Source: Patescibacteria group bacterium UBA4787
GTDB lineage: Bacteria > Patescibacteriota > Patescibacteriia > UBA2591 > UBA4787
Reading direction: 5' to 3'
NCBI GenBank assembly: GCA_002402995.1
Contig: DHGX01000001.1
Span: forward strand, 151,073-215,072
Length of the DNA stretch: 64,000 bases
Part shown: piece after piece, positions 1 to 64,000 of the stretch
How the letters are laid out: the number at the start of each line of letters is the position of its first letter
Numbering within the stretch: position 1 is the stretch's first letter
Made by a program: the position numbers and the translations under genes
Notes under the pieces: model-generated
Database searches by the model: none
The model's input: only the letters and a program-made list of their open reading frames with translations
What the model was told of the DNA's origin: nothing

Positions 1-793
1 CAAGGCCCAATTCATCGATCTCTAGCATCTCCAGGGATTGTTTTACTGAATTTTCGCTGATGACTTTTATTTTTTTCATTTGGGCGAAATCGCGCACGCG
101 TTTCAAAAGTCGATTAGCGACTCTCGGCGTGTAGCGCGAGCGCTTGGCGATTTCTTCGGCTGCCTCGTCGGTTAATTCTAATCCTAAAATTTTCGCCGAA
201 CGATGAATGATTTGTTTGATGTGTTCAACTTCGTAAAAATCCAATTGATAGGTTACGCCAAAGCGATCGCGTAAAGGCGAAGAAAGCAGGCTGGGACGAG
301 TGGTGGCGCCGATTAAAGTGAAATTCGGTAAATCCAAACGCAAGGTTTTGGCTGCGGGGCCTTTGCCCAAGATTAAATCAATACTGTAATCCTCCATGGC
401 AGGATAAAGAATTTCTTCAATTAAATGATTCAAGCGATGGACTTCATCTATAAATAGGATATCTCCATCGGAAAGGTTAGTCAAAATAGCGGCCAAATCG
501 CCGGCGCGTTCAATAGCAGGCCCAGAAGTGATTTTAATATTGACCCCTATTTCTTTGGCAATAATATAAGCTAGCGTGGTTTTGCCCAAACCCGGTCCGC
601 CATAGAGGAGAATGTGTTCAATGGCTTCATTTCTTTGCTGGGCCGCGCCAATGAAAATTTTTAGATTTTCTTTCAGTTTTTCCTGACCGACAAAATCTTG
701 CAGCTTATGGGGCCGCAAATTGGTATCTAATTCCTGGTCTTGCTCTGAATTTTCTTCTGTCGGAGATATGTTTTGGTCTTCTATGTTTGGCAT
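1..793 (-). CDS. ruvB: Holliday junction DNA helicase RuvB (partial; the C-terminus runs off the window start)
   Basis: The reverse-complement translation from the ATG at 793..791 reads MPNIEDQ...[16 protein letters not shown]...[20 protein letters not shown] (Walker A)...LFIDEVHRL (Walker B)...[18 protein letters not shown], which is canonical RuvB. This ORF is absent from the supplied track because it is truncated by the window edge. Confidence 0.85.
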
Positions 794-854
794 AATTTTT
801 ATTTAATATGGGTGTAGTAGTGTTGAACTAAACCAAGATAAAAACAATAATATA

Positions 855-931
855 TGGTGGGCCTGGATGGACTCGAACCATCGACCCCGGCTTTATAAGA
901 GCCGTGCTCTAACCAACTGAGCTACAGGCCC
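855..931 (-). tRNA. tRNA-Ile with anticodon UAU, CCA encoded
   Basis: A manual cloverleaf on the minus strand fits well. Acceptor GGGCCTG/CAGGCCC. D-stem GCTC/GAGC. Anticodon stem CGGCT/AGCCG with loop CTTATAA (anticodon TAT). T-stem GATGG/CCATC with loop TTCGAGT. Discriminator A followed by CCA. Confidence 0.85.
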
Positions 932-1034
932 ATATATTTTTTTAATCTCTTACAATAAAGATTATCGTAAAAAAGACAACTTGTCAAAATATTCTTATTT
1001 GTTAAAATCTACTGATAATCATTAATTTTAAACT

Positions 1035-1280
1035 ATGCTCGATAGAATTTTAATTGGCTTGGCCGGTATTATAGTCGGAGCTATGGTGGTTATGAAATCA
1101 GAATGGTTTTTGAGTAATTTGGGATCAGTCCAGTGGGCCGAAGAAAAGCTCGGTACTGAGGGTGGTAGCCGTTTATTCTATAAATTAATCGGTTTAGCGA
1201 TTATATTTTTTGGTATTTTTGTTATGACTGGCATTACTACCGACATTATGAACGGTTTTGCTAAGATGATAGGGTTATAA
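1035..1280 (+). CDS. small hypothetical membrane protein (81 aa)
   Basis: The ORF has two hydrophobic segments. No family was recognised. Confidence 0.3.
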   Translation: MLDRILIGLAGIIVGAMVVMKSEWFLSNLGSVQWAEEKLGTEGGSRLFYKLIGLAIIFFGIFVMTGITTDIMNGFAKMIGL

Positions 1281-1397
1281 ATAATTATTTCGGGCCGGTA
1301 GCCCCTCACTTGAAGAAGTGTCCCCAAGTGAGCGAAATATGTTTTATTGTATATTTAGGTAAAATTATATCAAAGAGTTTTTGATTATCTAAGTGAG

Positions 1398-1471
1398 GGG
1401 CCGGTAGCTCAGCTGGTTAGAGCGTCACATTTGCAATGTGAAGGTCAGGAGTTCGAATCTCCTCCGGTCCA
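1398..1471 (+). tRNA. tRNA-Ala with anticodon UGC, no CCA encoded
   Basis: A manual cloverleaf fits. Acceptor GGGCCGG/CCGGTCC with the G3:U70 alanine identity pair. D-stem GCTC/GAGC. Anticodon stem TCACA/TGTGA with loop TTTGCAA (anticodon TGC). T-stem AGGAG/CTCCT with loop TTCGAAT. Discriminator A. Confidence 0.9.
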
Positions 1472-1534
1472 TTTATAAATTACGCTTGTGTGGTATCATG
1501 GAAATCGGCAGCTCGCCCCGTAGTGAAACTAAGT

Positions 1535-1571
1535 TTCTACTACTGGGGTTCGATTCTGCCTGGGTCCACCA
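1535..1571 (+). ncRNA. tRNA-like 3' fragment (T-loop GGTTCGATTC ... TCCACCA) with no complete cloverleaf found
   Basis: The segment ends ...ctggggttcgattctgcctgggtccacca (T-loop-like plus a CCA end). I could not find a matching 5' acceptor strand, D-arm or anticodon arm in 1472..1534. The T-stem pairing is imperfect. Confidence 0.3.
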
Positions 1572-1738
1572 AAGTTTATTATCAAAATTTTGTCGGGTGC
1601 GTTTTTGCGGCGAGAGCGGGGAAAAACTCGAAAGATAAATTTATAACTCCAATAAAAAATAAAATAATTAAGAGTGAATATTTAATAAAATAATATCTAA
1701 AAGGTCGATCCCAAAATCGATTTAATAATTATAAATCT

Positions 1739-2098
1739 ATGGAAGAATCTACCATACAACAAAATCAACCACAAGAAAATCCATTTCAAGCCGCGGGTAC
1801 TCAAAAAAATACCTTTATGGCTATTATTGCTTATATAATATTCTTTGTTCCATTGTTGACCGAAGCAAAAAAAGATCCATTCGTTAAATATCATATTAAA
1901 CAAGGGCTACTTCTTTTTATCGGATGGATAGCCGTGAGTATTATTGATTATATCCTTCCTTATTATGGTTGGATTATTGTTCGGCTGTTGAACCTCGCAT
2001 TATTTATTTTAATGGTTGTTGGAATCATGTCCGCGGCCAAAGGAGAACAAAAACCATTACCGGTAATCGGTAAGATTGGAGAACAATTTAAGTTTTAG
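1739..2098 (+). CDS. small membrane protein, DUF4870-like
   Basis: The ORF has two TM helices and a KDPFVKYHIKQGLLL motif that resembles the fHakQ signature of the DUF4870 family. Confidence 0.4.
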   Translation: MEESTIQQNQPQENPFQAAGTQKNTFMAIIAYIIFFVPLLTEAKKDPFVKYHIKQGLLLFIGWIAVSIIDYILPYYGWIIVRLLNLALFILMVVGIMSAAKGEQKPLPVIGKIGEQFKF

Positions 2099-2161
2099 AA
2101 TTTATATCAAACACAAAAACTGCCTCATTAAGGGTGGTTTTTTGATTTTCTGTTATTTTTT

Positions 2162-2170
2162 TGGTAGAAT
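2162..2170 (+). promoter_or_regulatory. candidate extended -10 promoter element (TGgTAGAAT) for the ktrBA operon
   Basis: The sequence tggtagaat matches the TGnTATAAT-type extended -10. It lies ~170 nt upstream of the ktrB-like start. The -35 is weak. Confidence 0.35.
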
Positions 2171-2194
2171 AAACTCTAATGTCTCAATTTTATT

Positions 2195-2306
2195 CGCTTC
2201 GCTGACCAGCCTCGTCAAGTTCGAGTCTGGGCAGGAGCTCCTGCGAAGCGGATGAGCGATCCGCTAGCTCGCTACGCCAATACGTAAGCATGGCGAACTG
2301 GTGGAG
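2195..2306 (+). ncRNA. GC-rich structured 5' leader upstream of ktrB; candidate cis-regulatory RNA, class unassigned
   Basis: This is a ~110-nt island of roughly 60% GC inside an AT-rich intergenic region. An 8-bp stem cgcttcgc (2195..2202) pairs with gcgaagcg (2243..2250). It encloses an inner hairpin ccagcctcg-tcaagtt-cgagtctgg (2206..2230) and the self-complementary AGGAGCTCCT. Further hairpins follow at gagcga/tcgct. Confidence 0.35.
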
Positions 2307-2338
2307 AATATAATTTATTTAAATATACTGAATATTTT

Positions 2339-4084
2339 GTGGATTGGCGAAAGAGAATATCAAGTATTTTGAACTGGTTTATTATTCTAGTTGCCGGGCT
2401 AGCGATTTTTGCGTTAATTACTGAATATGGATTTTATACCTCGGTTAGCCGTTTCTTTTTACATCAAGCACAATTGTTTTTAATTTTTGCCATCAATTTT
2501 CTGATTTTAATCAAATTTTTGTTGGCGCATAATCGCATTTTATATTTAAAAAATAAACGCGGCTATTTTTTATTATCTGCCGCGTTAATTTTAATACTCC
2601 TCGCGATTCATTTTATTGGTTCGCCAGAATTTTTAGATAATTTTTTAGAAAAATTTTTAGGCATCAAGACTTTTCATTTTTCTGTCCAGTTTTATTTGTT
2701 CGTCTTTGTTCTTTTGGGCATTGCCAATGTCAACGCAACTATTACTGCTTTGCGCGGAACTCTGGTTCGGCCGATATTTTTAATTCCTTTGTCTTTTGCT
2801 TTGATTATTTTTATCGGCACAATGTTTTTAATGTTTCCGCGCGCGGTGCATTTTGGCGAGAAAATTCCATGGGTAGACGCTTTATTCACCGCCACCTCGG
2901 CCACTTGCGTGACAGGATTGATAATACAAGATACGGGAACGTATTTTTCTCGTTTCGGCCAATTGATTATTTTACTTTTAATCCAGATTGGAGGCCTAGG
3001 CATCGTCACTTTTACTACTTTTTTCAGTCTAATTTTGGGTCGGCAGCTTGGTTTGCGCGAACAAGCATTCTTGGGCGACGCTTTGAATTTAAGTAATTGG
3101 CACAAAGCCGGTCGATTGGTGATTAGAATTTTATTATTTACTTTTGTTATTGAGGGGCTGGGCATTCTTTTGCTTTATTGGCAATTTATTCCACGCTTTG
3201 GATCAATTTTTCACAATTTCTATTTGAGCGCTTTTCATGTAATTTCCGCCTTTAATAACGCAGGATTTTCTTTATTCAGTGATAGTTTAGAGTCATTTAA
3301 AAGCAATGTTAACATAAACTTAATTATTACCACGCTAATTATTTTGGGTGGTTTAGGGTTTCCCGTATTATTTGAATTATTTCATTATTTCAAAGATAAA
3401 ATTACGAAACAAAGAAGAGTAATTTCTTTTAACGCTAAGGTTATTTTAATAACAACCCTATGTTTAATTTTTAGCGGCGCGATCCTAATTTACCTTTTTG
3501 AAAATAATCGTTTGGCTGGTTTTAGTTTTACAGAAAAGATCTTGGGTTCTTATTTTCAGTCGGTGACGGCTCGCACTGCTGGTTTTAATACGATTGATGT
3601 CGGCGGATTGGCGTCCGCTACGGTATTTATTTTAATTTTTTTGATGTTTATTGGAGCTTCTCCTGCTTCTGCGGGCGGCGGCATCAAAACTACCGCCCTG
3701 GCGACATTGTTGGCTACAGTTAAATCATGGTTTATGGGGAGGCCTTCGGCGGAAATATTTAAAAGACGTCTGTCTGAAACAGTGGTTAGGCAGGCCTTAA
3801 TGCTTTTTATTTTGGCATTAGTCTGGGTCAGTATATGTGTTTTTATTTTGTCTTTGACTGAGAAGGCCGATTTATTAGATATAATCTTTGAAGAGGTCTC
3901 AGCCTTTGGCACAGTTGGGTTGTCGCGAGGTATTACTTTTCAATTGACCGACATAGGCAAATTAATTATTATTATGAGTATGTTTGTCGGTCGCGTTGGA
4001 CCAGTCGCATTAGCGGTTTATATCTTAGAAAGAGGAGTCAATAAACACTATAAATATCCAGAAGGGAAAATAAATATTGGCTAA
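2339..4084 (+). CDS. ktrB: TrkH/KtrB-family K+ uptake membrane subunit
   Basis: A multi-TM protein carrying TrkH/KtrB signatures: TSATCVTGL, SAFNNAGFSL, TARTAGFNT and GGGIKTTA (the Gly-containing pore-loop analogues). The GTG start at 2339 is not certain. Confidence 0.8.
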   Translation: MDWRKRISSILNWFIILVAGLAIFALITEYGFYTSVSRFFLHQAQLFLIFAINFLILIKFLLAHNRILYLKNKRGYFLLSAALILILLAIHFIGSPEFLDNFLEKFLGIKTFHFSVQFYLFVFVLLGIANVNATITALRGTLVRPIFLIPLSFALIIFIGTMFLMFPRAVHFGEKIPWVDALFTATSATCVTGLIIQDTGTYFSRFGQLIILLLIQIGGLGIVTFTTFFSLILGRQLGLREQAFLGDALNLSNWHKAGRLVIRILLFTFVIEGLGILLLYWQFIPRFGSIFHNFYLSAFHVISAFNNAGFSLFSDSLESFKSNVNINLIITTLIILGGLGFPVLFELFHYFKDKITKQRRVISFNAKVILITTLCLIFSGAILIYLFENNRLAGFSFTEKILGSYFQSVTARTAGFNTIDVGGLASATVFILIFLMFIGASPASAGGGIKTTALATLLATVKSWFMGRPSAEIFKRRLSETVVRQALMLFILALVWVSICVFILSLTEKADLLDIIFEEVSAFGTVGLSRGITFQLTDIGKLIIIMSMFVGRVGPVALAVYILERGVNKHYKYPEGKINIG

Positions 4085-4138
4085 TTTATTAATTAAGAAA
4101 CAAGAATTAAGGCGTAAGATTAAATAATTACACAATAT

Positions 4139-4813
4139 ATGAAAAAAATAGCGGTTATTGGTTTGGGTCAATTCGGCCAAACTTTGGCTGAAACTTTGAC
4201 GCAGCAGGGCGCAGAGGTTTTGGTTATTGATAAGAACGAGAAATTAATCGAAGACTTTAAAGACAAGACCGCCTTGGCGGTGGTGGCCGATGCCACCGAA
4301 GAAGAAGCTTTGTCGGCGCAAGGTATTCAAGATTTTGACGCAGTGGTCGTGGCGATAGGCGATGATAATTTTTTAGTCACTATTTTAATCACCACGCTCT
4401 TAAAGAAAATTGGCGTTAATAAGGTTATTGCTCGCGGCATCAGGAGCTCTGATTCACAAATCGAAGAGAAAATTTTGGAATTAGTCGGCGCGGATCGCAT
4501 TGTTCTTCCTTCGGTTGAAACAGCCAAGCGTTTGGCGCAAGAAGTTTTGACTACGGATATTTTAAATTACATTCCGATTTGTGAGGGTTATAGCGTAGTG
4601 AAAATTGAATCACCTAACATATTTTTTAACAAATCAATCAAAGATTTGCAGATCAGAGATAAATACCGCCTGAATTTGATTGGCATTGAAAGAGACGATA
4701 AAACGAATTATCTGCTGCGGTCTAGTGATAAAATCGAACCAGGCGATCAATTGATTATTTTAGGGAAGGAAGAAGAAGTAGAGAGGTTCAGCAAAAATAA
4801 CGAAGAAGAATAA
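4139..4813 (+). CDS. ktrA: KtrA/TrkA-type RCK-domain K+ uptake regulatory subunit
   Basis: The N-terminal Rossmann motif IAVIGLGQFGQTLAETL marks the RCK_N domain and an RCK_C-like region follows. The 224-aa size matches KtrA. The gene sits immediately downstream of ktrB. Confidence 0.8.
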   Translation: MKKIAVIGLGQFGQTLAETLTQQGAEVLVIDKNEKLIEDFKDKTALAVVADATEEEALSAQGIQDFDAVVVAIGDDNFLVTILITTLLKKIGVNKVIARGIRSSDSQIEEKILELVGADRIVLPSVETAKRLAQEVLTTDILNYIPICEGYSVVKIESPNIFFNKSIKDLQIRDKYRLNLIGIERDDKTNYLLRSSDKIEPGDQLIILGKEEEVERFSKNNEEE

Positions 4814-4889
4814 TCATTGATCGAGAATTATATTCTAAATTTTATATTTCATGCCCCCGTTTTAATATTTAATAGTTTGCAAGCTTAAA

Positions 4890-5396
4890 ATGAATTTTCG
4901 AATTCGCCAAATAAAAGAACGAGAAAGAGTGATTCTCGGCATTGATCCGGGTTTTGCGATTTTAGGTTATGGCGTAATCGAGGAAAACGCCGGCGAAGAA
5001 AATTCTATTTGCTTCGGCTGTTTGCGCACCTTGGCCAAAGAAAATTTCGTGGAACGCTTGGAGAAAATTTATAAAGGCATTAATTCTTTAATCAAGGAGT
5101 ATAAACCGGACGAGATTGCTATTGAAAAAATATTTTTTGGGAAAAATACTAAAACAGCCATGCAAATTGGCGAAGTGCGCGGCATTATTCTTTTAACAGC
5201 CATTCAGAATAATATTCAGATCTTTGAATATACGCCTCTACAGGTTAAGCAGGCAATTACTAGCTATGGTCAAGCCGACAAACACCAAATCCAGAAAATG
5301 GTGAAACTAATTTTGAAGTTGAAAGAAATTCCTAAGCCAGATGATGCGGCAGATGCTTTGGCTATTGCCATAACACACTGTCACTCGAAAAAATAA
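4890..5396 (+). CDS. ruvC: crossover junction endodeoxyribonuclease RuvC
   Basis: The N-terminus ILGIDPGFAILGYGVIE and the C-terminus DAADALAIAITH are the RuvC catalytic Asp/His signature regions. The 168-aa length fits. Confidence 0.85.
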   Translation: MNFRIRQIKERERVILGIDPGFAILGYGVIEENAGEENSICFGCLRTLAKENFVERLEKIYKGINSLIKEYKPDEIAIEKIFFGKNTKTAMQIGEVRGIILLTAIQNNIQIFEYTPLQVKQAITSYGQADKHQIQKMVKLILKLKEIPKPDDAADALAIAITHCHSKK

Positions 5397-5534
5397 AGAT
5401 AAACTATAATAAATAATTATATAAACTAATTATTTAACGACATACGAGTTTACTCGTATATTCTATTCTCTTGCTTTAAATTTTTTGTTCAACTAAAATA
5501 ATTACAACAACTTTTATTTATTATTTATAAGATT

Positions 5535-6221
5535 ATGGAAATTACTACTTGGCAAATTATTTTTCGTTTAGTTATTGCGATTATTTTGGGCGGCATTATT
5601 GGCTGGGAAAGAGAAAGGCGAGCTAAAACCGCCGGTTTGCGCACACACATTTTGATTTGTTTGGGCAGTACTTTGGCAATGCTTATCTCTTATTACGTTT
5701 ACGCTCATGGTTCAAGCGATTTGCCTTTGCGTTCCGACCTTTCCAGGATTGCAGCCGGCGTGCTTCAGGGTATCGGCTTACTATGCGTAGCATCGGTTTT
5801 GCGTTACAAAGATTCAGTAATCGGTCTTTCCACTTCGGCCAGTCTTTGGACGGTTTCCGCCGTCGGTTTAGCGGTGGGCGCTGGTTTTTATTCAGCAGCA
5901 GTTGTCACTGTTGCTTTGATTATGATTGTCTTGATCATTATCGCCAAAATAGAAAACAGATACATTCGCAGTCGTTGGCATAAAAATTTAAATATTCGTT
6001 TGGGTGATAATCCAAAAGTTTTTGAAAGGATAATTAGCTTAGCAGGCAACTACGAATTAAAAATAAAAAATATAGAGCCGAGCTTGGGAGAAGATGGGCA
6101 TAGCAGAAATTTTATTTTACAACTGGAATATATTACCGACAACCACGAAGATTTTATTAAAGAATTGTCTTCCATAGACGGAGTTTTAGAGGTTAAGATT
6201 CAACAAGAAGCCAGATTTTGA
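5535..6221 (+). CDS. mgtC: MgtC/SapB-family membrane protein with C-terminal ACT-like domain
   Basis: The N-terminus RLVIAIILGGIIGWERE is the MgtC family signature. A TM core and a soluble C-terminal domain follow. Confidence 0.8.
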   Translation: MEITTWQIIFRLVIAIILGGIIGWERERRAKTAGLRTHILICLGSTLAMLISYYVYAHGSSDLPLRSDLSRIAAGVLQGIGLLCVASVLRYKDSVIGLSTSASLWTVSAVGLAVGAGFYSAAVVTVALIMIVLIIIAKIENRYIRSRWHKNLNIRLGDNPKVFERIISLAGNYELKIKNIEPSLGEDGHSRNFILQLEYITDNHEDFIKELSSIDGVLEVKIQQEARF

Positions 6222-6362
6222 TTTATGCCAGGTAGCGAAAATTCGATTAATCCTCGTTTTCTTTTGATAGAATTGTTATGCCTCCATCCTGGCACAAACG
6301 AAAATAATTTATTCTAAAGGAAAAATTTAACCAAGATTTATATCGAATTTCTACTACCTGGT

Positions 6363-6902
6363 ATGAGAAGTATTAAAAAAACAAGTTTTGTATTAATTTT
6401 TATTGCAATCGAGATTCTCGTTTTATCGAGTTTTCGAGGTGTTACTTTAGCTGCGCCGGCGCAAGATAATTCGCACGGCACTTTTTACGATATTTTCTCG
6501 GATGCCACAGGAATTACAACCACCGGTAGCGCGGAATTTGATACTTATCAGAATAATATTAGAATAGCAGACAACAATAATGCCAGTCTTCATCTTGGCT
6601 CACTTTTCATTTTTAAGATTTTTAATCCCAGTGTTTTAATCAAACCGTTAGGCAAGATTTTCGATGTTGACACTCAAAAATCGATCGGCCGAAGCCTGGT
6701 TTATTTGTTCAAACCCCAGCTTAATGAACTTACTCAAACACAAGTTGCCGACACACAAGGACGTTGTGGTTTCTTGATCGGAGATGAAAAATATTATTTG
6801 GTCGCTCAAAAACCCGGCTATGTTTTTCCTCAAGACAAGATGGAAATTGTCGGTCAAGCCGGGAGCATGGTGAAGAAAGATTTGGGGATGCGAAAAATCT
6901 AA
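6363..6902 (+). CDS. hypothetical secreted protein (signal peptide)
   Basis: A hydrophobic signal-like N-terminus FVLIFIAIEILVLSSFRGVTLAAPA is present. No family was recognised. Confidence 0.3.
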   Translation: MRSIKKTSFVLIFIAIEILVLSSFRGVTLAAPAQDNSHGTFYDIFSDATGITTTGSAEFDTYQNNIRIADNNNASLHLGSLFIFKIFNPSVLIKPLGKIFDVDTQKSIGRSLVYLFKPQLNELTQTQVADTQGRCGFLIGDEKYYLVAQKPGYVFPQDKMEIVGQAGSMVKKDLGMRKI

Positions 6903-6940
6903 TTATAAACAAGGCTTGAAATTGTCTCGCTTCGTTGAAA

Positions 6941-6966
6941 TCAAAGTTGATACTTTGATTTTTCTC
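6941..6966 (+). terminator. putative intrinsic terminator after the 6363..6902 gene
   Basis: A hairpin atcaaag-ttgata-ctttgat is followed by tttt. Confidence 0.35.
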
Positions 6967-7009
6967 CCGCTCACCAATTATTATATATTTATTAATTTTA
7001 TTATTTTGG

Positions 7010-8059
7010 ATGAGATTATCCGAATTTAGTTATAATTTACCCAAAGAATTAATCGCCCAAGAGCCTGTTTCGCCTCGCGATCATTCGCGGTTGATGGTTT
7101 TAAATCGCAAAACCAAAAAAATTATTCATAAATATTTTTTTGATTTGCCGCAGTTTTTATCCAAGGGAGATATTTTAGTCTTTAACAACTCCAAGGTTAT
7201 TCCGGCGAAATTAATTGGCCAAAAAGAAAGCGGTGGCAAAAGCGAAGTTTTAATTCTAAAAGAACTGGCTAACCAGAACTGGGAAATTATTTTAAAAGCT
7301 CGGCGATTAAAGCTCAAGCAAAAAATTTATTTTAGTCCGAATTTTTATTTAACGATTGTCAATAAATTATCTCCGCAAACATGGGAAGCAGAATTTAATT
7401 TAAAAGAAAAAGAATTTTGGCAAGCGATAAATAAATTCGGCCAAGCGCCGCTCCCGCCTTATATAAAGAAATCATCCGATTTAAAAAAATACCAGACAAT
7501 TTACGCCAAAATTGAAGGGTCGGTGGCCGCGCCTACGGCCGGCTTTCATTTTACGGAAAATTTAATGACAGAACTGAGGAATCGAGGTGTTGTTTTTGAA
7601 TACGTAACTTTACATGTCGGCTTGGGAACCTTTCAGCCGGTGCGAGAGGCAAATATCGAAGAACACAAGATTCACAAGGAATGCGCGACTTTGGACAAAG
7701 AAACCGCTAAGCGCCTTAATCAATATAAAAACGAAGGCCGAAGAATCGTGGCTGTGGGCACTACTGCGATGCGTGTTTTGGAATTTGCTGCTGATAAAAA
7801 AGGGCAACTTCAGCCTTTTAGCGGCGACGTGGATATTTTTATTTATCCGGGTTGTGAATTTTCCGCCCATGGCAGATCCGCTTCTGGCAGAAAATTTTTT
7901 ATTGACGCTTTAATTACCAATTTTCACTTGCCAGAGACAACACTTTTGATGTTGGTGTGCGCTTTTGCAGATAAAGACTTTATAACAAAAACCTATCAAA
8001 AAGCTATTCAAAAAAAATATAGATTTTATTCCTTTGGCGACGCGATGCTGATCCTTTGA
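7010..8059 (+). CDS. queA: S-adenosylmethionine:tRNA ribosyltransferase-isomerase QueA
   Basis: The N-terminus MRLSEFSYNLPKELIAQEP is the QueA hallmark. Length is 349 aa. Confidence 0.85.
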   Translation: MRLSEFSYNLPKELIAQEPVSPRDHSRLMVLNRKTKKIIHKYFFDLPQFLSKGDILVFNNSKVIPAKLIGQKESGGKSEVLILKELANQNWEIILKARRLKLKQKIYFSPNFYLTIVNKLSPQTWEAEFNLKEKEFWQAINKFGQAPLPPYIKKSSDLKKYQTIYAKIEGSVAAPTAGFHFTENLMTELRNRGVVFEYVTLHVGLGTFQPVREANIEEHKIHKECATLDKETAKRLNQYKNEGRRIVAVGTTAMRVLEFAADKKGQLQPFSGDVDIFIYPGCEFSAHGRSASGRKFFIDALITNFHLPETTLLMLVCAFADKDFITKTYQKAIQKKYRFYSFGDAMLIL

Positions 8060-8106
8060 TAATAAAAAATCACAGTAGAGACGTTTTTCCCGGATTTTTT
8101 CAAAAT

Positions 8107-10974
8107 TTATCTTATTTCAATGTTGATTTCATCCGCCGGTATTGGATTATTTTCTGCATCCAAGGCTTCAATTTTTAATTTATAATTTCCGATAGGCGCG
8201 CTCTGCCAGTTAAGTGTAAATCTCCCGCTGCGATTGGGACTGTTAATGTCAGCGATAACACTTTCTTTTCCAGAAGGATTTATAAGTTTAAAACTAATAG
8301 AGTCAATAGAAATCGCCGGAGTCAAAATGGAAATATTTAAAGGAAAATTTTCGCGATAAATAGTCTGATTATTTTGCGGATTCAGCCAGATTATTTTTTG
8401 CGGGACTAAGCTATTTGTATTGAATTTAATAGAAGCGCTTCCGCTATTATCAATATCGTCGTAGGCTATGACTTTAAGCGTATGTTCACCGGAATTTAGC
8501 CCGGTTGCATTAATTTGACAATTGGAATTTGGATAATAATTGCCGTCAGCTAATTTTTCATCAACAAAACATTCAAAACGCGATATGCCGCGCCGCGCGT
8601 TAGCCGAAATATTTACGATTAATGCTTCACCATTAATCCATTCATTGTTGTCAGGAGAAATTATATTGACAATCGGTTGATTTTCCGGAACATGGAGATC
8701 GTCATATTCGGTCGGAGGCATCTCGTTGCTTAATTTATTTTTATCCATCCACTTCTTAACGCCGTTTTCCCAGCGGTTAAATTGCGGATCGTTTTCAGGA
8801 TGTTCCGGAGGCGGTCCAAGTGGATTGTCTTTATCTATATAATAGAGAATTTCGTGCCAGATGAGATATTTTTTTTCTATAATATAAGACGTCGGCGTGA
8901 GATTGGTGGCTAATTTGTTTGAAGCTTTGTCTATTTCGACGATCGTTTCGCCGGCTTGGCCGTTTAAAACCGGCTTGTCGGTGGTGATCGGACTTGGTGG
9001 ATTAAATCTTTCTATCGGCGTGTTAGCTAAAACGCGATTCATAAAATTATGCCAAATGGGTGCGGCTACTATCACACCATCTGATTTAAATTTCATTGCT
9101 GTATTGTCGCTGTTACCCACCCATACGCCGCAAACCAAAGAGGGCGTATAGCCGATTGTCCAGCCGTCGCGCCAGTCATTAGTGGTGCCCGTTTTAGCCG
9201 CTACAAGGCGATCCGGTAAGATTAAAGGAGAATTAGCGCCGAAAATAAAAGCGCGCGTTTGATTGTCGCTCAAAATATCGGTAATTTGTCTGGCAACTTG
9301 CGCTGGAATAATCTCTTCTTCGGAAATATCCCGCGACTTAAATTCTTCCAGGGTTTTCCCGTTGCCATCTTCCACTTTTAAAATGGCAATTGCGTTAATT
9401 TTCTTACCTTCGCGCGCTAACGAGCCGAAAGCCGCTGTATGTTCTAAGAGTTTTACTTCGGCCCCGCCTAAAACCAAAGATAAACCAAAGCGAGAAGGAT
9501 CAGCGAGCGTGGTATAACCGAATTTTTGAGCTAGATTAATTACGCTATTAACGCCAGTCAAATAAATTGTTTTAACCGCGGGAATATTAAGCGAGCCGGC
9601 CAGAGCTTGGCGAATAGTGACTGGTCCGCGCTCTTTGGCGTCATAATTATGCGGGATATAATCTTTACCCGAGCCGGATGGTCCGAAATTAGTTTCAACA
9701 TCAAACAGGATCGTGTCCGGCGTAAAACCTTTTTGGAAGGTAGCCGAATAAACGATCGGCTTAAAAGAAGAGCCGGGTTGACGCGGACTTAAAACTACAT
9801 TGACATTAGGATCAAAATGGCAATTAATTCCCGGTTTGCATCCTTCGGGGCTGGGTTTTCCGAAATAGTCTTTAGAGCCAACCATAGCCAAAATTTCTCC
9901 AGTTTCGGCATTAATGGCTACCAAGGCGGCGTTGAAAGCGTTGTATTGTTTTTCGTTAATTTCTGCCTGTTTGATGACTTCCTCTTCGGCGATTTTCTGT
10001 TTTTCTAGATCAATCGAGGCAATGACCTTTAAGCCACCCTCAGTGACCTTATCTTCTCCATATTTTTTATATAATAAATCGCGGATATACATAACAAAAT
10101 GAGGCGCGACGATATTTTCGCGTCGAGGGATAATCTTTTTTAAAGTATCAACATCTTTCGCAGCTCGGGCTTTTTTTTCGTCGAGATAGCCAAGTTCGGC
10201 CATAGCGCTTAAAATCCAATTTTTCCGCTGTACAAGTTCCTGAAGATGCTCACCGTAAGGGGAATAATAGCTCGGCGCTTTGGGTAAGGCGGCCAATAAA
10301 GCGCTTTCATCTAATGTTAGATCCCGCGCCGATTTGTCAAAATATAATTTACTGGCCGCTTCTGCGCCGTAAGCGTTGGCGCCATAAGGAATTTCATTAA
10401 AGTACATTTGCAGGATTTCATCTTTAGAAAATCTCTTTTCTATTTGGTAAGCTAAAATTAATTCTTTAATTTTGCGACCGTAAGTTTTTTTGCTCGTTAG
10501 AAGAGCATTTTTTATAAATTGCTGGGTAATAGTTGAGCCACCCTGGACTTTTCCTAAATTTAAAACATTCATCAAAACCGCGCGCGTAATGCCCCTCCAA
10601 TTAAATCCCTGGTGTTTATAAAAATCGCGGTCTTCCACGACCAGTGTGGCGTTAATCAGGTCTCGCGGAATATCTTTTAAGGGGACAATAGTGCGGCGTT
10701 CAGCCGCGAAGAATTCATAAAGCAAATTTTTTCCTGTGCGGTCGTAAATTTTGGTGCTTTGCGGTACCTGTCGCTCTAATAATTTATCCGGAGAGGGCAG
10801 GTTACGGCTGATCGATCCAACTATTATCAGGAATAATATTGATCCAATTAAAAAAAGAAAAATTAAACTAGCAAAAACATTGCTCTTTTTTATGCGAGGG
10901 ATTTTTTTTATGGCTTTGCGGTATTTAATTGAGTGGGTGCGCCAACCCCTGGATTGTTTAGAAAGAATACTCAT
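8107..10974 (-). CDS. class A penicillin-binding protein (transglycosylase + transpeptidase) with a C-terminal Ig-like extension
   Basis: GT51 motifs are present: EDRDFYKHQGFN, GGSTITQQ and RKIKE. Transpeptidase motifs are GSSFKP (SxxK), SLN and AAKTGTT (KTG). There is an N-terminal TM anchor. About 300 extra C-terminal residues have a beta-rich repetitive character. Confidence 0.85.
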   Translation of the reverse strand: MSILSKQSRGWRTHSIKYRKAIKKIPRIKKSNVFASLIFLFLIGSILFLIIVGSISRNLPSPDKLLERQVPQSTKIYDRTGKNLLYEFFAAERRTIVPLKDIPRDLINATLVVEDRDFYKHQGFNWRGITRAVLMNVLNLGKVQGGSTITQQFIKNALLTSKKTYGRKIKELILAYQIEKRFSKDEILQMYFNEIPYGANAYGAEAASKLYFDKSARDLTLDESALLAALPKAPSYYSPYGEHLQELVQRKNWILSAMAELGYLDEKKARAAKDVDTLKKIIPRRENIVAPHFVMYIRDLLYKKYGEDKVTEGGLKVIASIDLEKQKIAEEEVIKQAEINEKQYNAFNAALVAINAETGEILAMVGSKDYFGKPSPEGCKPGINCHFDPNVNVVLSPRQPGSSFKPIVYSATFQKGFTPDTILFDVETNFGPSGSGKDYIPHNYDAKERGPVTIRQALAGSLNIPAVKTIYLTGVNSVINLAQKFGYTTLADPSRFGLSLVLGGAEVKLLEHTAAFGSLAREGKKINAIAILKVEDGNGKTLEEFKSRDISEEEIIPAQVARQITDILSDNQTRAFIFGANSPLILPDRLVAAKTGTTNDWRDGWTIGYTPSLVCGVWVGNSDNTAMKFKSDGVIVAAPIWHNFMNRVLANTPIERFNPPSPITTDKPVLNGQAGETIVEIDKASNKLATNLTPTSYIIEKKYLIWHEILYYIDKDNPLGPPPEHPENDPQFNRWENGVKKWMDKNKLSNEMPPTEYDDLHVPENQPIVNIISPDNNEWINGEALIVNISANARRGISRFECFVDEKLADGNYYPNSNCQINATGLNSGEHTLKVIAYDDIDNSGSASIKFNTNSLVPQKIIWLNPQNNQTIYRENFPLNISILTPAISIDSISFKLINPSGKESVIADINSPNRSGRFTLNWQSAPIGNYKLKIEALDAENNPIPADEINIEIR

Positions 10975-11030
10975 ATATCTATTTGTTGCGAGCCGATCAG
11001 GTTTTATATTAACACAATTTAAATAAAAGA

Positions 11031-11062
11031 AAAATCCCGATGATTTTTCATCGGGATTTTTT
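11031..11062 (-). terminator. intrinsic terminator (hairpin plus T-tract on the minus-strand transcript) between the 11068..11496 gene and the PBP gene
   Basis: A perfect 10-bp stem atcccgatga/tcatcgggat with a 4-nt loop is flanked by A/T runs on both sides. Confidence 0.6.
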
Positions 11063-11067
11063 GGAAT

Positions 11068-11496
11068 TTAGTTTGATGGCTGGAGAATACGCCAACCAAA
11101 ATATAGATCGAAAATAACCAGGTCCCCGCTACCGAAGGATTTTCCTTTCCCTGAAGCGAGGAAAACGCGATACTTGATCTTTACGATACTCTCGGTCACG
11201 GGCTCCGAGGAAACTATTCTGATGCTGTCGACGACCACTGAACTCGGCCACATTTGTCCGGCGCAGGCGCAAACGTCCATTAAGCGAATATTTTTTAAAG
11301 AGATCGCTTGTTGGAGCAGATTTTGCGATTTAACGCCCTGCCAATAATTTATCACCGTGGCTTCAGGTGTGGCGAAATATCTCCCGGGACCGTTCAAGAT
11401 CAATGGGATATTGCCCAGAGCGACCACGCCCAGAGAAATTATGACGATCTCCAGCGCTAAGTAAATCAGAAACTTTCTCATCTTAGAAACCTCCAA
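11068..11496 (-). CDS. hypothetical secreted/membrane-anchored protein
   Basis: An N-terminal TM/signal segment is present. The ORF overlaps the upstream ORF by 14 nt, which is typical operon coupling. Confidence 0.35.
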   Translation of the reverse strand: MEVSKMRKFLIYLALEIVIISLGVVALGNIPLILNGPGRYFATPEATVINYWQGVKSQNLLQQAISLKNIRLMDVCACAGQMWPSSVVVDSIRIVSSEPVTESIVKIKYRVFLASGKGKSFGSGDLVIFDLYFGWRILQPSN

Positions 11497-11938
11497 AAAT
11501 TAAAATTCGGACATGAATTATCAGCAAGAGTACTTCGACGGCAAACCAAAAATAAATTGGCCAACGATATTTCTTCCAGAGAGCGACGGCAAGCATCACC
11601 GCGAAGACAGTGAAAAGAATAATATGAAATACCAGCCAATTTTCTAAACCGTATTTCGTTTGGATAAAAGTCGGAAGAAGAGGGTTGAGCTCGGTAAGTA
11701 AGTCTTTTGAGATTTCGATGTAAGTAGCAACGCCGTCGAATATAGCTAAAATCAGCGAGGCAAGTAAAACAGCGATTGTCCAATTAAACTTTATGTCCGG
11801 ACCGACTAAAAGTCGGATGTGGCGCGGCTGGCTTATCAGCCAGCTTAGAAACTTTTTAAGCATGGCTGATTCTCCTTTTTGGTATTTATTTTTAAAGATC
11901 TTGTTTATCGCCGAGCGAGTGAAGCAAAAAATTATCAT
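11483..11938 (-). CDS. hypothetical integral membrane protein (about 4 TM)
   Basis: The protein is hydrophobic throughout. I prefer this frame over the alternative frame 11478..11783. Confidence 0.35.
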   Translation of the reverse strand: MIIFCFTRSAINKIFKNKYQKGESAMLKKFLSWLISQPRHIRLLVGPDIKFNWTIAVLLASLILAIFDGVATYIEISKDLLTELNPLLPTFIQTKYGLENWLVFHIILFTVFAVMLAVALWKKYRWPIYFWFAVEVLLLIIHVRILIFGGF

Positions 11939-12131
11939 TTTTTACTTCCGAATAAGCGCTGGCAACACAGGGTTTTGATACCCTCTATAATTAAATTATG
12001 TCATTTTTTAGCTCATTTGTCAAGTTTATAAGTATTTTATTTTTTTGTCTAATTTGCTTGTAAAGACTTAAATTAAGTGATATAATTTAAAAGCATCCGA
12101 TTAAACTTAACTCTATCCTAAATTTTTTATT

Positions 12132-12749
12132 ATGTATATTTATTGGTATGGGCAAGCGGGTTTTAAATTTCAATCAGGTAACACAACTATCATTGTTGAT
12201 CCGTATAGTCCCCGCAAAGTCAGTTTACGCGGCCCGAATTTTAAATCGGACATTGCTTTATTGACGGATGGCTGTGACGTAGCACAGGCGAAAAAAGATT
12301 TTAAGGAAGAAACTTTTTTAATCTTCGCCCCGGGTGAATATGAGATTAAAAATAATTTTGTTTATGGCATAAAGATCGACGAGACTCAAACTATTTACCT
12401 TGTAGAAATGGAAGACATCAAGATAGGGGTTCTGGGTGAACTGAAAAATACTCTCAGCGAAAATATTATTGAGAAACTTGACGACGTGGATATCTTGTTG
12501 GTGCCAGTGGGCAACAAAAAAAGAGTTTTATCGCCCGACCAAGCGGCTAAATTAATTAAAGACATTGAACCAAAAATTCTTATTCCTTCTTGTTATAAAA
12601 TTCCAGGATTGAAAATAGAAGCAGAATCAATCGATGAATTTTATCGTGAAATGGGGTTGAAAAATCCGGAGGTTTTAGACAAAGCTCGAGTCACCACTAA
12701 AGATTTAGAGGACAAAGAAATGATGACTATTGTTTTGAACCCCTCTTAG
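12132..12749 (+). CDS. MBL-fold (UPF0173-like) protein with no obvious HxHxDH metal motif
   Basis: The N-terminus MYIYWYGQAGFKFQSGNTTIIVDPY resembles COG2220 MBL-fold hydrolases. The canonical HxHxDH was not seen. Confidence 0.4.
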   Translation: MYIYWYGQAGFKFQSGNTTIIVDPYSPRKVSLRGPNFKSDIALLTDGCDVAQAKKDFKEETFLIFAPGEYEIKNNFVYGIKIDETQTIYLVEMEDIKIGVLGELKNTLSENIIEKLDDVDILLVPVGNKKRVLSPDQAAKLIKDIEPKILIPSCYKIPGLKIEAESIDEFYREMGLKNPEVLDKARVTTKDLEDKEMMTIVLNPS

Positions 12750-12754
12750 AGTAT

Positions 12755-13054
12755 ATGAATAAAATTAAATTATCACCGAATCAAAAGATTGTTTTTATCT
12801 CAGTAGGCATTGTTGTTTTAATTTTTATTTTGTGGGTATTTAATTTTAGATCATTCGTCCAAAGAAATTTCAAAAAAGAAGATACTTTATTGCAAATTTT
12901 CCGACAGAACCTCAAAGACTTTATAGGCTTAGAAAAGCCTAAAAATAATATGAAAGTGATGCCACCCGAGAACGAGAATAAGATTGATAGCGACAATATG
13001 ACATCTGAGCAAATAGAAATTTTAAAACAAAAAATTCTCGATAAAACAAAATAA
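12755..13054 (+). CDS. small hypothetical membrane protein
   Basis: One TM segment is present. The stop overlaps the gyrA start (TAATG). Confidence 0.3.
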
Positions 13055-15612
13055 TGAAAAAGAAAGATTTTAAAACTAAATTAAAAAATAAATCCAAGGA
13101 GAATCGAAAAGACTCCTTGGCGGAGATGTCTAACAATAACGTCCAGTCTAGTCATCAAAACATTGAAATCGTCGCGCTCGAGCAGGAGGTTCAGAGTTGT
13201 TATTTGGATTATGCTATGTCGGTTATTATTCAACGCGCTTTGCCGGATGTGCGAGATGGTTTAAAGCCGGTGCATCGTCGTATTTTGTATGCAATGTGGC
13301 GTTTGGGTTTACGTTCCGGCGGAAGATTTAGAAAATCGGCTACGGTTGTTGGTGAAGTTTTGGGCAAATTCCATCCGCACGGCGATCTTGCGGTTTATGG
13401 AGCTATGGCGCATATGGTACAAGACTTTGCTATGCGTTATCCTTTGATTTGGGGCCAAGGAAATTTCGGTTCAATTGACGGAGATTCTCCGGCGGCTATG
13501 CGTTATACAGAGGCAAAACTTAATAAACTAGCAGAAGAGCTTTTGGCAGACATTGACAAGAATGTAGTTGATTTTGTTCCTAGTTATGACGGCACTCTTA
13601 AAGAGCCATTGGTTTTACCAACCAGATTCCCTAATCTTTTATTGAATGGTACTTTGGGTATCGCAGTCGGCATGGCCACAAATATTCCGCCGCATAACTT
13701 GAAAGAAATTTGCGCGGCTACCTCTTATCTCGTTGATCATCCAAATGCGGACGTAGACGAATTAACAGATTTTATCAAAGGTCCTGATTTTCCCACTGGC
13801 GGCTTAATTTTTCAACCAGCGGAAATAAAACAGGCCTATGCTTTAGGCAAGGGTCCGGTGGTGATTAGGGCCAAAACAGATATTGTTGAAATCGCTAATG
13901 GCCAATTTCAAATTATTGTTTCCGAAATTCCTTTTCAGGTTAACAAATCAACTTTACTGGAAAAAATTGCCGACTTAACGCGCGATAAAAAACTAGAAGA
14001 CATTCGCGACATTAGAGATGAATCGGACAGAGAAGGGATTAGAATAGTGATTGAACTAAAAAAGAATACTTATCCACAAAAAGTTTTAAATCAATTATTT
14101 AAAATGACCGAGCTACAAACCACTTTCCATATTAATATGGTGGCTTTAGTCGACGGCCTACAGCCCAGGCTTTTAAATTTAAAATCTGTTTTAGAAGAAT
14201 ACATTAAACATCATCAACTAGTGGTTCGTCGCCGGACCGAATACGATTTAGAAAAAATTAAAGAAAGGATACATGTCTTGAAAGGATTAAAAATTGCGCT
14301 TGATCACATTGACGAGATTATTAGAACCATTAAAAAATCTAAGAACCGAGATGACGCTAAAATAAACTTAATACATAAATTTAAATTATCTGAAACGCAG
14401 ACGAACGCAATTTTAGACATAAAACTTCAGCAATTGGCGGCATTAGAGCGAGAGAAAATAGAAGCAGAACTCAAAGAGAAATTGGCTATACAAAAAGAAT
14501 TTGAAGAAATTTTATCCAGCCCCAAAAATATTTTGAAAGTTGTTAAAAGCGAAATTAATTCGATTTCCGAAAAATATGGCGATGAACGCAAGACACAAAT
14601 TGTCGGCGGCTCTATCACCGAATTTAAACAAGAGGATTTAATACCCAATGAACCTACCCTGGTTATCATCACGCGAGATGGTTACATAAAAAGATTAAGT
14701 CCGGATACTTTCAAGACGCAGAATCGTGGCGGCAAAGGAGTTATTGGCTTGGAAACCAAGGAAGAGGATTTGGTCGAGAGACTGATTATGACCAATACGC
14801 ACGCAGATTTATTTTTCTTCACCACCAAGGGCAGGGTATTTAATTTAAAGGCTTATGATATTCCGGTGGGTTCTCGTGTGGCTGGCGGCAGGGCGATTGT
14901 TAATTTTTTGCAAATTGAAAGTATCGAAAAAATTTCAGCCGTCCTGCATTTAGATATTTCGCCTAATAAAGTATCAAAAGAACAAAAATATTTAATTATG
15001 GCCACCAAACACGGCATCATTAAAAGGGTACAAATTAGTGAATTCGCGAATGTTCGCCGTTCTGGTTTAATAGCCTTAAAATTAAAAGGCGACGATACTT
15101 TAAATTGGGTGAAATTAGCAGAAGCCGGACAAGAGGTAATTATGATCACAGCCAATGGACAATCTTTAAGATTCAAAGATAAAGATTTGAGACCAATGGG
15201 TCGCGCCGCCACTGGCGTTAAAGGTATGCGTCTTAGGACCGACGATCAGGTAGTGGGCATGGATTTATTGTCGGCCAAGAATTTTTCTACGGGACGCATT
15301 TTGGTGGTCGGTGAAACGGGATTCGGGAAACAAACACCCGTTTCGCAATATCGCTTGCAGCGCCGTGGGGGCAGTGGCACCAAAACAGCCAAAATCACTC
15401 CTAAAACGGGCAAGCTGGTAGTCGGCATGTTTATTGACGAAAAGAACAAACAAGAATCTTTCGAAGAAGATTTGTTGATTGTTTCACAACTTGGTCAGAT
15501 TATCCGTCTGCCTCTTAAAAGTGTTTCACTTTCCGGCCGGGCTGCTCAGGGTGTAAGATTAATGCGCTTTAAAGAAGCAAAAGATAAGGCAGCCTCGGTT
15601 ATTTTGATATAA
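13054..15612 (+). CDS. gyrA: DNA gyrase subunit A
   Basis: [29 protein letters not shown] and [10 protein letters not shown] (the active-site Tyr region) are classic GyrA. The C-terminal beta-pinwheel repeats are present. The true start may be the internal Met at about 13126 (MSNNNVQ). Confidence 0.9.
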
Positions 15613-15620
15613 TCTACGGT

Positions 15621-15647
15621 GGGCTTGACCAGACCTTATTCAAGCCC
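15621..15647 (+). terminator. hairpin after gyrA with no clear T-tract
   Basis: The stem is gggcttga ... tcaagccc. Confidence 0.3.
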
Positions 15648-15672
15648 TACAATTAATTCATATTAAATTGAT

Positions 15673-17043
15673 ATGAAAAACCCAAAAATAATATTATTAA
15701 TTTTATTAATCGGCGCTTTATTGGTCAGTGGTTTTCAGTGCAAGCTTTTTCCCCAATCAAAGATTGTGGTTAATAAGGTTAAGCCTATTACTTTGAATTA
15801 TTGGCGCGTTAACGACGGGCCGGATAATTTTAGCGATATTATTTTAGCATTCCGTAAGGTTTATAGTCATATCAATATCAATTATCGGCAGTTTAGACTG
15901 GAAGAATACGAAATGGCCCTTTTGGAGGCTTGGGCTGAAGATCGGGGGCCGGATATTTTTTCTGTTCCGAACGCCTGGCTTGGGAAGTATGAAACAAAAA
16001 TTTTACCTATGCCTCAAGAAATTAATGTTGGTCGCCAAGTTTTGACAGGAACCATCAAAAAAGATTATAAAGTTATCTTAGAGACAAAAAAAATTCCTAC
16101 TACACGAGAATTTAAGGAGACTTATGTTGACACTGTTTTTCAGGATGTTTATCGGCAAAATAAATTATGGGGAGTACCTTTGACTCTTGATACTTTAGCT
16201 CTTTATTATAATCGCGATCTTTTAAATAGTGCGAAAATAGTTGACCCCCCGAAAACTTGGCAGGAATTCGTGGAAGACGTTAGATTAACCACAATAAAAG
16301 ATCGGACTGGAGACATAATTCAATCTGGTGTGGCAATGGGGACGGCTGATAATATACCGAACAGTATAGATGTTCTTTCTTTGTTAATGTTGCAGAACGA
16401 GACTCAAATGATCGCTCCTTCCGGAATTGGCACGGCCATGGAAAGTTCGTCATTGTCGGATAGTAATTATTATCCAGGAGAGGAAGCTTTGCGTTTTTAT
16501 ACGGACTTTGCTAACCCAACCAAAGAAACTTATTCTTGGAATAAAAAAATGCCAGACGCTTTAGAGATATTCGTTCAAGGGAAAAGCGCATTTTTTATCG
16601 GTGACTCGACTTATTTAGATATAATTAGAACAAGCGCGCCAAAATTAAACTTCGATATCGCTAAAATGCCGCAGATAGAGGGTTCAATTAGAGAGATAAA
16701 TTATGCTAATTATTGGGTTGAAGTCGCTGCTAAAAAAACAGTCTATCCGAATGAAGCATGGAATTTTCTTCTCTTTATGAGCGATCCGTTAAACGTTAAG
16801 TCTTATCTTAACCGCGCAAAACATCCTACAGCGCACAGAGCCTTGATCAAGGATCAGTTGGAAGACATAGACTTAGCGCCTTTTGTGAATGAAGTTTTAA
16901 CTGCTAGGTCGTGGTATTTAGGCAAAGATTATAGGGCCACAGGAGTATTCTTTAAACAAATGATAAACGATGTTTTAGACGGCAGAAAAAGTATTAAAGA
17001 GGCTATTAGTTTTTGCGCTCAACAAGTCAATCAAACTTATTAA
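15673..17043 (+). CDS. extracellular solute-binding protein, family-1-like (ABC-type), orphan
   Basis: A signal peptide is followed by an SBP_bac_1-like pattern (LNYWRVNDGPDNF...GPDIFSVPNAWLGKY). No permease or ATPase lies adjacent. Confidence 0.5.
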   Translation: MKNPKIILLILLIGALLVSGFQCKLFPQSKIVVNKVKPITLNYWRVNDGPDNFSDIILAFRKVYSHININYRQFRLEEYEMALLEAWAEDRGPDIFSVPNAWLGKYETKILPMPQEINVGRQVLTGTIKKDYKVILETKKIPTTREFKETYVDTVFQDVYRQNKLWGVPLTLDTLALYYNRDLLNSAKIVDPPKTWQEFVEDVRLTTIKDRTGDIIQSGVAMGTADNIPNSIDVLSLLMLQNETQMIAPSGIGTAMESSSLSDSNYYPGEEALRFYTDFANPTKETYSWNKKMPDALEIFVQGKSAFFIGDSTYLDIIRTSAPKLNFDIAKMPQIEGSIREINYANYWVEVAAKKTVYPNEAWNFLLFMSDPLNVKSYLNRAKHPTAHRALIKDQLEDIDLAPFVNEVLTARSWYLGKDYRATGVFFKQMINDVLDGRKSIKEAISFCAQQVNQTY

Positions 17044-17054
17044 ATTAATTTAAA

Positions 17055-17070
17055 TCCGCCAGCTGGCGGA
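17055..17070. repeat. GC-rich perfect palindrome TCCGCCAGCTGGCGGA (copy 1 of 2; the other is at 37675..37690)
   Basis: The identical 16-mer occurs immediately after the stop of the SBP gene and after the recA stop. It can form a hairpin. Confidence 0.7.
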
Positions 17071-17110
17071 CAATTCCGCCGCCCGAGAAGACAAAATTAT
17101 AATTAGAAAT

Positions 17111-17851
17111 ATGCATAACAAAAAAATAAAAATCATAATCGTCACTATTTTTTTGACTGGACTGGTCATTTCTCCTTTATTTGTTTTTGCTGAAACGGTT
17201 ATTTGTAACGGTGTTCCTGTTGAATGTGAAACAGGAGGATTGATTAGGAGTAAAGAGTGTGTTTGCTGCGGTGATTGTACTTTAACCGACGCTTTGGCGG
17301 TTTTTATCAATGTGGCAGATTTAATTTTAAAATATGTCGGCGTAGTTGCGCTTCTTATGTTGATCTTTGGCGGAGTTTTATGGATTTTGTCCGGCGGCAA
17401 CGAGAGCCAGATTAAAAAAGGCAAAGATGTTATAAAATATACTTTTTTGGGCATTATTATAATTTTTACCGCGTGGGTTATTGTCAATTTTGTGATTGAT
17501 AAGTTGGTGGTTGATAAATCAATTTTTCAAGGAACTTGGTGGGGCGGAAAAGAGAAAACCGATTGTTCTCAGACATGGAAAGACTGTATGGACTATGGCC
17601 ATATTGACGAAGGTGCGATTTGGGCACCCGGTTGTCAAAATGATAGCATTAGAGATGTACAAGAGAATTTAAATCGCCTTAATTGCGCGACTCCGAAATT
17701 AACAATTGACGGTTGTTTTGGTCCGCAAACCAGCTCCGCTTTATCCAAATTCCAGACAAATAAGGTCGTTGGTTCGGTTGGCGGCAGTTTGGATTGGCAA
17801 ACCTATGATGCTTTAATGGCCTCCGAGTCTAATAATTGTGAAGCGAAGTAA
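17111..17851 (+). CDS. pilin-fold (VirB2/TrbC-like) protein fused to a Cys-rich region and a C-terminal peptidoglycan-binding (PG_binding_1-like) domain
   Basis: A signal peptide is followed by the Cys-rich CNGVPVECETGG...CVCCGDC. The core FGGVLWILSGGNESQIKKGKD sits between two hydrophobic helices and is shared with the next three ORFs. The C-terminus CFGPQTSSALSKFQTNKVVGSVGGSLDWQTYDAL resembles PG_binding_1. Confidence 0.5.
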   Translation: MHNKKIKIIIVTIFLTGLVISPLFVFAETVICNGVPVECETGGLIRSKECVCCGDCTLTDALAVFINVADLILKYVGVVALLMLIFGGVLWILSGGNESQIKKGKDVIKYTFLGIIIIFTAWVIVNFVIDKLVVDKSIFQGTWWGGKEKTDCSQTWKDCMDYGHIDEGAIWAPGCQNDSIRDVQENLNRLNCATPKLTIDGCFGPQTSSALSKFQTNKVVGSVGGSLDWQTYDALMASESNNCEAK

Positions 17852-17875
17852 TTAAAATAATATATTAATAACCCA

Positions 17876-18247
17876 TTGTTTATTATGATGAAAAATAAGA
17901 ATAAACTTTTGCTGGCCCTCATCTTAATTTTAGTGGCTATTCCTGTTTTGGCTATCGCTGACAGCCAAGGCAGTGCTGAATTACCAAATCCTTTGGGCGA
18001 TACTAAAGATATACCGTCTTTAGTCGCCAACCTTATTAAAGTGGTTTTAGGCTTAGTCGGCGTTCTGGCTTTAGTGATGTTTATATACGGCGGTATTCTG
18101 TGGATGACTTCCGGTGGCAACGAACAAAAGATTAAGAAAGGAAAAGATACTCTGGTCTGGGCAACACTCGGTTTGGCGATTATTTTCTTTAGTTACGCGA
18201 TAGTTAATTTTGTTTTAGAAACCATTTTGACGAAAGTAAGACAATAA
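17876..18247 (+). CDS. VirB2/TrbC-like pilin-fold protein (paralog 2)
   Basis: A signal peptide is followed by a hydrophobic helix, then GGILWMTSGGNEQKIKKGKD, then a second hydrophobic helix. This is the VirB2/TrbC topology. Confidence 0.5.
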   Translation: MFIMMKNKNKLLLALILILVAIPVLAIADSQGSAELPNPLGDTKDIPSLVANLIKVVLGLVGVLALVMFIYGGILWMTSGGNEQKIKKGKDTLVWATLGLAIIFFSYAIVNFVLETILTKVRQ

Positions 18248-18248
18248 A

Positions 18249-18332
18249 GGGCATTAACCCAGAAGTAATGCCCTGTGTTATCCGCGCTCGCTCGGAAATG
18301 AAAATATATTTTCATTTCGCTCGCTTGATAAT
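18249..18332 (-). repeat. dispersed ~75-bp GC-box/palindrome repeat, copy A (inverted relative to copies B–D)
   Basis: The reverse complement contains TATCAAGCGAGCGAAATGAAAATATATTTTCATTTCCGAGCGAGCGCGGATAACACAGGG plus the gggcatta/taatgccc hairpin. Matches are at 36509..36583, 41728..41803 and 61497..61571. Confidence 0.7.
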
Positions 18333-18460
18333 AGACGGGAGTCAAATGGGTGTGGATAATTTTTATTGACGCTTTGCTCTTTTAACCCTACTATTAATAT
18401 ATAATTTATTTCTAATAAAAACGTCCCTTAATAAGGGCGGACTAAAAAGAGGCTTAAAAT

Positions 18461-18826
18461 ATGAAAAAGTATCTTCTCGCGACCCTTTTAACCATCTTTA
18501 TGGTGGTGCCTATCGCGGCTTTGTCGCAGACCAACAATTGGGAAATGGGTTTAACCCAGTTCCAAGGGCAGACCGGGTTGGGTAATCAGGATTTGCCTAC
18601 TACTATTGGCAAGATCGTGAATATCGTCCTAAGTTTCTTGGGTTTAATTGCCGTTGTAATCATCATCATCGGTGGCTTTATGTGGATGACTTCTGGTGGT
18701 AGTGAAGACAAAATTGGTGCCGCTAAGAAATTAATGATCAACGGTGTTATCGGCTTGCTCATTATTGTCGTTTCTTATGCCGCGGCGAACTTTATCGTTT
18801 CGAGATTAAAAACCGTTGCCGGCTAG
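18461..18826 (+). CDS. VirB2/TrbC-like pilin-fold protein (paralog 3)
   Basis: The core GGFMWMTSGGSEDKIGAAKK lies between two hydrophobic helices. A signal peptide is present. Confidence 0.5.
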   Translation: MKKYLLATLLTIFMVVPIAALSQTNNWEMGLTQFQGQTGLGNQDLPTTIGKIVNIVLSFLGLIAVVIIIIGGFMWMTSGGSEDKIGAAKKLMINGVIGLLIIVVSYAAANFIVSRLKTVAG

Positions 18827-18861
18827 TTATCTAATCGAAATTTAAACGCATTTTTGGTTTT

Positions 18862-19320
18862 ATGGTTTATTTAACTAATAAAATCAATTTTTATAACAAA
18901 ACAAGAGCGAATTATCATTTCGCTCTTGTTTTTATGGTTATTGTCTTGACCGGTTTATCTTTAATTATCGCGCCGTCTGTTTTAGCTCAAGAAAATCCAT
19001 TGGATGCTCTACAAAGCACCGCTCAAACCGCTGGTCTTGCTGGCGAAACAGATATAACCGTGATTATCGGTCGTATTATTAATGTTGTTCTAAGTCTATT
19101 GGGTTTAATTGCTGTTATAATCATCATCATCGGTGGCTTTATGTGGATGACTTCTGGTGGAGATGAAACTAAAATTAAAAAAGCCAAAGGCTTAATGCTC
19201 AATGGCATAATTGGCTTGTTGATTATAGTTATTTCTTATACTGCAGCCACGTTTATTATTGGAAGATTGCAAGAAGTCGGCCAAGGCAATGGCGCAGGAA
19301 GCGGTCCCATCACTCCTTAA
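18862..19320 (+). CDS. VirB2/TrbC-like pilin-fold protein (paralog 4); likely true start about 18934
   Basis: The core GGFMWMTSGGDETKIKKAKG is present. The internal Met MVIVLTGLSLIIAPSVLA gives a proper signal peptide. The C-terminal tail is Gly-rich (GQGNGAGSGPITP). Confidence 0.5.
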   Translation: MVYLTNKINFYNKTRANYHFALVFMVIVLTGLSLIIAPSVLAQENPLDALQSTAQTAGLAGETDITVIIGRIINVVLSLLGLIAVIIIIIGGFMWMTSGGDETKIKKAKGLMLNGIIGLLIIVISYTAATFIIGRLQEVGQGNGAGSGPITP

Positions 19321-19355
19321 ATTTAATTATTTTTATTATTTTTTCGAATAGAGAA

Positions 19356-19398
19356 AAAGAGAGGCATTTTTGCCTCTCTTTATATTTATTTTTTTATC
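19356..19398. terminator. bidirectional intrinsic terminator between the convergent pilin gene and the lipoprotein gene
   Basis: A perfect 10-bp stem aaagagaggc/gcctctcttt with loop attttt is flanked by A-run and T-run. Confidence 0.7.
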
Positions 19399-20029
19399 GA
19401 ACGTAGAAATCCCAATCATACCATTTATTGCCAAAAAACACTTCTCGTTTCTCGGCGTTGGCTTTCCACTTGACCGTTTCGGTTTTCATGATTTCCATGT
19501 GGTTGTTGAGATGGTCGATGACAAAGACGTTCTGGCCGACAGGAATAGATAGTTCTGCCATCTGTTTAGGGCAAAGCCTGAGCGGCTTTGCTGTTTTGCG
19601 GCTAAAGTCGGCACCGGTTCTGATCTCGACATAATGGCCGGAAGTGTTGATAATCACGCCTCGAACAAAAGATGTTTTACCAGAAAGCCCATTTTTGAAA
19701 GCTTCGGCTTCAGCTTTTATCATTTCGGCTTCAGCTTTTATCATTTCGGCTTCGGCAGAGGCGATTATTCTCTGATTCTCGAGTTCTGCGTCCAGTTTTT
19801 GTTTCTGCATTTCCCGCATGAGCCGTGTGTTTTCGGCTATCTGTGAAGAATCGAATGCGGTAAGGCCACCGTCACGTTCGTACGAAGACGAAATTGGGTC
19901 TAGGGTGGTTTTCTGGCTTACTTTGATACTGGCGCATCCGGGAACGATAGCGATGAGTACGCCGAGCACCAAGGTCACCAAAATAACCAGAGATGTTTTT
20001 TTGAACGAGAACATGGCTTTTTCCTCCAA
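19394..20029 (-). CDS. hypothetical lipoprotein with internal AEAEMIKAEAE tandem repeat
   Basis: A signal peptide with a lipobox-like VPGC is present. A 21-bp DNA tandem repeat at 19704..19756 encodes the repeated AEAEMIK motif. Confidence 0.4.
   Translation of the reverse strand: MEEKAMFSFKKTSLVILVTLVLGVLIAIVPGCASIKVSQKTTLDPISSSYERDGGLTAFDSSQIAENTRLMREMQKQKLDAELENQRIIASAEAEMIKAEAEMIKAEAEAFKNGLSGKTSFVRGVIINTSGHYVEIRTGADFSRKTAKPLRLCPKQMAELSIPVGQNVFVIDHLNNHMEIMKTETVKWKANAEKREVFFGNKWYDWDFYVR
19704..19756. repeat. 21-bp tandem repeat (about 2.5 copies) inside the lipoprotein gene
   Basis: The unit tcggcttcagcttttatcatt is repeated twice, followed by a partial copy. Confidence 0.6.
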
Positions 20030-20236
20030 AATTTCTGTTTAAATTTTAATGAACAACGCGGTTGATATTCTTTATCCTCTAATTAAATCATAACAAATTT
20101 TTACAGAAAAGTCAATCCCTACAGAAGAAAATAAATTAGTTAAATAGTCAATTGACCGATTCATAGGTATTCATTTTTTCTAAGGATTTGGCTCCAAAAT
20201 TTACAAAAAAATTATTCTCGTTTTAATTTAACGGGA

Positions 20237-21535
20237 TTATCGATAAAATAGAAAAATTAAAAGCAGATAAAAATTGAATAAAGCAGACAGGATAATAGCG
20301 ATTTTCATGCCTGTTTTTAGTTCTTGGTTTTTTTCAAAATAGTTTTTCATTAAAATCCAAAAAAGAAGAGGCAGAAAATCTAAAGCATAGCGATAACCCA
20401 TGGTTACATAACCAGCCCCGCCATAATAGAGGAAAAGGAGTGCGGCAATTATAGATATGTTAATAATTAATATTTTGGAGAGTCGATCTCTATATTTTAA
20501 AAAGAAAAAATATAAAAAATAAGGCGAAGTAACAAAAATACTCATACCATAAGGATTTGGTTTTATGAAAGGCAGTTGGAAGGTGGGCGAACTTCCTTGA
20601 TAGACTAACTGCGGTCCACTAAGAAAAAAATAATAGACATTGGTTGGCAAATGCTCGAGACTTAAAATTCCTTTATAGTCGCGAGCCTTCAGTAACAATG
20701 GACTTAAAACATATTGGTTTTTATAGCCGCCCTCTAGAATATTATCAAAACGCAGATAATTGTAGGTTATTAATAAAAAAGAGGCGATAATTAACGGCAT
20801 TAAAAGAGAAATTAAATTTTTTATTTTTTGTTTTTTTTCTTTTCGAGAAATGAAAATTATTTCCAAAATAAAAAAAATAATATTGAGGCCGGCGGTTAAA
20901 CGAGTGGCAAGCATTAAGGCCAAGAATATACCAATAAGCCAATAACGTTTTTTGCCCAAATATTCATAAACACTCAACAAGCCGAGAAGAACTGCAATAA
21001 CCTGTGCGAAATACCAGCTCCAAGGAATAAAAATTACTCCGATTAACATGGTGGCAAAACAAAATGCGAAAGCCCAATACCATGAATCGTTTTTTGTGTA
21101 ATTCAGGCGTTGAGCGATTTTAAAACAGATAAACGCAATAAATAAAACCAAGATAATCTGTAAAAATCCTTGATAAAAAAATAAATTAAAGATATTTGAC
21201 AAAAAAACAAAAGGCAAAAGAACAACGGCCGGAAAAGGACCGAGCGGCCAATAATAATGACCGTGATAGAGAGTAGTGTCATCGCTCCAGGAAAATCCCG
21301 GCATTTCCAAAAAATATAATCTACCGTGCAAAAATGATTTAGCCAAAAAAGAAAAATGCTGTTCGCCTTTAATGGTTATATTGGTGGCTATACTGATAGC
21401 CAAAAAGATTATAAACAAAATAATAATTAAATTGCGCGAAACAGAATATTTTGTCCAAAGATTTTTAATTTTTGAAGTTATCAAGGACATCGCGATGGAA
21501 CTTAAGGCGGAAAATAGTTTTAAAAAATTCAACAA
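20237..21535 (-). CDS. polytopic membrane protein, possible GT-C-like glycosyltransferase
   Basis: It has more than 10 predicted TM helices and lies in a cluster with a GT2 Ppm-like gene and a GT-C-like gene. It overlaps the upstream gene by 71 nt as annotated, so the true start is probably further downstream. Confidence 0.3.
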   Translation of the reverse strand: MLNFLKLFSALSSIAMSLITSKIKNLWTKYSVSRNLIIILFIIFLAISIATNITIKGEQHFSFLAKSFLHGRLYFLEMPGFSWSDDTTLYHGHYYWPLGPFPAVVLLPFVFLSNIFNLFFYQGFLQIILVLFIAFICFKIAQRLNYTKNDSWYWAFAFCFATMLIGVIFIPWSWYFAQVIAVLLGLLSVYEYLGKKRYWLIGIFLALMLATRLTAGLNIIFFILEIIFISRKEKKQKIKNLISLLMPLIIASFLLITYNYLRFDNILEGGYKNQYVLSPLLLKARDYKGILSLEHLPTNVYYFFLSGPQLVYQGSSPTFQLPFIKPNPYGMSIFVTSPYFLYFFFLKYRDRLSKILIINISIIAALLFLYYGGAGYVTMGYRYALDFLPLLFWILMKNYFEKNQELKTGMKIAIILSALFNFYLLLIFLFYR

Positions 21536-22190
21536 TTTCTTTTTTGCCGAGTTTTGATTGCCCGGCCCGCCGATCCGTAAAAACGACCGGCATCTCTTTA
21601 ATTTTAAGATTGTTTTTTTCCGCTAAATAAATTATTTCTTCAAGCCAAGCGTAGCCGTTGCTTTCAAGATTTTGAAAATTTATTTTTTGCAGGGCTTCTT
21701 TTCTAAAACAGCGGAAGCCGGCTGTTAGATCCTTGGTTTTTATATTAAGCGCTAAACGCGCGAAAGACATAGCTCCCCAAGAACAAAATTTACGCCACAA
21801 ATTCCAGTTGATAATTTGTCCGCCTTTGATTTTCCTTGAACCGATTACTATATCATACCCTTTTAGGCACGCGGTTATTAAGCGAGGTATATCTTTGGGA
21901 TTATGCGATAAATCAGCATCCATTTGAATAATCAGATCAGCGTTATTCTGGATTGCCAGGCTAAATCCTTGTTTATACGCGCTGCCAATGCCTTGTTTGG
22001 CGGACCGATGAATAACCGAAAGATTATAATTTTCAACTAATTTTTCGGCCAAATCGCCGGTTCCGTCAGGAGAATTATCATCAACTATAATGACCCGCGA
22101 ATTTTCAATTTTCAGCGCGAAAATTTCTTTGACCAAATTTTCCAAATTTTCTTTTTCGTTGTAAGTAGGAATAACTATGTATATTTTCAT
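21465..22190 (-). CDS. GT2 polyprenol-phosphate glycosyltransferase (Dpm1/Ppm1-like)
   Basis: MKIYIVIPTYNEKENL...VIIVDDNSPDGTGDLAEKL...QMDADLSHNP is the classic soluble Dpm1-type GT2 (DxD). Confidence 0.75.
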   Translation of the reverse strand: MKIYIVIPTYNEKENLENLVKEIFALKIENSRVIIVDDNSPDGTGDLAEKLVENYNLSVIHRSAKQGIGSAYKQGFSLAIQNNADLIIQMDADLSHNPKDIPRLITACLKGYDIVIGSRKIKGGQIINWNLWRKFCSWGAMSFARLALNIKTKDLTAGFRCFRKEALQKINFQNLESNGYAWLEEIIYLAEKNNLKIKEMPVVFTDRRAGQSKLGKKEIVEFFKTIFRLKFHRDVLDNFKN

Positions 22191-22213
22191 TTTTGCAAAT
22201 TGATTAATTTTTT

Positions 22214-23881
22214 CTACCTTAGATTATAAACAGCCGCTTCTTCGTCTTCGTATGTTTTAAAGAAAAAAGGAGAATGGTCAAGCTTCAATTTGAGTGGCTT
22301 ATAGGAAGAGCCAAACTCTCTTTTTTCCAGCAAAAACCAGAAAGAGCGGAAGTCGTTTTTTACAATTTGCGATATTTCTTGAGCACCGATTTTATTCTGG
22401 CTGATTTTTTGCCATTTCTCAAATAAATCTTTACTAAAGGCGTACATAAAAGTTTGGTCCAGGCCGTTAATATAATAATGTTCTGTGTCAAAATAAAATA
22501 AAAATGGAAAAGTATCCCAGCGTTGCTGGTAAATAATTTCTTTGGCCGGAATATTATTCTTTATCCACCAAGTTGTTTTTTGCAAATGTGTATAGGGGAT
22601 ACTTTCATTTAAACTTTTTTGGTATTCATTTTTTATTTGCAAGAAAGATTGGTCAAAAAAGCTTTTTATGCCAAAACCGATAATGCCGATTAAAATAAGA
22701 CTTGTGCCAAAAAGAGCCGCGGATGATTTGCCATGGAATAAGTTTTTAATTTTATTTTTAATCTCAGGCCAATTAGCTACTCGGAATAAATTATCTAAAA
22801 CCAAAGCCGAAAAAATAAGAGCCAGGGGCGCGAAGTATTCAATATTCCGCCGGGCTTTTAGGGTGTAAAGCAAGAAAAAGAAAGACAATAAAGCCAAAAA
22901 CCAAGTTTTTTTGCTTTGTTTTTTGGCATTGGACGCGAAATAGGCCACAGCCACCATCCACAATAAAATAATAGGGAAATTAGTAACAAGAAAAAATGTC
23001 GGATCAGAAGGATACCATTCCGCACCCACACCGATTTTGGCGTAATAATTGATAATGGCGATGTGGGTTAATTCAAACCAGTGGAAATAATAAGTTTTTG
23101 GGAAATAAGGATTTAAGGTGAGCCCCAAAATAATGCCCGAAAGAACAGATGCTAAAATAATTATATTAGGCCGCGAAAATATATTTTTTATCAAAAATCG
23201 TGCGTTGATTTTTTCTCGGTTTTGCAAGATTGAATAAAATAATTTTCCCAAGATATAAAAAATAACAGCTAATATTAGTAGAGGAAAGGCTCCGTATAGC
23301 CAAACATAAATAAAGCTGATGATTGCTAATGGCCGCCATTTTCCCCGGCTTATAAAATAAATAGCCAAAAATAAAACAATTATAGAAACAGCCGGCGCTC
23401 GCGTTAAGGAAATCCGCATTAAAAAACCATTGCTTAAAAAAAGGATTAAAATATATAAAAAGGGTTTCCGAACCTTCCATTTTTTAAGTAACCAATAAAC
23501 AGTTAAAAAAACCAAACTAGCCAAAAGGATCGCCGCCAATTTGGTTTTAATGAGCGGTTCAATTTCCAAACCAAAAGAATCCAAATTGGTGGGTGAAGGA
23601 ATTAACAAGAAGGGGATTAAAATAATATGATAACCAAAATGTTGATTGACAAAAAAATTATTATAAGTCGTATATTGCGTCCACGGGAAATTTTGAATAA
23701 TGCCCTGGTCTTTTATCATCATAGCCATTTTGGTGTGGAAAAAACCGTCCGGACACAACAAAGATGGCGTGTTCATAATCCACGTCAAAGCCAAAAAGAG
23801 AAATAAAAAAACCAGCCAATATTCTAAATGGTTGATTTCTACGATTTTTTTTATTTTTAATATTATGTTTTTAATAGACAT
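22214..23881 (-). CDS. GT-C-fold membrane glycosyltransferase (ArnT/PMT-like)
   Basis: It is a 555-aa polytopic protein. Its N-terminal loop DGFFHTKMAMMIKDQG resembles the DE/DD catalytic loop of GT39/GT83 enzymes. Confidence 0.45.
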   Translation of the reverse strand: MSIKNIILKIKKIVEINHLEYWLVFLFLFLALTWIMNTPSLLCPDGFFHTKMAMMIKDQGIIQNFPWTQYTTYNNFFVNQHFGYHIILIPFLLIPSPTNLDSFGLEIEPLIKTKLAAILLASLVFLTVYWLLKKWKVRKPFLYILILFLSNGFLMRISLTRAPAVSIIVLFLAIYFISRGKWRPLAIISFIYVWLYGAFPLLILAVIFYILGKLFYSILQNREKINARFLIKNIFSRPNIIILASVLSGIILGLTLNPYFPKTYYFHWFELTHIAIINYYAKIGVGAEWYPSDPTFFLVTNFPIILLWMVAVAYFASNAKKQSKKTWFLALLSFFFLLYTLKARRNIEYFAPLALIFSALVLDNLFRVANWPEIKNKIKNLFHGKSSAALFGTSLILIGIIGFGIKSFFDQSFLQIKNEYQKSLNESIPYTHLQKTTWWIKNNIPAKEIIYQQRWDTFPFLFYFDTEHYYINGLDQTFMYAFSKDLFEKWQKISQNKIGAQEISQIVKNDFRSFWFLLEKREFGSSYKPLKLKLDHSPFFFKTYEDEEAAVYNLR

Positions 23882-23996
23882 AGTATTTGTATTTTAGGGT
23901 TTTTTCTTGAAAAAGTCTAATCCCTCCTTGCCTTGTTTTTATTTTTATTTTCAGCTACAATTTAATTGTTAACAAGATAATCTATAGAGGATTTTT

Positions 23997-24731
23997 ATGT
24001 CAGGACATTCTAAGTGGGCCAAATTAAAGCACACAAAAGGCGCGATCGATGCCAAAAAAAGCGCTATGTTTACTAAAATCGCGCATGTGATTACTATCGC
24101 GGCTCGCGAAGGTGGGGGCGATCCGGAAGCCAACCCTAAATTGAGAATGACCATGGAACGAGCGCGGATAATTAATATGCCTAAGGATAATATTGAACGT
24201 GCCATTAAACGCGGCGCCGGCGGACCAGATAGCGCCAGTTTAGAAGAAATTACTTATGAGGTTATCGGTCCTGGTGGTTCAGTTGTTTTGGTTGAAGTTC
24301 TAACTGACAACAAGAATCGTACTATTTCTAATTTGCGCCGTGTTTTGAATCATTATGGTGGGACATTGGCTACAACGAACGCGGTTTTATGGATGTTTGA
24401 TAAAAAAGGAATTATTGAAATTGAAAATTATCAAAGTCAAATTAATAACTTCGACGAATTTCAATTAGAAGCAATTGATGCAGGAGTGGAAGACGTAGAA
24501 AACATAGAAACAGACTTGGTTTTATACGTAAAACCCGAGAATATGGAAGCAGTTAAAAGTTTCTTGTTTAGTAAAAATATTAAAATTACCAATGCAGACG
24601 TTGAATGGCGAGCCAAAAATTTAATTGAAGCCAATTCTACGGCCAAAGGGCAGTTAGAATCATTGTGTGCTGAATTGGAAGAAGATTCTGATGTTACAGA
24701 TTATTATACTAATGTCGAAGGGTTAGAATAA
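23997..24731 (+). CDS. yebC: YebC/PmpR-family transcriptional regulatory protein
   Basis: MSGHSKWAKLKHTKGAIDAKK is the invariant family N-terminus. Length is 244 aa. Confidence 0.85.
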   Translation: MSGHSKWAKLKHTKGAIDAKKSAMFTKIAHVITIAAREGGGDPEANPKLRMTMERARIINMPKDNIERAIKRGAGGPDSASLEEITYEVIGPGGSVVLVEVLTDNKNRTISNLRRVLNHYGGTLATTNAVLWMFDKKGIIEIENYQSQINNFDEFQLEAIDAGVEDVENIETDLVLYVKPENMEAVKSFLFSKNIKITNADVEWRAKNLIEANSTAKGQLESLCAELEEDSDVTDYYTNVEGLE

Positions 24732-24755
24732 AAGTTTGAATAATTTTAATCATAT

Positions 24756-26096
24756 ATGTTTTGGGGGGCAGGAAAAACAATCAAAAAATTTTTACCCAAA
24801 TCGTTTTTGTTAAAAATGTATTATCCGGTGATTTCTTTATTGGCTAATTTCTTTTATGGTCGGCCTTCGGAGAAAATGATTGTTATCGGCGTGACTGGTA
24901 CGGCTGGCAAATCAACTACCGTTAATTTGATCGGTAGAATTTTAGAGGCAGCCGGATATAGAGTCGGATGGACGAGCACTTTAAATTTTAAAATCAATAA
25001 TCGTGAATGGATTAATAGAACCAAAATGACGATGTTGGGTAAATTTGCCCTGCAGAAATTATTGAAAGAAATGGTTAACGATAAATGCGAATGTGTTGTT
25101 ATTGAGACTTCTTCGGAGGGAGTTACTCAGTCGCGACACATAGGAATTAATTATGATATTTTAGTTTTTACTAATTTGTCTCCAGAACACATTGAATCAC
25201 ACGGCGGTTTTAATAATTATCGATCAGCTAAAGGTAAATTATTCGTTAGTCTTTCACGGGGTAGGCGAAAATTTTTAAACGGACGAACCATAGAGAAGAC
25301 AAAAGTTATTAATTTAGATGACGAAAATTCTGTTTATTTTCTGGGTTTTCGGTCGGACAAAACTATCGGCTATACCATCAAAGACGCTGTTAATTGTTCA
25401 AATTTCCAAATTGATAAAACAATAAGATACGATCAATGCTTGCCCAAGTCCAATATAACAGAATTGGTATTTAACGGCGCGCGTATTAATTTTCCTCTTT
25501 TGGGAGAGTTCAACGCTTATAACGCGTTAGCGGCTATTAGCGCGGTTGATAGTTTCAGAATAGAACACATAAATATTAAAAAGGGCTTGGAGTCAATTAA
25601 AATTATTCCAGGTCGATTAGAATATATAAATGCCGGGCAAAATTTTTCTGTGGTAATCGATTACGCGCACACTCCGGAAGAATTAAAAAAGGTTTATAAT
25701 TTTTTGAATGCGACAAAAAACAATAAAGCAAAAATTATTTCTGTGTTTGGGTCGGCCGGCGGCGGAAGAGATAAATGGAAAAGATCAGAGTTGGGTAAAC
25801 TGGCCGCCGCTCTCACAGATGTCGTTGTTATTACTAACGAAGATCCTTATGACGAAGACCCGCAAAAAATAATTAATGAAATAAGCGCCGGCGCTAAAAA
25901 TATCTTCGGATTCCGTGCTAAAATAATTTTAGAAATATTGAATCGTCGTTCGGCCATTCAAAAAGCCATCTCTTTTGCCGAAGCAGGCGATATAATTATT
26001 ATTACTGGTAAGGGCTCGGAAGAATGCATTATGGGTTCAAGAAATACAAAAATTCCTTGGAATGATAAGGAGATTGTTCTGGAATTATTAAAATAA
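24756..26096 (+). CDS. Mur ligase family protein (MurE-like) lacking the usual N-terminal substrate domain
   Basis: The P-loop VIGVTGTAGKSTT is present. GEFNAYNALAAI and IDYAHTPEEL are MurE-type motifs. The P-loop begins at about residue 45, so the N-domain is missing. Confidence 0.6.
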   Translation: MFWGAGKTIKKFLPKSFLLKMYYPVISLLANFFYGRPSEKMIVIGVTGTAGKSTTVNLIGRILEAAGYRVGWTSTLNFKINNREWINRTKMTMLGKFALQKLLKEMVNDKCECVVIETSSEGVTQSRHIGINYDILVFTNLSPEHIESHGGFNNYRSAKGKLFVSLSRGRRKFLNGRTIEKTKVINLDDENSVYFLGFRSDKTIGYTIKDAVNCSNFQIDKTIRYDQCLPKSNITELVFNGARINFPLLGEFNAYNALAAISAVDSFRIEHINIKKGLESIKIIPGRLEYINAGQNFSVVIDYAHTPEELKKVYNFLNATKNNKAKIISVFGSAGGGRDKWKRSELGKLAAALTDVVVITNEDPYDEDPQKIINEISAGAKNIFGFRAKIILEILNRRSAIQKAISFAEAGDIIIITGKGSEECIMGSRNTKIPWNDKEIVLELLK

Positions 26097-26128
26097 TCAA
26101 GATTCGCGGATAAAGGTGGATAAAGCAT

Positions 26129-26157
26129 TTGACAGAATATTTAAAATATGTATTATT
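26129..26157 (+). promoter_or_regulatory. candidate sigma70-type promoter upstream of rpoB (TTGACA, 16-17 nt spacer, TATTAT)
   Basis: ttgaca lies at 26129..26134 and tgtattatt at 26149..26157. A 5' leader of about 140 nt would follow. Confidence 0.4.
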
Positions 26158-26297
26158 AATCGAATATAATCAATAATATCCATTAACAATTGTTTAGTTA
26201 ATTGGAAAATTTAATTCGAAATTCCTCTTGAAATCTTGTTAAGGGGAATTGTTTGCTTTAGCGCGGGATTTTAATAATTTTTATATAAAAAATAAAA

Positions 26298-29200
26298 ATG
26301 GCTACTCAAAAAATCGTTTCGACGAGAAATTTTTTTTCGAGCACTGACTCAACAAAACATTTACCCGATTTAGTTGAGATACAAAAAGCTTCTTATTCGG
26401 CATTTTTGAAAAGCAGTATCAAAGAATTATTAAAAGAATTTTCTCCGATCGAAGATTATGTTGGTCGTAACCTTGAACTACATTTTATAGATTGTTATCT
26501 TGATGAGCCGAAGTTTGACGAAACGGTCAGCCGCGAGAGAAACCTCACCTACGAAGCTGCCTTAAAAGTCAAAGCCAGGATGGTTAATAAGAAAACTGGC
26601 AAAAAAATAGAGCAAGAAGTTTATTTCGGCGATATGCCGCTTATGACCAATAATGGCACTTTTATTATTAACGGCATTGAGCGCGTGGTGGTTCAGCAAT
26701 TAATTAGATCACCAGGCGTTTATTTTGCCTCCGATAACTATAAGGGTAAATTTTTATATGGCGCGAAGATTATCCCCGAACGAGGTATTTGGTTAGAATT
26801 TGAAACAGACGCCAGTCATGTTATTTGGGTAAGAATTAACCGTCAACGTAAAGTCACAGCCACCTCTTTATTGCGTGCTTTTGGTTATAGTACAGATCAA
26901 GAGATTTTAGATCTTTTCAAGAAAGTTGATACTGATCCCGATGTTAGATACATAGCTTCTACGATTGAGAAAGATCCAACCGCATCGATAGACGAGGGTC
27001 TAATTGAGGTTTATCGAAAAATCAGGCCCGGTGAAATGGCTACGCCCGACAACGCTAAATCTCTTATTTATGCTATGTTCTTTAATGCTAATCGATATGA
27101 TTTAAGCGAGGTTGGCCGTTATAAAATAAATAAAAGATTCAAGCTTTTAATTGCCGAGAAAAGGATTCCTTTTGACGCGAAAATAGCAGAAACCGAATCA
27201 AGGATTTTGAGAAAAGAAGATTTAGTGGTTATCATTTCTGAAATTATAAGATTGAATTTGACTCAAGAAGAACCGGATGATATTGATCATTTGGGCAATC
27301 GAAGAATCAGAGCAGTGGGAGAATTAGTTAATGGTAGGATGCGTGTGGGTATGATGAGGCTACAGCGCATTATTAGAGATCGTATGAGCACCGTGGAAGT
27401 TAATAAAATAACACCCACCCAACTTATTAATCCGCGGTCAGTTATCAGCGTGGTCCGTGAATTTTTTATGTCCAGCCAACTGTCGCAATTCATGGATCAA
27501 CATAATCCTTTGTCAGAGCTGGAACATAAAAGAAGATTAACGGTCGCTGGTCCGGGCGGTTTAACGAAAGAAAGGGCTGGCTTCGAAGTCCGCGACGTGC
27601 ATCGCACTTTTTATGGCCGTATTTGTCCCATTGCCACACCAGAAGGTCAGAACGTCGGTTTGGTCGGACATTTGTCTTGTTACGGACGATTAAACAAATA
27701 TGGATTCATAGAAACTCCTTATCGTAGGGTGGTTAAGGGTAAAGTAATAGCCGAGATTGTATTTTTGGATGCTCTAGAGGAGGAACGCCACATTATCACT
27801 CCTTTTTCAGCTAAGGCCGTAGATAAAAACAATAAAATTATTAATTCTCGAGTCGAAGCCAGGGTTTACGGTCGACCGAGTTTTTGTTCGGTTGATGAAG
27901 TAGAATTTATAGATATTGCTTCAAATCAGATTGTTAGCGTTGCGACGTCATTAATTCCATTTTTGGAGCATGACGACGCTAACCGCGCTTTGATGGGCAC
28001 AAACATGCAACGTCAAGCAGTTCCTTTGATCAATCCGCAATCACCCATTGTTGGCACAGGTATTGAGGGAAAAATCGCACGAGACACGGGCCACTTGGTG
28101 GTAGCGCCGGAAGATGGTCGTGTGGTTGAAGTTGACGCTAGCTATATTAAATTTATTAGTAACAAAGGAAAAACTTATAATTATTATTTGAGTAAATTCG
28201 TTCGTTCTAACGCAGATACCTGTTTCAACTCGCAAGTTATCACCGAAAAAGACAAGACGGTTAAAGCAGGAACAGTTTTAGTTGACGGTCCTTGCACGGA
28301 GCAAGGCGAATTGGCTTTAGGTAAAAACATTCTGGCTGCTTTTATGGCTTGGGAGGGTTATAATTACGAAGACGCAGTAATTATTTCTTCTCGTTTGGTT
28401 AGAGATGATGTTTTTACATCTGTTCATATTGATGAACACATTATTGATGTTCGTGAGACAAAACTAGGACCAGAAGTGGTAACTCGTGATATTCCTAACG
28501 TGAGCGAGGAAAAATTAAAAAATCTCGACGAAGAAGGCGTTGTTTATATCGGCGCTGAAGCTAAATCGGGCGATATATTGGTTGGCAAGATAACTCCCAA
28601 GGGTGAGACCGAATTGTCTGCGGAAGAAAAATTATTGCGCGCCATCTTTGGTGAAAAAGCTAAAGACGTTCGCGACACTTCTCTTTATCTTGAACACGGA
28701 GAGCATGGTAAAATTATTGGTGTTAAAGTTTTCTCTCGCGATAATGGTGATAAATTGCCAGCCGGTGTTATTAAATCTATACATGTTTTAGTGGCTGACT
28801 TAAGAAAGATACAAATTGGCGACAAGGTGGCTGGTCGACATGGCAACAAAGGTGTTATCTCTCGAGTGGTTCCTGAAGAAGATATGCCACATTTGGCAGA
28901 TGGCACGCCGGTTGATATCATTTTAAACCCTTTGGGTGTGGTTTCTAGGATGAATCTAGGGCAATTATTAGAAACCTGGCTAGGTTTGGCGGCTAAAAAA
29001 CTTAATTATAAAGTAGCCACGCCAGTTTTTGACGGCACCAAAGAAGAAACCCTTAAACAAGAATTAAAAAAAGCTGGCTTTGATGAATCGGGCAAGCAGT
29101 TACTCTATGATGGGCGAACCGGTCTGCCGTTTGAAAACAAAATAACGATCGGTTATATCTATTATATGAAACTAGACCATATGGTTGAGGACAAGATTCA

Positions 29201-29540
29201 TCAACGTTCAATTGGGCCTTATTCTTTAATTACTCAACAGCCTTTGGGCGGTAAGGCGCGTTTTGGTGGTCAGCGCTTTGGTGAGATGGAAGTCTGGGCA
29301 CTAGAAGGTTATGGCGCAGCTAATGTGTTGCAAGAAATGTTGACGATTAAATCTGACGATGTGCCGGGTCGAACCAAAGCCTATGAATCAATTATTCGCG
29401 GCGAACCAATCAAGAATGTTTACTTGCCGGAATCATTTAATGTTTTGGTTAGAGAATTGAAAGGCTTGGGATTAAAAGTCGAATTATTAAAGGCCGGCCG
29501 CAAGGTAGAGATTGAGAAGAAAGAAAAGAAATGGATTTAA
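26298..29540 (+). CDS. rpoB: DNA-directed RNA polymerase subunit beta
   Basis: The sequence is unmistakable RpoB, for example GDKVAGRHGNKGVIS, QRFGEMEVWALEGYGAA and LTIKSDD. Confidence 0.95.
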   Translation: MATQKIVSTRNFFSSTDSTKHLPDLVEIQKASYSAFLKSSIKELLKEFSPIEDYVGRNLELHFIDCYLDEPKFDETVSRERNLTYEAALKVKARMVNKKTGKKIEQEVYFGDMPLMTNNGTFIINGIERVVVQQLIRSPGVYFASDNYKGKFLYGAKIIPERGIWLEFETDASHVIWVRINRQRKVTATSLLRAFGYSTDQEILDLFKKVDTDPDVRYIASTIEKDPTASIDEGLIEVYRKIRPGEMATPDNAKSLIYAMFFNANRYDLSEVGRYKINKRFKLLIAEKRIPFDAKIAETESRILRKEDLVVIISEIIRLNLTQEEPDDIDHLGNRRIRAVGELVNGRMRVGMMRLQRIIRDRMSTVEVNKITPTQLINPRSVISVVREFFMSSQLSQFMDQHNPLSELEHKRRLTVAGPGGLTKERAGFEVRDVHRTFYGRICPIATPEGQNVGLVGHLSCYGRLNKYGFIETPYRRVVKGKVIAEIVFLDALEEERHIITPFSAKAVDKNNKIINSRVEARVYGRPSFCSVDEVEFIDIASNQIVSVATSLIPFLEHDDANRALMGTNMQRQAVPLINPQSPIVGTGIEGKIARDTGHLVVAPEDGRVVEVDASYIKFISNKGKTYNYYLSKFVRSNADTCFNSQVITEKDKTVKAGTVLVDGPCTEQGELALGKNILAAFMAWEGYNYEDAVIISSRLVRDDVFTSVHIDEHIIDVRETKLGPEVVTRDIPNVSEEKLKNLDEEGVVYIGAEAKSGDILVGKITPKGETELSAEEKLLRAIFGEKAKDVRDTSLYLEHGEHGKIIGVKVFSRDNGDKLPAGVIKSIHVLVADLRKIQIGDKVAGRHGNKGVISRVVPEEDMPHLADGTPVDIILNPLGVVSRMNLGQLLETWLGLAAKKLNYKVATPVFDGTKEETLKQELKKAGFDESGKQLLYDGRTGLPFENKITIGYIYYMKLDHMVEDKIHQRSIGPYSLITQQPLGGKARFGGQRFGEMEVWALEGYGAANVLQEMLTIKSDDVPGRTKAYESIIRGEPIKNVYLPESFNVLVRELKGLGLKVELLKAGRKVEIEKKEKKWI

Positions 29541-29562
29541 TATATAAATATATAAAAATATT

Positions 29563-32500
29563 ATGCCTCTTCCTTCTACAACAAGAACTTTAATTTTGCC
29601 AGAAGTAGGCGAGAAACAATCTATCACTGATTTTGATTCTATTAAATTAGGTATTGCTTCGTCGGAAGATATTTTAAATTGGTCCCATGGTGAAGTAATT
29701 TTCCCTGAGACTATTAATTATCGTACGCTAAAACCGGAACGAGATGGTCTATTCTGTGAAAAAATATTCGGACCGGTTAAAGATTGGGAGTGTGCCTGTG
29801 GCAAATATAAAAAAGTTAGATATCGCGGAATCGTCTGTGATCGTTGCGGCGTAGAAGTAACGCGCAGTTTGGTTAGACGCGAAAGAATGGGTCACATCAG
29901 TTTGGCCACGCCAGTTACGCACATTTGGTTTTTAAGAGGCGTGCCATCAAGAATCGGCTTATTTTTGGATTTATCTGTCCAGGCTTTGGAAAAGATAGTT
30001 TATTTTGCTAGCTTCGTGGTCGTTAGTGTTGACGAAGAGCTGAGAGACGAGACACTCAATCAATTAGAAGAAGAATTTAAAGATAAAAAATTAGAACTCA
30101 AAAAACAATTTTCAGTTAAAATAGAGCTTGAGAAATCACTAACCGGTTTGAACGAAGCCTATCAAACCACCAAAAAAGAAATTGAAAGTTTAAAGCTGGG
30201 AAGCTTGCTGTCTGAAATAACCTATCGCAACCTTTCAGCTAAATATGGGCATCTTTTTAATGCTAAAATCGGCGCAGAAGCCATCTTAACCCTTTTGAGT
30301 AAAATCGATCTTAATAAGTTAGTACATGATTTAGAAAAGAAAAAAAAGAAAACAACTAATCCGGGGAAAAGAAAAAAGATTATTCAACGTTTACAATTGG
30401 TGAGAAATTCTATTAACAATAAAATAAAACCGGAATGGATGATTCTTAAGGTTATCCCGATTATTCCGCCTGATTTAAGACCGATGGTGCAATTGGATGG
30501 CGGTCGGTTCGCTTCGTCCGACCTTAATGATTTGTATCGCCGCATTATTAATCGTAACAACCGTTTAAAAAGATTAATTGATTTAGGGGCTCCTGAAATT
30601 ATTTTACGTAACGAAAAAAGAATGCTTCAAGAAGCGGTCGATGCTTTGATGGACAACGAAATGAGAACGAATAAAACCGTAACAGCTTCTACTGGCCAAA
30701 AAAGACCACTCAAGTCGTTAGCAGATATTTTAAAAGGAAAACAAGGTCGTTTCAGACAGAATCTTTTAGGTAAACGAGTTGATTATTCTGGTCGCTCGGT
30801 TATCACCGTTGGTCCGCACTTGAAACTTGACCAATGCGGTTTGCCGAAAATGATGGCCATCGAATTATTTAGACCGTTTGTTATTAGTCGATTGATCAAA
30901 GCCGATGTGGTGCACAATGTTAGAAGCGCTAATCGTTATATTGAAACTGGTGCCAAAGAGGTCTGGGATATTTTAGAAGATATTACCAAGAGCTCTTATG
31001 TATTGTTGAATCGTGCGCCAACATTGCATCGACTTGGCATCCAAGCTTTTCATCCGACTTTGATTGAAGGTAAGGCGATTCAGATTCATCCTTTTGTTTG
31101 TAGCGCATATAACGCCGACTTTGACGGCGATCAAATGGCGGTTCATGTTCCTATTACCGAAAAGGCTATTGAGGAGGCGGCCAGTATAATGCTTTCGAGC
31201 CACAATCTTTTGAAACCAGCGACAGGCGAGCCGATTATTGCGCCGACCAAGGATATGGTATGGGGCGCTTATTATATGACAACTATTATCGAAAAATTAG
31301 GCACAGAGATTAAGTCTTTCGCAAATATTCAAGAAGCGATTTTAGTTTATGAGTTTAATAAAATTGGTATCCAAGATAAAATTAAAGTTAATTTAGGGAA
31401 AAATAATAATATAGAGACTTGTGTTGGTCGTTTAATTTTCAATTCGGTTTTGCCATCCGGCATTTATAATCTAGATAAACAGGTAGATAGTAAATTAATG
31501 AAAAATCTTCTATCTAAGTGTATTGAACAGTTTCCAGCCGAAGAGGTTGTATCTATTTTTGATCAAATAAAATCTTTGACTTTGAAATATCTTACTCTCT
31601 CTGGTATGTCGTGGGGATTGAACGATCTGCCTGAGTTAGACGAAAAACCCAATATTATTAAGAAAGCAGAAGAAAAAATTAACGAAATCGAGAAACAATA
31701 CGAAGAAGGTCTTTTGGCTGAAGATGAGAGATATTTAAAAACCATTAACGTTTGGGCTAAGACCAAAGACGAAATTACTGATTTATGCAAAAGAAATTTT
31801 AATTCATATAGTTCGGTTATGTCCATGGTTAATTCCGGCGCCAGAGGCTCTTGGACACAATTGACGCAGATGGCAGGGATGAAGGGTATTGTTGGTTCGC
31901 CGAGCGGCCGTCTTATTGAATTGCCGGTGAAGAGCAGCTTCAAGGAAGGTTTGGACGTTCTTGAATATTTTATTTCTACTCACGGCGCAAGAAAAGGCAC
32001 TTCAGACACGGCCTTGAGAACGGCGAGCGCCGGTTATCTTACTCGTCGTTTGGTTGATGTTTGCCAAGACTTGGTGGTACGCGAAGATGATTGCGGCGAC
32101 AAAGAAGGAATTTTAATTACTAAAAAAGATAGCGAAGAAATGGGAGAAACAATTTGGAGTCGTGCCTTAAATCGTTTCGCTGCTAAAAAGATAGTGGACT
32201 CTAAAACGAAAAAAGTGATCATTAAGGCCGGAGAATTGATTGATAAAGAAAAAATTAAAATTTTGGAAAAAATTGATATTGAAGAAATAAGAATTCGTTC
32301 GGTGATAAACTGTAAAACTTTACGCGGAGTATGCGTCAAATGTTACGGTTTTGATTTAGCGGTTAACAAAGAAGTAGTTCTGGGTACGCCGGTAGGCATT
32401 TTGGCCGCTCAAAGTATCGGTGAGCCAGGAACACAATTAACACTTCGAACTTTCCATACAGGTGGCGTGGCAGGGAAGGATATTACCCAGGGCTTGCCAA

Positions 32501-33372
32501 GGGTAGAAGAACTGTTGGAAGTTCGCCCTCCTAAACAAAAAGCTATTATGGCCAAACACAGCGGCGTGGTTTCAGTGGAAACAATTAATGACTTGAAGAA
32601 TATTAAAATTAAATACTACGGGTCTAAAGAAGAAACATATTTGCTAGACGAAGATGTTGCGTGGGAAATAAAAGTGAAAAATACCGGAGAGGTTAAAAAA
32701 GGAGATGTCCTTGCTAAGTCTGATAAAAAATCAATTAAAGCTAAGCGTCCGGGGAAAGTTAAATTAGAAGATGGACAAATTATAATTTCTTATGAGGCTG
32801 ACGATATTGAAGAATATGATGTGCCTATAAATTATGCGATTTGGGTTAAAGATAGCGAAAAAGTCAAGGCCGGTGATCAATTGACAGAAGGTAGTTTAGA
32901 TTTACACGAACTATACGAACTTAGGGGTAAAGAGGCCGTACAGAATTATATTTTAAAAGAGATTCAGTATATTTATACTTCACAAGGGCAGAAATTAAAT
33001 GACAAACACATAGAAAACGTTATTAAACAAATGTTCTCTCGCGTTTTGGTGACCGATGGCGGTGACACCGAATTATTATCAGGAGACATTATCCCAATCT
33101 CTTTCTTGTTAGAACACAATCAAGTCGCAGAAAAAGACGGCAAAAAATCTGCTCAATATCAGGAATTATTATTGGGTATTAGTAAGACGTCTCTTTCAAC
33201 CGATAGTTTCTTGTCCGCGGCAAGTTTCCAGGAAACATCACGCGTGTTAATTAGCGCGGCAGTTAATGGTTGGCCAGACAAGCTTTATGGTTTAAAGGAA
33301 AATGTTATTCTGGGTAGAGTAATTCCGGCTGGAACTGGTTGGCTAGAACATCATAAAAAGAAAGCTGCTTAA
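29563..33372 (+). CDS. rpoC: DNA-directed RNA polymerase subunit beta'
   Basis: The Zn-finger CACGKYKK...CDRCGVEV, the catalytic YNADFDGDQMAVH and the trigger-loop region are all present. Confidence 0.95.
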   Translation: MPLPSTTRTLILPEVGEKQSITDFDSIKLGIASSEDILNWSHGEVIFPETINYRTLKPERDGLFCEKIFGPVKDWECACGKYKKVRYRGIVCDRCGVEVTRSLVRRERMGHISLATPVTHIWFLRGVPSRIGLFLDLSVQALEKIVYFASFVVVSVDEELRDETLNQLEEEFKDKKLELKKQFSVKIELEKSLTGLNEAYQTTKKEIESLKLGSLLSEITYRNLSAKYGHLFNAKIGAEAILTLLSKIDLNKLVHDLEKKKKKTTNPGKRKKIIQRLQLVRNSINNKIKPEWMILKVIPIIPPDLRPMVQLDGGRFASSDLNDLYRRIINRNNRLKRLIDLGAPEIILRNEKRMLQEAVDALMDNEMRTNKTVTASTGQKRPLKSLADILKGKQGRFRQNLLGKRVDYSGRSVITVGPHLKLDQCGLPKMMAIELFRPFVISRLIKADVVHNVRSANRYIETGAKEVWDILEDITKSSYVLLNRAPTLHRLGIQAFHPTLIEGKAIQIHPFVCSAYNADFDGDQMAVHVPITEKAIEEAASIMLSSHNLLKPATGEPIIAPTKDMVWGAYYMTTIIEKLGTEIKSFANIQEAILVYEFNKIGIQDKIKVNLGKNNNIETCVGRLIFNSVLPSGIYNLDKQVDSKLMKNLLSKCIEQFPAEEVVSIFDQIKSLTLKYLTLSGMSWGLNDLPELDEKPNIIKKAEEKINEIEKQYEEGLLAEDERYLKTINVWAKTKDEITDLCKRNFNSYSSVMSMVNSGARGSWTQLTQMAGMKGIVGSPSGRLIELPVKSSFKEGLDVLEYFISTHGARKGTSDTALRTASAGYLTRRLVDVCQDLVVREDDCGDKEGILITKKDSEEMGETIWSRALNRFAAKKIVDSKTKKVIIKAGELIDKEKIKILEKIDIEEIRIRSVINCKTLRGVCVKCYGFDLAVNKEVVLGTPVGILAAQSIGEPGTQLTLRTFHTGGVAGKDITQGLPRVEELLEVRPPKQKAIMAKHSGVVSVETINDLKNIKIKYYGSKEETYLLDEDVAWEIKVKNTGEVKKGDVLAKSDKKSIKAKRPGKVKLEDGQIIISYEADDIEEYDVPINYAIWVKDSEKVKAGDQLTEGSLDLHELYELRGKEAVQNYILKEIQYIYTSQGQKLNDKHIENVIKQMFSRVLVTDGGDTELLSGDIIPISFLLEHNQVAEKDGKKSAQYQELLLGISKTSLSTDSFLSAASFQETSRVLISAAVNGWPDKLYGLKENVILGRVIPAGTGWLEHHKKKAA

Positions 33373-33392
33373 AACGCTTATATTCATACGAT

Positions 33393-33430
33393 AAACCCCG
33401 CAGAAATTTCTAATGCGGGGTTTATCTTTA
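33393..33430 (+). terminator. intrinsic terminator after rpoC
   Basis: A 10-bp stem aaaccccgca/tgcggggttt with an 11-nt loop is followed by T-rich sequence. Confidence 0.65.
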
Positions 33431-33534
33431 TTAAAAAATATGTTATTATTAATAAGCGAGTATAAACAATGAAGAGTGAATGTTGCGCACAAACAACGCT
33501 TTTAAAATTTTAATAATTTTTAATTTATACTTTT

Positions 33535-35733
33535 GTGTCTCATAGAAATAAAAATAATAAGCGCAAAGAAGTAAAATCGCCACCTCGCGCAATTGAAGTT
33601 ACGTCGCTAGATCAAAAGGTCTTTAAGTTAATTATCGTTACAATTCTAGTTGCTTTGGCTTTAATTTTATTTTTAGGTTTGATCGATAAGGCTGGTCCCG
33701 TTGGCCTGACGATCACCCATTTTTTGGGTAGAATTTTTGGTTGGGCGAATTGGTCTTTGCCGATTTTATTGTTAATCTCCAGCTATTTTTTATTAAAATT
33801 ACAACCAGCAGAGAATTTACCGAAGAAAAAATATTTTGGCTTTTTCTTTTTCGTTATATCTCTATCCGTCATTTTGCATTTGTTATTCTTAGCCAGTGAA
33901 GGAACTAACAGGGTTGGAGAAAGCGGCGGTTATGTCGGCTATTCGCTCGCGTATTTATTTCAACAATTTTTTGGTTATATCGGTAGCATGATTGTTTTTT
34001 CTACAATTTTTATTATCGGATTGATTTTATTATTTGTTTCTTTCGATAAGACCGAAGAAAAACAAAAATTGAAAGAAGAGAAAAAAGAAAATTTGGGCAT
34101 TAAAGAAGAAGAAAAGATTTCGAGGCGTTTTGGTCTGTTTTCTTGGTGGAAATCTTTTCAAAATGAATTAGAGAGAAAAGAAAAAGATTGTTCGGCTGAA
34201 GCAGAAGCTCGAAAAATATTAACACCTAAAACAGAAGAAATCATCTCACAAGACAAAAATGAAAAATCGCCGAAAGGAAAGAAAATTTCCGAAATATTTA
34301 AATCAGATAAAGGGGGTACTATTAGGAAAAAAATAACTGATCTGCCTTTCGATCTCTTAGATAGCGGCGCGGGCAAACCCGACGCCGGCGATGTTCAGGC
34401 TAAAAAATTTGTTATTCAAAAAACACTTAATAATTTTGGCATTGAAGTGGAAATGGGCGCTTGCCAGGTCGGTCCTACGGTTACGCAATATACTCTTAAG
34501 CCGGCGGATGGCGTTAAGCTTTCTCAGATTACAGGGCTTAACAATGACATCGCTCTGGCTTTAGCTGCCCATCCTATACGCATTGAAGCTCCGATTCCCG
34601 GTCAATCTTTGGTCGGCATTGAAGTTCCCAATCGAGCCATAGCTATTGTGCGTTTAAGAGAGCTCTTAGAAACCGAAGAATTTAAAAAAAGAAAAACCAA
34701 TCTTACTATTACTCTGGGTCGTGACGTGGCTGGCGCTGTTTGGTTGGCAGATTTGGGCCGTATGCCTCATTTATTAATCGCCGGATCAACTGGTTCCGGA
34801 AAAACCGTGATGCTTAATTCCATTATTATCAGTTTGCTTTACGAAAATACACCGGAAGATTTAAAATTTATTATGGTTGATCCAAAGCGCGTAGAATTGA
34901 CTTTTTATAATGATTTGCCTCATTTATTAGTGCCGGTCGTGACCGAGGTGCCAAAAACAATCAATGCTTTAAAATGGGCGATTCGCGAGATGGAAAATCG
35001 TTTTGATATTTTATCCAATGCCAAAAAACGCGATATCGAAACTTATAATCGTGAAATGCCGGAGAAAATGCCGTATGTCGTTATTGTGGTTGACGAATTG
35101 GCCGATCTAATGGTTGCTGCCTCTCAAGACGTGGAAGCCTGCATTATTCGATTGGCGCAAATGGCTCGTGCGGTGGGCATTCATTTGATTTTGGCCACTC
35201 AGCGACCATCTGTTGATATTATTACAGGTTTAATTAAGGCTAATATTACTTCGCGTATTGCTTTTTCAGTGGCTTCAATGGTAGATTCGCGCACTATACT
35301 GGACACATCAGGCGCAGAAAAATTATTAGGTCGCGGTGATATGCTTTTTACTAGTTCCGAACTTTCCAAGCCTAAACGCTTACAAGGCGCTTATGTTTCC
35401 GATAAAGAAATTAAACGAGTAGTTGAATATTTAAGAAACCAACGTGAGCCAGATTATAATTTGGAAATTACAGAAAAATCTAATAATGGGGCGCAGGAAG
35501 GAGGATTCTCTAATCTAGAAGAAGACGAACTTTTGCCTCAAGCCAGAGAAGTTGTTATCCAGGCGAAAAAGGCTTCGGCCTCATTACTCCAACGTAGATT
35601 AAGAGTCGGATATGCTCGAGCGGCTCGGCTTTTAGATTTATTAGAACAGGAAGAAACGATTGGCCCGGGCGATGGTGCTAAACCGCGAGAAGTTTTTATT
35701 ACTAGTATCGAAGATACAGATAACGAAAGTTAA
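33535..35733 (+). CDS. ftsK: DNA translocase FtsK/SpoIIIE
   Basis: An N-terminal TM region is followed by the Walker A AGSTGSGKTV, the Walker B VVVDELADLM and a C-terminal gamma-like domain (QRRLRVGYARAARLLDLLE). It starts with GTG. Confidence 0.85.
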   Translation: MSHRNKNNKRKEVKSPPRAIEVTSLDQKVFKLIIVTILVALALILFLGLIDKAGPVGLTITHFLGRIFGWANWSLPILLLISSYFLLKLQPAENLPKKKYFGFFFFVISLSVILHLLFLASEGTNRVGESGGYVGYSLAYLFQQFFGYIGSMIVFSTIFIIGLILLFVSFDKTEEKQKLKEEKKENLGIKEEEKISRRFGLFSWWKSFQNELERKEKDCSAEAEARKILTPKTEEIISQDKNEKSPKGKKISEIFKSDKGGTIRKKITDLPFDLLDSGAGKPDAGDVQAKKFVIQKTLNNFGIEVEMGACQVGPTVTQYTLKPADGVKLSQITGLNNDIALALAAHPIRIEAPIPGQSLVGIEVPNRAIAIVRLRELLETEEFKKRKTNLTITLGRDVAGAVWLADLGRMPHLLIAGSTGSGKTVMLNSIIISLLYENTPEDLKFIMVDPKRVELTFYNDLPHLLVPVVTEVPKTINALKWAIREMENRFDILSNAKKRDIETYNREMPEKMPYVVIVVDELADLMVAASQDVEACIIRLAQMARAVGIHLILATQRPSVDIITGLIKANITSRIAFSVASMVDSRTILDTSGAEKLLGRGDMLFTSSELSKPKRLQGAYVSDKEIKRVVEYLRNQREPDYNLEITEKSNNGAQEGGFSNLEEDELLPQAREVVIQAKKASASLLQRRLRVGYARAARLLDLLEQEETIGPGDGAKPREVFITSIEDTDNES

Positions 35734-35774
35734 AATTTTAAATTATAAATTCGTAATTCATAATTCAAGTTTCT

Positions 35775-36470
35775 ATGTTTAAGTCTGATACAGCCGCCAA
35801 TCTTTTAAAAAAAACTCGAGAAGCCAAAAATTTAACAATAAAAGAAGCATCTCTCCAGACAAAAATTAGCGAAAAATATCTAGATTTGATAGAAAATGGG
35901 GAATATGAAAAATTGCCGAGTTTAACGCACTCCTGTGGTTTTTTAAAAAATTATGCTATTTATTTGGGGCTTAATCCAGACGATATAAATTTAAAATTTA
36001 AAGGAGAAGTTTCTTTTTTAGAGCAAGATAAAAAATTATTTCCAGAAAAAACTATTAACCCCGGACAAAGGTTGTTGAATAGGTTCAGTTTACCTACGTG
36101 GAAATTTGACATGCGGCGTTTTTGGGTTTTTTTCTTCGGCCTTTTGATCTTGTCGTATTTGGGTTGGGGTTTGAAAAAAATGATTTTTCCTCCGACATTG
36201 ATTGTTGACGCCCCAGCCAATAATTTGAAAGTTTACGAACCAGCCACCATCGTTAAGGGTCGCGTTGCCGCCGAAACTATAGTAATGATTAATAGCGACG
36301 TGATTGAAAATATAGCCAGAGGGGAATTCGAAGAAAAAATTTCGTTGATGCCCGGTCTTAATTCTGTTCGAATCACGGCTAAGAAGAAAAATAATCAAGT
36401 ATCCGCGATTGAAAGGATGGTTTTTTACCAAATTCCGCAGAGCAATTCTACCACTACCTCGGCTCTTTAA
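35775..36470 (+). CDS. RodZ-like protein (N-terminal HTH, single TM, C-terminal domain)
   Basis: An XRE-type HTH (LTIKEASLQTKISEKYLDLIENGEY) is followed by a TM helix at about residue 120. This is the RodZ architecture. Confidence 0.45.
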   Translation: MFKSDTAANLLKKTREAKNLTIKEASLQTKISEKYLDLIENGEYEKLPSLTHSCGFLKNYAIYLGLNPDDINLKFKGEVSFLEQDKKLFPEKTINPGQRLLNRFSLPTWKFDMRRFWVFFFGLLILSYLGWGLKKMIFPPTLIVDAPANNLKVYEPATIVKGRVAAETIVMINSDVIENIARGEFEEKISLMPGLNSVRITAKKKNNQVSAIERMVFYQIPQSNSTTTSAL

Positions 36471-36508
36471 TCGCCGTTGACTTTATTTAACTAAATAATT
36501 ATAGTTTA

Positions 36509-36583
36509 TTATCAAGCGAACGAGTGAAATGGAAATAAAATTTCCATTTCCGAGTAAGCGCGGATAACACAGGGTTAATACCC
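36509..36583 (+). repeat. dispersed ~75-bp GC-box/palindrome repeat, copy B
   Basis: tatcaagcgaacgagtgaaatggaaataaaatttccatttccgagtaagcgcggataacacagggttaataccc. It lies between the RodZ-like gene and recA. Confidence 0.7.
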
Positions 36584-36648
36584 TTTATTGGTTCGCTTTA
36601 AATAGCTTGTATTTGTAATTATAAATTTTAATTTTTAATTTAAAAAAT

Positions 36649-37668
36649 ATGTCAAAATCACAAGAAGATAATGATAAAATAACCGCTAATCGTTCGCAAG
36701 CTGCCGAAGAAGCAATTAATCAGATTAAAAGCCGTTTCGGCGAAGGATCGATTATGCGTTTGGGTGAAGCACAAAAAATTAACGTGGAAACTATTTCTAC
36801 GGGTTGTTTGTCTTTAGATCTGGCCTTGGGTGGCGGAGTGCCGCGAGGCAGGGTTATTGAAATTTTCGGTCCCGAAGCTTCGGGAAAAACTACCCTAGCT
36901 TTACATATCGTGTCCGAGGTCCAGAAAAAAGGCGGCGTAGCGGCCTTTGTGGATGCGGAGCATGCCTTAGATCCGGAATATGCCAAGAAGATCGGCGTAA
37001 AAGTTGACGATCTTTTAATTTCGCAGCCCGATACCGGTGAACAAGCTTTGGAAATAGTTGAGACTTTGGTTCGTTCTAATGGTGTTGATGTAATTGTGAT
37101 TGATTCAGTAGCGGCTTTGACCCCCAAAGCGGAAATCGAAGGAGAGATGGGAGATCAACATATGGGTCTTCAGGCTCGTCTTATGAGCCAGGCCTTAAGG
37201 AAATTGACCGGCATTGTTGGTAAAACTAAAACAACGGTTATCTTTATTAATCAGATTCGTTTGAAAATCGGCGTTTTCTTCGGCAACCCGGAGACCACTA
37301 CTGGCGGTATGGCTTTAAAATTTTATGCTTCAGTGAGAATTGAGGTGCGGCGCTCAGAACAAATTAAAAAAGGCGACGAGATAATGGGCAACATGGTTAA
37401 AGTCAAGATCGTTAAGAATAAAGTTGCTCCGCCGTTTAAAACTTGCACTTTTGATATTATGTATAATGAAGGCATTTCCGTGTCCGGCGATCTTTTAGAC
37501 GCAGGAGTTAACCGCGAGATTATAAAAAAATCGGGGAATACTTATGCTTTTGGCGAAACCAAACTTGGTGTCGGTCGGGACGCGGCTAAAGATTTTATTA
37601 AAACCAATCCTAAAATTCAAACAGAAATCAGAAAAGCTGTTTTAGAGAAAGTTAGTAAAACGGTATAG
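36649..37668 (+). CDS. recA: recombinase RecA
   Basis: [12 protein letters not shown] (Walker A), VIDSVAAL and the L1/L2 loop regions are canonical RecA. Confidence 0.95.
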
Positions 37669-37674
37669 TAAGTT

Positions 37675-37690
37675 AGTCCGCCAGCTGGCG
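37675..37690. repeat. GC-rich perfect palindrome TCCGCCAGCTGGCGGA (copy 2 of 2), directly after recA
   Basis: It is identical to 17055..17070. It forms a terminator-like hairpin but no T-tract follows. Confidence 0.7.
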
Positions 37691-37726
37691 GATAGAATTT
37701 AGGATTTATAAATTAGAATTTTTATT

Positions 37727-38635
37727 ATGAATATTTTAATTACCGGCGGTGCTGGTTTTGTGGGCCGCAATCTTTTGCGTGTAATGCGAGAAACGGGCAT
37801 TGAGATGTCAAAATTGACAGTCATTGATAAAGTAGAAGCGAACAATCTTTGCCAAAAATACGGCGCCAAATTTATTCAGGCCGATTTAGCCGAAAAGGGT
37901 ATGTGGGAAGAAAGTCTTAAGGATCAGGATGTTTTAGTAATTTTACATGCTCAGATTTCTTCGCCTAATAGCGCTGATTTTTATCGCAACAACGTGGAGG
38001 CCACTATAAATGCGGTGAACGCCGCTAAAAAAATTGGCCATCCTAAAATTATTCATTTTAGCTCTGCAGCCGTGCTTTCATCCAGACAAGACGATTATGC
38101 TAAAACAAAAAAGATTTCAGAAGAGATTGTTGAAAACAGCGGCTTGCCGTACGTTATTATTCGGCCATCAATTATGTATGGGCCGACCGATGATAAAAAT
38201 ATTGCCTGGTTGATGAATTTTATAAAAAAAATACCGATTTTTCCGATTCCTGGCAGCGGCAAATATCCCAGGCAACCTGTGTATATTGACGATGTTTGTC
38301 TGATGGTGGTTGAGCTAATTAAAAATTTTCCAGAAAAAAATAAAATTTACGGCATTAATGGCAAAAAACAAGTTTTTTTTCGAGATATAGTGAAATCTGT
38401 GATTAAAGAAATAGGGGGTTTGCGTTTCGTTATTTATTTGCCGGTTCCTTTGTATCTTTTTTTAGTAAAGATTTATAATGTTTTATTTCATTCGCCTTTC
38501 ACGCCGGATCAAATTCAGTCTTTGATTAACGGCGATGTTTTTCCTGATTACCCGTGGTGGGACGAGTTTGGCATCAAGGCAACTCCTTTTTCCGAAGGAA
38601 TCAAGAAAACCGTTCAAGCCGAAAAACGGCAGTAA
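37727..38635 (+). CDS. NAD-dependent epimerase/dehydratase (extended SDR)
   Basis: ILITGGAGFVGRNL is a Rossmann motif, and the catalytic YAKTK (YxxxK) is present. Confidence 0.7.
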   Translation: MNILITGGAGFVGRNLLRVMRETGIEMSKLTVIDKVEANNLCQKYGAKFIQADLAEKGMWEESLKDQDVLVILHAQISSPNSADFYRNNVEATINAVNAAKKIGHPKIIHFSSAAVLSSRQDDYAKTKKISEEIVENSGLPYVIIRPSIMYGPTDDKNIAWLMNFIKKIPIFPIPGSGKYPRQPVYIDDVCLMVVELIKNFPEKNKIYGINGKKQVFFRDIVKSVIKEIGGLRFVIYLPVPLYLFLVKIYNVLFHSPFTPDQIQSLINGDVFPDYPWWDEFGIKATPFSEGIKKTVQAEKRQ

Positions 38636-38651
38636 TTAAAATTATATTATT

Positions 38652-38696
38652 TAAAAACACTCCGTCTTTCATCAGGTCGGAGTGTTTTTATTTTTT
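38652..38696. terminator. bidirectional intrinsic terminator between the epimerase gene and the convergent Wzz-like gene
   Basis: A 12-bp stem aaaaacactccg/cggagtgttttt is followed by T8. Confidence 0.65.
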
Positions 38697-38773
38697 TCGG
38701 TTTTCGCGATGCGTGTTTTACGTTATAAGTTTTAAGTTCCAAGTTTTATGTTTTGACTTCTACTTTCCGCTTT

Positions 38774-39610
38774 CTATTTTCTACTTTCTTGTTTCTTGAT
38801 GTATTCCGTCAAAAAAGCGTAAAATAAGCCAACGAATAAGCCTATAATGGTGCCCCCAATAAAAATAAGAGGTTTATTGGGCTTAATGGGTATTATTGGC
38901 TCGAGGGTTGGCGAAGCAATAATAGTTTCTTTAGAGCCATAAGATAGTTCTCTCTTTTTGTTTAATAAAGATTGTTGAAAGATGCGTAAATTATTTTCTT
39001 CGACGCTCAGAGCATTTATATAGCTCTGGGCTAATAATCCTTCTGCCTCGGTTTTTGGATATTTTAATCGGCTTATTTCTTTTTGCAGTTCCACTGTCCG
39101 ATTTTCAGAAACTTTAACATTGTCTTCTATGTCTTTAATTTCTTGGTTAATCAATTTTTTTTCGCCAATTAATATTTCTTGATGTCGTTGAAGAACTAAA
39201 TCGGCCGTAACTTCAACAATTTCCTTGGCTCTCGCCGGCTGATTGTCTTTAGCGGAAATTTGTAAAAATTTTTCCGTCTGTTTATTCGCAATTATTCGTT
39301 TTAATGCTGGCCACGATTTCTCCGGCATATTTAGTTGTTGAGTCAATTTCCGTAAAACAGCCGGCTGTTCTAAAAATCCAATCACATCTTTGGGGGTTTC
39401 TAAATAAACACCCTTAATTTTGCCAATTTCCAATAAAGTAGTAGCTTGATAAACTTTTGGTAAAGAAAATCCGATAATAAGAGAAATTATTATTGCCAAT
39501 ATTACGACAGAAGAAATTGCTTTTTTTCTTTTCCATACAATACGAGCATAAGCACCTAGGTCAATTTCTAATTCCTCTTCATAGCAAGGATTGTTTTTTT
39601 GGTTTTCCAT
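38774..39610 (-). CDS. Wzz/PCP-like polysaccharide chain-length determinant protein
   Basis: An N-terminal TM with the Wzz-like IVWKRKKAISSVVILAIIISLIIGFSLPKVYQATTLLEI, a coiled-coil middle and a C-terminal TM are all present. Confidence 0.5.
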   Translation of the reverse strand: MENQKNNPCYEEELEIDLGAYARIVWKRKKAISSVVILAIIISLIIGFSLPKVYQATTLLEIGKIKGVYLETPKDVIGFLEQPAVLRKLTQQLNMPEKSWPALKRIIANKQTEKFLQISAKDNQPARAKEIVEVTADLVLQRHQEILIGEKKLINQEIKDIEDNVKVSENRTVELQKEISRLKYPKTEAEGLLAQSYINALSVEENNLRIFQQSLLNKKRELSYGSKETIIASPTLEPIIPIKPNKPLIFIGGTIIGLFVGLFYAFLTEYIKKQESRK

Positions 39611-39789
39611 GGTTAAATATTAAATAATATTTTAATTAAAAAGGCAGATTTATCTTATCTTATTTTATTTTACCAGTCAAATTTTTGTTATAGTGTTGCC
39701 AAGTGAGATATTGGTGTTAATATATATTAGACTCAGTCGGCCATGATGGCTCCAAAGTTAATATAAATTTAAGAAAAGAATATAAATTT

Positions 39790-40629
39790 ATGAATAAATT
39801 TGCGATTATCGGCACGGGCTTTATAATGCCCCGTCACGCGGAAGCGATTGATTTTATTAAGGGAAAAATTTTAGAAATCATTAATACTTCCGAAGGAGTG
39901 AATAATTGGAAAAAAATAATAAAAAACACGAAAGCAGATTATATTATTATTTTAACCCCAAACGACCTTCATTCTCCTATAAGTCTGGCGGCGCTTAAGC
40001 GCGGCAAGACGGTCTTATGCGAAAAGCCCCTCTGTCTTAACACCAAAGACGTTAAAATATTGGCTGAGTATAAAAATATTTTTACGGTTGTTCAGTTGAG
40101 GCATCATCTTTTAACGAAGAAATTAAAAAAAGAAATCAATTCTAGGAAATTTTATCAAATAGAAATGGATATCGCGGTACACCGAGATCCAAAATATTAT
40201 AAGTGTTGGAAGGGCCAAGAGAAGAGGTCGGGTGGAATTTTATTTAACCTTGGAATACATTATTTTGATATTTTAATCCATCTTTTCGGTGAACCGGAAG
40301 AGATATTAAATTCGAAATATAATAAAAAAGAAGCCTCAGGTATTTTAAAGGGCAAGAATTATGTTTGTCGTTGGCGTTTAACTACCGACGAACCTCATAA
40401 GACCCAACGTAGAGTTTTTAAGATCAATGGAGTCGGTTATAATTTTTCTTCGCAAGATAATTTATCGCACGAGAACCTGCATCGTTTTATTTATCAGGAT
40501 TTAATTCATAAAAAAGGAACAACTCCGCAAGAAGCCTTGAAGTCAATTGGCTTGATCGAAAATATTTATTATCAAGCCAACAAGAAAAAATATTCTAAAA
40601 ACAAAGATAGGGTTAAACGAACAAAATAA
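39790..40629 (+). CDS. Gfo/Idh/MocA-family sugar oxidoreductase
   Basis: FAIIGTGFIMPRHAEAI, the Rossmann fold and LCEKPL are family motifs. It is coupled to the aminotransferase by a TAATG overlap. Confidence 0.65.
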   Translation: MNKFAIIGTGFIMPRHAEAIDFIKGKILEIINTSEGVNNWKKIIKNTKADYIIILTPNDLHSPISLAALKRGKTVLCEKPLCLNTKDVKILAEYKNIFTVVQLRHHLLTKKLKKEINSRKFYQIEMDIAVHRDPKYYKCWKGQEKRSGGILFNLGIHYFDILIHLFGEPEEILNSKYNKKEASGILKGKNYVCRWRLTTDEPHKTQRRVFKINGVGYNFSSQDNLSHENLHRFIYQDLIHKKGTTPQEALKSIGLIENIYYQANKKKYSKNKDRVKRTK

Positions 40630-41816
40630 TGGAATTTTTAGATTTGAATAGACAGTATAGAATAATTAAGAAAGAGGTTAATCAAGCTATTCAGAAGGTT
40701 TTAGATAGCGGTCATTTTATTTTAGGCCCGGAAGTAGAAGAGTTAGAAGGGCAAATTGCTAAATATTGCGGTGTTAAATATGGGGTTGGTGTTAATTCCG
40801 GAACAGACGCCTTGTTATTATCCTTGATGGCTTTAGGTATAGGCAAGGGAGACGAGGTAATTACTACGCCATTTACTTTTATGGCTACGGCAGAAACCAT
40901 AGTTATGTGCGGCGCTCGGCCTATTTTTGTGGACATTGATTCAGCAACTTTTAATATTGATGTTGATAAAATTGAAGAAGTAATCACTAAAAAGACAAAA
41001 GCAATTATTCCTGTTCATCTCTATGGCCAACCAGCCGAAATGGACAAAATGATAAGAATCGCACGAAAATACAAATTGAGAATAATTGAAGATTGTGCTC
41101 AGGCTATCGGCGCTAAATATAAAAATAAAAAAGTCGGTTCAATGGGTGATCTGGGCTGTTTTTCCTTTTTCCCTTCTAAAAATTTAGGTGCTTGTGGTGA
41201 TGGCGGGATGGTGGCGACAAACAATAAAAAATTAGCCGAAAAAATCAGAATGTTGCGCGCCCATGGTTCAAGAAAAAAATATTATCACGAAATTATTGGT
41301 ACTAATAGTCGACTGAGCACCATTCAGGCAGCTATTCTATTGGTCAAATTAAAATATTTAGACGAATGGACTAAGGTTCGACAAAAAATAGCCAGGCATT
41401 ATAGTCGCTCGTTTGGTAAATTTATTAATCTAAGGGCTCCTTTTGTTGCGTCTAATCGCACCCATGTTTTTCATCAATACACCATAAGAGTAAATAAACA
41501 AAAAAGGGACAAGCTGATAGATTATTTAAAACAACAGGACATTCCGACTGCGATTTATTATCTCTTGCCGCTCCACTTACAACCATCTATGAAATTTTTG
41601 GGTTACAAAAAAGGCGATTTTCCCGTAGCCGAAAAGGCGGCCCGAGAAGTTTTGTCTTTACCGATCTATCCAGAATTAAATATTAATAAAGAACAAAATA
41701 GGATTATCAATACCATTAATAAGTTTATTATCAAGCAAGCGAGAGAAATGAAAAACAAAGTTTTTCATTTCCGAGCGGGCGCAGACAACACAGGGTTAAC
41801 ACCATTTATTAATTAG
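40629..41816 (+). CDS. DegT/DnrJ/EryC1/StrS-family PLP-dependent sugar aminotransferase
   Basis: GDEVITTPFTFMATAETIVMCGARPIFVDID and SFFPSKNLGACGDGG are present, the latter in the PLP-Lys region. The last 25 codons are contributed by repeat copy C. Confidence 0.8.
   Translation: MEFLDLNRQYRIIKKEVNQAIQKVLDSGHFILGPEVEELEGQIAKYCGVKYGVGVNSGTDALLLSLMALGIGKGDEVITTPFTFMATAETIVMCGARPIFVDIDSATFNIDVDKIEEVITKKTKAIIPVHLYGQPAEMDKMIRIARKYKLRIIEDCAQAIGAKYKNKKVGSMGDLGCFSFFPSKNLGACGDGGMVATNNKKLAEKIRMLRAHGSRKKYYHEIIGTNSRLSTIQAAILLVKLKYLDEWTKVRQKIARHYSRSFGKFINLRAPFVASNRTHVFHQYTIRVNKQKRDKLIDYLKQQDIPTAIYYLLPLHLQPSMKFLGYKKGDFPVAEKAAREVLSLPIYPELNINKEQNRIINTINKFIIKQAREMKNKVFHFRAGADNTGLTPFIN
41728..41803 (+). repeat. 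dispersed ~75-bp GC-box/palindrome repeat, copy C (the most diverged)
   Basis: tatcaagcaagcgagagaaatgaaaaacaaagtttttcatttccgagcgggcgcagacaacacagggttaacacc. It overlaps the 3' end of the aminotransferase CDS. Confidence 0.6.
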
Positions 41817-41836
41817 GATTTCATAAACTCATTTTT

Positions 41837-42577
41837 ATGTTTTCTGACCAAGCAAAAATTGATTATCGGTCTTATTATCAAAATAATCAGGTGAGTGTAG
41901 ACGACACAACCAGAGTTGGTCTGATGAAGCATATTTTAAGAATAATAAATTTTAAAAAATTAAAAAATAAGAATATTCTAGAGGTCGGTTTCGGTTCAGG
42001 ATTATTACTAAAAATGTTATCAAGAAGCTGTAATGAAATTACAGGGATTGATATCTCTAAAAAAAATATTGACGAACTGACGACGGTCTTAGTTAAGGAA
42101 AATTTGAGCCCCAAGTTGGTTCAAGGAGATATTTTAAACTTGCCTTTACTTGACGATATTTTCGACATTATTATTTGCGCCGAAGTATTAGAACATGTAA
42201 CAAATGTTAATAAAGCTATTCAAGAGTTAAAAAGAGTCACTAGGCCGGGTGGCATTATGGTTATATCTGTACCCAATGAAGAAATAATCAAATATGAATT
42301 TTGTGTTCATTGTCGCAACTTAACACCTCGGAATGGCCATCTAAATTCATTTAATAGAGAGGAATTTTCTAGTTTGTTGAACAGTTTGGGATTAAAAATC
42401 GAAAAAACAAAAATAATTTCTTCAAAGATTTATGCACTTTCATTCCTAAAGATTTTTTATTTTACGCCATTTTCTGTTATTATTGATATAATAGATCGAC
42501 TAATCTCCCGATATTTTCATATTTTCCCCCCATTATTAATTATTAAGATTCGCAAACCAGATTTTATCCAAGATTAA
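41837..42577 (+). CDS. class I SAM-dependent methyltransferase
   Basis: Motif I ILEVGFGSGLL is present, and ICAEVLEHV is the post-I/II region. Confidence 0.6.
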   Translation: MFSDQAKIDYRSYYQNNQVSVDDTTRVGLMKHILRIINFKKLKNKNILEVGFGSGLLLKMLSRSCNEITGIDISKKNIDELTTVLVKENLSPKLVQGDILNLPLLDDIFDIIICAEVLEHVTNVNKAIQELKRVTRPGGIMVISVPNEEIIKYEFCVHCRNLTPRNGHLNSFNREEFSSLLNSLGLKIEKTKIISSKIYALSFLKIFYFTPFSVIIDIIDRLISRYFHIFPPLLIIKIRKPDFIQD

Positions 42578-42584
42578 ATTTTTC

Positions 42585-43685
42585 GTGCTTATGAAAAATA
42601 AAAAAATAAAAATAATTATTATCGTTGGCGCCCGGCCTAATTTTATTAAAATTGCCCCTCTTTTTAAATATTTTAAAAAATATTCTAAAAGGGTCATGCC
42701 GATTATAGTTCATACTGGCCAACACTATGATAATTTAATGTCGCGCGTTTTTTTCAAGGAGCTAAATATACCAAAACCAAAGTATGATTTGGGGGTTGGT
42801 TCTGGCCTCCATGGACAGCAGACGGGAAAAATATTAATAAAACTTGAAGGAGTATATTTAAAAGAAAATCCAGATTTGGTCGTAGTAGTCGGCGACGTGA
42901 ACTCAACTTTGGCTGGTGCTCTGGCGGCTGTTAAGATTCATATCCCCGTCGCTCACATTGAAGCAGGCGTTAGAAGTTATGATAAATCAATGCCTGAAGA
43001 AATTAATCGCATTGTTACTGATCGGGTGGCTGACATTTTATTGTGTCCAACACAAAACGCGGTCAGAAATTTAAAAAAAGAGGCTATTACAAAAGGTGTT
43101 TTTAATGTCGGCGATCTAAATTACGATTCATTTTTGAATAAACTACGGACGGCTCATCAAAAATCAAAAATTCTGAATGAATTAAGATTAGCGCCAAAGA
43201 AATATTATCTGCTGACCATTCATCGACCAGCCAACGTGGACAATCTGGATAATTTCAAAAATATTATCAAGACTATCGTTGATAGCCGAACGAACGTAGT
43301 GTTTCCCGTCCACCCGAGGACGAAGAAACAGCTGGAAAAGCTTAAGATTAAAGAATTTAAAAATTTAAAATTGATCGACCCAGTTGGTTATTTAGATATG
43401 TTAATTTTAGAAGAGAGCGCCTTAAAAATTATTACGGATTCCGGTGGAGTTCAAAAAGAAGCATATTTTTTAAAAACTCCATGCATTACTCTGAGGGATT
43501 GCACAGAGTGGACGGAAACAATGATCGGCGGATGGAATATTTTAGTCTGCCGCAACAATATACCCAAATTGCAGAAAATAATAAAAAGTCCTTGCCGTCC
43601 TAAAAAATATCAACGTTTTTTTGGAGACGGCCGAGCCGCAGAAAAAATTGTGAAGATTTTATCCAATTCGCGGAGATTTAGTTAA
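42585..43685 (+). CDS. wecB: UDP-N-acetylglucosamine 2-epimerase (non-hydrolysing)
   Basis: IIVGARPNFIKIAPL...HTGQHYD and ...HIEAGVRS are WecB/MnaA hallmarks. Confidence 0.8.
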   Translation: MLMKNKKIKIIIIVGARPNFIKIAPLFKYFKKYSKRVMPIIVHTGQHYDNLMSRVFFKELNIPKPKYDLGVGSGLHGQQTGKILIKLEGVYLKENPDLVVVVGDVNSTLAGALAAVKIHIPVAHIEAGVRSYDKSMPEEINRIVTDRVADILLCPTQNAVRNLKKEAITKGVFNVGDLNYDSFLNKLRTAHQKSKILNELRLAPKKYYLLTIHRPANVDNLDNFKNIIKTIVDSRTNVVFPVHPRTKKQLEKLKIKEFKNLKLIDPVGYLDMLILEESALKIITDSGGVQKEAYFLKTPCITLRDCTEWTETMIGGWNILVCRNNIPKLQKIIKSPCRPKKYQRFFGDGRAAEKIVKILSNSRRFS

Positions 43686-43717
43686 CAATACAAATCACGC
43701 CAACCCTAATTTTTAAA

Positions 43718-45049
43718 ATGACAAAAATTAAAATAAAAAAAGATACACTGCTGATTTTTTTGTCAATTATTTTTTATAAAATAATTCTTGACATATCTTA
43801 TTATTTTGTGGTTTCTCGGGCTTGGGACTATGCTGGATACGGCATTCAGGCCCTTTGGGACTACGTGGGTTATAATTTTATATTTAACAATGTAAAAATT
43901 TTTGAATCATATTTTCTCCTTTTAATTGTTTTGATATTTGTTCCTAAATCATCAAAAAAGCTTTCTAATATTATAACTTGGTTATTAGTATTGTTCGCCT
44001 ATATCCCCATGCTTACAATCTATGCCATGAAAGACGGCGCTAGATTATATATTTTGGCCATAACCTGTTTTTGGCTTATAGTTTTCCTTTTATTAAAATT
44101 TTTGCCGAACATCCACTTGCCATTCTTAAAAAAAACTCAAGCCAAGACAATTCATTATGCTATTTTTATTATTTTTAGTGGAATGGCGATCATCTCAATT
44201 TTAAAATATTTTGGTCTTGTTTTTAATTTAAACCTTAAGACGATATACGAAACCAGGACATTATTCTATGCCAATCTTCGTGGTCCTGCTATAGAATATT
44301 TGTTTAATTGGCTGGCCCTCGTTGTTAATCCTGTTTTTTTATTTATCTTTTTCAAAAAGAAAAAATGGCTTTTGTCTGTTTTGTCGCTAGCTATTCAGAT
44401 TCTTATTTTTTCTGCTACCGGCAATAAAATTTATCTTTTTGCTATACCTTATATAGTGTTTGTCGCTTTGTTGGTTAACCGTAGGCGTCCATTTGTTTGT
44501 GCTTCTTTAGTTCTTTCAATTGTTGTAGGGGTGGGGATATTGTCTTATTTTTTATTGGGAGATGTTTGGTTAACTGCTCTTTTTACTCACAGGACTTTAT
44601 TTACCCCAGCTCTGCTTTCTTTTCATTATTATGATTTTTTTTCACAAAACAATTTTATCTATTTATCATCGCAAAGAATTTTTAGAAATTTTATTAATTA
44701 TCCATACGATCTTGACCCGCCACATCTCATTAGCACGACGTATTTTAATCGTCCGCAAATGAGCTCTAATAACGGCATATTCGCCGATGCTTATATGAAT
44801 TTCGGTTTTTGGGGCTTAATTATTTGGGCTATTCTTTTGGCGATATTCTTGAAAGCAATAGATTCTTTTTCTAGGAATAAAGATAAACAGATTTGTTTAG
44901 TTGCTATAGGAATTTCCGTTATGCTTTTTACGAACATGCCGTTCTTAACATCGCTGATAACGGGGGGATTATTGTTGGGTTTGATCATCTTATATTTATT
45001 GCCACCATTAAATAACCAATCAACCAATATCCGACAACCGTATAATTGA
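43718..45049 (+). CDS. polytopic membrane protein, possible Wzy-like oligosaccharide polymerase/ligase
   Basis: It has about 10-12 TM helices and sits in a glycan locus. There is no sequence-level proof. Confidence 0.3.
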   Translation: MTKIKIKKDTLLIFLSIIFYKIILDISYYFVVSRAWDYAGYGIQALWDYVGYNFIFNNVKIFESYFLLLIVLIFVPKSSKKLSNIITWLLVLFAYIPMLTIYAMKDGARLYILAITCFWLIVFLLLKFLPNIHLPFLKKTQAKTIHYAIFIIFSGMAIISILKYFGLVFNLNLKTIYETRTLFYANLRGPAIEYLFNWLALVVNPVFLFIFFKKKKWLLSVLSLAIQILIFSATGNKIYLFAIPYIVFVALLVNRRRPFVCASLVLSIVVGVGILSYFLLGDVWLTALFTHRTLFTPALLSFHYYDFFSQNNFIYLSSQRIFRNFINYPYDLDPPHLISTTYFNRPQMSSNNGIFADAYMNFGFWGLIIWAILLAIFLKAIDSFSRNKDKQICLVAIGISVMLFTNMPFLTSLITGGLLLGLIILYLLPPLNNQSTNIRQPYN

Positions 45050-45058
45050 TAAAATGAA

Positions 45059-46393
45059 ATGTTACATAAAATAATTTTTAAAACAGTTTATTTATTGAAT
45101 AGGCCAGGACTAATTGGCTATTTCAATAAATTTCAAAAAACACAGTGGCTGGATTTACAGCAATTGCAAGCCGAACAAAATCGACAGCTACGCAAATTGG
45201 TTAATTTTGCTTATCAATCCGTTCCTTATTATACTAAATTATTTAGCCAACTTAATATTCGGCCAAGCGATATAGACGCAATTAAGGATTTGGAGAAACT
45301 TCCGATTTTGACTAAAAAAATTATTAGAGAGCATTGGGAAGACCTGACACCCATTAATATCAAGGAAATGAATTATCTTAACAGTACAACAGGTGGCTCG
45401 ACTGGCGTGCCTTGTAGATATAGAATGTCGCACGAAGATTATAAAAAGGGGGTAGCCTTGATGTATCGCGGTTGGACTTATGCTGGTTATAACTTGGGTG
45501 ATAAGGTGGCAACCATCGCTGGATCATCACTTATCCCTACAATCGGTTCTAGTTTAAAAAATAAAATTCAGGAATTCGGTCTGAATATTAGAAATTATTC
45601 TTCGTATGAAATGAGCGATAAAAATCTTTTTAAATATTTTTGTGAAATTAATAAGTGGCGCCCGGATTTTATCCGAGGATACGCCTCCTCGGTTTATTTA
45701 TTCGCTCGATTTTTAAAATCTCATAACTTAAAATTGACAGTCCGGCCAAGAGCAGTTTTTACTACTGCCGAAAAGTTGTTTGCTGCGCAGCGCGCGCTGA
45801 CAGAAGAAGTCTTTGACACAAAAGTTTTTGATACTTATGGCTTAAATGACGGAGGAGTCTCGGCTTTTGAGTGCGAAAAACATAATGGCATGCATATTGA
45901 TGCGGAAAGGGCTATTCTAGAAACTGTGGACGAGAAAAATAAATCAATTACCGGGCAAACAGGGAAAATATTGGCCACTGATTTATATAATTACGCAATG
46001 CCATTTATACGTTACGATACAGAAGATTTGGGTATTATTTCTGACACGCCATGTTCTTGCGGACGAAAGACTTTTTTGTTAAAAGAAATAACCGGCCGGA
46101 TAACCGATTATTTAAATTTAAATAATATTATTATCGGCAGTCCGGTATTGACCGTGTTGATGGGTAAATTCGACATTGAACAATATCAAATTATTCAAAA
46201 TACCCCTTCTTCAATTGTTTGTAAAATAATAAAAGGCAAAGGTTATAACGAGGCAAGAGACGAAGATCTTATCCGCAAATCTTTTTATGTTCACGTTGGA
46301 GAGATTGGCATTAAGTTTGTTTATGCTGAATTTATCCCGGTCGAAGGGATTAGAAAATATAAATTTATTATTAATAATGTAAATACTATTTAA
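45059..46393 (+). CDS. CapK/PaaK-like adenylate-forming enzyme
   Basis: The AMP-binding-like motif LNSTTGGSTGVP is present. The size and locus context are typical of CapK-family proteins. Confidence 0.5.
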   Translation: MLHKIIFKTVYLLNRPGLIGYFNKFQKTQWLDLQQLQAEQNRQLRKLVNFAYQSVPYYTKLFSQLNIRPSDIDAIKDLEKLPILTKKIIREHWEDLTPINIKEMNYLNSTTGGSTGVPCRYRMSHEDYKKGVALMYRGWTYAGYNLGDKVATIAGSSLIPTIGSSLKNKIQEFGLNIRNYSSYEMSDKNLFKYFCEINKWRPDFIRGYASSVYLFARFLKSHNLKLTVRPRAVFTTAEKLFAAQRALTEEVFDTKVFDTYGLNDGGVSAFECEKHNGMHIDAERAILETVDEKNKSITGQTGKILATDLYNYAMPFIRYDTEDLGIISDTPCSCGRKTFLLKEITGRITDYLNLNNIIIGSPVLTVLMGKFDIEQYQIIQNTPSSIVCKIIKGKGYNEARDEDLIRKSFYVHVGEIGIKFVYAEFIPVEGIRKYKFIINNVNTI

Positions 46394-46408
46394 CAACAAC
46401 AAAATTAT

Positions 46409-48436
46409 ATGTGCGGGATTTTCGGTGTTATCACAAATAAAAATTCAAGTATTTCTTCCGATAATTGCGAAAAGATCATCGGTAGGTTATTTGAATTATC
46501 GGAATCTCGTGGGAAAGAAGCTTCCGGGATCGCAGCTTTCTTAGACAATGAAATCAGGATTTATAAAGAACCGCTTTCCGCTTCGGTGCTAATGCAAACC
46601 AAAAATTATAAAAATTTATTTAATAAAAATAGAATAGATTCTCTTAGTAATAAAGATAAAAGCTTTATTGCTATCGGTCATACACGCCTGGTAACCAACG
46701 GAGTATTGGGTGTTAATGACAATAATCAACCGATTGTTAAAGACGGTTTAGTGGGCGTGCACAACGGTATTATCGTTAACGACGTGGATCTTTGGAAAAA
46801 GTTTCCCTCACTGAAAAGGCGTTATGAAGTTGACACAGAAGTCATTTTAACGCTTATTAGAAAATTCTTAAATGAAGGAATGTCTTTAATTGGGGCGGTA
46901 CAAGAAGCATTTGATTTGATCGACGGCTCTGCTTCAGTGGCTGTTTTATTCAATGATCGCCCAATCATTCTTTTGGCTACTAATACTGGATCTTTGTATG
47001 TTTATCGCAATTCAATAAAAAATATTATCATTTTTGCTTCCGAAAAATATATTTTAAAAAAGCTAATCAGTAAATTCGAAAATTTTTTAAGCGACGGGGA
47101 TCTTTTCCAGGTACATGCCGGAGAGGGCTACTTAATTGATAAAACAGATCTGAAGACAGCCAAATTTTTATTGGCTGGCGATATTTCCGAGAAAGAGAGA
47201 ATAGAAGAAGGTAATATTTTAATAAACCCCAATAACATTATTGATCTGTCATCTTATGAACTTTCTGTCCCAGATGTTCCGGAAATTCAAAATAATTTAA
47301 ATATTATTAAAACATATTCTAATCTTTTTCCTCGCTACGAACAGGCCATTAATGGATTAAGACGCTGCACAAAATGTATTCTTCCGGAGACTTTTCCTTT
47401 TATTAGCTTTGATGAAAAAGGGGTTTGTAATTACTGCCATTCTTACAAAAAGAATGAGCTAAAAGGAGAAGATACATTTCATCAGATAGCTAAACATTAT
47501 AGAAGAAAAAACGACGAACCGGATTGTTTGGTGCCATTTAGCGGCGGACGCGATAGTAGTTACGGACTGCATTATATTAAGAAGGTTTTGAAAATGAATC
47601 CCGTGTCTTATTCTTATGACTGGGGAATGATTACGGACGTTGGAAGAAGGAATCAGGCGAGAATGTGCGCTGAGCTGGGGATTGAGCATATTTTGGTTTC
47701 TGCCGATATCCGCCGAAAAAGAGAAAATATTAGGAAAAATGTAATCGCCTGGCTTAAGCGCCCAGCCTTGGGTATGATTCCTTTATTTATGGCCGGCGAT
47801 AAGCAATATTTCTATTATGCCAATCAGATTAAAAAACAAATGGGTCTTGAGCTTATAATTATGTGCGAAAACGCGCTTGAAAGGACTAATTTTAAGCATG
47901 GGTTTTGCGGCGTCAGACATGCTCGTTCAGACGTTTCCCAATACTTTATGTCATTGTCTGATAAATTAAAATTGGCCGAATATTATGCCGGACAATTTTT
48001 TAAAAATCCCGCATATTTAAATTCTACGACAGTAGATGCTATTTTTGGCTTCATTTCATATTTTTTCATATCGCACAATTATTTATATCCATATCAATTT
48101 ATAAAATGGGACGAAAAAGAAATAATATCTACCCTTGTTGATAATTATGGATGGGAATTCGCGCCGGATAAAAAAATTAGTTGGCGCAACGATGATGGCA
48201 CGGCCCCTTTTTATAATTATATTTATTACAAGGTGGCTGGATTTACGGAAAATGACACCTTTCGCAGTAATCAGATAAGAGAAGAGATGATCTCTCGAGA
48301 AGAGGCATTGGTATTGGCGCGAGACGAAAATCAGCCGCGCCTTGAAGCGATTAAATGGTATTGCGATACGATTGGACTTAATTTCGAGGAAGTTTTAAAG
48401 ATAATAAATTCTATTCCTAATCTTTATAGGTTCTAA
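46409..48436 (+). CDS. fusion of a class-II (Ntn) glutamine amidotransferase domain to a Zn-ribbon/PP-loop N-acetyl-sugar amidotransferase domain
   Basis: The N-terminus MCGIFGV has the Cys2 nucleophile of GATase-2/AsnB-like enzymes. The C-terminal half has CTKCILPETFP...CNYCHSYKK followed by the PP-loop FSGGRDSSY. Its tail (WRNDDGTAPFYNYI...GFTENDTFRSNQIR...KWYCDTIGL) is paralogous to 54217..55305. Confidence 0.6.
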   Translation: MCGIFGVITNKNSSISSDNCEKIIGRLFELSESRGKEASGIAAFLDNEIRIYKEPLSASVLMQTKNYKNLFNKNRIDSLSNKDKSFIAIGHTRLVTNGVLGVNDNNQPIVKDGLVGVHNGIIVNDVDLWKKFPSLKRRYEVDTEVILTLIRKFLNEGMSLIGAVQEAFDLIDGSASVAVLFNDRPIILLATNTGSLYVYRNSIKNIIIFASEKYILKKLISKFENFLSDGDLFQVHAGEGYLIDKTDLKTAKFLLAGDISEKERIEEGNILINPNNIIDLSSYELSVPDVPEIQNNLNIIKTYSNLFPRYEQAINGLRRCTKCILPETFPFISFDEKGVCNYCHSYKKNELKGEDTFHQIAKHYRRKNDEPDCLVPFSGGRDSSYGLHYIKKVLKMNPVSYSYDWGMITDVGRRNQARMCAELGIEHILVSADIRRKRENIRKNVIAWLKRPALGMIPLFMAGDKQYFYYANQIKKQMGLELIIMCENALERTNFKHGFCGVRHARSDVSQYFMSLSDKLKLAEYYAGQFFKNPAYLNSTTVDAIFGFISYFFISHNYLYPYQFIKWDEKEIISTLVDNYGWEFAPDKKISWRNDDGTAPFYNYIYYKVAGFTENDTFRSNQIREEMISREEALVLARDENQPRLEAIKWYCDTIGLNFEEVLKIINSIPNLYRF

Positions 48437-48448
48437 ACAGTTATTTAT

Positions 48449-48991
48449 ATGCAAAAACAAGAAGAAAAAAAATTAGATTCCATTGGTCGTTTACTTGAAA
48501 AAAATAGAATTAAAAATGTTTTGCCTTTTATTAAAGGAAGATTATTGGATATTGGGTGTGGAATGAATAATTTAGTAAGAATTTACGGCAATGGCGTGGG
48601 AGTCGATGTCTTTGATTGGGGGAGAGCTGATTTGGTGGTTTCTGATACGTCTAAGCTTCCTTTTAAAGATAACGAATTTGATACAATAACATTACTTGCC
48701 GCTATTAATCATATTCCCAATCGAATAGAGGTTCTGAAAGAATGTCGTCGTGTTCTAAAAAACGACGGCTTATTGGTTATAACGACGATCCCACCTTTTG
48801 TTTCAAGGTTCTGGCATTTTTTACGATCGCCATGGGATCTAGATCAAAAAGAAAGAGGGATGGCAGAAGGAGAAGTTTATGGATTTAACAAAAAAGATTT
48901 AATCAATTTGGTGCAAAACGAAGGATTCAGGCTGGTCGGTTATAAGAGGTTTACGATTGTTAACTCAATATCTATCTTTAAGAAATTTTAA
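48449..48991 (+). CDS. class I SAM-dependent methyltransferase
   Basis: Motif I LLDIGCGMNNL is present, and a Methyltransf_11-like fold follows. Confidence 0.55.
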   Translation: MQKQEEKKLDSIGRLLEKNRIKNVLPFIKGRLLDIGCGMNNLVRIYGNGVGVDVFDWGRADLVVSDTSKLPFKDNEFDTITLLAAINHIPNRIEVLKECRRVLKNDGLLVITTIPPFVSRFWHFLRSPWDLDQKERGMAEGEVYGFNKKDLINLVQNEGFRLVGYKRFTIVNSISIFKKF

Positions 48992-49183
48992 TAATTTATT
49001 CCAATAATTATCTGTTTGCGTCGAGAATTGATATGGGCCTAAAGCCTGGCTACCTGCGAGCAATTTGTTCAAGTAAATTATTTTTTATTTAACAAGTTGT
49101 CAAATTAAAAACCCTAATCTGCCAGAATAATCTGGACTTAATTGGTATTATGTGTATAATTTATAAAAGTTAAAAAAGAAATT

Positions 49184-50131
49184 ATGTTCAAAGATAATAA
49201 AATCTCAGTCGTTATACCCGCTTATAATGTAGAAAAATTAATCGGCAGAGTTATTTTAACTATGCCGAATTTTATAGACAAGATGGTGGTGGTTGATGAT
49301 AACAGCACTGATAAAACTAATGAAGTGGTTCAAGGTCTTCAAGGAAACAACAAAAAAATTATTTTAATTAAACACGACAAAAATCAGGGTGTCGGTGGTG
49401 CTATTGCCACGGGTTATAAATGGTCGCGGGATAATGATTTCGATGTCGCCATAGTTATGGCTGGTGATGCTCAAATGGATCCAGATGACCTCCCGCGATT
49501 ATTAGAACCGGTCGTCGGTGGGGAGGTGGAGTACAGCAAAGGCAATCGTCTATCTACAGGAGAAGCTTTTAAAAAAATACCCAGAATTAAATACTTTGGC
49601 AATTCTATCCTTTCGTTTTTGACCAAAATCGCTTCGGGTTATTGGCACGTTACTGATTCCCAGAGTGGTTATACTGCTATTAACAAAAAGGCGTTGAAGA
49701 CCATCGATTGGGCGGAAATGTATAAGCGATATGGTCAACCCAACGACCTACTGGTCAGATTAAATGTTTATAATTTTAAAGTCAGAGATGTGGCTATTAA
49801 CCCGATTTATAATATTGGAGAAAAGTCGGGTATCAAGTTGCGAAGAGAAATTTTTACCATTAGCTGGCTTTTGCTCAAATTATTTATTTGGCGTCTTAGG
49901 GAAAAATATATTATTCGTGATTTTCATCCTTTAGTATTTTTCTACTTTTTGAGCGGTTTATTATCATGCGCGACCGTATTTTTCGTAGTAAGATTGGCTT
50001 GCTTGTGGATTAAAAACGGATATGTTCCGCCGACTACCGCTCTTGTTCTGGTTTTTTGTGCTGTGATGGCCATGCAATCCGGATTTTTTGCTATGTGGTT
50101 TGACATGGAATCAAATAAAAATTTGAAATGA
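49184..50131 (+). CDS. GT2 polyprenol-phosphate glycosyltransferase with C-terminal TM helices (ArnC/GtrB-like)
   Basis: ISVVIPAYNVEK...VVVDDNSTDKT and ...MAGDAQMDP (DxD) are present. Two C-terminal TM helices follow. Confidence 0.7.
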   Translation: MFKDNKISVVIPAYNVEKLIGRVILTMPNFIDKMVVVDDNSTDKTNEVVQGLQGNNKKIILIKHDKNQGVGGAIATGYKWSRDNDFDVAIVMAGDAQMDPDDLPRLLEPVVGGEVEYSKGNRLSTGEAFKKIPRIKYFGNSILSFLTKIASGYWHVTDSQSGYTAINKKALKTIDWAEMYKRYGQPNDLLVRLNVYNFKVRDVAINPIYNIGEKSGIKLRREIFTISWLLLKLFIWRLREKYIIRDFHPLVFFYFLSGLLSCATVFFVVRLACLWIKNGYVPPTTALVLVFCAVMAMQSGFFAMWFDMESNKNLK

Positions 50132-50916
50132 TAGGTTTCGCCCTGCAAACATATACACACTATTTAAGAGCCATAAAGTCTAGTTATCAAAATATATTTA
50201 GGTTTGACGAGTATTTTTTATTAGAGGAAAAACCAGAAAATTTTTGTTTAATCAGGCACGATATTGACAGAAATCCTCGAAATGCCCTTCTAATGGCTGA
50301 GGTCGAAAATAAATTTGGCATTCAGGCTAGTTATTATTTCAGAACCAAACGAATATCTTTTAAGCCCGATATTATTACAAAGATATCAGCTCTAGGCCAT
50401 GAAATAGGTTATCACTATGAATCATTCTCGGATATGGATGGCAATTCAGTTGCGGCATTATTGGATTTCGGGAATAATTTAAAAAAGATTAGAAGGATTG
50501 CACCTGTTAAGACGATATCAATGCACGGTCGGCCATTAAGCCGATTTGATAATCGCGATCTATGGCGTGATTCATTAAATCACTCTTTATTAAAAGACAA
50601 ATTCAACATTTTGGGAGAAATTTATTTAGATATCGATTATACAGACATTGCCTATATTAATGATACTGGAAGAAACTGGTATTCCGACAAATCAAACTTG
50701 AGAGATCGTGTTGATTCTAAAATTAAGATTAATTTCAAAAATAATAATGAATTGTTGGAGTATTTGAGGAACAAGCCACATTCAAAATTAGTTTTTCAAA
50801 TACATCCCGAAAGGTGGAGCAACAACTTAATTGACTGGGTCTATCGGTTTATTGTTGATAATATAGTTCGTTGTCTTAAGGATGTTGTTCGCATTCTGAA
50901 TCAAGGACAAAAATAA
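50128..50916 (+). CDS. ArnD-like polysaccharide deacetylase/deformylase family protein
   Basis: LIRHDIDRNPRNALLMAEVENKFGIQASYYF parallels the ArnD N-terminal motif (RIDVDTFRG...ASFFF). It is translationally coupled to the GT2 gene by an ATGA overlap. Confidence 0.5.
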   Translation: MIGFALQTYTHYLRAIKSSYQNIFRFDEYFLLEEKPENFCLIRHDIDRNPRNALLMAEVENKFGIQASYYFRTKRISFKPDIITKISALGHEIGYHYESFSDMDGNSVAALLDFGNNLKKIRRIAPVKTISMHGRPLSRFDNRDLWRDSLNHSLLKDKFNILGEIYLDIDYTDIAYINDTGRNWYSDKSNLRDRVDSKIKINFKNNNELLEYLRNKPHSKLVFQIHPERWSNNLIDWVYRFIVDNIVRCLKDVVRILNQGQK

Positions 50917-50927
50917 TTTAATTAAAA

Positions 50928-51968
50928 ATGATTGTCAAGTTTTTAGAAAATATCACTCCAAATATCTATAAAGCTATAAAAGGTTTAGAAGGAGTTACAA
51001 TATACCACACAAAAGAATGGCATAATTTTTTGCATAGAACTTTCAATTGGTCGACAAAAGCCATTATTGGTTTAGCGGAAAACGGTGAACTAATTTTCTT
51101 TTTACCTTTTATCTCTAAATGTAGAACAGATTTTAAAAAACATAATATTTCTCTTCCTTTGAGCCACAAGGTCGGTCTAGCGGTTAGAAAAGATTATTTT
51201 CCGAATATAGATTGCATCATCTCGGAAATCAAAAAAATTTTAAATGATATCGAAATACATATAGAAATAAATAGCCCCGACATGGAAATCATTTATTTAT
51301 ACGACGAAACGATACTTGATTTGACCAAATACAAAAATATAGACGAATTATATAGAAATTTGGACTACACGAGCATTCGTTATAGAATTAATAGGGCGAA
51401 AAAAAATAATATAATAATTTCTAATGAATTATCCGAAGAAAATTTTGAGTATTTTTATCGACTAGAGGTTGAAACTAGGATAAGACAAGGAAGTCCAATT
51501 TATCCTAGGAGCTTTTTTAAAAATCTATTATCGTGCCTGAAAGATACTGGATGGTTGTCTATATATATAGCATTTTATAATCGAAAGCCCATATCAGGTT
51601 CCATATTTTTGCATTTTCAAAATCACTCAATTTATGCCTATTCGGCGTCAGTGACAAAAAAAGAAATTAAAAAAATAGGAGCAAATGAATTAATTTTATG
51701 GTCAGGAATTTTAGAGTCTTATTCATTGGGGAAGCAATATTTTGATTTTGGCACGTCTTCTATAGCCCTTCCCAAGTTAAGATTATTTAAGGAAAAATGG
51801 GGCGGAAAGAGTAGGCCGCTTTTATATTCTTATTATACAAAAGGACGCCAGCCTAAGATAATAAGTAGAAGTAGTATAGGCACGAAAATAGCCTCTGTAT
51901 TATTAAAATGGATGCCAAAATCTATTTTTAAAGTCATAGGTCCGTGTTTGTTAAAATTAATAGTGTGA
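50928..51968 (+). CDS. FemAB-like / GNAT-fold (Acetyltransf_6-like) acyl- or aminoacyl-transferase
   Basis: The HTKEWHNFL ... GSIFLHFQNHSIYAYSAS ... ELILWSG pattern resembles the FemX/BioF2-like family. Confidence 0.4.
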   Translation: MIVKFLENITPNIYKAIKGLEGVTIYHTKEWHNFLHRTFNWSTKAIIGLAENGELIFFLPFISKCRTDFKKHNISLPLSHKVGLAVRKDYFPNIDCIISEIKKILNDIEIHIEINSPDMEIIYLYDETILDLTKYKNIDELYRNLDYTSIRYRINRAKKNNIIISNELSEENFEYFYRLEVETRIRQGSPIYPRSFFKNLLSCLKDTGWLSIYIAFYNRKPISGSIFLHFQNHSIYAYSASVTKKEIKKIGANELILWSGILESYSLGKQYFDFGTSSIALPKLRLFKEKWGGKSRPLLYSYYTKGRQPKIISRSSIGTKIASVLLKWMPKSIFKVIGPCLLKLIV

Positions 51969-51994
51969 TTTTTAAAAATCTAAAAGAGGAGATA

Positions 51995-52747
51995 ATGAAC
52001 GAACAAGGCAAACAACAAAAAGCTTTTGACAAATCTATAGGAGCGTATGAATATAAAATGAATTATACTTTTACGGGTATGATCCATCATATTATTAAGG
52101 AAGAAAGTATTAAATTGCTTGATCCACGAGCCGGAGAAAAAATATTAGATATTGGATGCGGATGTGGCGAAATAGCCATAATGGCGGCTGAAAAAGGCGC
52201 AATTGTAAGGGCTTTTGATATTTCTAACGAAAGAATCGCTTTAGCAAAAAAAAGAGCAGAAAACAAGGATTTGGACGTTTCGTTTTATGTTGGCGACTCT
52301 CAAAAAATAAATGAAGAAGAATCTTCTTTTGACAAAGTAATGTGTATCAATGTTGTACACCGTCTTTCTGATCCCGCAAAATGTTTATCAGGCATTTTTA
52401 AAAGTTTGAAGAAGGACGGTTTATTGATTATATTCACAATGAATAATTATTCCCCGCAATTTTTCTTGGTTAAATTTTATTCTAAGATAAGAGATATGAT
52501 TAAAAAACCGCTTTCAGATATAGTCGCGAAAAAGGGGTTTACCTCTTCTCAAATTAGAAATTTACTAGAGAAAAATGGTTTTCGAGTTATTTCTTTAACC
52601 ACAGATATTTTTTGTTTCCCATATTTTCCGACATATTGCCCAAAAATTGTTAATTGGTTTTTAAAAAAGATGGATTGTCTCTTCAAAAAAACACCTCTTG
52701 TTAACAAATTAGGCGCTTTAATAAAAATTGAGGTAATCAAAAAATAA
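51995..52747 (+). CDS. class I SAM-dependent methyltransferase (start moved to the Met preceded by AGGAG)
   Basis: Motif I ILDIGCGCGEIA is present. A strong Shine-Dalgarno aaagaggag lies 6 nt upstream of the ATG at 51995. The track ORF starts earlier, at 51944. Confidence 0.6.
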   Translation: MNEQGKQQKAFDKSIGAYEYKMNYTFTGMIHHIIKEESIKLLDPRAGEKILDIGCGCGEIAIMAAEKGAIVRAFDISNERIALAKKRAENKDLDVSFYVGDSQKINEEESSFDKVMCINVVHRLSDPAKCLSGIFKSLKKDGLLIIFTMNNYSPQFFLVKFYSKIRDMIKKPLSDIVAKKGFTSSQIRNLLEKNGFRVISLTTDIFCFPYFPTYCPKIVNWFLKKMDCLFKKTPLVNKLGALIKIEVIKK

Positions 52748-52751
52748 AAAA

Positions 52752-54188
52752 ATGACTAAAATCCTTATCATAGGTCTTACTGCTGGCCCGGCAGGTTTGA
52801 TGGAGCGACAAGCAGGGAATATGGCCATATTTATCTCTACACTTAAGATATTAAAAGATGTAATTCCTGATGTGCAAATTTCAACTAGTTTACAATTGTC
52901 AGAGGATTTTTGTAATCGTTACGGGCTCGTAAGTTTAAAGCACAGATCGTTTTATGAACCGAATTTTCGTTCCGGTTTAATATCGTTATTGGATTATATG
53001 CGAAGTGGCTTATGGTATTTTTTCAAAAAGAAAATTAAACTAGATGTTAAATTTTTAATAAAAGGAGTCAGACTGAAGGAGCTTATAAGATCGGATATGA
53101 TTATTGATTTTAGCGGAGACATGTATGGAGATAATGGCCACCCTCTCCATCTATTAAAGCATTCGTTAGACATGTTAACAGCCAGACTATTAGAAAAGCC
53201 TGTTTTTATGTTTGCCCAGTCGCCGGGACCATTTACAAAAAAGCTCAGACTATTTTTCGCAAAATATGTTTTAAATAAAGTATCTTTGATTACTACCAGG
53301 GAGCCGTGGAGTTATGAGATTCTAAAGCGCAGCGGTATTAATAAGGCGCTAATTATTAAAACCGCCTGTCCTGCATTCTTGTTACCGTCCTCATCCAAAG
53401 AAAAAATAGAAAAAATCCTCAAAGAAGAAAGTATTAAGGTAAATTTTCCGCTAGTCGGAATAAATATATGTGGATGGAATTTTATTCATGACAGATACAA
53501 AGAGCACAGAGAAGATAAAGAATTGATGCCCTTAGTTGTCGTTATTAAATATTTGTTGGAAAAATTAAAAATAAACGTACTTTTAATCCCCCATGTTTTT
53601 CGCACAGATAAATCTGGAAAATTAATTCACGGACCAGACACAAAAATAATAGAACAACTTTATCGAATATTAGATAATGATAGGAGTAGATACGGAGATA
53701 GACTTAAAATATTAAAGGGAATTTATGAGTCATCCGAGATAAAAGGAATAATAGGACGGTGTAATTTATTTATTAGCGGAAGGATACATGCTGGTGTTGC
53801 CGCATTATCACAAAATATTCCAACCATATTATTGGCTTATGCTTATAAGCATTATGGATTTGCCAGATTGGTTGGCCAAGAAAGATATGTTTCTAATAAT
53901 TTTGGCGGGAAAATAAACGCCCAAGACGTTATTTCTAAAATAGAAGATGTTTGGAATAATAAAGAAAAAATATCTTTAGAAATAAAAAACAAGATGCCGA
54001 GAGTAAGACAACTTGTTTTACTTAATGCCACCATCACCAAAGAAATAATAGATTTAATTAAAAGGGGCGAGAAAAGTATACCCTCCGAAACAATAAATTC
54101 ATGGCTTGAGAGAGGAGATCAAGAAGGTGTCGGTTCATATTTTGACGAAACAATAAAGAGGATAGATGAAATCCCCGAACTTTATTAA
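52752..54188 (+). CDS. polysaccharide pyruvyl transferase family protein (CsaB/WcaK-like)
   Basis: An N-terminal ILIIGLTAG...GNMAI region and the C-terminal LFISGRIHAGVAALSQNIPTILLAYAYK both match pyruvyl-transferase motifs. Confidence 0.45.
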   Translation: MTKILIIGLTAGPAGLMERQAGNMAIFISTLKILKDVIPDVQISTSLQLSEDFCNRYGLVSLKHRSFYEPNFRSGLISLLDYMRSGLWYFFKKKIKLDVKFLIKGVRLKELIRSDMIIDFSGDMYGDNGHPLHLLKHSLDMLTARLLEKPVFMFAQSPGPFTKKLRLFFAKYVLNKVSLITTREPWSYEILKRSGINKALIIKTACPAFLLPSSSKEKIEKILKEESIKVNFPLVGINICGWNFIHDRYKEHREDKELMPLVVVIKYLLEKLKINVLLIPHVFRTDKSGKLIHGPDTKIIEQLYRILDNDRSRYGDRLKILKGIYESSEIKGIIGRCNLFISGRIHAGVAALSQNIPTILLAYAYKHYGFARLVGQERYVSNNFGGKINAQDVISKIEDVWNNKEKISLEIKNKMPRVRQLVLLNATITKEIIDLIKRGEKSIPSETINSWLERGDQEGVGSYFDETIKRIDEIPELY

Positions 54189-54216
54189 TATTTAGTTCAT
54201 AACAAAGTAAAATATT

Positions 54217-55305
54217 ATGAAAATTTGTAGTAAATGTATCTTGCCAGAGTCTTTTCCCATGATTAGGTTTGATAAGAATGGAGTTTGTAATTATTGCCTC
54301 GATTATAAAAAAATTATTGTTAAGGGGGGGGACGAATTAGAAAAGATTTTAAATAAATTTCGAAATCAAGGCTGTGATTTTGACTGTGTTGTTGGATCTG
54401 GCGGAGGCAGAGATAGCGCATATGTGATACACCAATTAGTAAAAAAATATAAAATGCGAGTTTTGATGTTCACTTATGATTGGGGATTAATGACACCAGA
54501 AGCACATAGAAATCTGGAGCGAATTTCTAAAATTTTAAATATAAAACACGTTATCATCAGACCTAACGCCGAAAAGATAAAAAAACACATATCTATTAAT
54601 ATAAAAGTGTGGCTTAGGAGGCCGCAGCTTGGTATGATACCCGTTTTTACAATGGCTGATAAAGCGATGGGGGTTCAGATGAATAAAGTTGCTAGAAAAT
54701 ACGGAATTAAATTAATAGTGAGCGGAACTAATCGTTATGAAACAACGCATTTCAAAACCGCCTTTTGTGGTATCAACGAAACAAGGCTTGGCGGAATGAC
54801 TTCGGCTCAACTCGCGAATATAGATAAAATAAAATTATTATTTTTTTATTTTTCTCAATACATTAAAAATCCAAGATATATTAACTCTTCGCTTGTCGAG
54901 ATGATAAAATCGTTTTTTTATCACTATTTCGCCAACCATTCAAAGGATATAATTAAAATATTCTTTTATGATTATATCATGTGGGACGAAAACACGGTTT
55001 TATCTATCATAAGAAAAGATTTAAATTGGGAAGCTCCCAAAGATACAACCATGACATGGCGAACCGACGATGGTACGGCAGCTTTTTATAATTATATTTG
55101 TTATATGGTGGCTGGTTTTACTGAAAACGACACATTCAGAGGCAACCAAATTCGCCAAGGAATTCTTACCAGAGAAGAGGTTTTTATATTATTAAAAGAA
55201 GAAAATAAGCCTAGATTTGAATCCATAAAATGGTATTGTGATACTATTGGTATTGATTTTGAAAGCACAATAAAAACAATAAATGAAATATCAAAATTTT
55301 ACTAA
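54217..55305 (+). CDS. PP-loop N-acetyl-sugar amidotransferase (stand-alone paralog of the C-terminal half of 46409..48436)
   Basis: The zinc ribbon CSKCILPESFP...CNYCLDYKK is present. The PP-loop is GSGGGRDSAY. The C-terminus WRTDDGTAAFYNYI...GFTENDTFRGNQIR...KWYCDTIGI is shared with the fusion protein. Confidence 0.55.
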   Translation: MKICSKCILPESFPMIRFDKNGVCNYCLDYKKIIVKGGDELEKILNKFRNQGCDFDCVVGSGGGRDSAYVIHQLVKKYKMRVLMFTYDWGLMTPEAHRNLERISKILNIKHVIIRPNAEKIKKHISINIKVWLRRPQLGMIPVFTMADKAMGVQMNKVARKYGIKLIVSGTNRYETTHFKTAFCGINETRLGGMTSAQLANIDKIKLLFFYFSQYIKNPRYINSSLVEMIKSFFYHYFANHSKDIIKIFFYDYIMWDENTVLSIIRKDLNWEAPKDTTMTWRTDDGTAAFYNYICYMVAGFTENDTFRGNQIRQGILTREEVFILLKEENKPRFESIKWYCDTIGIDFESTIKTINEISKFY

Positions 55306-55360
55306 ATTTAAAAAATATAGAATAGCGTCGGACATATCATAGCGCAAAATAAACAGGTTT

Positions 55361-55990
55361 ATGGATAAATTTAATCTAAAAAATTTAAATACCAATAGGC
55401 GCTGGGATTATCATACACAAGAATACCACAGTGGCAATCCAATAACCCAATTCCTTTTTAATTTTTTTTATAAAAAACTAGAAGAAGCCCTAATGGTGCT
55501 TAAGAGTGGCGACAAAATACTTGAAGTGGGTTGTGGAGCAGGAGAGTCTTCTTTGAGAATAAAGCGTATGCTTAAGGATCAATATTTTGAGGTATCAGAT
55601 ATAGACGAGTACTATATTAACAAATTAAAAGATAAAAATTTTTCTTTACCGGTATCTCAAGAGTCTGTTTATGATTTAAAAAGGGGCGATAACGAATTCG
55701 ACTGCATTTTATTTTTAGAAGTTTTGGAGCATCTCAAAAATCCAGAGTGCGCACTCCAAGAATTATTTAGAGTCTCCAGAAAATATGTTATTCTCTCTGT
55801 TCCCAACGAACCACTTTGGCGATTTTTAAATTTATTAAGAGGAAAATTTATCACTTCCCTGGGTAACACGCCCGCTCACGTTAATCACTGGTCGGTAAGC
55901 GAAATAAGCGATCTTGTTTCTCGGCACGGTAAGATTATTAAATTATATAAACCCATTCCGTGGATTATTATTATTGCAGAAAAGGAATAA
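55361..55990 (+). CDS. class I SAM-dependent methyltransferase
   Basis: Motif I ILEVGCGAGESS is present, and ILFLEVLEHL follows. Confidence 0.55.
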   Translation: MDKFNLKNLNTNRRWDYHTQEYHSGNPITQFLFNFFYKKLEEALMVLKSGDKILEVGCGAGESSLRIKRMLKDQYFEVSDIDEYYINKLKDKNFSLPVSQESVYDLKRGDNEFDCILFLEVLEHLKNPECALQELFRVSRKYVILSVPNEPLWRFLNLLRGKFITSLGNTPAHVNHWSVSEISDLVSRHGKIIKLYKPIPWIIIIAEKE

Positions 55991-56113
55991 AATAGATTCA
56001 TTTTAAGGGTTTTTACTCAATGAATAATTAAAAAATTTTAATAACAGTAAGATAGAAGACGTAGACTTAATCAACAAACCATATATAATCTATAAGATAT
56101 TAAAAAGATAATT

Positions 56114-57100
56114 ATGTTTAAAAATAATAAAATTTCAGTAGTGATACCAGCCTACAACGAAGAAAAGTCAATTGCTTCGGTTATTTTAACCGTGCCGAGC
56201 TTCGTTGATCATGTCCTTGTAGTAAATGATGGGTCAACCGACCAAACAACTGAAATCGCCAAAGAGAGGGGGGCTATATTAATAAATCATGTAATCAACA
56301 AGGGGGTGGGAGCGGCCTTTCGTAGTGGCGTTAGAAAATCTTTGGAATTAAATTCAGATATCATGGTGAATATGGATGCCGACGGGCAATTTAATTCAGA
56401 GGACATTACTAAGCTTATTGAACCGATAATCGAAAAACGGGCTGATTTTGTCACTGCTTCAAGATTCAAGAATCCCGATTTTTATCCGCAAATGTCAAGA
56501 ATCAAATTTATAGGCAATAGGTTGATGTCCTGGTTAATTAGTAATTTGGTTGGTCAAAAATATTATGACGTTTCCTGCGGATTTAGGGCTTATTCAAAAG
56601 AGGCGCTATTGAGACTTAATTTATTCGGTGAATTTACTTATACCCAAGAAACATTTTTAGATTTGGCTTTTAAAGGGATGTCTATTGTTGAGGTCCCGGT
56701 TTTGGTCAGAGGAACAAGAGAATATGGCCAATCTAAAGTAGCTTCTAATTTATTTAATTATACATATCAGACCTTAAAAATTATATTGAGAACCCTAAGG
56801 GATTATAGAATTTTTAAAGTTTTTTCTTTTATCTCGTCATTTTTTCTTTTGATTGGTGTAGTTTTTGGATCATTTTCTCTTATTTATTATTTACGTTTCA
56901 ACTTTTTTTCTCCGTATAAATGGGTTGCCTTTGCCGCTGGTTTTTCCATCTTATTCTCGCTTTTAACCATAATGGCCGGCTTTATAATTGATATATTTTC
57001 CCGAATTAGATATAACCAAGAGGAGACTCTCTATCAAATTAAAAAAATAATTTTTTTAAAAAATAATCAAAGAGTAGATACCCCCGATTATAAATTATAA
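56114..57100 (+). CDS. GT2 polyprenol-phosphate glycosyltransferase with C-terminal TM helices (paralog of 49184..50131)
   Basis: ISVVIPAYNEEKSI...VVNDGSTDQT and ...NMDADGQ are present. Two C-terminal TM helices follow. Confidence 0.7.
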   Translation: MFKNNKISVVIPAYNEEKSIASVILTVPSFVDHVLVVNDGSTDQTTEIAKERGAILINHVINKGVGAAFRSGVRKSLELNSDIMVNMDADGQFNSEDITKLIEPIIEKRADFVTASRFKNPDFYPQMSRIKFIGNRLMSWLISNLVGQKYYDVSCGFRAYSKEALLRLNLFGEFTYTQETFLDLAFKGMSIVEVPVLVRGTREYGQSKVASNLFNYTYQTLKIILRTLRDYRIFKVFSFISSFFLLIGVVFGSFSLIYYLRFNFFSPYKWVAFAAGFSILFSLLTIMAGFIIDIFSRIRYNQEETLYQIKKIIFLKNNQRVDTPDYKL

Positions 57101-57101
57101 G

Positions 57102-59399
57102 ATGATCCACGCCATTAAGATAAAACCACAAAGAATATCAGAAATTTTAGTATTTTTTTTGTTGATTGGTTTATATATTTATAATATAACTAAATATTTT
57201 TGGACATTGCCGACACCAAGCGATCCGCTTGAGTATTTAGGTTCGGCAGCCTGGGGGACTGCCTATGGATTCTGGCCCTTTCTCGCCCGCTTAGCTTTAG
57301 CCGTTAACCTAAGAATTTTCGTTCTATTGTTCTCCAAGGCCTATTTTGCGGGAATGTTCTATATCGGTTTTATCAACACCGCCATCTTAATTGTGGCCAT
57401 GCTTTGGGCTTTTAGAAAGTCAGGATTCTGGGCAGCTTTATTCGTCGGTATTTTCATGAACTCTTCTTATCTGATGCTCGGCTGGGCTACCTATATTTAT
57501 CCGGATCAAACCGTCGCCCTTTATTCGTTGTTGGCGTTTATTTGTTTCTTTTCGGAGTTTAAAATTTATCGTTTCATTAACGGGACTTTTCTGGCAGGTT
57601 TTTTTACTGGACTCGCCATACTTTCTAAGGCTACGGGTTTTGGTATATTGCTGTTTTTTGTTATATATCTTATTTATAAAAAAGAATGGAGGAAAATAAA
57701 ACAATTTGCTATTGGTCTGTTTATTGGACTGACCATTGTCGTGTTCTTGTTCTGTCTTTTGTATAATTACCAGTCTTTTTTAGATGCTTTTGTGGAATTT
57801 TTTTATGGTTCGCTAGGGCGTAATTTGGCAAAAATTTATACTAATTTAGGTGCAGGATATTTTCACGAGATCATTTCATCAATAAAATACTTTCCATTTG
57901 TCGCACTATTTATTTTAATCGGCGCTTATAAAAATCAGAAAACCAAGAATTTATTATTCTTGGCTTGGTTCAATATTTTTTTGGTTTATCTTTTAAGGTC
58001 TTCGGCACCTTCTATCCCAACCTATATTTATACTGCTTATATTTTTACTGTTTTAGGAGTATCTATCTATTTAGCCGATGTTTTTGTGTCGAAACAGAGC
58101 AATCGACCAATAGTCAATTTGTCAATTTTGCGTAAATACAGTTTTGTTTTATTTTTTATAATCGTGCTTATTTTAATGGTCGTTGGTCTGCGATTGGGCA
58201 TTAAATATCATTCCGTAGAAAATTATGACTATAGCTATAACTATTTGAAGCCGCTTGATATTTACGAAACAACTAGTTTCCCATACCCTAATATTATAAA
58301 AATATTATATACTTTTATACCCATTCTGCTTTTAGTTTGTTTATTGGGGATTGAGATTCTGAGGCGAAAGATCTTTATTGTTTTATTTATTATTTTGACT
58401 GCTTTCGGCTCCTCTTTTTTCAATGGCGGCCTTGCTTATCAAAAGGCGAAGTATGACAGAGAACGGGCAGATTTTTTCTATAGAACCGCCCCAATTTTAA
58501 ATTTAGTAAAAGACAAAACCTTTAGTGTTTACGTCGAAGCCTGGAACCAGCAATCTTATTCCAATCGGCTCTTGTGGGTCTATCGTTTATTTTTTGACAA
58601 TAAATATCAAAGAGTTTTCAAAGATCAATACAAAGCGCAAAAATTAAACGCCGACGAGATCGAAAGTAGTATAATTTATATAGACAAAGAAAACGATATT
58701 TTGTCAAAAGCCAAGAATGGACGAATCTTGACTGATCGTCCGGATATAGTCCATAAATATTTTCCTTCCGCCATAGAGGTACAGAGGTTGACAGAATTTA
58801 ATAATTTAAGAGATTTGGTCGTGCTTGATATTTCTTCACAGTATTCTATAAAGAAGACGGTTAAATTTTTATTCCAAGAAGATTTTTCAAAATGGCCGAA
58901 CGAGACTAAGAAATTTAGTTCCTCTGAAATAGAGAAAATTTTGCCCCCGCTTAAAATATTGGGTTTAAGGGGGAATCATTTCAAATTTTTGCGGCAAAAT
59001 TCAGGAGAAGATAATTATGTCAGGATTAATTTGAATAAAATAAATAACAGAGAAAAACCAGAAATTAATCTTGGTTATATTGTTAGCCTCCTAGAAATTT
59101 TAGAAAAAGACAAAAACCAACCATTATTTGTCACCCTTGAGGTGGTGGCACGAACTTCTGCTAATCAAAAGAATCAACCCCCCTTTATTTTTATTCAAGA
59201 CAAGGTTAATGAGGACTGGGATTTGACTAAGATTAATATGCCGGGAGATAGATGGGGAGAATACGTTGCAACTAAAAAATTAAGAGACGGCGCTAAAGAT
59301 TTTTTGGCTGGTATAGGATTTTTGCCAAGTTCCGTAGAGAGCTATTTAGACGTTAAAAGCATAAAAATATCCGTTTGGTCTGTGGCTGACAACAAATAA
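57102..59399 (+). CDS. large GT-C-fold membrane glycosyltransferase (ArnT/PMT-like) with a C-terminal extracytoplasmic domain of about 350 aa
   Basis: It has about 12 TM helices followed by a soluble domain. It is translationally coupled to the GT2 gene (TAAgATG). Confidence 0.4.
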   Translation: MIHAIKIKPQRISEILVFFLLIGLYIYNITKYFWTLPTPSDPLEYLGSAAWGTAYGFWPFLARLALAVNLRIFVLLFSKAYFAGMFYIGFINTAILIVAMLWAFRKSGFWAALFVGIFMNSSYLMLGWATYIYPDQTVALYSLLAFICFFSEFKIYRFINGTFLAGFFTGLAILSKATGFGILLFFVIYLIYKKEWRKIKQFAIGLFIGLTIVVFLFCLLYNYQSFLDAFVEFFYGSLGRNLAKIYTNLGAGYFHEIISSIKYFPFVALFILIGAYKNQKTKNLLFLAWFNIFLVYLLRSSAPSIPTYIYTAYIFTVLGVSIYLADVFVSKQSNRPIVNLSILRKYSFVLFFIIVLILMVVGLRLGIKYHSVENYDYSYNYLKPLDIYETTSFPYPNIIKILYTFIPILLLVCLLGIEILRRKIFIVLFIILTAFGSSFFNGGLAYQKAKYDRERADFFYRTAPILNLVKDKTFSVYVEAWNQQSYSNRLLWVYRLFFDNKYQRVFKDQYKAQKLNADEIESSIIYIDKENDILSKAKNGRILTDRPDIVHKYFPSAIEVQRLTEFNNLRDLVVLDISSQYSIKKTVKFLFQEDFSKWPNETKKFSSSEIEKILPPLKILGLRGNHFKFLRQNSGEDNYVRINLNKINNREKPEINLGYIVSLLEILEKDKNQPLFVTLEVVARTSANQKNQPPFIFIQDKVNEDWDLTKINMPGDRWGEYVATKKLRDGAKDFLAGIGFLPSSVESYLDVKSIKISVWSVADNK

Positions 59400-59463
59400 T
59401 TTAATTTAGTCAAACTCAGGAAATTTCTATTCATAATTTTGCGCGATTATCATAATATAAAAT

Positions 59464-60585
59464 ATGTCCAAAATTATTTCTTTTGTTTTTAATGATTTTA
59501 CTAACGACCTCAGAGTTTTAAAAGAAAACATTTCTTTAAAAAATGCTGGTTTTAAGATGACAGTAGTTGCGACTCTTGAATCGGGTTTAAAAAAGCTGGA
59601 ATTTGTCAAAGATTTAGAGGTGCATAGAATAAAAGTCAATTATATCAAAGCTTTGCCGATTCAACTATTTTTTTACTGGATAAAATGCATTGTAAAATAC
59701 AGAAAAGAGGCCATATTTCATTGCAACGATCTTTACGCCTTACCTATAGGCGTATTTATTAAAATATTTTTTAATAAAAAAGCTAAAGTGGTTTATGATT
59801 GTCATGAGTATGAAACCGAGGCTCATATTTATGATGGCAGGAAGTGGCTGAAAATAGCTGCTAAAATCTCCGAAAGATTGTTGATAAGATATTGCGACGA
59901 AGTTATTACTGTCAGTGAGTCGATTGCCAACGAATATCAAAGATTATATAAAATAAAAAAACCAACCTTAGTTCTGAATTGTCCGCGTTTTCAGAAATAC
60001 GAAAAAAAAGATTTATTTCGGCAGAAATTTGGAATAAAACCAGAGACAAAAATAGTTTTATTCCAAGGAGAATATAGAAAGGGAAGAGGGCTAGAAATTA
60101 TGATAGAGGCCTTCAAGAAATTAAATGATAAAAATTTGGCTTTAGTTTTTCTTGGTTATGGGGCTCTCACTAATTTTGTAAAACAAGAAACAATGTCGTC
60201 TTCTAATATATATGTGCACGAAACGGTTAGCCTCGACGTCTACATGGACTATATTTGTTCGGCCGATTTCGGAATTCATATTATGGAGAATACTTGTCTG
60301 AATCATTATTACGCTCTTCCGAACAAACTTTTTGAATATATTATGGCCGGACTGCCGGTGATTGTTTCTAATTTGTACGAAATGAAAAGATTTGTTGAAA
60401 AATATAACGTCGGCATAGTTTTGCATGAAAATAATGTTGCCTCGCTTCTGGAAGTTTTAAATAAAATTAACAGTCTTGATTTAACGATTGTTCGAGAGAA
60501 CACCCAAAAAGTCGCCCAAGTTTATAATTGGGGAAATCAAGAAATAACCCTGATTAATTTATATAAAAATTTAGTTCAAAAATAA
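59464..60585 (+). CDS. GT4 (group 1) glycosyltransferase
   Basis: The C-terminus EYIMAGLPVIVSNLYEMKRFVEKYNVGIV is the GT4 E-x7-E/acceptor-site region. Confidence 0.55.
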   Translation: MSKIISFVFNDFTNDLRVLKENISLKNAGFKMTVVATLESGLKKLEFVKDLEVHRIKVNYIKALPIQLFFYWIKCIVKYRKEAIFHCNDLYALPIGVFIKIFFNKKAKVVYDCHEYETEAHIYDGRKWLKIAAKISERLLIRYCDEVITVSESIANEYQRLYKIKKPTLVLNCPRFQKYEKKDLFRQKFGIKPETKIVLFQGEYRKGRGLEIMIEAFKKLNDKNLALVFLGYGALTNFVKQETMSSSNIYVHETVSLDVYMDYICSADFGIHIMENTCLNHYYALPNKLFEYIMAGLPVIVSNLYEMKRFVEKYNVGIVLHENNVASLLEVLNKINSLDLTIVRENTQKVAQVYNWGNQEITLINLYKNLVQK

Positions 60586-60623
60586 ATAATATCGGACAAA
60601 GAAGAGATTGTACGATCAATATA

Positions 60624-61526
60624 ATGACTGACGAAGTTTTGTTTAAAAATTACATCATACCCGAAATCCCGCGAGGGAAAAATTTTTTGATTTGGCTAAG
60701 CCACGACGTAGACAGGGTTCAAAAGACAATATTTCATTCTATCTATTATTTTTTTAAAGAAAGGAAATTCAGCCACTTGCAAGACATTTTTTCTAAAAAT
60801 AATCCTTATTGGAATTTCGATCGTATAATGGCGCTGGAAGGGCAATATAATGCCAAATCAACCTTTTTCTTTTTAAACGAAACAATGAAGGCTGATATTC
60901 TTCAACCTAAGTCGTATATTTTAGCGAAAGGAAGATATGATATTACCAGCCCGAAAATTAAACAGATAATCAAAGCCATTGATAAAAATGGCTGGGAAGT
61001 GGGCTTGCATGGTTCATATCAGTCTTTTTTAGATAAAGAGCTTCTAACGAGAGAAAAACGAACACTTGAAGAAGTGATTGGCCACGAAATAGGCGGCATT
61101 AGGCAGCATTATTGGAATAATGTTATTCCCAAAACCTGGGCGATTCAAAGATCGATCGGTTTAAAATATGACGCAACGTTCGCGACAAAAGATGATATTG
61201 GTTTTCGCGAAAATATTTATTATCCGTTTAGGCCATTTGATGACGATTTTTTGGTGATACCAACGGTTATCATGGAATATTATTTGTTTAATAAAGCTGA
61301 CGGAAATGTTGATGTGGCCAAGAAGATGATTAACGATCTTATTGATTTTTGTAAAAACAAGAGGGCCGTATTTTCGGTTTTATGGCATCCACATTTTATA
61401 AATCCTAAAGAATTTCCCGATCTTTATAATCTTTACGAATATTTATTAAAAAGAGCCAGCGAGGAAGGTGGCTATTTTATCACTCCAAAAAATTTATTAT
61501 CAAGCGAACGAGTGAAATGGAAATAA
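60624..61526 (+). CDS. ArnD-like polysaccharide deacetylase/deformylase family protein (paralog of 50128..50916)
   Basis: The protein has NFLIWLSHDVDRVQ...AKSTFFFLNE. Its last 9 codons and stop lie inside repeat copy D. Confidence 0.5.
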   Translation: MTDEVLFKNYIIPEIPRGKNFLIWLSHDVDRVQKTIFHSIYYFFKERKFSHLQDIFSKNNPYWNFDRIMALEGQYNAKSTFFFLNETMKADILQPKSYILAKGRYDITSPKIKQIIKAIDKNGWEVGLHGSYQSFLDKELLTREKRTLEEVIGHEIGGIRQHYWNNVIPKTWAIQRSIGLKYDATFATKDDIGFRENIYYPFRPFDDDFLVIPTVIMEYYLFNKADGNVDVAKKMINDLIDFCKNKRAVFSVLWHPHFINPKEFPDLYNLYEYLLKRASEEGGYFITPKNLLSSERVKWK

Positions 61527-61571
61527 AATTTCCATTTCCGAGCAAGCGCGGATAACACAGGGTTAATACCC
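61497..61571 (+). repeat. dispersed ~75-bp GC-box/palindrome repeat, copy D
   Basis: tatcaagcgaacgagtgaaatggaaataaaatttccatttccgagcaagcgcggataacacagggttaatacccc. It is nearly identical to copy B. Confidence 0.7.
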
Positions 61572-61594
61572 CTTATTAACTTCGAACAGATAAT

Positions 61595-62428
61595 ATGTCG
61601 GAAGAAATTAAAAAATATCATTGTTCTGTTTGCGACACAGACTCTTTGACTTTGTTGAAACATACAGGTGATGCTAAAATATATAAATGCCTAAAATGCG
61701 GATCTACGATTAAAACAACGTCTCCAGAAGAGGATCAGGTTCGTATTTCTACGGCCGATTATGTTAAACAAGAGCTCAGAGACGAATATTCTAGAAAGAG
61801 AAAAAATTATCATCAATATATTTATGATTTGATTTTTAAATTTTCTGGGAAAAGGCATGGCTCAGTTTTAGATATCGGGGCCAATTATGGCCAACTACTA
61901 GAAATTTTTCAAAAAAACGGATGGGAAACATTTGGTATAGAGCCAAATGTTAAATGTTTGACGCAAATGAAAGAAAATGACATAAGCGCCTATGCGCAGA
62001 TAGATGACTTGATGGATGATGAAAATTACCGCAATAAAGCTTTCGACGCCATTACTTTTATAGATGTTTTGTATTATATAGATGATCCTATCAAATTATT
62101 AACTAAGTGTTATAATATTCTAAAGCCGGGCGGAATTATTTTGTTACGCACCTATCACAGGTCATATTTATTATTTTTAAGATTTTTCTTTAAAAATATT
62201 GTAAATCTCGTATATGGTGATTCAAAAATAGATTTTAGTATTAAGGGTTTATTCTTATTGGGGCAGATTACTGGTTTCAAGAAAGACAATATCACTATTT
62301 TTAGCGAACCGGGTTATATAAGAAAAGAGGGTGGTTTGCGATTAATTTATGATATTTTTCGAATTTTTAGATTAAACAATATTTTGGGTCCCGGTATTAT
62401 TACAATCATGAAGAAGAGCAATTCTTAG
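61595..62428 (+). CDS. SAM-dependent methyltransferase with N-terminal Cys4 zinc ribbon
   Basis: The zinc ribbon CSVCDTDS...CLKCGST is followed by motif I VLDIGANYGQL. Confidence 0.55.
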   Translation: MSEEIKKYHCSVCDTDSLTLLKHTGDAKIYKCLKCGSTIKTTSPEEDQVRISTADYVKQELRDEYSRKRKNYHQYIYDLIFKFSGKRHGSVLDIGANYGQLLEIFQKNGWETFGIEPNVKCLTQMKENDISAYAQIDDLMDDENYRNKAFDAITFIDVLYYIDDPIKLLTKCYNILKPGGIILLRTYHRSYLLFLRFFFKNIVNLVYGDSKIDFSIKGLFLLGQITGFKKDNITIFSEPGYIRKEGGLRLIYDIFRIFRLNNILGPGIITIMKKSNS

Positions 62429-62442
62429 ATAAAATAAAATCA

Positions 62443-63018
62443 TTGTTTATGTACCTGATCAAAGGAAACTATCGTTTAAAAAAAATGGCCAAACTTGTTT
62501 CCTCGGCGAATAGAGTTTTGGATTTAGGCTGCATGCAACAGCCCAATGTTTATTTAAACAATAAGATGGTTATTGGGATGGATCTTAACAACGGAAAATT
62601 ACCACCGAATTATAAAGAATTAGTAGTGGGCGACGTTATGAATTTGCTTAGTTTTTTTGAAAAAGATTTTTTTGACGCTATTGTGGCCGGTGAGATTATC
62701 GAACACCTGGAAAGGCCAATTGATTTTTTAAGAAATTGCTACGAAATTATGAGCAGTGGTGGTCAATTGGTGATTTCTACGCCTAATCCTCATTCGATTT
62801 TCGAGTTTTTGTTAACTATTAATTTATCAAGAAAGTATTTTTATCATCCTGTTCACGTTTGTCTTTATCCTCAAAGATGGCTCATTAGAATGTTTGAAAG
62901 GGCCGGATTTAAAAATGTACAAGTTATAGCCGGTGGCACCGAGTTGCCAATTATTGGCACTGTGCCTTCCTCACGCCTTCTGTCAGGGTTTACAATCGTT
63001 AAAGGAGTAAAGCCATAA
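62443..63018 (+). CDS. class I SAM-dependent methyltransferase
   Basis: Motif I VLDLGC is present, and AGEIIEHL follows. A Methyltransf_11/23-like fold is apparent. Confidence 0.5.
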   Translation: MFMYLIKGNYRLKKMAKLVSSANRVLDLGCMQQPNVYLNNKMVIGMDLNNGKLPPNYKELVVGDVMNLLSFFEKDFFDAIVAGEIIEHLERPIDFLRNCYEIMSSGGQLVISTPNPHSIFEFLLTINLSRKYFYHPVHVCLYPQRWLIRMFERAGFKNVQVIAGGTELPIIGTVPSSRLLSGFTIVKGVKP

Positions 63019-63029
63019 ATTAAAATTAA

Positions 63030-64000
63030 ATGGACAAAAAATATATTTGGCAATATCTTTTTGCGGTTATACTTATTTTATTTTCTTTAATTTTTGTTCT
63101 TAAAAATAATAATTTTAAGGTGTTGTCGGGCGTATCGTTCTCCGATGTCTTTGTTTCTATTTTTATCGCCTTGGTTATATATTCCATTTCCGGCTTGCAA
63201 TATTTATTTTTATTAAGGAGATATGGCCAAACTAAATTGAATCTATCAGACATTTTTTTGCTGCCTATTGCCATGAATTTCTGGAGTTTCATTATTCCTT
63301 TTCAGGGAGCGCTACTGTATTCAACGGCCATATTGAAATTTAAATATAAAATAAAAATCGCCGAAAGCTTTTCTATAAATATTTATTCTTATTTGATAAC
63401 AATATTTATAGCTGGCCTCATTGGAATGTTTTTCGTGATTAGGGATAAAATGTTTTTCTCAACCATTTCTGCAATTTCTTTGTTGTTTGTTCTTAATCCG
63501 TTTATAATTTTTTTGCTGAATGCGTTATTCCAGCGTTGGCATATACGACAAAACAACATTCTGTTTAAAATCCAGCAATTTTTATTCGCTATTGTTTACA
63601 ATACGAAGCTGTTATACAAAGACTTGCGCACGACTTTAATTGTCGTGCTTATCAATATCGTTCATACTTTTTTAAGTGTAATTTGGTATTATTGGGTTAT
63701 CTCTATATTTAAAATCAACCTTTCTGCTATTTCAGTGATAATGTTGGCGTTATTGGCCAAAGTATCTCTTATTCTAAGACTAACTCCGGGTAATTTGGGG
63801 ATAGACCAATTGGCCTCTGGTGGCCTTATCGTTTTATTGGGTGGCAAGGCGGTTGATGGGGTTTTGGTCTCATTGTTTATTACTTTTACTACTATTTTAA
63901 TAGTTTTTTCTCTGGGAGTTTTGTCTACAATTTATAATATGAAATATTTCCAGGCGACTGATTTTAAATCCATAATTAAATCTTTGCTTAAGCGCACATA
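63030..64000 (+). CDS. flippase-like (UPF0104 / LPG-synthase-TM family) membrane protein, 3' partial
   Basis: The ATG at 63030 opens a reading frame that runs to the window end. This ORF is absent from the track because no stop lies in the window. It is polytopic and carries LTPGNLGIDQLASGG, which matches the PGGLGVRE family motif. Confidence 0.45.
   Translation, partial: MDKKYIWQYLFAVILILFSLIFVLKNNNFKVLSGVSFSDVFVSIFIALVIYSISGLQYLFLLRRYGQTKLNLSDIFLLPIAMNFWSFIIPFQGALLYSTAILKFKYKIKIAESFSINIYSYLITIFIAGLIGMFFVIRDKMFFSTISAISLLFVLNPFIIFLLNALFQRWHIRQNNILFKIQQFLFAIVYNTKLLYKDLRTTLIVVLINIVHTFLSVIWYYWVISIFKINLSAISVIMLALLAKVSLILRLTPGNLGIDQLASGGLIVLLGGKAVDGVLVSLFITFTTILIVFSLGVLSTIYNMKYFQATDFKSIIKSLLKRT

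Follow-up and report, generated by a model that had tools for sequence, protein, structure and literature searches.

A predicted surface-glycan biosynthesis island next to recA in a Patescibacteria genome

Gene content of the region downstream of recA

The DNA analysed was a window of 64,000 nt from a contig of a tiny-genome Patescibacteria (CPR) bacterium, and all coordinates are given in the numbering of this window. Between 37727 and 64000, starting immediately 3' of recA, the ORF listing contained 24 reading frames of at least 180 aa, all of them on the + strand except that of the Wzz-like gene (23 of 24). An initial annotation had described this region as a surface-glycan island of about 26 kb that runs beyond the window, and both points were borne out. 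Metagenome contigs 100% identical to 57558-64000 bear an extra multi-TM gene past position 64000, a paralogue of the 765-aa GT-C protein described below. Nearly all of its family calls were also upheld by Pfam and NCBIfam, although specific equivalog models stayed under their cutoffs in every case but WecB. The data support a large island for the synthesis of a surface glycan, at least 26 kb long and extending off the window.

The first gene after recA (37727-38635, +) encodes a 302-aa member of the NAD-dependent SDR sugar epimerase/dehydratase family (PF01370, 88.8 bits) that matched no equivalog model, and its GC content (0.384) is near that of the housekeeping genes. It is followed by the gene for a 278-aa Wzz/TuaF-like chain-length co-polymerase (38774-39610, -; PF02706 39.6 bits, above gathering score), with a TuaF match (E 4.6e-9), a weak GNVR match and two TM segments, one N-terminal and one C-terminal. 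Next come a compact Gfo/Idh/MocA oxidoreductase similar to WbpB, GnnA and UDP-GlcNAc 3-dehydrogenase (39790-40629, +; PF01408, PF02894; archaeal UDP-GlcNAc 3-dehydrogenase E 1.4e-7), which carries an N-terminal IIGTGF Rossmann motif and an EKP motif, a DegT/DnrJ/EryC1 PLP sugar aminotransferase of the WbpE/ArnB/PseC-like type (40629-41816, +; PF01041 443.7 bits, all equivalog matches under cutoff) and a WecB/WbpI-like non-hydrolysing UDP-GlcNAc 2-epimerase (42585-43685, +; TIGR00236 316.5 bits, cutoff 210; PF02350 340). The probable Wzy-type repeat-unit polymerase (443 aa; 43718-45049, +) scored just under the cutoff of its model (TIGR04370, 37.3 vs. 40 bits), and 12 hydrophobic segments (~12 TM) were predicted; a 47% identical homologue adjoins a Wzx gene in comparison locus L089. 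A 444-aa PaaK/CapK-like adenylate-forming enzyme (45059-46393, +) matched the DVU_1553 family, PaaK and the phenylacetate-CoA ligase 4r1l (E 4e-22), and CapK_C weakly. Further downstream lies a polysaccharide pyruvyl transferase family gene (478 aa; 52752-54188, +; PF04230 134 bits), with its equivalogs CsaB (69.6, cutoff 213) and WcaK (52.8 bits) under cutoff.

Two amidotransferases had been proposed and both are of the WbuX type, but one of them is not a plain enzyme. It is a 675-aa fusion (46409-48436, +) of an Ntn (class II) glutamine amidotransferase with an acetamidino-forming N-acetyl-sugar amidotransferase (NASAT/WbuX/WbpG), comprising a GlmS/AsnB N-terminal domain (residues 1-250, with GATase_7 at 91-216) and TIGR03573 WbuX (319-666), similar to the NASAT 8wex (E 1.4e-12). 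Its motifs MCGIFG, CTKC...GVCNYC and SGGRDS agree with those described for the NASAT family (PMC10607449), the Ntn Cys2 is present, and full-length homologues are spread over many phyla. The second is a stand-alone NASAT (WbuX/WbpG-like, 362 aa; 54217-55305, +; TIGR03573 158.5 bits, cutoff 203) with motifs CSKC...GVCNYC and GSGGGRDS, and its gene shares 71% DNA identity with the 3' part of the fusion gene (repeat family D1).

The six class-I methyltransferases fared unequally when their SAM-binding motifs were checked. Motif I is canonical in MT1 (246 aa; 41837-42577, +; Methyltransf_11 86.8 bits; ILEVGFGSG), MT3 (267 aa from a GTG, start uncertain; 51944-52747, +; Methyltransf_31 81.5 bits; ILDIGCGCG) and MT4 (209 aa; 55361-55990, +; Methyltransf_23 50.3 bits; ILEVGCGAG), and FkbM-like in MT5 (277 aa; 61595-62428, +; Methyltransf_23 72 bits; VLDIGANYG), which has a Cys-rich N-terminal segment and a weak FkbM match. 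In contrast, it is partly degenerate in the short MT2 (180 aa; 48449-48991, +; Methyltransf_11 52.7 bits; LLDIGCGMN), and the glycine loop of MT6, a short methyltransferase fold (189-191 aa; 62443-63018, +; Methyltransf_23 51.7 bits; VLDLGCMQQP), is degenerate; MT6 may be inactive. Six such genes had been considered unusual, a view that does not hold, as homologous clusters contain 2-5 per 14-22 kb.

The GT2 family call is right for both genes, but neither encodes an ordinary repeat-unit transferase: the closest matches of the two proteins are ArnC and dolichol-phosphate-mannose synthase, and each has C-terminal TM helices. GT2a (49184-50131, +; PF00535; AglJ, PpgS and PgfS matches) resembles a dolichol-phosphate-mannose synthase/ArnC-like polyprenyl-phosphate sugar synthase (5mlz, E 1.6e-12; TM segments at 251-306), and GT2b (328 aa; 56114-57100, +; AglJ 121.9, PpgS 96.8 bits) an ArnC/AglJ/PpgS-like one (ArnC 9hwj, E 3.4e-13 over residues 5-287). 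The initial annotation had missed two CE4 deacetylase-like genes. The first encodes a putative de-N-acetylase of 262 aa (50128-50916, +) with a divergent CE4 (NodB-like) fold, as its AF2 model (pLDDT 88) gave CE4 esterases as best Foldseek matches (E 1e-4, with modest TM scores of 0.4-0.57). At least 1774 homologues at 54-60% identity were found, none of which matched any Pfam model, and HDxD, HExGYH, H133 and HPERW are invariant in the family. The second is a VimE-like divergent CE4 deacetylase (300 aa; 60624-61526, +; NF053580 VimE, E 7e-17, 61 bits, cutoff 440) with 5639 representative homologues, members of which gave weak Polysacc_deac_1 and WbmS-like matches; hhalign related the two families with a probability of 93.8%. 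Between them lies the gene for a FemAB/VimA-like (Acetyltransf_6) acyl- or aminoacyl-transferase (346 aa; 50928-51968, +; PF13480 34.7 bits, above gathering score; TIGR03019 pepcterm_femAB 83.5 bits, cutoff 260), and VimA itself falls in TIGR03019 (PMC7468200). The chemistry claimed for the locus is supported: its genes encode methylation and pyruvylation, the formation of amidino groups and the transfer of (amino)acyl groups.

One nucleotide after GT2b begins the gene for a 765-aa protein with about 12 TM helices (57102-59399, +), a member of a rare family (24 homologues found). Sequence gave only a weak PMT_2 match, and the GT-C call rests on an AF2 model (pLDDT 82, pTM 0.76) whose top Foldseek match was ArnT (5f15, E 4e-8), followed by EmbC, ALG12, AftD, AglB and Pmt4. 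Its first-loop motif SDPLxY is conserved, with D41 nearly invariant, and its C-terminal domain is a CBM-like beta-sandwich resembling CBM22, CBM16 and CBM4. The only ordinary Leloir glycosyltransferase of the window is a GT4 (GT-B) enzyme (59464-60585, +; PF00534, PF13439; WcaI and TuaC matches). At the window end, a 323-aa, 8-TM 'flippase-like' protein (63030-64000, +; PF03706 LPG_synthase_TM 48.9 bits, above gathering score) has its stop codon cut by 1 nt; the gene is complete in L001. Neither Wzx, nor WbpA (the 6-dehydrogenase), a WbpD-type acetyltransferase or a priming phosphoglycosyltransferase was found among the genes of the window. The window therefore shows an incomplete polymer pathway, and a uronic acid is no more than a possible identity of the sugar.

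Gene coupling, repeats and conserved modules

The claim that many genes are translationally coupled was not sustained, as true overlaps are restricted to Gfo/DegT (TAATG), GT2a/CE4-like (ATGA) and possibly FemAB/MT3, and a single long operon is not demonstrated either. The intergenic gaps inside the string include ones of 192, 123 and 64-68 nt. Three of the larger gaps come with promoter-like sites, those in the first two lying at 49133-49160 and 56062-56089. A hairpin repeat of about 90 nt occurs twice in the island (41726-41810; 61493-61577, +), as detected by repeat search (families D3 and D4) and covariance-model matches of 107-115 bits, with folding z-scores of -3 to -5; a further copy, 98% identical, lies upstream of recA (36505-36589). 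The final ~30 codons of the DegT gene extend into the first copy, the 3' end of the VimE-like gene overlaps the second, and metagenome contigs end at copies of the repeat.

Parts of the island recur elsewhere. The triad of GT2, CE4-like and Acetyltransf_6 genes is kept in loci L094/L095 and L096; it was found, with 4-nt overlaps, in a Sedimentisphaerales contig (GT2a being 60% identical to its GT2), and in a 6.5-Mb genome it stands alongside a 46% identical GAT-NASAT fusion, a PF03706 gene, several GT4s and a WbpB-WbpD fusion. Homologues of the GT-C adjoin Wzx, PF03706, GT4, GAT-NASAT and several methyltransferase genes, and one is followed by a GT4 in L088 and L089. Members of PF03706 adjoin GT-C or GAT-NASAT homologues in L091, L092, L093 and L096. 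The locus is of an ordinary kind, in part assembled from widespread but uncharacterised enzyme modules.

It is conceivable, at a lesser but real level of probability, that the string is not one pathway or operon but two or three independent glycan modules joined by recombination, with different products and separate promoters: a Wbp/Wzy-type module at 38.7-48.9 kb, GT2-CE4-FemAB at 49.2-55.9 kb and GT2-GT-C-GT4-VimE-like from 56.1 kb on. The gaps of 192 and 123 nt with their promoter-like sites and the hairpin repeats inside the string would fit such a composition, as would the mosaic similarity, each comparison locus sharing only some of the modules, and the 58-60% identity of GT2a and the CE4-like protein to Planctomycetota proteins, where the other island genes have no counterpart. 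However, the genes from 39790 on are tightly packed on one strand, no terminator-like site was found in the + strand intergenic regions of the string, and distant organisms also carry these modules side by side, which suggests that they work jointly.

Genomic position and composition

In 7-9 related Patescibacteria genomes, the genes that come after the rpoC-ftsK-rodZ-recA block are efp, an epmA-like gene, ssb and rpsF, and the island occupies the slot of these four genes. None of the 24 island proteins was found within the 10 kb around recA in these genomes (0/24). Variability at the level of the lineage is shown by this comparison but not that among strains, the relatives being distant (RecA at most 77% identical) and the set without same-genus genomes. 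GC content was lower in the coding sequences of the island (0.340 vs. 0.391 for housekeeping), by ~5 points over the whole region. Codon usage differed only mildly: its JS divergence was 0.0158, the same as the highest value among half-vs-half controls within the housekeeping genes. The locus is read as an island because it is absent from the conserved recA-efp junction of the relatives and has a lower GC.

An unlikely alternative is that this cell-wall polymer locus belongs to the core of the lineage and was passed on vertically, and that its position after recA reflects a lineage-specific rearrangement and not a variable region. The mild codon-usage difference, the lack of a same-genus genome in the comparison and the metagenome contigs from five samples, all 100% identical to the window, are compatible with it, and neither an integrase nor a border tRNA was found at the island. 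Nevertheless, the extended GC drop, the breaking here of the gene order of the relatives, the failure to find any island protein near recA in them and the high identity of some modules to those of other phyla argue against a core locus.

Predicted pathway and related systems

Less likely still is protein glycosylation, in which GT2s and GT-Cs would modify pilins, the S-layer, membrane proteins rich in Ser/Thr or other proteins of the surface with a sugar made by the tailoring genes, as with PgfS/PgfM of streptococci, where GT2/GT-C protein glycosylation is documented (PMC12041528), or PMT/AglB elsewhere: the PgfS and AglJ matches of GT2a, the Pmt4 and AglB matches of the GT-C model, a T4SS-pilin-like gene array in the same window and the single Leloir enzyme speak for it, but the Wzy- and Wzz-like genes point to a polymer, the beta-sandwich of the GT-C is shared with the glycan-acting EmbC and AftD, its top structural match is ArnT and no oligosaccharyltransferase, and a WWDxG-type motif was not seen in its sequence.

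We consider it probable, with moderate confidence, that this is a lineage-specific locus, with recA on one side and on the other the housekeeping block that comes next in relatives, which combines Wbp/Vim-type tailoring, Wzy/Wzz polymerisation and Arn-like external decoration. The observations concern the families to which the genes belong, their motifs and folds, their order, the modules that are conserved and the place of the locus; from them we infer substrates, step order, acceptor and the final product, predicted to be a heavily modified amino-sugar surface glycan. The Gfo/Idh/MocA and DegT enzymes would aminate a UDP-HexNAc at C-3 to yield a 2,3-diamino sugar, and WecB would produce the manno configuration. 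The two PP-loop NASATs would convert N-acetyl into acetamidino groups, with the fused Ntn glutaminase as a likely ammonia source for its own NASAT domain. The VimE-like CE4 enzyme may strip an N-acetyl group, and the VimA/FemAB-like transferase could then add an amino acid or other acyl group to the freed amine, possibly aided by the PaaK/CapK-like enzyme. The GT4, together with transferases encoded outside the window, would build a lipid-linked unit, putatively O-methylated and pyruvylated. The Wzy-like protein would polymerise this unit, with the Wzz/TuaF-like protein controlling the process.

In the decoration branch, GT2a and GT2b would load sugars onto polyprenyl phosphate. The CE4-like enzyme, translationally coupled to GT2a, probably removes an N-acetyl group from the GT2a product before its re-acylation by the FemAB-like enzyme. 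The PF03706 protein is a candidate flippase, although this family is not known to flip polyprenyl-phosphate sugars. The ArnT-like GT-Cs, one in the window and its paralogue just past it, would move the sugars onto the polymer outside the membrane, with the CBM-like domain perhaps holding the acceptor.

In the published Wbp/Vim pathway, WbpB, WbpE and WbpD are followed by VimE deacetylation, VimA aminoacylation and VimF, a GT4 (PMC7468200). Genes similar to WbpB, WbpE, VimE and VimA are present in the island; WbpD was not found in the window. The external decoration predicted for the ArnC-like GT2s and ArnT-like GT-C would be Arn-like in its use of a lipid-linked sugar.

Gene content of the glycan island

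The list of ORFs between 35000 and 64000 showed that the glycan island starts at 37727 and holds 24 ORFs of at least 180 aa up to the window end, all of them on the + strand except for a single minus-strand gene encoding a Wzz-like protein (38774-39610). Nearly all the family calls of the initial annotation were borne out by Pfam and NCBIfam scans, among them an SDR epimerase (37727-38635), a Gfo/Idh/MocA oxidoreductase, a DegT aminotransferase (444 bits), WecB (TIGR00236, 316 bits, over cutoff) and a PaaK/CapK-like adenylating enzyme, which also matched PDB 4r1l. WecB was the sole specific model over its cutoff in the island, with all other specific models scoring below theirs, and for the adjacent Gfo/Idh/MocA and DegT genes the evidence is at the family level, with no equivalog match. 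The main reading proposed initially, a glycan biosynthesis locus, is real and right.

The Wzz-like protein, which is TuaF-like and has two terminal TM segments, scored 39.6 bits with PF02706 (gathering score 25.5). The Wzy-like protein, with 12 hydrophobic/TM segments, scored 37.3 bits with TIGR04370, just under the cutoff of 40, and a 47% identical homologue adjoins a Wzx gene in the comparison glycan locus L089. No Polysacc_synt or MOP match indicating a Wzx/MOP-family flippase was obtained for any island ORF of the window; comparison loci homologous to the island do carry Wzx, and such a gene may lie beyond 64000. Similarly, no Bac_transf or Glycos_transf_4 (MraY-like) match to a priming phosphoglycosyltransferase (WbaP/WecA) was found in the window, and this enzyme is present in loci L091, L092 and L093. 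The comparison loci L088-L093 are glycan clusters combining GT-C, GT4, PF03706, glutaminase-fused amidotransferase, GT2, Wzx and methyltransferase genes, and the similarity to them is a mosaic in which each locus has only part of the island modules.

The six class-I SAM methyltransferases (MT1-MT6, in gene order) all passed Pfam gathering scores. The criteria were a glycine-rich motif I (hh[DE]hGxGxG) and an acidic residue closing strand 2; a canonical GxGxG was seen in MT1, MT3 and MT4, a FkbM-type GANYG in MT5 and GCGMN in MT2, whereas MT6 had a degenerate GCMQQ, and at most one of the calls is doubtful. Their number, first regarded as unusual, is typical of such loci, since the L088-L093 clusters carry two to five. 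The pyruvyl-transferase-like protein was confirmed by PF04230 (134 bits).

Both amidotransferases are of the WbuX type, but the 675-aa one (46409..48436, + strand) turned out to be a two-domain fusion. It begins with MCGIFG, including the catalytic Cys2 of Ntn glutaminases, in a GlmS/AsnB-like N-terminal domain, and its residues 319-666 match TIGR03573 (N-acetyl-sugar amidotransferase, NASAT) and PDB 8wex. The two marks of the NASAT family, an SGGxDS PP-loop and the tetracysteine CxxCxn[GN]xCxxC, are both present in the fusion (PP-loop SGGRDS) and in the stand-alone NASAT encoded at 54217-55305 on the + strand (PP-loop GSGGGRDS). The alternative that this protein is a uronamide synthase of the AsnB/WbpS type was rejected for the 675-aa fusion, as its C-terminus is a NASAT (TIGR03573, tetracysteine) with no Asn_synthase match.

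In the wbuXYZ, wbpG-hisHF and MMP1081-1083 loci, NASATs have separate HisH/HisF-like glutaminase/cyclase partners; no class-I GATase or HisF was found in the window, the Ntn glutaminase being instead fused to one NASAT. Both window proteins resemble WbuX, WbpG, PseA and LpNASAT (PDB 8WEX) in the tetracysteine Zn motif, the SGGxDS motif and the match to TIGR03573 over the full domain, whereas the fusion alone adds an N-terminal AsnB/GlmS-type Ntn glutaminase, giving an asparagine-synthetase-like architecture of which a literature search found no description. At least 120 full-length homologues of the fusion, 50-59% identical, were detected in Paceibacterota, Marinimicrobia, Spirochaetota, Methanoperedens and others, publicly named hypothetical, AsnB (asparagine synthetase B) or GlmS. 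The fusion family is large and well conserved over bacterial phyla and Methanoperedens-type archaea and, judging from these labels, is likely to be widely misannotated.

Two deacetylase-like genes, at 50128-50916 and 60624-61526, were absent from the initial gene list. The first encodes a 262-aa protein whose family counts at least 1774 members, 54-60% identical; these are usually stand-alone proteins of ~255 aa, bear only 'hypothetical' names and have no Pfam or NCBIfam model. The 262-aa protein has the invariant motifs HDxD, HExGYH and HPERW, and its structure model (pLDDT 88) resembles CE4 esterases and peptidoglycan deacetylases, with modest structural matches. The 300-aa product of the second matched, far under the cutoff, the NCBIfam model of VimE, a UDP-2,3-diacetamido-2,3-dideoxy-glucuronate deacetylase (NF053580, E 7e-17, 61 bits vs. 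a cutoff of 440). The two proteins are related at the profile level only, and close paralogy was discarded (BLASTP E 0.08). The FemAB-like protein scored 83.5 bits with TIGR03019 (cutoff 260) and over the gathering score of PF13480.

The 262-aa gene shares a 4-nt overlap with GT2a (49184..50131, + strand), the first of the two GT2 genes, and the same order is kept in two other organisms. In a Sedimentisphaerales contig, the triad of GT2, CE4-like and FemAB-like (Acetyltransf_6) genes also has 4-nt overlaps, with GT2 and CE4-like proteins 58-60% identical to those of the window. In a 6.5-Mb genome, where the CE4-like protein of the triad is 59% identical, a 46% identical glutaminase-NASAT fusion is encoded no more than 6 kb from the triad, with PF03706, three GT4s and a WbpB-WbpD fusion close by.

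Lipid-linked sugars and the proposed pathway

The GT2 family assignment of GT2a and GT2b (56114..57100, + strand) was upheld, but both proteins are ArnC/dolichol-phosphate-mannose-synthase-like, also near AglJ/PpgS, with C-terminal TM helices. As judged from sequence, they are polyprenyl-phosphate sugar synthases; a role as ordinary repeat-unit transferases was rejected, their nearest relatives being ArnC and dolichol-phosphate-mannose synthase. The single Leloir GT in the window is a GT4, whose gene adjoins the VimE-like gene.

GT2b abuts an ArnT-like GT-C gene (57102..59399, + strand, 765 aa). As its sequence gave only a weak match to PMT_2, the GT-C call was tested by structure, and an AlphaFold model (pLDDT 82) made from an alignment of 23 family members supported the GT-C fold, with ArnT (E 4e-8), EmbC, ALG12, AftD, AglB and Pmt4 as the best PDB matches by Foldseek. 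In the model, the last 300 residues fold into a beta-sandwich resembling the carbohydrate-binding modules CBM22, CBM16 and CBM4. As in GT-C enzymes, there are ~12 TM segments and a first outer loop motif, SDPLxY, with a nearly invariant D41. The family is rare (24 matches) and has no Pfam model, and the exact protein sequence was not on record in a database look-up.

The predicted continuation of the island past 64000 was supported by contigs of five metagenome samples that match parts of the window with 100% identity. They show the PF03706 gene (63030..64000, + strand) complete at 323 aa and followed by a further gene for a polytopic protein. The 5' part of the latter (positions 6517-6858 of L001, a contig matching the window end) holds a stretch of 149 nt with 99.3% identity to 57279-57427 in the GT-C gene, so the gene beyond 64000 was taken as a GT-C paralogue. 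This tract is shared despite differing N-termini, suggesting that a duplication or gene conversion took place recently; it is also where three independent assemblies stop, and all metagenome assemblies break in the paralogue or at a short repeat. No match extending the island was obtained from a metagenome scan with the partial downstream protein, and a genome-collection scan with the PF03706 protein found no relative. The PF03706 gene lies directly ahead of this second GT-C and likewise ahead of the GT-C homologue in L091, and its product is a candidate flippase for polyprenyl-phosphate sugars.

A second small glycan cluster, with a GC content of 0.33, was detected on the - strand at 20237-23881, encoding a 555-aa protein (~11 TM), a soluble DPM1-like GT2 (241 aa) and a 432-aa protein (~9 TM). 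The two membrane proteins had no Pfam match, and the cluster may be another lipid-phosphate-sugar plus GT-C-type system.

The observed families, motifs, folds and gene order are consistent with the following scheme, for which we infer the substrates, step order and acceptor. A Wzy/Wzz-polymerised glycan would be built of ManNAc and 2,3-diamino sugars, the latter with acetamidino and aminoacyl/acyl groups, and would also be O-methylated and carry a pyruvate ketal. GT-C enzymes would further decorate this glycan from outside, using lipid-phosphate sugars, a step proposed because GT2a and the CE4-like gene overlap, GT2b abuts the GT-C gene, and PF03706 precedes both the second GT-C and the L091 homologue. 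A rival explanation of the same genes is a protein-glycosylation system, like streptococcal PgfS/PgfM.

Five elements were found to recur jointly: the ArnC-like GT2, the CE4-fold enzyme, the VimA/FemAB-like transferase, the glutaminase-fused NASAT and the PF03706 membrane protein. Such sets occur in Patescibacteria, Planctomycetota and other uncultured lineages, and some loci add the CBM-bearing GT-C; for the glutaminase-NASAT fusion alone, homologues were also detected in Methanoperedens-type archaea. It is conceivable, if rather unlikely, that the five elements form an undescribed pathway in which a lipid-linked amino sugar would be deacetylated, aminoacylated and amidinated, and the cationic sugar placed on the surface from outside, where, by analogy with the Vim linking sugar, its free amine might anchor surface proteins in CPR bacteria.

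The genomes of CPR/Patescibacteria are ~1 Mb in size, and cultivated members are attached to host cells; to our knowledge, CPR surface chemistry is almost unknown. That a single glycan locus takes up more than 26 kb and provides for amidino, aminoacyl, methyl and pyruvyl decorations suggests that the surface glycan is important, e.g. for host contact or phage evasion. In addition, three widespread families that are hypothetical or misnamed in public annotation, the glutaminase-NASAT fusion, the 255-aa CE4-fold proteins and the CBM-bearing GT-C, each gain a predicted biochemical role.

Setting of the island and repeated elements

Against the wide translational coupling claimed by the initial annotation, true overlaps are few, namely between the Gfo/Idh/MocA and DegT genes (TAATG), between GT2a and the CE4-like gene (ATGA), and perhaps for FemAB/MT3, where the overlap depends on an uncertain GTG start of MT3; elsewhere there are gaps, mostly of 4-70 nt, with larger ones of 192 nt ahead of GT2a and 123 nt ahead of GT2b. 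A second rival to the proposed pathway is that separate modules were set side by side under their own promoters. Promoter-like sites at 39696-39723, 49133-49160 and 56062-56089 speak for it, although the scan behind them is noisy in AT-rich DNA (76 promoter-like sites vs. 53 expected), so that promoter and terminator scans serve as hints only.

The upstream half of the window contains rpoB, rpoC, ftsK, a RodZ-like gene, recA, gyrA, a class A PBP gene and T4SS-pilin-like genes. The best RecA matches among species-representative genomes were from Patescibacteria, with at most 77% identity, and the order rpoC-ftsK-rodZ-recA is retained in those relatives. None of the 24 island proteins was found within 10 kb of recA in these relatives. 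Instead, recA is followed in seven to nine of them by efp, an epmA-like gene, ssb and rpsF, none of which is in the window. A third rival to the proposed reading is that the island is a core rather than an accessory locus.

The GC content of island CDS was 0.340 vs. 0.391 in the housekeeping part (GC3 0.322 vs. 0.358), with a mild difference in codon usage. No integrase was found in the island ORFs and no tRNA at the island border, the Rfam scan revealing only two tRNAs, far from the island. With neither integrase nor border tRNA and only a mild codon bias, a classical mobile genomic island was rejected. Given the interruption of the recA block, the lower GC, the mild codon difference and the lack of integrase and border tRNA, the region behaves as a glycan locus specific to the lineage that is set among conserved housekeeping genes, rather than as a mobile element.

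In eight relatives' recA loci (L009, L012, L013, L015, L019, L022, L046 and L074) the conserved block after recA comprises an RNA/DNA methylase-like gene besides efp, the epmA-like gene, ssb and rpsF, and would be a useful landmark for the far island border. Three to four small T4SS-pilin/TrbC-like genes lie at 17111-19320 on the + strand, three confirmed by Pfam and the fourth at 18461-18826; they have in common a repeated segment of ~96 nt (63-86% identity), and a peptidoglycan-binding domain occurs in one of them.

An intergenic repeat of ~90 nt was also detected, with a conserved core of TTATTATCAAGCGARCGAG, a hairpin and then CCGAGCRRGCGCGGAYAACACAGGG, the hairpin stem showing compensatory changes among copies. 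Its five copies lie at 36505-36589, 61493-61577, 41726-41810 and 11900-11994 on the + strand and at 18262-18339 on the - strand, with a partial one at 40556-40589; none was found in 29 related loci, and there was no Rfam match. The 36505 and 61493 copies, which are 98% identical, flank recA and 21 island genes, and metagenome assemblies break at both. The 3' ends of the DegT ORF (41726-41816) and the VimE-like ORF (61493-61526) read into repeat copies. It may therefore be that the final ~10-30 codons do not represent genuine protein, or that the gene ends have received an insertion of the element.

Comparison with known glycan systems

Among Wzx/Wzy-dependent loci for secondary cell-wall polymers in monoderms, such as the teichuronic acid tua operon of Bacillus subtilis and the loci for CsaB-pyruvylated ManNAc polymers, the island finds parallels in its TuaF-like Wzz, Wzy-like and TuaC/TuaH-like GT4 proteins, in WecB, for UDP-ManNAc supply, and in the PF04230 pyruvyl transferase. 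In contrast to tua/CsaB loci, Wzx and the priming transferase are lacking in the window, as are a UDP-sugar dehydrogenase and an LCP ligase. A polymer of the CsaB type, which anchors SLH proteins, is a possible product of the island. The window differs from the CsaB system in a score well under the equivalog cutoff (TIGR03609, 69.6 bits vs. 213) and in having no match to an SLH-domain protein among the scanned window ORFs.

The Arn pathway (PmrHFIJKLM), which adds L-Ara4N to lipid A, comprises ArnB of the DegT family, ArnC, a GT2 acting on undecaprenyl phosphate, the CE4 enzyme ArnD, which de-N-acylates the lipid-linked sugar, a flippase and the GT-C ArnT; related three-component systems are GtrA/B/C, PpgS/Rv3779, GacI/GacL and CsbB/YfhO. 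The island is similar in its DegT aminotransferase, ArnC-like GT2, downstream CE4-type gene, candidate flippase and GT-C best matching ArnT. However, no formyltransferase/decarboxylase (ArnA) and no EamA/SMR-type flippase (ArnE/F) match was found in the island, where PF03706 takes the flippase position, and a FemAB-like re-acylation step would be added. Moreover, the window GT-C has a C-terminal CBM-like domain, its family is rare, with 24 members detected and no Pfam model, and the acceptor cannot be lipid A.

The nearest chemistry that has been described is the Wbp/Vim pathway, which makes the linking sugar of A-LPS in Porphyromonas gingivalis and Tannerella forsythia: the sugar is furnished by WbpB and WbpE with a 3-amino group for acetylation by WbpD, the CE4 enzyme VimE takes off the 2-N-acetyl group, VimA then adds serine or glycine, and VimF is a GT4 (Veith et al., 2020, PMC7468200). 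VimA matches TIGR03019 (PMC7468200), as does the window FemAB-like protein. In Pseudomonas, the NASAT WbpG converts a 3-N-acetyl to an acetamidino group. Relative to Wbp/Vim and the P. aeruginosa O5 Wbp pathway, the window has candidate counterparts of WbpB, WbpE, WbpI, WbpG (two), VimE and VimA, and its GT4, the type of VimF, adjoins the VimE-like gene. However, the matches are far under equivalog cutoffs, the scanned window ORFs have no UDPG_MGDP_dh or Hexapep match to the WbpA 6-dehydrogenase or the WbpD N-acetyltransferase, and the host, a monoderm CPR bacterium, has neither LPS nor a T9SS. The window further differs in that one NASAT has a fused Ntn glutaminase in place of HisH/HisF-type partners, and in a second CE4-like gene coupled to a lipid-phosphate sugar synthase. 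As a glycan locus, the island is a known kind of system, but both its host and its combination of modules are unusual; the latter include a glutaminase-fused NASAT, a member of an unannotated CE4-fold family whose gene is coupled to those of an ArnC-like GT2 and a VimA-like transferase, and a GT-C of a rare type that bears a CBM.

What the first reader, a model, noticed from the sequence alone, without database searches (positions are those of the whole stretch)
46409..48436. Fusion of a glutamine amidotransferase domain to a PP-loop sugar amidotransferase, with a stand-alone paralog at 54217..55305
The C-terminal half (Cys4 ribbon plus SGGRDS PP-loop plus the WRxDDGTAxFYNYI/GFTENDTFR/KWYCDTIG tail) is paralogous to ORF 54217..55305. 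It resembles the N-acetyl-sugar amidotransferases that install acetamidino groups on nonulosonic or hexosaminuronic sugars. Those enzymes normally obtain ammonia from separate HisH/HisF-like partners, and no such genes are in the window. Here the N-terminus is a class-II Ntn glutaminase with MCGIFGV Cys2, in an AsnB-like arrangement. That would make the enzyme self-sufficient, and it is a domain combination I do not recognise as standard. The paralog lacking a glutaminase may use free ammonia or borrow the fused glutaminase.
Basis: partly seen in the sequence, partly recalled or inferred. Interest (0 to 1): 0.6.

Follow-up and report, generated by a model that had tools for sequence, protein, structure and literature searches.

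The report
Sugar amidotransferase with built-in glutaminase
This gene joins a glutamine-splitting domain to an enzyme related to those that put acetamidino groups on cell-surface sugars, so a single protein appears to replace the usual three-protein system; the fusion is real, widespread in bacteria and archaea, unstudied, and mislabelled in databases.

Summary
ORF 46409..48436 (675 aa) has an N-terminal class-II (Ntn) glutaminase beginning Met-Cys2. Its C-terminal half is a Cys4 zinc ribbon plus SGGRDS PP-loop domain that aligns end to end with the N-acetyl sugar amidotransferase (NASAT) model TIGR03573. That half is 43% identical to the free ORF 54217..55305.

It is not AsnB, GlmS, QueC or a frameshift. 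The 150 best 50%-identity cluster representatives are all fused. At least 80 species representatives from over 15 phyla carry the full-length protein, and the catalytic residues of both domains are invariant or nearly so.

Both window proteins score below the curated TIGR03573 cut-off (134 and 158 bits against 203), so they belong to a sister subfamily. Canonical NASATs take ammonia from HisH/HisF2. Only 3 of 82 loci with the fusion hold hisH-hisF2, and there those genes adjoin a separate canonical NASAT.

The commonest neighbour is a GtrB/ArnC-type GT2, and the window holds two such modules.

Best reading: a self-sufficient, glutamine- and ATP-dependent amidotransferase acting on an N-acyl amino sugar. 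The chemistry and substrate are inferred. This is a new variant of a known kind, of moderate interest.

The parts
46409..48436 (+). Whole fused gene, 675 aa: Ntn glutaminase + linker + NASAT-like PP-loop domain
46409..47170 (+). Class-II (Ntn) glutamine amidotransferase domain, aa 1-254. Catalytic Cys2, Arg93, Asn119-Gly120 and Asp142.
   Evidence: GATase_7 and GATase_6 above gathering score. Best solved match is the GlmS glutaminase domain 1xff, with residue-by-residue alignment. The residues are invariant or at least 90% conserved in 72 homologues. Foldseek top hits are GFAT and GlmS.
47171..47356 (+). Interdomain linker, aa 255-316. It includes a low-confidence stretch at about aa 280-296 and a long helix at 297-315 leading into the zinc ribbon.
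   Evidence: AF2 model secondary structure and pLDDT profile
47357..48436 (+). NASAT-like PP-loop ATP-pyrophosphatase domain, aa 317-675
   Evidence: TIGR03573 positions 3-343 of 344, 134.1 bits, below the 203.2 cut-off. 8wex LpNASAT E 1.4e-12 by sequence and TM 0.58 by fold.
47366..47437 (+). Tetracysteine zinc-ribbon motif: C320, C323, C340, C343
   Evidence: Invariant in 72 homologues. Matches the NASAT motif CXXCXn[GN]XCXXC, shown to bind Zn in 8wex (PMC10607449).
47540..47557 (+). PP-loop S378-G-G-R-D-S383
   Evidence: Invariant in 72 homologues
48449..48991 (+). Small SAM-dependent methyltransferase (180 aa), module 1
   Evidence: Pfam Methyltransf_11/23. Orthologues at 57% and 49% identity lie directly upstream of the fusion in L005 and L006. 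This MT type lies within 3 genes of the fusion in 11 of 82 loci.
49184..50131 (+). GT2 glycosyltransferase (315 aa) with two C-terminal TM helices; polyprenyl-phosphate sugar synthase type, module 1
   Evidence: Best NCBIfam hits are AglJ, PpgS, Dol-P-hexose transferase and ArnC, all below cut-off. TM helices at 251-269 and 279-297. Orthologues at 39-43% identity lie beside the fusion in L003, L004 and L008. This GT2 type lies within 3 genes in 44 of 82 loci.
54217..55305 (+). Free NASAT-like paralogue (362 aa) with no glutaminase domain. Its PP-loop deviates: G-S-G-G-G-R-D-S.
   Evidence: It groups with the free-standing proteins P0122 and P0123 at 100% bootstrap, outside the clade that holds all fused proteins.
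55361..55990 (+). SAM-dependent methyltransferase (209 aa), module 2
56114..57100 (+). Second GT2 (328 aa) of polyprenyl-phosphate sugar synthase type, module 2. It is 30.5% identical to the first GT2.
   Evidence: AglJ model positions 2-289 of 293, 121.9 bits; also PpgS and ArnC hits. C-terminal TM helices at 233-251 and 277-295. Self-BLAST.
57102..59399 (+). 765-aa polytopic membrane protein: about 11-12 TM helices followed by a soluble domain of about 345 aa. A GT-C-like candidate transferase that starts 2 bases after the GT2 stop.
   Evidence: Hydropathy scan. No Pfam or NCBIfam hit. The assignment rests on topology only.
39790..46393 (+). Upstream sugar-precursor and assembly genes of the same co-directional cluster: GFO/IDH/MocA oxidoreductase, DegT aminotransferase, MT, WecB 2-epimerase, Wzy-like polymerase, CapK/PaaK-like adenylate-forming enzyme.

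Best explanation
The gene most likely encodes a single-chain, glutamine-dependent and ATP-dependent amidotransferase that works in cell-surface glycan synthesis.

Proposed mechanism. The N-terminal Ntn domain uses Cys2, exposed after Met removal, to hydrolyse glutamine. The ammonia passes within the protein to the C-terminal domain. That domain is a NASAT-like PP-loop ATP pyrophosphatase with a Cys4 zinc ribbon. It activates a carbonyl oxygen of an N-acyl amino sugar with ATP, giving an adenylylated intermediate that is resolved to AMP and PPi. Ammonia then displaces the activated oxygen. The most likely outcome is conversion of an acetamido group to an acetamidino (acetimidoyl) group.

The cis-fused class-II glutaminase takes the place of the trans-acting HisH (class-I glutaminase) and HisF2/AglZ/WbuZ pair that serves canonical NASATs such as WbpG, WbuX and AglY.

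The enzyme has no TM segments, so it is cytoplasmic. Its conserved partner is a GtrB/ArnC-type GT2. The sugar is therefore probably handled as, or destined to become, a polyprenyl-phosphate-linked monosaccharide.

What is shown: the domain identities, conservation of both catalytic sets, the wide distribution, the absence of HisH/HisF2, the non-redundant co-occurrence with canonical trios and with AsnB-type enzymes, and the conserved GT2 neighbour.

What is inferred: ammonia channelling, adenylylation, amidine formation, the identity of the sugar, and whether the substrate is nucleotide-linked or lipid-linked.

The free paralogue at 54217..55305 most likely does the same chemistry on a second substrate using free ammonia.
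For: Domain calls.

Conservation: 72 fused homologues keep Cys2, Arg93, Asn119-Gly120, Asp142, the four Cys and SGGRDS invariant or at least 90% conserved.

Model: AF2 gives pLDDT 90.2 and pTM 0.91 for the whole two-domain chain. I read the high pTM as a fixed domain arrangement, which is an inference. By fold the N-domain resembles GFAT/GlmS and the C-domain resembles LpNASAT 8wex.

Family size and spread: 573 representatives at E<=1e-30, and the best 150 are all fused. All 80 best genome loci are full-length, from over 15 phyla, archaea and cultured strains.

Canonical ammonia supply by HisH/HisF2: PMC11445079 and PMC11340318.

Natural control: in L016, L035 and L063 a contiguous hisH-hisF2-NASAT trio sits beside the fusion. 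The trio NASATs score 262-325 bits on TIGR03573 (cut-off 203.2) and the HisF-likes score 376-386 bits on NF038364 (cut-off 310). No hisH or hisF was found in the other 79 loci.

Glycan context: every locus whose gene content was inspected is a glycan cluster, and the recurrent neighbours across 82 loci are glycan-assembly genes.

Pathway context: in L091 the NASAT-like gene is embedded in a WbpA/B/E/D/I-type set. That is the pathway whose 3-N-acetyl group is the known WbpG/MMP1081 target (PMC10607449; PMC2952790).
Against: The C-domain scores below the curated TIGR03573 cut-off in all four fused proteins tested (134-143 bits against 203.2). It is only 20-24% identical to canonical NASATs, so the reaction or substrate may differ.

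No NASAT has been reconstituted in vitro. The one structural paper reports no activity, so even the canonical chemistry rests on genetics.

Close free-standing relatives lack any glutaminase, so the glutaminase is dispensable in some lineages.

The window cluster lacks a recognisable UDP-GlcNAc 6-dehydrogenase and a WbpD-type acetyltransferase, so the sugar cannot be named.
Confidence: 0.6

Rival explanations
1. The architecture and ammonia-delivery logic are the same, but the chemistry differs. The PP-loop domain amidates another carbonyl, for example turning a uronic acid carboxylate into a uronamide, or acting on a formamido or other N-acyl group, rather than making an acetamidino group.
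For: The TIGR03573 score is below the cut-off and identity to canonical NASATs is only 20-24%. The fusion co-occurs with a complete canonical acetamidino trio in three loci, so it is not redundant with that trio. UDP-sugar dehydrogenases, which make uronic acids, lie nearby in L004 and L091.
Against: Homology to NASAT runs along the full model length, including the C-terminal substrate-side region. To my knowledge, uronamide formation is done by AsnB-type enzymes. Such genes co-occur with the fusion in L007 and on pDCAR1, so that role is already filled there.
Confidence: 0.2
2. The glutaminase domain is vestigial or regulatory, and the enzyme uses free ammonia as its free-standing relatives presumably do.
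For: Free-standing members nested among fused ones have no glutaminase or HisH/HisF nearby. This shows the synthetase domain can be kept without a glutaminase.
Against: The catalytic residues are conserved at 42-57% overall sequence identity across phyla and domains of life: Asn119, Gly120 and Asp142 are invariant, and Cys2 and Arg93 are at least 90% conserved. In my C-domain survey, 121 of 142 proteins classed as fused start with MCG. The other 21 do not begin MCG; five of them lack the HNG motif and begin within the GATase domain. This is the pattern expected under selection for catalysis.
Confidence: 0.08
3. It is an ordinary enzyme under one of its database names: asparagine synthetase B, GlmS (glucosamine-6-P synthase), or QueC.
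For: Public records use these names. The N-domain does resemble the glutaminase domains of GlmS and AsnB.
Against: AsnB and GlmS models match only aa 1-250 and score far below their cut-offs: TIGR01536 53 bits against 267, TIGR01135 66 bits against 418. There is no Asn_synthase, SIS or QueC hit on the window protein. AsnB structures superpose only at TM 0.26-0.28 (query-normalised) with rmsd above 20 A. Genuine asnB genes sit beside it on pDCAR1.
Confidence: 0.02
4. The fusion is an artefact of sequencing or assembly that joins two genes.
For: None found.
Against: The identical protein is on record on 6 contigs, and the two places shown come from different runs. Over 120 full-length homologues were found, plus 150 fused 50%-identity representatives and 80 genome loci including complete genomes and RefSeq isolates.
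Confidence: 0.01

Closest known systems
Canonical N-acetyl sugar amidotransferases (NASAT, TIGR03573): WbpG (P. aeruginosa O5), WbuX (E. coli O145), LfnA, PseA, M. maripaludis MMP1081, LpNASAT (PDB 8wex)
   Same: The C-domain is homologous end to end. It has the same CXXC...CXXC zinc ribbon, SGGxDS PP-loop and C-terminal helical region, and it sits in surface-glycan clusters.
   Different: It scores below the curated family cut-off and is 20-24% identical to canonical members. It carries a cis-fused class-II glutaminase in place of separate HisH and HisF2/AglZ/WbuZ partners. Its conserved neighbour is a GtrB/ArnC-type GT2.
Asparagine synthetase B and AsnB-like sugar amidotransferases
   Same: The same two-part design: an N-terminal Ntn (Cys1) glutaminase feeding ammonia to a C-terminal PP-loop adenylating domain of the adenine nucleotide alpha-hydrolase superfamily.
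   Different: The C-domain belongs to a different PP-loop family: no PF00733 hit, it has a Cys4 zinc ribbon, and AsnB superposes poorly. The N-domain scores higher on GlmS models than on AsnB models. AsnB-type genes co-occur with it as separate genes.
GlmS / GFAT glutaminase domain
   Same: It is the best sequence and fold match for aa 1-250, with identical catalytic residues.
   Different: There are no SIS isomerase domains. The acceptor domain is unrelated.
Three-component lipid-phosphate-sugar decoration systems (GtrA/B/V, ArnC/T, PpgS/Rv3779, AglJ-type)
   Same: The conserved GT2 partner has the size, best family hits and two C-terminal TM helices of polyprenyl-phosphate glycosyltransferases. 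Polytopic GT-C-like or PMT_2 proteins and flippase-like proteins recur nearby.
   Different: To my knowledge, none of those known systems includes a NASAT-like amidotransferase. Here the link rests on gene neighbourhood only.

Membership tests
NASAT (TIGR03573, WbuX/WbpG family) | Tetracysteine motif CXXCXn[GN]XCXXC, which binds Zn in 8wex | tested here: met
   C320, C323, G338, C340 and C343 are invariant in 72 homologues. The paralogue has C4, C7, C24 and C27. Motif definition from PMC10607449.
NASAT (TIGR03573, WbuX/WbpG family) | PP-loop SGGXDS | tested here: met
   The fusion has S378-GGRDS-383, invariant across homologues. The free paralogue deviates (GSGGGRDS), as do P0122 and P0123.
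NASAT (TIGR03573, WbuX/WbpG family) | Whole-protein score at or above the curated cut-off of 203.2 bits | tested here: not met
   The fusion scores 134.1 bits and the paralogue 158.5 bits. Fused homologues from three other phyla score 134.5-143.4 bits, while canonical NASATs in the same loci score 262-325 bits.
NASAT (TIGR03573, WbuX/WbpG family) | Full-length homology and the same fold as the solved member 8wex | tested here: met
   Model positions 3-343 of 344 are matched. 8wex gives E 1.4e-12 over aa 332-642. Foldseek TM 0.58-0.59 normalised to 8wex.
NASAT (TIGR03573, WbuX/WbpG family) | Dedicated HisH and HisF2/AglZ/WbuZ ammonia-delivery partners encoded alongside | tested here: not met
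   None in the window. None in 79 of 82 loci with the fusion. In the other 3 loci the pair adjoins a separate canonical NASAT.
NASAT (TIGR03573, WbuX/WbpG family) | Converts a sugar N-acetyl group to an acetamidino group | not testable with these tools
   This needs enzyme assays or glycan analysis.
Class-II (Ntn) glutamine amidotransferase domain | Cys as the first residue after the initiator Met | tested here: met
   ATG TGC at 46409-46414, with no upstream alternative start. C2 is at least 90% conserved. 121 of 142 fused proteins start MCG.
Class-II (Ntn) glutamine amidotransferase domain | Glutamine-binding and oxyanion residues, equivalent to GlmS Arg73, Asn98, Gly99 and Asp123 | tested here: met
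   R93, N119, G120 and D142 align to those positions of 1xff. N119, G120 and D142 are invariant and R93 is at least 90% conserved. The roles of the GlmS residues are from my own knowledge.
Class-II (Ntn) glutamine amidotransferase domain | Pfam GATase_6 or GATase_7 above gathering score | tested here: met
   49.3 bits (cut-off 25) and 47.1 bits (cut-off 27).
Asparagine synthetase B (TIGR01536 / PF00733) | C-terminal Asn_synthase domain and a score above the curated cut-off | tested here: not met
   No PF00733 hit at E<=0.01. TIGR01536 scores 53.3 bits against 267.1 and matches aa 2-237 only. For 1ct9 the query-normalised TM is 0.26-0.28 with rmsd about 22 A.
GlmS (TIGR01135) | Two C-terminal SIS domains and a score above the cut-off | tested here: not met
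   65.7 bits against 418, matching only model positions 1-230 of 607.
QueC (the RefSeq name on pDCAR1) | A match to QueC models | tested here: not met
   No QueC family appears among the Pfam or NCBIfam hits of the window protein.

The most novel reading that the evidence does not exclude
The fused clade does not act on nucleotide sugars. It is the amidine-forming step of a so far undescribed lipid-phosphate-sugar decoration route. A GtrB/ArnC-type GT2 first makes polyprenyl-phosphate-HexNAc. The cytoplasmic fusion enzyme converts its N-acetyl group to an acetimidoyl group using glutamine. The adjacent small methyltransferase N-methylates it. After flipping across the membrane, a GT-C-type enzyme (the 765-aa ORF in module 2) transfers the cationic sugar onto a surface polymer. 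The window would then hold two such modules in parallel, one glutamine-dependent and one ammonia-dependent.
Probability: 0.2. Interest if true: 0.65.

Novelty: new variant of a known kind. Interest (0 to 1): 0.45.

Why it matters
Acetamidino sugars give bacterial and archaeal surfaces a positive charge. They shape O-antigen serotype, flagellin and archaellin glycans, and phage and antibody recognition. Yet the enzymes that make them have never been reconstituted, partly because the canonical system needs three proteins and its substrate is unknown.

A one-protein, glutamine-dependent relative offers a simpler system for establishing the chemistry and the substrate. It occurs in cultured strains such as S. 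carbinolicus DSM 3852, Legionella londiniensis ATCC 49505 and Ramlibacter humi.

It is also a clear case of non-homologous replacement of an ammonia-delivery module: a class-I HisH plus HisF barrel acting in trans is replaced by a class-II Ntn domain acting in cis.

There is an annotation problem too. This large family is currently named AsnB, GlmS, QueC or hypothetical. That misleads metabolic reconstructions, especially for small-genome Patescibacteria, where a false GlmS or AsnB call matters.

Tried and rejected
Tools or data that were unavailable:
- Model coordinates are not exposed to scripts, so I could not measure the Cys2 to PP-loop distance or look for a tunnel.
- The primary papers on LfnA/WbuX (PMC2258674) and on the M. 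maripaludis acetamidino genes (PMC3347211) are not held. Only their titles and secondary accounts were used.

Searches that found nothing:
- Literature searches for the fusion found nothing.
- Exact-sequence look-ups of the RefSeq Legionella, Ramlibacter and Rhizobiales proteins found nothing.
- The phage collection holds only glutaminase-domain matches.
- The window has no rRNA to name the organism. Assignment to Patescibacteria rests only on best hits and low G+C.

Method limits:
- The first bootstrapped tree timed out. The numpy version ran, but its backbone is weakly supported. The scenario of one gain and several losses is only suggested.
They were validated afterwards by NCBIfam on the hits they found.

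Ideas considered and rejected:
- A tRNA or nucleotide-modifying PP-loop enzyme (TtuA, TilS, QueC type). The match to NASAT runs the full length, and every locus inspected is a glycan cluster.
- A recent tandem duplication giving rise to the two window modules. The two NASAT-like genes are only 43% identical, the GT2s are 30.5% identical, and the two MTs do not match each other.
Full report
1. THE OBSERVATION

ORF 46409..48436 on the + strand is an uninterrupted 675-aa frame. Its ATG is the first start codon after the stop of the preceding gene (TAA at 46391-46393), and the next codon is TGC. The protein therefore has to begin Met-Cys-Gly-Ile-Phe-Gly.

Pfam places GATase_7 and GATase_6 on aa 84-216, both above their gathering scores. 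NCBIfam places TIGR03573 (WbuX, N-acetyl sugar amidotransferase) on aa 319-666. That covers model positions 3-343 of 344 at E 7.8e-39, but the score of 134.1 bits is below the curated cut-off of 203.2.

ORF 54217..55305 (362 aa) matches the same model over positions 1-336 of 344 with 158.5 bits, also below the cut-off. It aligns with aa 317-673 of the fusion at 43% identity, E 3e-115, over its whole length.

The identical 675-aa protein is on record on six contigs, and the two places shown come from two different sequencing runs.

2. WHAT IT IS NOT

- It is not AsnB. The C-terminal half has no PF00733 hit, and TIGR01536 matches aa 2-237 only, at 53 bits against a cut-off of 267.
- It is not GlmS. 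GlmS models also match only the first 250 residues.
- It is not QueC. No QueC model matches the window protein.
- AsnB structures superpose on the predicted structure only at query-normalised TM 0.26-0.28 with rmsd about 22 A. The only solved NASAT, 8wex from Legionella, matches the C-domain at TM 0.58 and at E 1.4e-12 by sequence.
- It is not a frameshift artefact. The large protein database returns over 120 full-length homologues of 650-700 aa at 50-59% identity.
- An exhaustive HMMER scan of 1.84 billion cluster representatives gives 573 hits at E<=1e-30. The best 150 are all two-domain proteins, still at about E 1e-128 at rank 150.
- A scan of one genome per GTDB species returns at least 587 relatives, and the best 80 are all full-length fusions.

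Those 80 come from Patescibacteria, Chloroflexota, Planctomycetota, Pseudomonadota (including Gammaproteobacteria), Thermodesulfobacteriota, Bacteroidota, Acidobacteriota, Verrucomicrobiota, Nitrospinota, Omnitrophota, Bacillota and KSB1. They also include the archaea Methanoregula and Bathyarchaeota, and the cultured strains Legionella londiniensis ATCC 49505 and Ramlibacter humi. Methanoperedens and ANME archaea also carry the fusion.

3. ARE BOTH HALVES FUNCTIONAL?

In an alignment of 72 fused homologues at 42-57% identity to the window protein, both catalytic sets are conserved.

- Glutaminase: Asn119, Gly120 and Asp142 are invariant. Cys2 and Arg93 are at least 90% conserved. The HMMER alignment to the E. 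coli GlmS glutaminase domain (1xff) puts Arg93, Asn119-Gly120 and Asp142 on GlmS Arg73, Asn98-Gly99 and Asp123. Those are the glutamine-binding and oxyanion residues of Ntn amidotransferases, which I state from my own knowledge.
- Synthetase: the four cysteines (C320, C323, C340, C343), the PP-loop S378-GGRDS-383, and about 40 further C-domain positions are invariant.

AlphaFold2 run on this alignment gives pLDDT 90.2 and pTM 0.91 for the whole chain. For a two-domain protein I read this as a fixed domain arrangement rather than beads on a string.

4. THE AMMONIA-SUPPLY ARGUMENT AND A NATURAL CONTROL

- HisF2 and HisH2 were proposed to deliver ammonia to WbpG, and the HisF2-WbpG interaction was confirmed by pull-down (PMC11445079).
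- A Sphingomonas polysaccharide cluster lists a WbuX-family NASAT, an AlgZ/HisF2-family protein and a HisH subunit side by side (PMC11340318).
- The only structural paper on the family does not discuss the ammonia source and reports no activity (PMC10607449).

No window ORF that I scanned matches HisH, HisF or WbuZ. These scans covered essentially every non-nested ORF of 100 aa or more, except four of 119-152 aa, which are shorter than the HisH/HisF homologues seen here (201-254 aa).

Across 82 loci with a full-length fusion, HisH/HisF probes hit only three: L016 (Anaerolineales), L035 (Bacillota) and L063 (Bacteroidetes). In each of these, hisH and hisF are contiguous with a separate free NASAT of 376-384 aa.

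NCBIfam confirms that these are the canonical parts:
- the free NASATs score 262-325 bits on TIGR03573, above the cut-off;
- the HisF-likes score 376-386 bits on NF038364 (AglZ/HisF2 family acetamidino modification protein), above its cut-off of 310;
- the HisH-likes score 226-230 bits on TIGR01855.

By contrast, the C-domains of fused proteins from four phyla all score 134-143 bits.

So in the same gene clusters, the canonical enzyme keeps its trans-acting class-I glutaminase system and the fused enzyme has none. This is the strongest evidence available here that the fused Ntn domain is the ammonia source. It also shows that the two enzyme types are not redundant.

5. RELATIONSHIP OF THE TWO WINDOW COPIES

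The free paralogue is not a recent copy of the fused gene.

- Its closest relatives are free proteins: P0122 and P0123 at 67-68% identity, then a clade at 50-53%.
- In a tree rooted on canonical NASATs, it sits in a free-standing lineage outside a clade that holds all 23 fused sequences sampled. Support is 100% for its own triplet and 68% for the fused-containing clade, and the backbone is weak.
- Free members are nested among fused ones. Three were checked on long contigs (P0140, P0163, P0211). The upstream gene lies within about 100 bp or overlaps, and there is no GATase, HisH or HisF gene within 8 kb. The same holds for P0160 and P0152.

The glutaminase has therefore been lost, or possibly gained, more than once, and some members must work without a linked glutaminase. 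A second NASAT-like gene lies near the fusion in only 3 of 82 loci, and in all three it is the canonical trio member. The window's pairing of a fused and a free member is therefore unusual, and nothing suggests a general borrowing arrangement.

The paralogue's PP-loop reads G-S-G-G-G-R-D-S instead of F-S-G-G-R-D-S. Its two closest relatives share this deviation. All the other invariant C-domain residues that I compared by eye are kept, except that Arg413 is His.

6. CONTEXT AND LIKELY PATHWAY

The window is a bacterial chromosome carrying gyrA, recA, murE, queA, ruvC, PBP1a, rpoB, rpoC and ftsK. It has low G+C. The best matches to the fusion are from Patescibacteria.

From 38.8 to 63 kb runs a glycan cluster, co-directional from 39.8 kb. 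In order, it encodes:
- Wzz;
- a GFO/IDH/MocA oxidoreductase;
- a DegT aminotransferase;
- a genuine WecB 2-epimerase;
- a Wzy-like polymerase;
- a CapK/PaaK-like adenylate-forming enzyme;
- the fusion;
- a small MT;
- a GT2;
- a deacetylase-like ORF;
- a FemAB/GNAT-like protein;
- an MT;
- a pyruvyl transferase;
- the paralogue;
- an MT;
- a second GT2;
- a 765-aa protein with about 11-12 TM helices;
- a GT4;
- a VimE-like deacetylase;
- two more MTs.

Both NASAT-like genes are followed by the same two kinds of gene, an MT and then a GT2. Both GT2s best match polyprenyl-phosphate sugar synthases (AglJ, PpgS, Dol-P-hexose transferase, ArnC) and carry two C-terminal TM helices.

This link is conserved.
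- A GT2 of about 317 aa lies within three genes of the fusion in 44 of 82 loci, mostly directly upstream and on the same strand.
- 40 loci have one within 2.5 kb, and 35 of those GT2s have two or more C-terminal TM helices.
- Full-length orthologues at 39-43% identity flank the gene in Vecturithrix, Methanoperedenaceae and Ignavibacteriaceae.
- In cultured S. carbinolicus the GT2 again lies directly upstream.

Other recurrent neighbours are Wzx flippases (24 loci), hexapeptide acyltransferases (12), epimerases or dehydratases (12), GT4s (12), small MTs (11 and 8), LPG_synthase_TM proteins (6), PMT_2 GT-C enzymes (6) and DUF354 (5).

In the Chloroflexota locus L091 the NASAT-like gene sits inside a complete WbpA/B/E/D/I-type set, with DUF354 and CapK as well. 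That pathway builds 2,3-diacetamido-mannuronic acid. Its 3-N-acetyl group is converted to acetamidino by WbpG in Pseudomonas and by the WbpG homologue MMP1081 in M. maripaludis, whose glycan also carries an amide-linked threonine (PMC10607449; PMC2952790; PMC11407970).

The window has parts of that set but no recognisable 6-dehydrogenase or WbpD-type acetyltransferase. I do not name the sugar.

7. MECHANISM, WITH SHOWN AND INFERRED STEPS SEPARATED

Shown: the two domain identities, conservation of both active-site sets, a soluble protein with no TM segment, the absence of HisH/HisF2, the glycan context, and the GT2 partner.

Inferred from the chemistry of Ntn amidotransferases and PP-loop enzymes (AsnB, NAD synthetase, GMP synthetase; my own knowledge):
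- Cys2 hydrolyses glutamine.
- Ammonia travels within the protein to the PP-loop site.
- There, ATP adenylylates the carbonyl oxygen of a sugar N-acyl group.
- Ammonia displaces AMP, giving the amidine.

Whether the substrate is a nucleotide sugar or the polyprenyl-phosphate sugar made by the neighbouring GT2 cannot be decided here. The adjacent small methyltransferase is conserved at 49-57% identity next to the fusion in two other phyla. It could N-methylate the amidine, as in the N-methylacetimidoyl sugars I recall from Legionella and Campylobacter. That is speculation.

8. COMPARISON WITH WHAT IS KNOWN, AND NOVELTY

The design is like AsnB (Ntn glutaminase plus PP-loop synthetase), but the synthetase belongs to the NASAT lineage. 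The protein fails the NASAT membership test on two counts: the curated score and the HisH/HisF2 partnership. It passes on motifs, full-length homology and fold.

I therefore file it as a sister subfamily that very probably works like a NASAT with a built-in glutaminase, and not as a member of TIGR03573.

I found no paper that describes the fusion. Public names for family members are:
- hypothetical protein;
- putative LPS biosynthesis protein;
- asparagine synthetase B;
- glucosamine-6-phosphate synthetase, or glutamine--fructose-6-phosphate aminotransferase;
- 7-cyano-7-deazaguanine synthase, in RefSeq.

The canonical free enzyme on an Azospirillum plasmid is correctly named N-acetyl sugar amidotransferase.

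9. VERDICT

It is a new variant of a known kind: a large, widespread, unnamed family in which a class-II glutaminase fused in cis replaces the HisH/HisF2 pair of canonical acetamidino-forming enzymes.

A specialist would find it plausible rather than startling. Its value is that it offers a one-protein system for a reaction that has never been reconstituted, and that it exposes a systematic mis-annotation. Interest 0.45.

Noticed in passing
window 855-931 (-): A tRNA-Ile gene with anticodon TAT (UAU) sits next to a tRNA-Ala(TGC) at 1398-1471. tRNA-Ile(UAU) is uncommon in bacteria, which usually read AUA with a lysidine-modified CAU tRNA.
   Followed up: no
window 20237-23881 (-): A second, separate candidate lipid-phosphate-sugar system. 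It has a 241-aa GT2 with AglJ/ArnC/PpgS-type hits and no TM helices, flanked by two polytopic membrane ORFs of 432 aa (9 TM-like segments) and 555 aa (10 TM-like segments). Neither membrane ORF has an NCBIfam hit.
   Followed up: partly
window 54385-54408 (paralogue aa 57-64): The free paralogue's PP-loop reads G-S-G-G-G-R-D-S instead of the canonical x-S-G-G-x-D-S. This is either a Ser-to-Gly change at the first motif position or a one-residue insertion. The deviation is shared by its two closest relatives (P0122 has SGAGRDS, P0123 has SGGGRDS), so it is inherited and not a sequencing error.
   Followed up: partly
window 57102-59399 (+): A 765-aa ORF with about 11-12 N-terminal TM helices and a soluble C-terminal part of about 345 aa. 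It has no Pfam or NCBIfam hit and starts 2 bases after the stop of the second GT2. The topology is GT-C-like. A 766-aa unannotated protein lies near the fusion in the Methanoperedenaceae locus L004, but tblastn found no match between the two at E<=1e-8.
   Followed up: partly
window 50128-50916 (+); L004 7098-9953: A 262-aa ORF with only weak polysaccharide-deacetylase hits. Its N-terminal 125 aa match the 154-aa ORF directly upstream of the fusion in L004. They also match two further partial copies there, interleaved with toxin-antitoxin genes (BrnT, CopG, PIN). This looks like a gene broken up by insertions.
   Followed up: no
window 45059-46393 (+): A CapK/PaaK/F390-synthetase-like adenylate-forming enzyme lies directly upstream of the fusion. 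A CapK_C protein also lies near the NASAT-like gene in L091. It is a candidate for attaching an amino acid to a uronic acid carboxylate, as in the threonine-amidated ManNAc3NAmA of Methanococcus.
   Followed up: no
window 41837-63018 (+): The cluster has an unusually high density of SAM-dependent methyltransferases: six genes at 41837, 48449, 51944, 55361, 61595 and 62443. It also has a pyruvyl transferase (52752) and a FemAB/GNAT-like protein (50928). This suggests a heavily decorated glycan.
   Followed up: no
L016 11183-13996; L035 3421-5972; L063 9053-11722: Three loci from three phyla carry a canonical hisH-hisF2-NASAT trio in the same cluster as the fused gene. This implies two distinct amidotransfer steps in one glycan pathway.
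   Followed up: yes
L093 (S. carbinolicus DSM 3852 plasmid pDCAR1, NZ_CP026539.1 15728-17692): RefSeq names the fused homologue WP_129355994.1 '7-cyano-7-deazaguanine synthase'. It sits between a GT2 and two asnB-type amidotransferase genes, next to an IS21 element. This is a cultured, sequenced strain suitable for experiments.
   Followed up: partly
window 60624-61526 (+): A 300-aa ORF with a weak, partial match (61 bits against a cut-off of 440) to VimE, the UDP-2,3-diacetamido-2,3-dideoxy-glucuronate deacetylase. It hints at di-N-acetylated uronic acid chemistry in this cluster.
   Followed up: no

Follow-up and report, generated by a model that had tools for sequence, protein, structure and literature searches.

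The locus described here raises the question of whether a bacterial gene cluster whose enzyme classes recall the Arn pathway of antibiotic resistance encodes a relative of that pathway or something else. It belongs, as one arm, to a large gene cluster for surface sugars. This cluster lies on the plus strand, begins at about 37.7 kb, covers at least 26 kb and continues past the end of the window (the whole stretch of 64,000 nucleotides that was analysed). The locus is alike to the Arn pathway in logic, but unlike it in family membership, and judged by sequence scores none of its proteins is an Arn ortholog. Our best reading is that the locus encodes a branch for carrier-linked decoration with an amino sugar whose N-acyl group is edited, with a polysaccharide as acceptor: an amino sugar is apparently placed on a membrane lipid carrier, its acetyl group is exchanged for a different acyl group, and the sugar is attached to an extracellular polymer. 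The span 49184–61526 would then be the extracytoplasmic decoration arm of a surface-polysaccharide cluster, and to this explanation, taken as a whole, we give an even chance. Direct results of the analysis are the gene content, the folds, and the conservation of motifs and of gene neighbourhoods; we infer every substrate, the order of GT2 loading and deacetylation, the flippase role and the acceptor.

The core of the span consists of two GT2 glycosyltransferases (GT2_1 and GT2_2), two CE4-like proteins (CE4_1 and CE4_2) and a GT-C enzyme. All the genes named in the first-pass annotation exist, and the open reading frames agree with its description, including the RHDIDR and SHDVDR motifs. However, the DegT aminotransferase that it counted within the span lies 7 kb outside it, and six further genes of the span were omitted, namely those for a FemAB-type transferase, two methyltransferases, a pyruvyl transferase, a WbuX-type protein and a GT4 glycosyltransferase.

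Upstream of the span (coordinates refer to the plus strand unless noted), a WbpB-like Gfo/Idh/MocA oxidoreductase of the sugar 3-oxidation type (39790–40629; inositol 2-dehydrogenase, 1.4e-16; UDP-GlcNAc 3-dehydrogenase, 1.4e-7) is followed by the DegT/DnrJ/EryC1 sugar aminotransferase (40629–41816; Pfam DegT, 7.4e-133), which scored 301.6 bits with the NCBIfam model PseC (cut-off 423.5) and 252.4 bits with ArnB (cut-off 631). A non-hydrolysing UDP-GlcNAc 2-epimerase of the WecB/WbpI type (42585–43685) scored 316.5 bits with TIGR00236 wecB, above the cut-off of 210. Two N-acetyl-sugar amidotransferases of the WbuX type (acetamidino group) are encoded, one fused to a glutamine amidotransferase (46409–48436; GATase_7, 6e-13; WbuX, 7.8e-39, residues 319–666) and a second copy, inside the span, without the GATase domain (54217–55305; TIGR03573 WbuX, 2.8e-46); homologs of the fusion recur next to relatives of CE4_1 and of the GT-C enzyme. 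Together, the oxidoreductase, DegT, the epimerase and the WbuX proteins would supply a nucleotide-linked, modified hexose of the amino or diamino type. Further tailoring enzymes within the span are SAM-dependent methyltransferases (51944–52747, Methyltransf_31, 6.4e-23; 55361–55990, Methyltransf_23, 2.9e-13) and a polysaccharide pyruvyl transferase (52752–54188; PS_pyruv_trans, 1.3e-38; CsaB, 2.8e-19).

GT2_1 (49184–50131; 315 aa; Glycos_transf_2, 1.5e-25) and GT2_2 (56114–57100; 328 aa; 7e-26) are paralogs with 31% identity and look like polyprenol-phosphate sugar synthases, GT2_1 being predicted to handle an amino sugar. That both are membrane-anchored enzymes of this kind, as first proposed, is borne out by two predicted C-terminal transmembrane helices in each (251–269 and 279–297 in GT2_1; 233–251 and 277–295 in GT2_2) and by their best named matches, all of which are polyprenol- or dolichol-phosphate sugar synthases: AglJ (4.7e-17), PpgS (1e-14) and, as top PDB match, DPMS (1.6e-12) for GT2_1; AglJ (3.3e-35), PpgS (1.2e-27) and ArnC (8.7e-18) for GT2_2, with ArnC again its top PDB match, in a full-length alignment (3.4e-13), and 25% identity with the E. 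coli enzyme. Because no locus protein attains the curated cut-off of any family of polyprenol-phosphate sugar synthases, donor sugar and lipid acceptor are read from architecture alone. The two enzymes, working on the cytoplasmic side of the membrane, would load a sugar on polyprenol phosphate. The stop codon of GT2_1 overlaps the start of CE4_1 (ATGA), and that of GT2_2 stands 1 nt ahead of the GT-C start, layouts consistent with translational coupling.

CE4_1 (50128–50916; 262 aa), which matched no Pfam family, is a predicted sugar N-deacetylase with the CE4 (NodB) amidohydrolase fold: its AF2 model (pLDDT 88.7) finds CE4 deacetylases as best Foldseek matches (E about 1e-4). Across a family of more than 1774 homologs, R43, H44, D45, D47 and R48 (the RHDIDR motif, residues 43–48), H91, E92, Y95, H96, H133 and H226 are invariant, and D45/D47, H91 and H96 align with the DxD and HExGxH motifs of ArnD. 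Family members occur in methanogens and in one uncultured Halobacteria MAG; therefore, lipid A cannot be the general acceptor of this family. As for the presumed lack of lipid A in the organism, the window ORFs that were scanned contained no lpx gene. CE4_1 would take off the N-acetyl group, and the protein encoded next to it, a FemAB/GNAT-type (VimA-like) acyl- or aminoacyltransferase (50928–51968; Acetyltransf_6, 2.3e-8; TIGR03019 pepcterm_femAB, 1.4e-23 over the full length), is predicted to re-acylate the freed amine with a different, probably aminoacyl, group. A FemAB/Acetyltransf_6 gene also follows the GT2_1–CE4_1 pair in other genomes (loci L001, L002/L012, L014 and L017), and this conservation implies the re-acylation step, which the first-pass annotation had missed along with a UPF0104 gene downstream. 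A PaaK/F390-synthetase-like AMP-dependent ligase (45059–46393; NCBIfam DVU_1553 family, 1e-41), which has homologs in the vicinity of CE4_1 relatives (6 of 80 loci), is a possible activator of an acyl group.

CE4_2 (60624–61526; 300 aa) is a WbmS/VimE-like member of the polysaccharide deacetylase family that would carry out a second, different de-N-acetylation. Its invariant residues are H27, D28 and D30 (within SHDVDR, residues 26–31), E125, H129, R160, Q161 and H162, so that Asp/His motifs are invariant in both CE4-like families; the first His of HExGxH, present in ArnD and CE4_1, is Trp in CE4_2, and therefore the metal site may differ. The supposed duplication did not hold, as only 74 columns of the two family profiles aligned (hhalign probability 92.7%): CE4_1 and CE4_2 belong to two different CE4-like families, which have only the DxD and ExGxH motifs in common with ArnD. 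The label "ArnD-like" is thus right for motifs but not for families, since neither protein matched ArnD in Pfam or NCBIfam, and in hhalign E. coli ArnD matched the CE4_1 family with a probability of 3.9% and the CE4_2 family with 90.7%.

Gene neighbourhoods were compared for 80 CE4_1 relatives in GTDB genomes. A GT2_1-like gene adjoins the deacetylase in 14 of these loci and a DUF354 gene (GT-B clan) takes its place in 47 of the remaining 66, both occurring together in only two; a neighbour-joining tree of CE4_1 places the members with a GT2 partner on the side opposite to those with DUF354. Across bacterial phyla, GT2 and deacetylase genes recur as a pair, often overlapping and with GT2_1 orthologs of 54–64% identity, and a FemAB-like gene often comes next; one near-adjacent pair is found in a Methanosarcina genome. 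Three of the GT2_1–CE4 loci also contain a PMT-type GT-C gene. Two of them, from Desulfobacterota (L024 and L037), combine it with a GT2_1 ortholog, CE4_1 and a hexapeptide acyltransferase, and L024 has a confirmed UPF0104 gene; the third (L005) carries the GT-C gene, a GT2_1 ortholog (57% identity), DUF354, an epimerase, a CE4_2 homolog, a methyltransferase and UPF0104.

Deacetylation could precede or follow loading of the carrier. Deacylation on the carrier, as originally proposed, found no specific support; nucleotide sugars would suit equally well both the formyltransferase fusions among CE4_1 homologs and the affinity of CE4_2 to VimE and WbmS. DUF354, GT4, Bac_transf and Formyl_trans_N domains occur as fusion partners of CE4_1 homologs. 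The known substrates of sugar N-formyltransferases and hexapeptide N-acetyltransferases are nucleotide sugars, and the fusions and adjacencies of CE4_1 to such enzymes therefore point to the nucleotide level, although the hexapeptide protein of L024 resembles an O-acetyltransferase rather than an N-acyltransferase; VimE, the closest named family of CE4_2, is by NCBI naming a UDP-sugar deacetylase. By analogy with Arn, NaxD and PpgS, we nevertheless slightly favour removal of the acetyl group once the sugar is on the carrier, with the nucleotide-sugar order nearly as likely. PpgS/Rv3779 places GalN on arabinogalactan from polyprenyl-P-GalNAc (PMC3485146), and in the GpgSDF system the deacetylase acts after glycosyl transfer and the UPF0104 protein is the predicted flippase (PMC12713373).

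The nucleotide-level order is central to an alternative that we consider rather unlikely, but still credible. Here, CE4_1 and CE4_2 would be cytoplasmic enzymes that de-N-acetylate a (di)acetamido sugar still bound to UDP, the VimA-like FemAB protein would add an amino acid, and only the finished sugar would reach glycosyltransferases, either the GT2 enzymes for transfer to polyprenol phosphate or repeat-unit enzymes; a GT2 and GT-C branch might still exist, with nothing deacylated on the carrier. CE4_2 matches VimE, a UDP-2,3-diacetamido-2,3-dideoxyglucuronate deacetylase, at 7e-17, its homologs carry the WbmS-like domain PF22537 and are surrounded by WbpB-, WbpD- and WbpE-like genes, and the oxidoreductase, DegT and epimerase genes upstream are of the Wbp type. 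Many CE4_1 homologs adjoin UDP-GlcNAc 2-epimerase or WbuX amidotransferase genes, TIGR03019 is also matched by VimA (PMC7468200), and pairs of a deacetylase and a VimA-like protein are reported from PEP-CTERM and Wbp loci (Veith et al., PMC7468200). However, with 61 bits against the VimE cut-off of 440, and 83.5 against 260 for the FemAB protein, neither is an ortholog; the window yielded neither a UDP-GlcNAc 6-dehydrogenase (WbpA) nor an acetyltransferase of the WbpD type; and the substrate level of VimE and VimA is itself a proposal (PMC7468200). This alternative also leaves unexplained why CE4_1 subfamilies track the type of the partner glycosyltransferase and are fused to glycosyltransferases.

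In the carrier-linked decoration reading, the last step would fall to the GT-C enzyme (57102–59399; 765 aa; at least 11 predicted transmembrane helices), handing the sugar to an acceptor outside the membrane. Its AF2 model (pLDDT 85) shows an ArnT-like membrane core, a soluble domain and a C-terminal CBM-like beta-sandwich, of which about 150–195 alignment columns match CBM16, CBM4 and CBM22 modules; the first loop, which follows TM1, contains an Asp (D41) that is nearly invariant. The proposed ArnT likeness was upheld by the Foldseek search, in which ArnT (5F15) was the best solved match (E 6.7e-9), followed by EmbC, ALG12, AftD, Pmt4 and AglB. ArnT, EmbC, ALG and PMT enzymes are known to use polyprenol-phosphate-linked sugar donors. 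Because of the CBM-like domain, the model suggests that the acceptor is a glycan chain.

It is improbable, in our judgement, that the named parts form no pathway and are merely co-located in an O-antigen- or capsule-type cluster of the ordinary mosaic kind, with the GT2 enzymes being cytoplasmic repeat-unit glycosyltransferases and the 765-aa protein a polymerase- or ligase-like membrane protein. Many tailoring enzymes are present, together with a Wzy-like repeat-unit polymerase (43718–45049; about 11 transmembrane helices; TIGR04370, 37.3 bits, cut-off 40) and, on the minus strand, a Wzz/TuaF-like chain-length determinant (38774–39610; NCBIfam TuaF, 4.6e-9, and chain-length determinant families; two transmembrane helices). 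The GT-C homologs, only 24 of which were found, occur in clusters with Wzx-type (Polysacc_synt), Wzy_C and Bac_transf genes, and the GT2_2–GT-C adjacency was absent from the four other GT-C contexts read, which had different GT2 genes nearby. Against this stand the GT2_1–CE4 pairs conserved across phyla, the triads with GT-C, the fold match to ArnT, EmbC, ALG and PMT enzymes with their polyprenol-phosphate-linked donors, and the lack of Wzy or WaaL structures among the listed Foldseek matches.

Downstream of the GT-C gene, a GT4 (GT-B) glycosyltransferase (59464–60585; Glycos_transf_1, 4.4e-13) precedes CE4_2, two SAM-dependent methyltransferases (61595–62428, Methyltransf_23, 6.1e-20; 62443–63018, Methyltransf_23, 1.1e-13) and a UPF0104/LPG_synthase_TM membrane protein (63030–64000, cut by the window end). 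The full UPF0104 gene, read from two identical contigs (L091 and L092) and sharing the N-terminus of the window copy, scored 48.9 bits with LPG_synthase_TM (8.2e-13; cut-off 33.4); its product is a candidate flippase of the lipid-linked sugar, and a UPF0104 gene lies directly upstream of a GT-C homolog in L094. This gene order recalls GpgSDF and HexSDF, in which GpgS is a GT4 enzyme, GpgD a predicted deacetylase (COG3233) and GpgF a UPF0104 protein (PMC12713373). A cationic membrane glycolipid, with GT4 putting HexNAc on a membrane lipid, CE4_2 deacetylating it and UPF0104 flipping it independently of the GT2 and GT-C genes, could account for the order and for the faint matches of GT4 to the GlcNAc-PG synthase model (2.2e-10) and of CE4_2 to DUF2334 (E 0.0093). 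We regard it as very doubtful, considering that GT4 reaches 39.9 bits against the GlcN_PG_synth cut-off of 480 and scores higher with other GT4 families, that CE4_2 homologs elsewhere lie in Wbp-type glycan loci (DUF354, GT2, GT-C) and not in three-gene lipid operons, and that a GT4 gene directly after GT-C is conserved (L008, L093) in polysaccharide clusters with Wzx-type genes.

A true Arn pathway would make and formylate L-Ara4N and load it on undecaprenyl phosphate, after which ArnD would remove the formyl group and ArnT would pass the sugar to lipid A. Such a pathway has the DegT, GT2, CE4-like and GT-C classes and the ArnT and ArnC top matches in its favour, but is scarcely credible and effectively refuted by membership scores that fall far short of the curated cut-offs (for ArnC, 64 and 33 bits against 529; for ArnB and ArnD, as given above), by the absence of ArnA (formyltransferase-decarboxylase) and ArnE/F from the window, by the archaeal CE4_1 relatives and by an hhalign probability of 3.5% between the GT-C family and E. 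coli ArnT. The Arn logic seen by the first-pass annotation survives in altered form, with no protein at a curated Arn cut-off.

Finally, promoter-like sites of the pattern GACTTAAT-N12-TATAAT, which are consensus matches only, precede both GT2_1 (49135–49160) and GT2_2 (56064–56089); these are the two occurrences of the pattern in the whole window, against 0.02 expected.

The module at 49184–61526 is best read as a variant of systems already known, those that decorate polymers with sugars from polyprenol phosphate, and it has a large, uncharacterised family of CE4-like proteins at its core. It is part of a glycan cluster on the + strand, which begins just after recA (36649–37668 and downstream) and continues past the window end; the content of the window is bacterial, with RecA, FtsK, RpoB/C, GyrA, PBP1A and MurE encoded. 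The cluster encodes, in this order, an SDR epimerase, a Wzz-like protein (the sole gene on the − strand), a Gfo-type oxidoreductase, a DegT protein, a methyltransferase, a UDP-GlcNAc 2-epimerase, a Wzy-like polymerase, a PaaK-like AMP ligase, a GATase-WbuX fusion and a methyltransferase, followed by the genes at 49184–61526, by two more methyltransferases and by a UPF0104 protein.

All the ORFs named in the first-pass annotation of the module are present, namely those for the two membrane-anchored GT2 proteins, GT2_1 (49184–50131, +, 315 aa) and GT2_2 (56114–57100, +, 328 aa), for the two CE4-like predicted deacetylases, CE4_1 (50128–50916, +, 262 aa, with RHDIDR as residues 43–48) and CE4_2 (60624–61526, +, 300 aa, with SHDVDR as residues 26–31), and for the 765-aa membrane protein GT-C (57102–59399, +). 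The stop codon of GT2_1 and the start codon of CE4_1 overlap in an ATGA, and the stop of GT2_2 lies 1 nt ahead of the GT-C start. The DegT gene, which had been placed within the module, is located at 40629–41816 (+), outside its span, and the gene list was incomplete, as six further genes lie inside the span: those for a FemAB/Acetyltransf_6 protein (50928–51968, +), two methyltransferases, a pyruvyl transferase (52752–54188, +), a WbuX-type N-acetyl-sugar amidotransferase (54217–55305, +) and a GT4 (59464–60585, +). A predicted re-acylation step and a candidate flippase had also been overlooked. The latter is the product of the UPF0104/LPG_synthase_TM gene at 63030–64000 (+), which is cut by the window end; its identity was read from identical 6.8-kb metagenome contigs (full gene at 5473–6444 of L091), and its PF03706 score of 48.9 bits, above the cut-off of 33.4, places it in this family. 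Homologs of the UPF0104 gene recur in related clusters (L001, L002, L005, L022, L024 and L094). One of the methyltransferase ORFs is listed with a GTG start that gives it a 25-nt overlap with the end of the FemAB-like gene (51944–51968); its true start may instead be the Met (MNEQGK...) that follows in frame 17 codons later.

Both GT2 proteins match Glycos_transf_2 (E 1.5e-25 for GT2_1, 7e-26 for GT2_2) and combine an N-terminal GT-A GT2 domain with two C-terminal TM helices, which is the architecture of ArnC, GtrB, DPMS, PpgS and AglJ; the same hydropathy scan showed no TM helices in CE4_1, CE4_2, the FemAB-like protein or the GT4. Their best named NCBIfam matches are polyprenol-/dolichol-phosphate sugar synthases throughout (AglJ 3.3e-35, PpgS 1.2e-27 and ArnC 8.7e-18 for GT2_2; AglJ 4.7e-17 and PpgS 1e-14 for GT2_1). 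Neither protein reaches a curated NCBIfam cut-off, the scores being 96.8 and 54.5 bits against 370 for PpgS, and 64.4 bits (GT2_2) and 33.3 bits (GT2_1) against 529 for the ArnC equivalog NF007986. Among solved structures, GT2_2 is closest to ArnC (3.4e-13, in an alignment that spans the whole protein, TM part included) and GT2_1 to an archaeal DPMS (1.6e-12); identity is 25% between GT2_2 and E. coli ArnC and 31% between the two GT2 proteins. Judged from their sequences, GT2_1 and GT2_2 are thus paralogs of the polyprenol-phosphate sugar synthase architectural class and not Arn orthologs.

No Pfam family covers CE4_1, which has at least 1774 homologs (the best 120 being 53–60% identical); clustered at 50% identity, the matches of a profile search (E ≤ 1e-30) form at least 519 clusters, and at least 595 loci with homologs were found in GTDB species genomes, the best match among GTDB representatives having 58% identity. 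Invariant in 120 sequences are R43, H44, D45, D47 and R48, H91, E92, Y95 and H96, H133 and G134 and, towards the C-terminus, H226, P227, E228 and W230; at the level of sequence alignment, D45, H91 and H96 correspond to motif residues of PgdA. The predicted structure (pLDDT 88.7) has a NodB fold, its best Foldseek matches being BA3943, PdaC, PgdA and PdaA, all weak (E 1e-4 to 1e-3, TM scores 0.37–0.58). CE4_1 belongs to a large and well-conserved family without annotation, with a fold predicted to be CE4/NodB-like. The relation to ArnD, which had been assumed for both deacetylases, is confined to motifs: the DxD and HExGxH motifs line up in a direct alignment of ArnD, CE4_1 and CE4_2, but no ArnD family match was found for either protein in Pfam or NCBIfam at E ≤ 0.01, the CE4_1 family aligned with E. 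coli ArnD at a probability of 3.9% (hhalign), and the ArnD structure 8T0J, although in the PDB, is absent from the best 50 Foldseek matches of the CE4_1 model.

The CE4_2 family shows a remote relation to ArnD (hhalign probability 90.7%, E 1.2e-6, 152 columns). Its best named match is NCBIfam VimE (NF053580; 7e-17, 61.1 bits against a cut-off of 440), of which it covers positions 161–428 of 431, and on which CE4_1 gave no match. CE4_2 also matches Polysacc_deac_1 weakly (E 0.0056), and its homologs, whose annotation in bacteria and haloarchaea is polysaccharide deacetylase, bear PF01522 or PF22537 (WbmS-like). Residues D28, D30, E125, H129 and H162 are invariant, and the first His of HExGxH (motif 2) is replaced by Trp. 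The two deacetylases had been regarded as duplicates, a reading that we reject, as their family profiles align over only 74 columns (hhalign probability 92.7%) and represent two separate families. Relatives of both co-occur within 10 kb in a Thermosipho (L027), in a Methanolobus (L081) and in two further loci (L072 and L042), as they do in the window, and this co-occurrence suggests two distinct deacetylation steps rather than redundancy.

For the 765-aa protein GT-C, 24 homologs were found, metagenomic without exception. Its AlphaFold model (pLDDT 85, pTM 0.79) has a multi-TM core with at least 11 TM helices and a near-invariant Asp (D41) that follows TM1, in agreement with a GT-C fold, whose first external loop has an acidic residue that is conserved. 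In Foldseek, Cupriavidus ArnT ranks at the top (E 6.7e-9; TM score, normalised to ArnT, 0.55), ahead of EmbC, ALG12, AftD, Pmt4 and AglB, while the C-terminal part of the model resembles the beta-sandwiches of CBM16, CBM4 and CBM22. At the sequence level, the Pfam PMT_2 match is below the cut-off (E 0.0015, 19.2 bits against 26.1), NCBIfam gave no match, and hhalign gave no significant relation of the family to E. coli ArnT (probability 3.5%) or to a PMT-type GT-C. Sequence searches of the PDB with GT-C, CE4_1 and CE4_2 returned nothing significant, as did a profile search with CE4_1, so that for GT-C and CE4_1 the fold search alone was informative against solved structures. In fold the protein is of the GT-C superfamily, and by sequence it is not an ArnT ortholog. 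By analogy with EmbC and AftD, its CBM-like domain suggests a glycan acceptor.

Gene neighbourhoods were compared in the best 80 of the at least 595 GTDB loci with CE4_1 relatives (ORF calling, phmmer, clustering and Pfam scans). The 80 loci come from Bacteroidota, Planctomycetota, Lentisphaerae, KSB1, Desulfobacterota, Chloroflexota, Thermotogota, Campylobacterota, Cloacimonadota, Verrucomicrobiota, methanogens and an uncultured Halobacteria MAG. The CE4_1 relative is immediately adjacent to a GT2_1-like gene, often overlapping with it, in 14 of the 80, and in nine of these 14 the GT2 is 54–64% identical to GT2_1. In 47 of the 66 others the locus contains instead a DUF354 gene (GT-B clan), which in 40 is within three genes, and both DUF354 and an adjacent GT2_1-like gene are present in two loci only. 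In an NJ tree, the GT2-partnered members cluster apart from the DUF354-partnered ones. An Acetyltransf_6/FemAB gene follows the GT2_1–CE4_1 pair in L001, L002/L012, L014 and L017; a hexapeptide transferase gene follows CE4_1 in L021 and L083, where the GT2_1-like gene is about 2.7 kb upstream. Two Desulfobacterota loci (L024 and L037) encode a PMT-type GT-C together with an ortholog of GT2_1, with CE4_1 and with a hexapeptide transferase, and in L024 a UPF0104 gene was confirmed besides; in L005, a PMT-type GT-C is accompanied by a GT2_1 ortholog with 57% identity, by DUF354 and an epimerase, and by a homolog of CE4_2, a methyltransferase and UPF0104. Next to homologs of the window GT-C, a GT4 gene is found directly downstream (L008 and L093) or a UPF0104 gene directly upstream (L094), and GATase-WbuX or WbuX genes are nearby; the adjacency of GT2_2 and GT-C is not conserved in four loci with GT-C homologs.

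These conserved gene sets fit a carrier-linked decoration branch of four parts. The GT2 would load a sugar on polyprenol phosphate, the deacetylase and then the acyltransferase would exchange its N-acyl group, the UPF0104 protein may flip the product, and the GT-C would transfer the sugar outside the membrane; the UPF0104 flippase is probably used in this scheme. Such a branch with editing at the level of the carrier is a reading to which we give roughly an even chance, and the partner-specific CE4_1 subfamilies, along with the fusions to glycosyltransferases, argue for it; members of the CE4_1 family are fused to DUF354, GT4, Bac_transf and Formyl_trans_N domains. The same genes could work with editing at the level of the sugar nucleotide instead, which we consider somewhat less likely; pointing in this direction are the fusion to a formyltransferase, the adjacency of CE4_1 relatives to 2-epimerase and WbuX genes, and the affinity of CE4_2 for VimE. 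It is unlikely, in our estimate, that the carrier-level reading holds in its most specific form, in which the CE4_1 family of bacteria and archaea would deacetylate a carrier-bound sugar, a FemAB-type enzyme, possibly aminoacyl-tRNA-dependent, would add an amino acid, and UPF0104 and GT-C would deliver the product to a surface polymer; if true, this would be a new step of tailoring on the carrier in envelope glycan synthesis.

Envelope modifications for which polyprenol-phosphate-linked amino sugars are the donors, such as lipid A bearing Ara4N or GalN and arabinogalactan bearing GalN, alter the charge of the surface and the resistance to cationic peptides. No lpx or outer-membrane genes were found among the window ORFs scanned. 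Because CE4_1 relatives occur in archaea, one of them near-adjacent to a GT2_1-like gene (L043, Methanosarcina), lipid A is ruled out as the general acceptor of modules of this kind, and the CBM-like domain on GT-C leads to the same conclusion.

Pairs of a C-terminal-TM GT2 and a GT-C that decorate a polymer outside the membrane are known from GtrA/B/C, CsbB/GtcA/YfhO and GacI/J/L. The module resembles these three-component systems in its predicted pair of this kind, and differs from them in the added predicted deacetylase and acyltransferase steps; no GtrA-type small flippase is encoded in the span, which has no unassigned + strand ORF of at least 80 aa. Re-acylation is not known from the mycobacterial PpgS/Rv3632/Rv3779 and the FlmF2/NaxD/FlmK systems, and NaxD is a member of the YdjC family, not of CE4. 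The module resembles both in their logic, in which a GT2 makes a polyprenyl-P-HexNAc, the final sugar has a free amine and a GT-C passes this sugar on to lipid A or a polymer of the wall: PpgS/Rv3779 places GalN on arabinogalactan from polyprenyl-P-GalNAc (PMC3485146), and the transfer of GalN to lipid A is NaxD-dependent (PMC7911091). PpgS is also among the best NCBIfam matches of both GT2 proteins, although with scores far under its cut-off.

In the Wbp/Vim proposal for Porphyromonas gingivalis and Tannerella forsythia (the deacetylase VimE, VimA for aminoacyl transfer and the GT4 VimF), an acetamido sugar loses its acetyl group to a CE4 enzyme and then receives Ser or Gly from a FemAB-type enzyme of the TIGR03019 type (PMC7468200). 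The module shares with it this chemistry, as predicted, the match of CE4_2 to VimE, the GT4 that adjoins CE4_2, and the full-length match of the FemAB-like protein to TIGR03019 (83.5 bits against a cut-off of 260). However, all these scores are well under their cut-offs, the FemAB-like gene adjoins CE4_1, a member of another, unannotated family, and not CE4_2, and the set here also includes a GT-C, a UPF0104 gene and a membrane-anchored GT2. Of the WbpA/B/E/D set for UDP-GlcNAc3NAcA, WbpB-like and WbpE-like genes are present in the window, where a WbpA-type dehydrogenase (uronic-acid branch) and a WbpD-type hexapeptide acetyltransferase were not found. The vimA-vimE-vimF genes of P. gingivalis are likewise downstream of recA, a likeness which we presume to be coincidental.

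In P. aeruginosa, the GpgSDF system for GlcN-phosphatidylglycerol has a deacetylase acting after glycosyl transfer to the membrane lipid, and UPF0104 as predicted flippase (PMC12713373); GpgSDF and the C. difficile HexSDF system for an aminohexosyl glycolipid are reported to use a synthase, a deacetylase and a UPF0104/MprF-like flippase in turn on lipid-linked HexNAc (PMC12713373; PMC10128005). The window order of GT4, CE4_2 and UPF0104 is the same. In contrast, the window GT4 and deacetylase are not GpgS and GpgD orthologs (the GT4 scored 39.9 bits on NF053787, against a cut-off of 480), the setting is a polysaccharide cluster, and two methyltransferase genes intervene.

As regards the Arn pathway, which the module had been said to recapitulate, the likeness is one of logic, in which polyprenol phosphate receives an N-acylated amino sugar from a GT2, the sugar is deacylated by a NodB-type enzyme and a GT-C transfers it outside the membrane; ArnT as the best fold match of GT-C, ArnC as the best solved match of GT2_2, and the DxD and ExGxH motifs that ArnD has in common with both CE4-like families belong to this likeness. 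No orthology was found, and in place of ArnA and ArnE/F, not found among the window ORFs scanned, the module has a candidate flippase of the UPF0104 family and a predicted step of re-acylation by a FemAB-type enzyme. Further differences are the CBM-like domain on its GT-C and the CE4_1 relatives in archaea. A literal Arn pathway is rejected, as the family cut-offs are missed and the window ORFs scanned include no ArnA and no ArnE/F.

Taken together, the evidence points to a broadly distributed relative of amino-sugar decoration, with another deacetylase family that has no Pfam model and with a re-acylation step added. If confirmed, this would provide a function for a large "hypothetical" family (at least 1774 homologs and at least 595 GTDB loci), would make it clearer what UPF0104 proteins do in glycan clusters, and would offer a test system for the site of sugar N-acyl editing, a question shared with the Vim pathway of P. 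gingivalis.

Some minor observations concern the families and the window at large. The gene most often found immediately next to CE4_1 relatives (L011–L090) is DUF354, which belongs to an uncharacterised family of the GT-B clan. DUF354 is found also beside CE4_2 relatives (L005–L007) and, in P0354, as a fusion with CE4_1; neither the PDB nor NCBIfam has a match to it, and a literature search gave unrelated papers only. A promoter-like pattern, GACTTAAT-N12-TATAAT, occurs in the window only at 49135–49160 and 56064–56089 (+; 0.02 expected), in both cases about 25 nt ahead of a GT2 start codon (GT2_1 and GT2_2, respectively), as a match to consensus only. An alignment of the 62 nt upstream of both genes is no better than shuffles, the 8+6-base motif being unique to the two sites, and the coding sequences of the two genes are 74% identical over the first 90 nt and 50% over nt 91–156.

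A possible second polyprenol-phosphate sugar set is present at 20237–23881 (−), and is composed of genes for a 555-aa multi-TM protein (22214–23881), a 241-aa GT2 without TM helices (21465–22190; Glycos_transf_2, 4.6e-31) and a 432-aa multi-TM protein (20237–21535), the two multi-TM proteins having no Pfam match; it looks like a Ppm1-type synthase between GT-C-like membrane proteins. An Rfam scan of the window gave two tRNAs only, and the one at 855–931 (−) is an isoacceptor for Ile whose anticodon, TAT, is uncommon in bacteria. Finally, four small paralogs with a common GG..WMTSGG motif are encoded at 17111–19320 (+). Arrays of T4SS_pilin genes are common in Patescibacteria, which makes the array no more than a hint of the lineage. 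Three of the four paralogs match T4SS_pilin/TrbC, the fourth (18862–19320) being assigned by the motif only; one of them additionally contains a PG_binding_1 domain.
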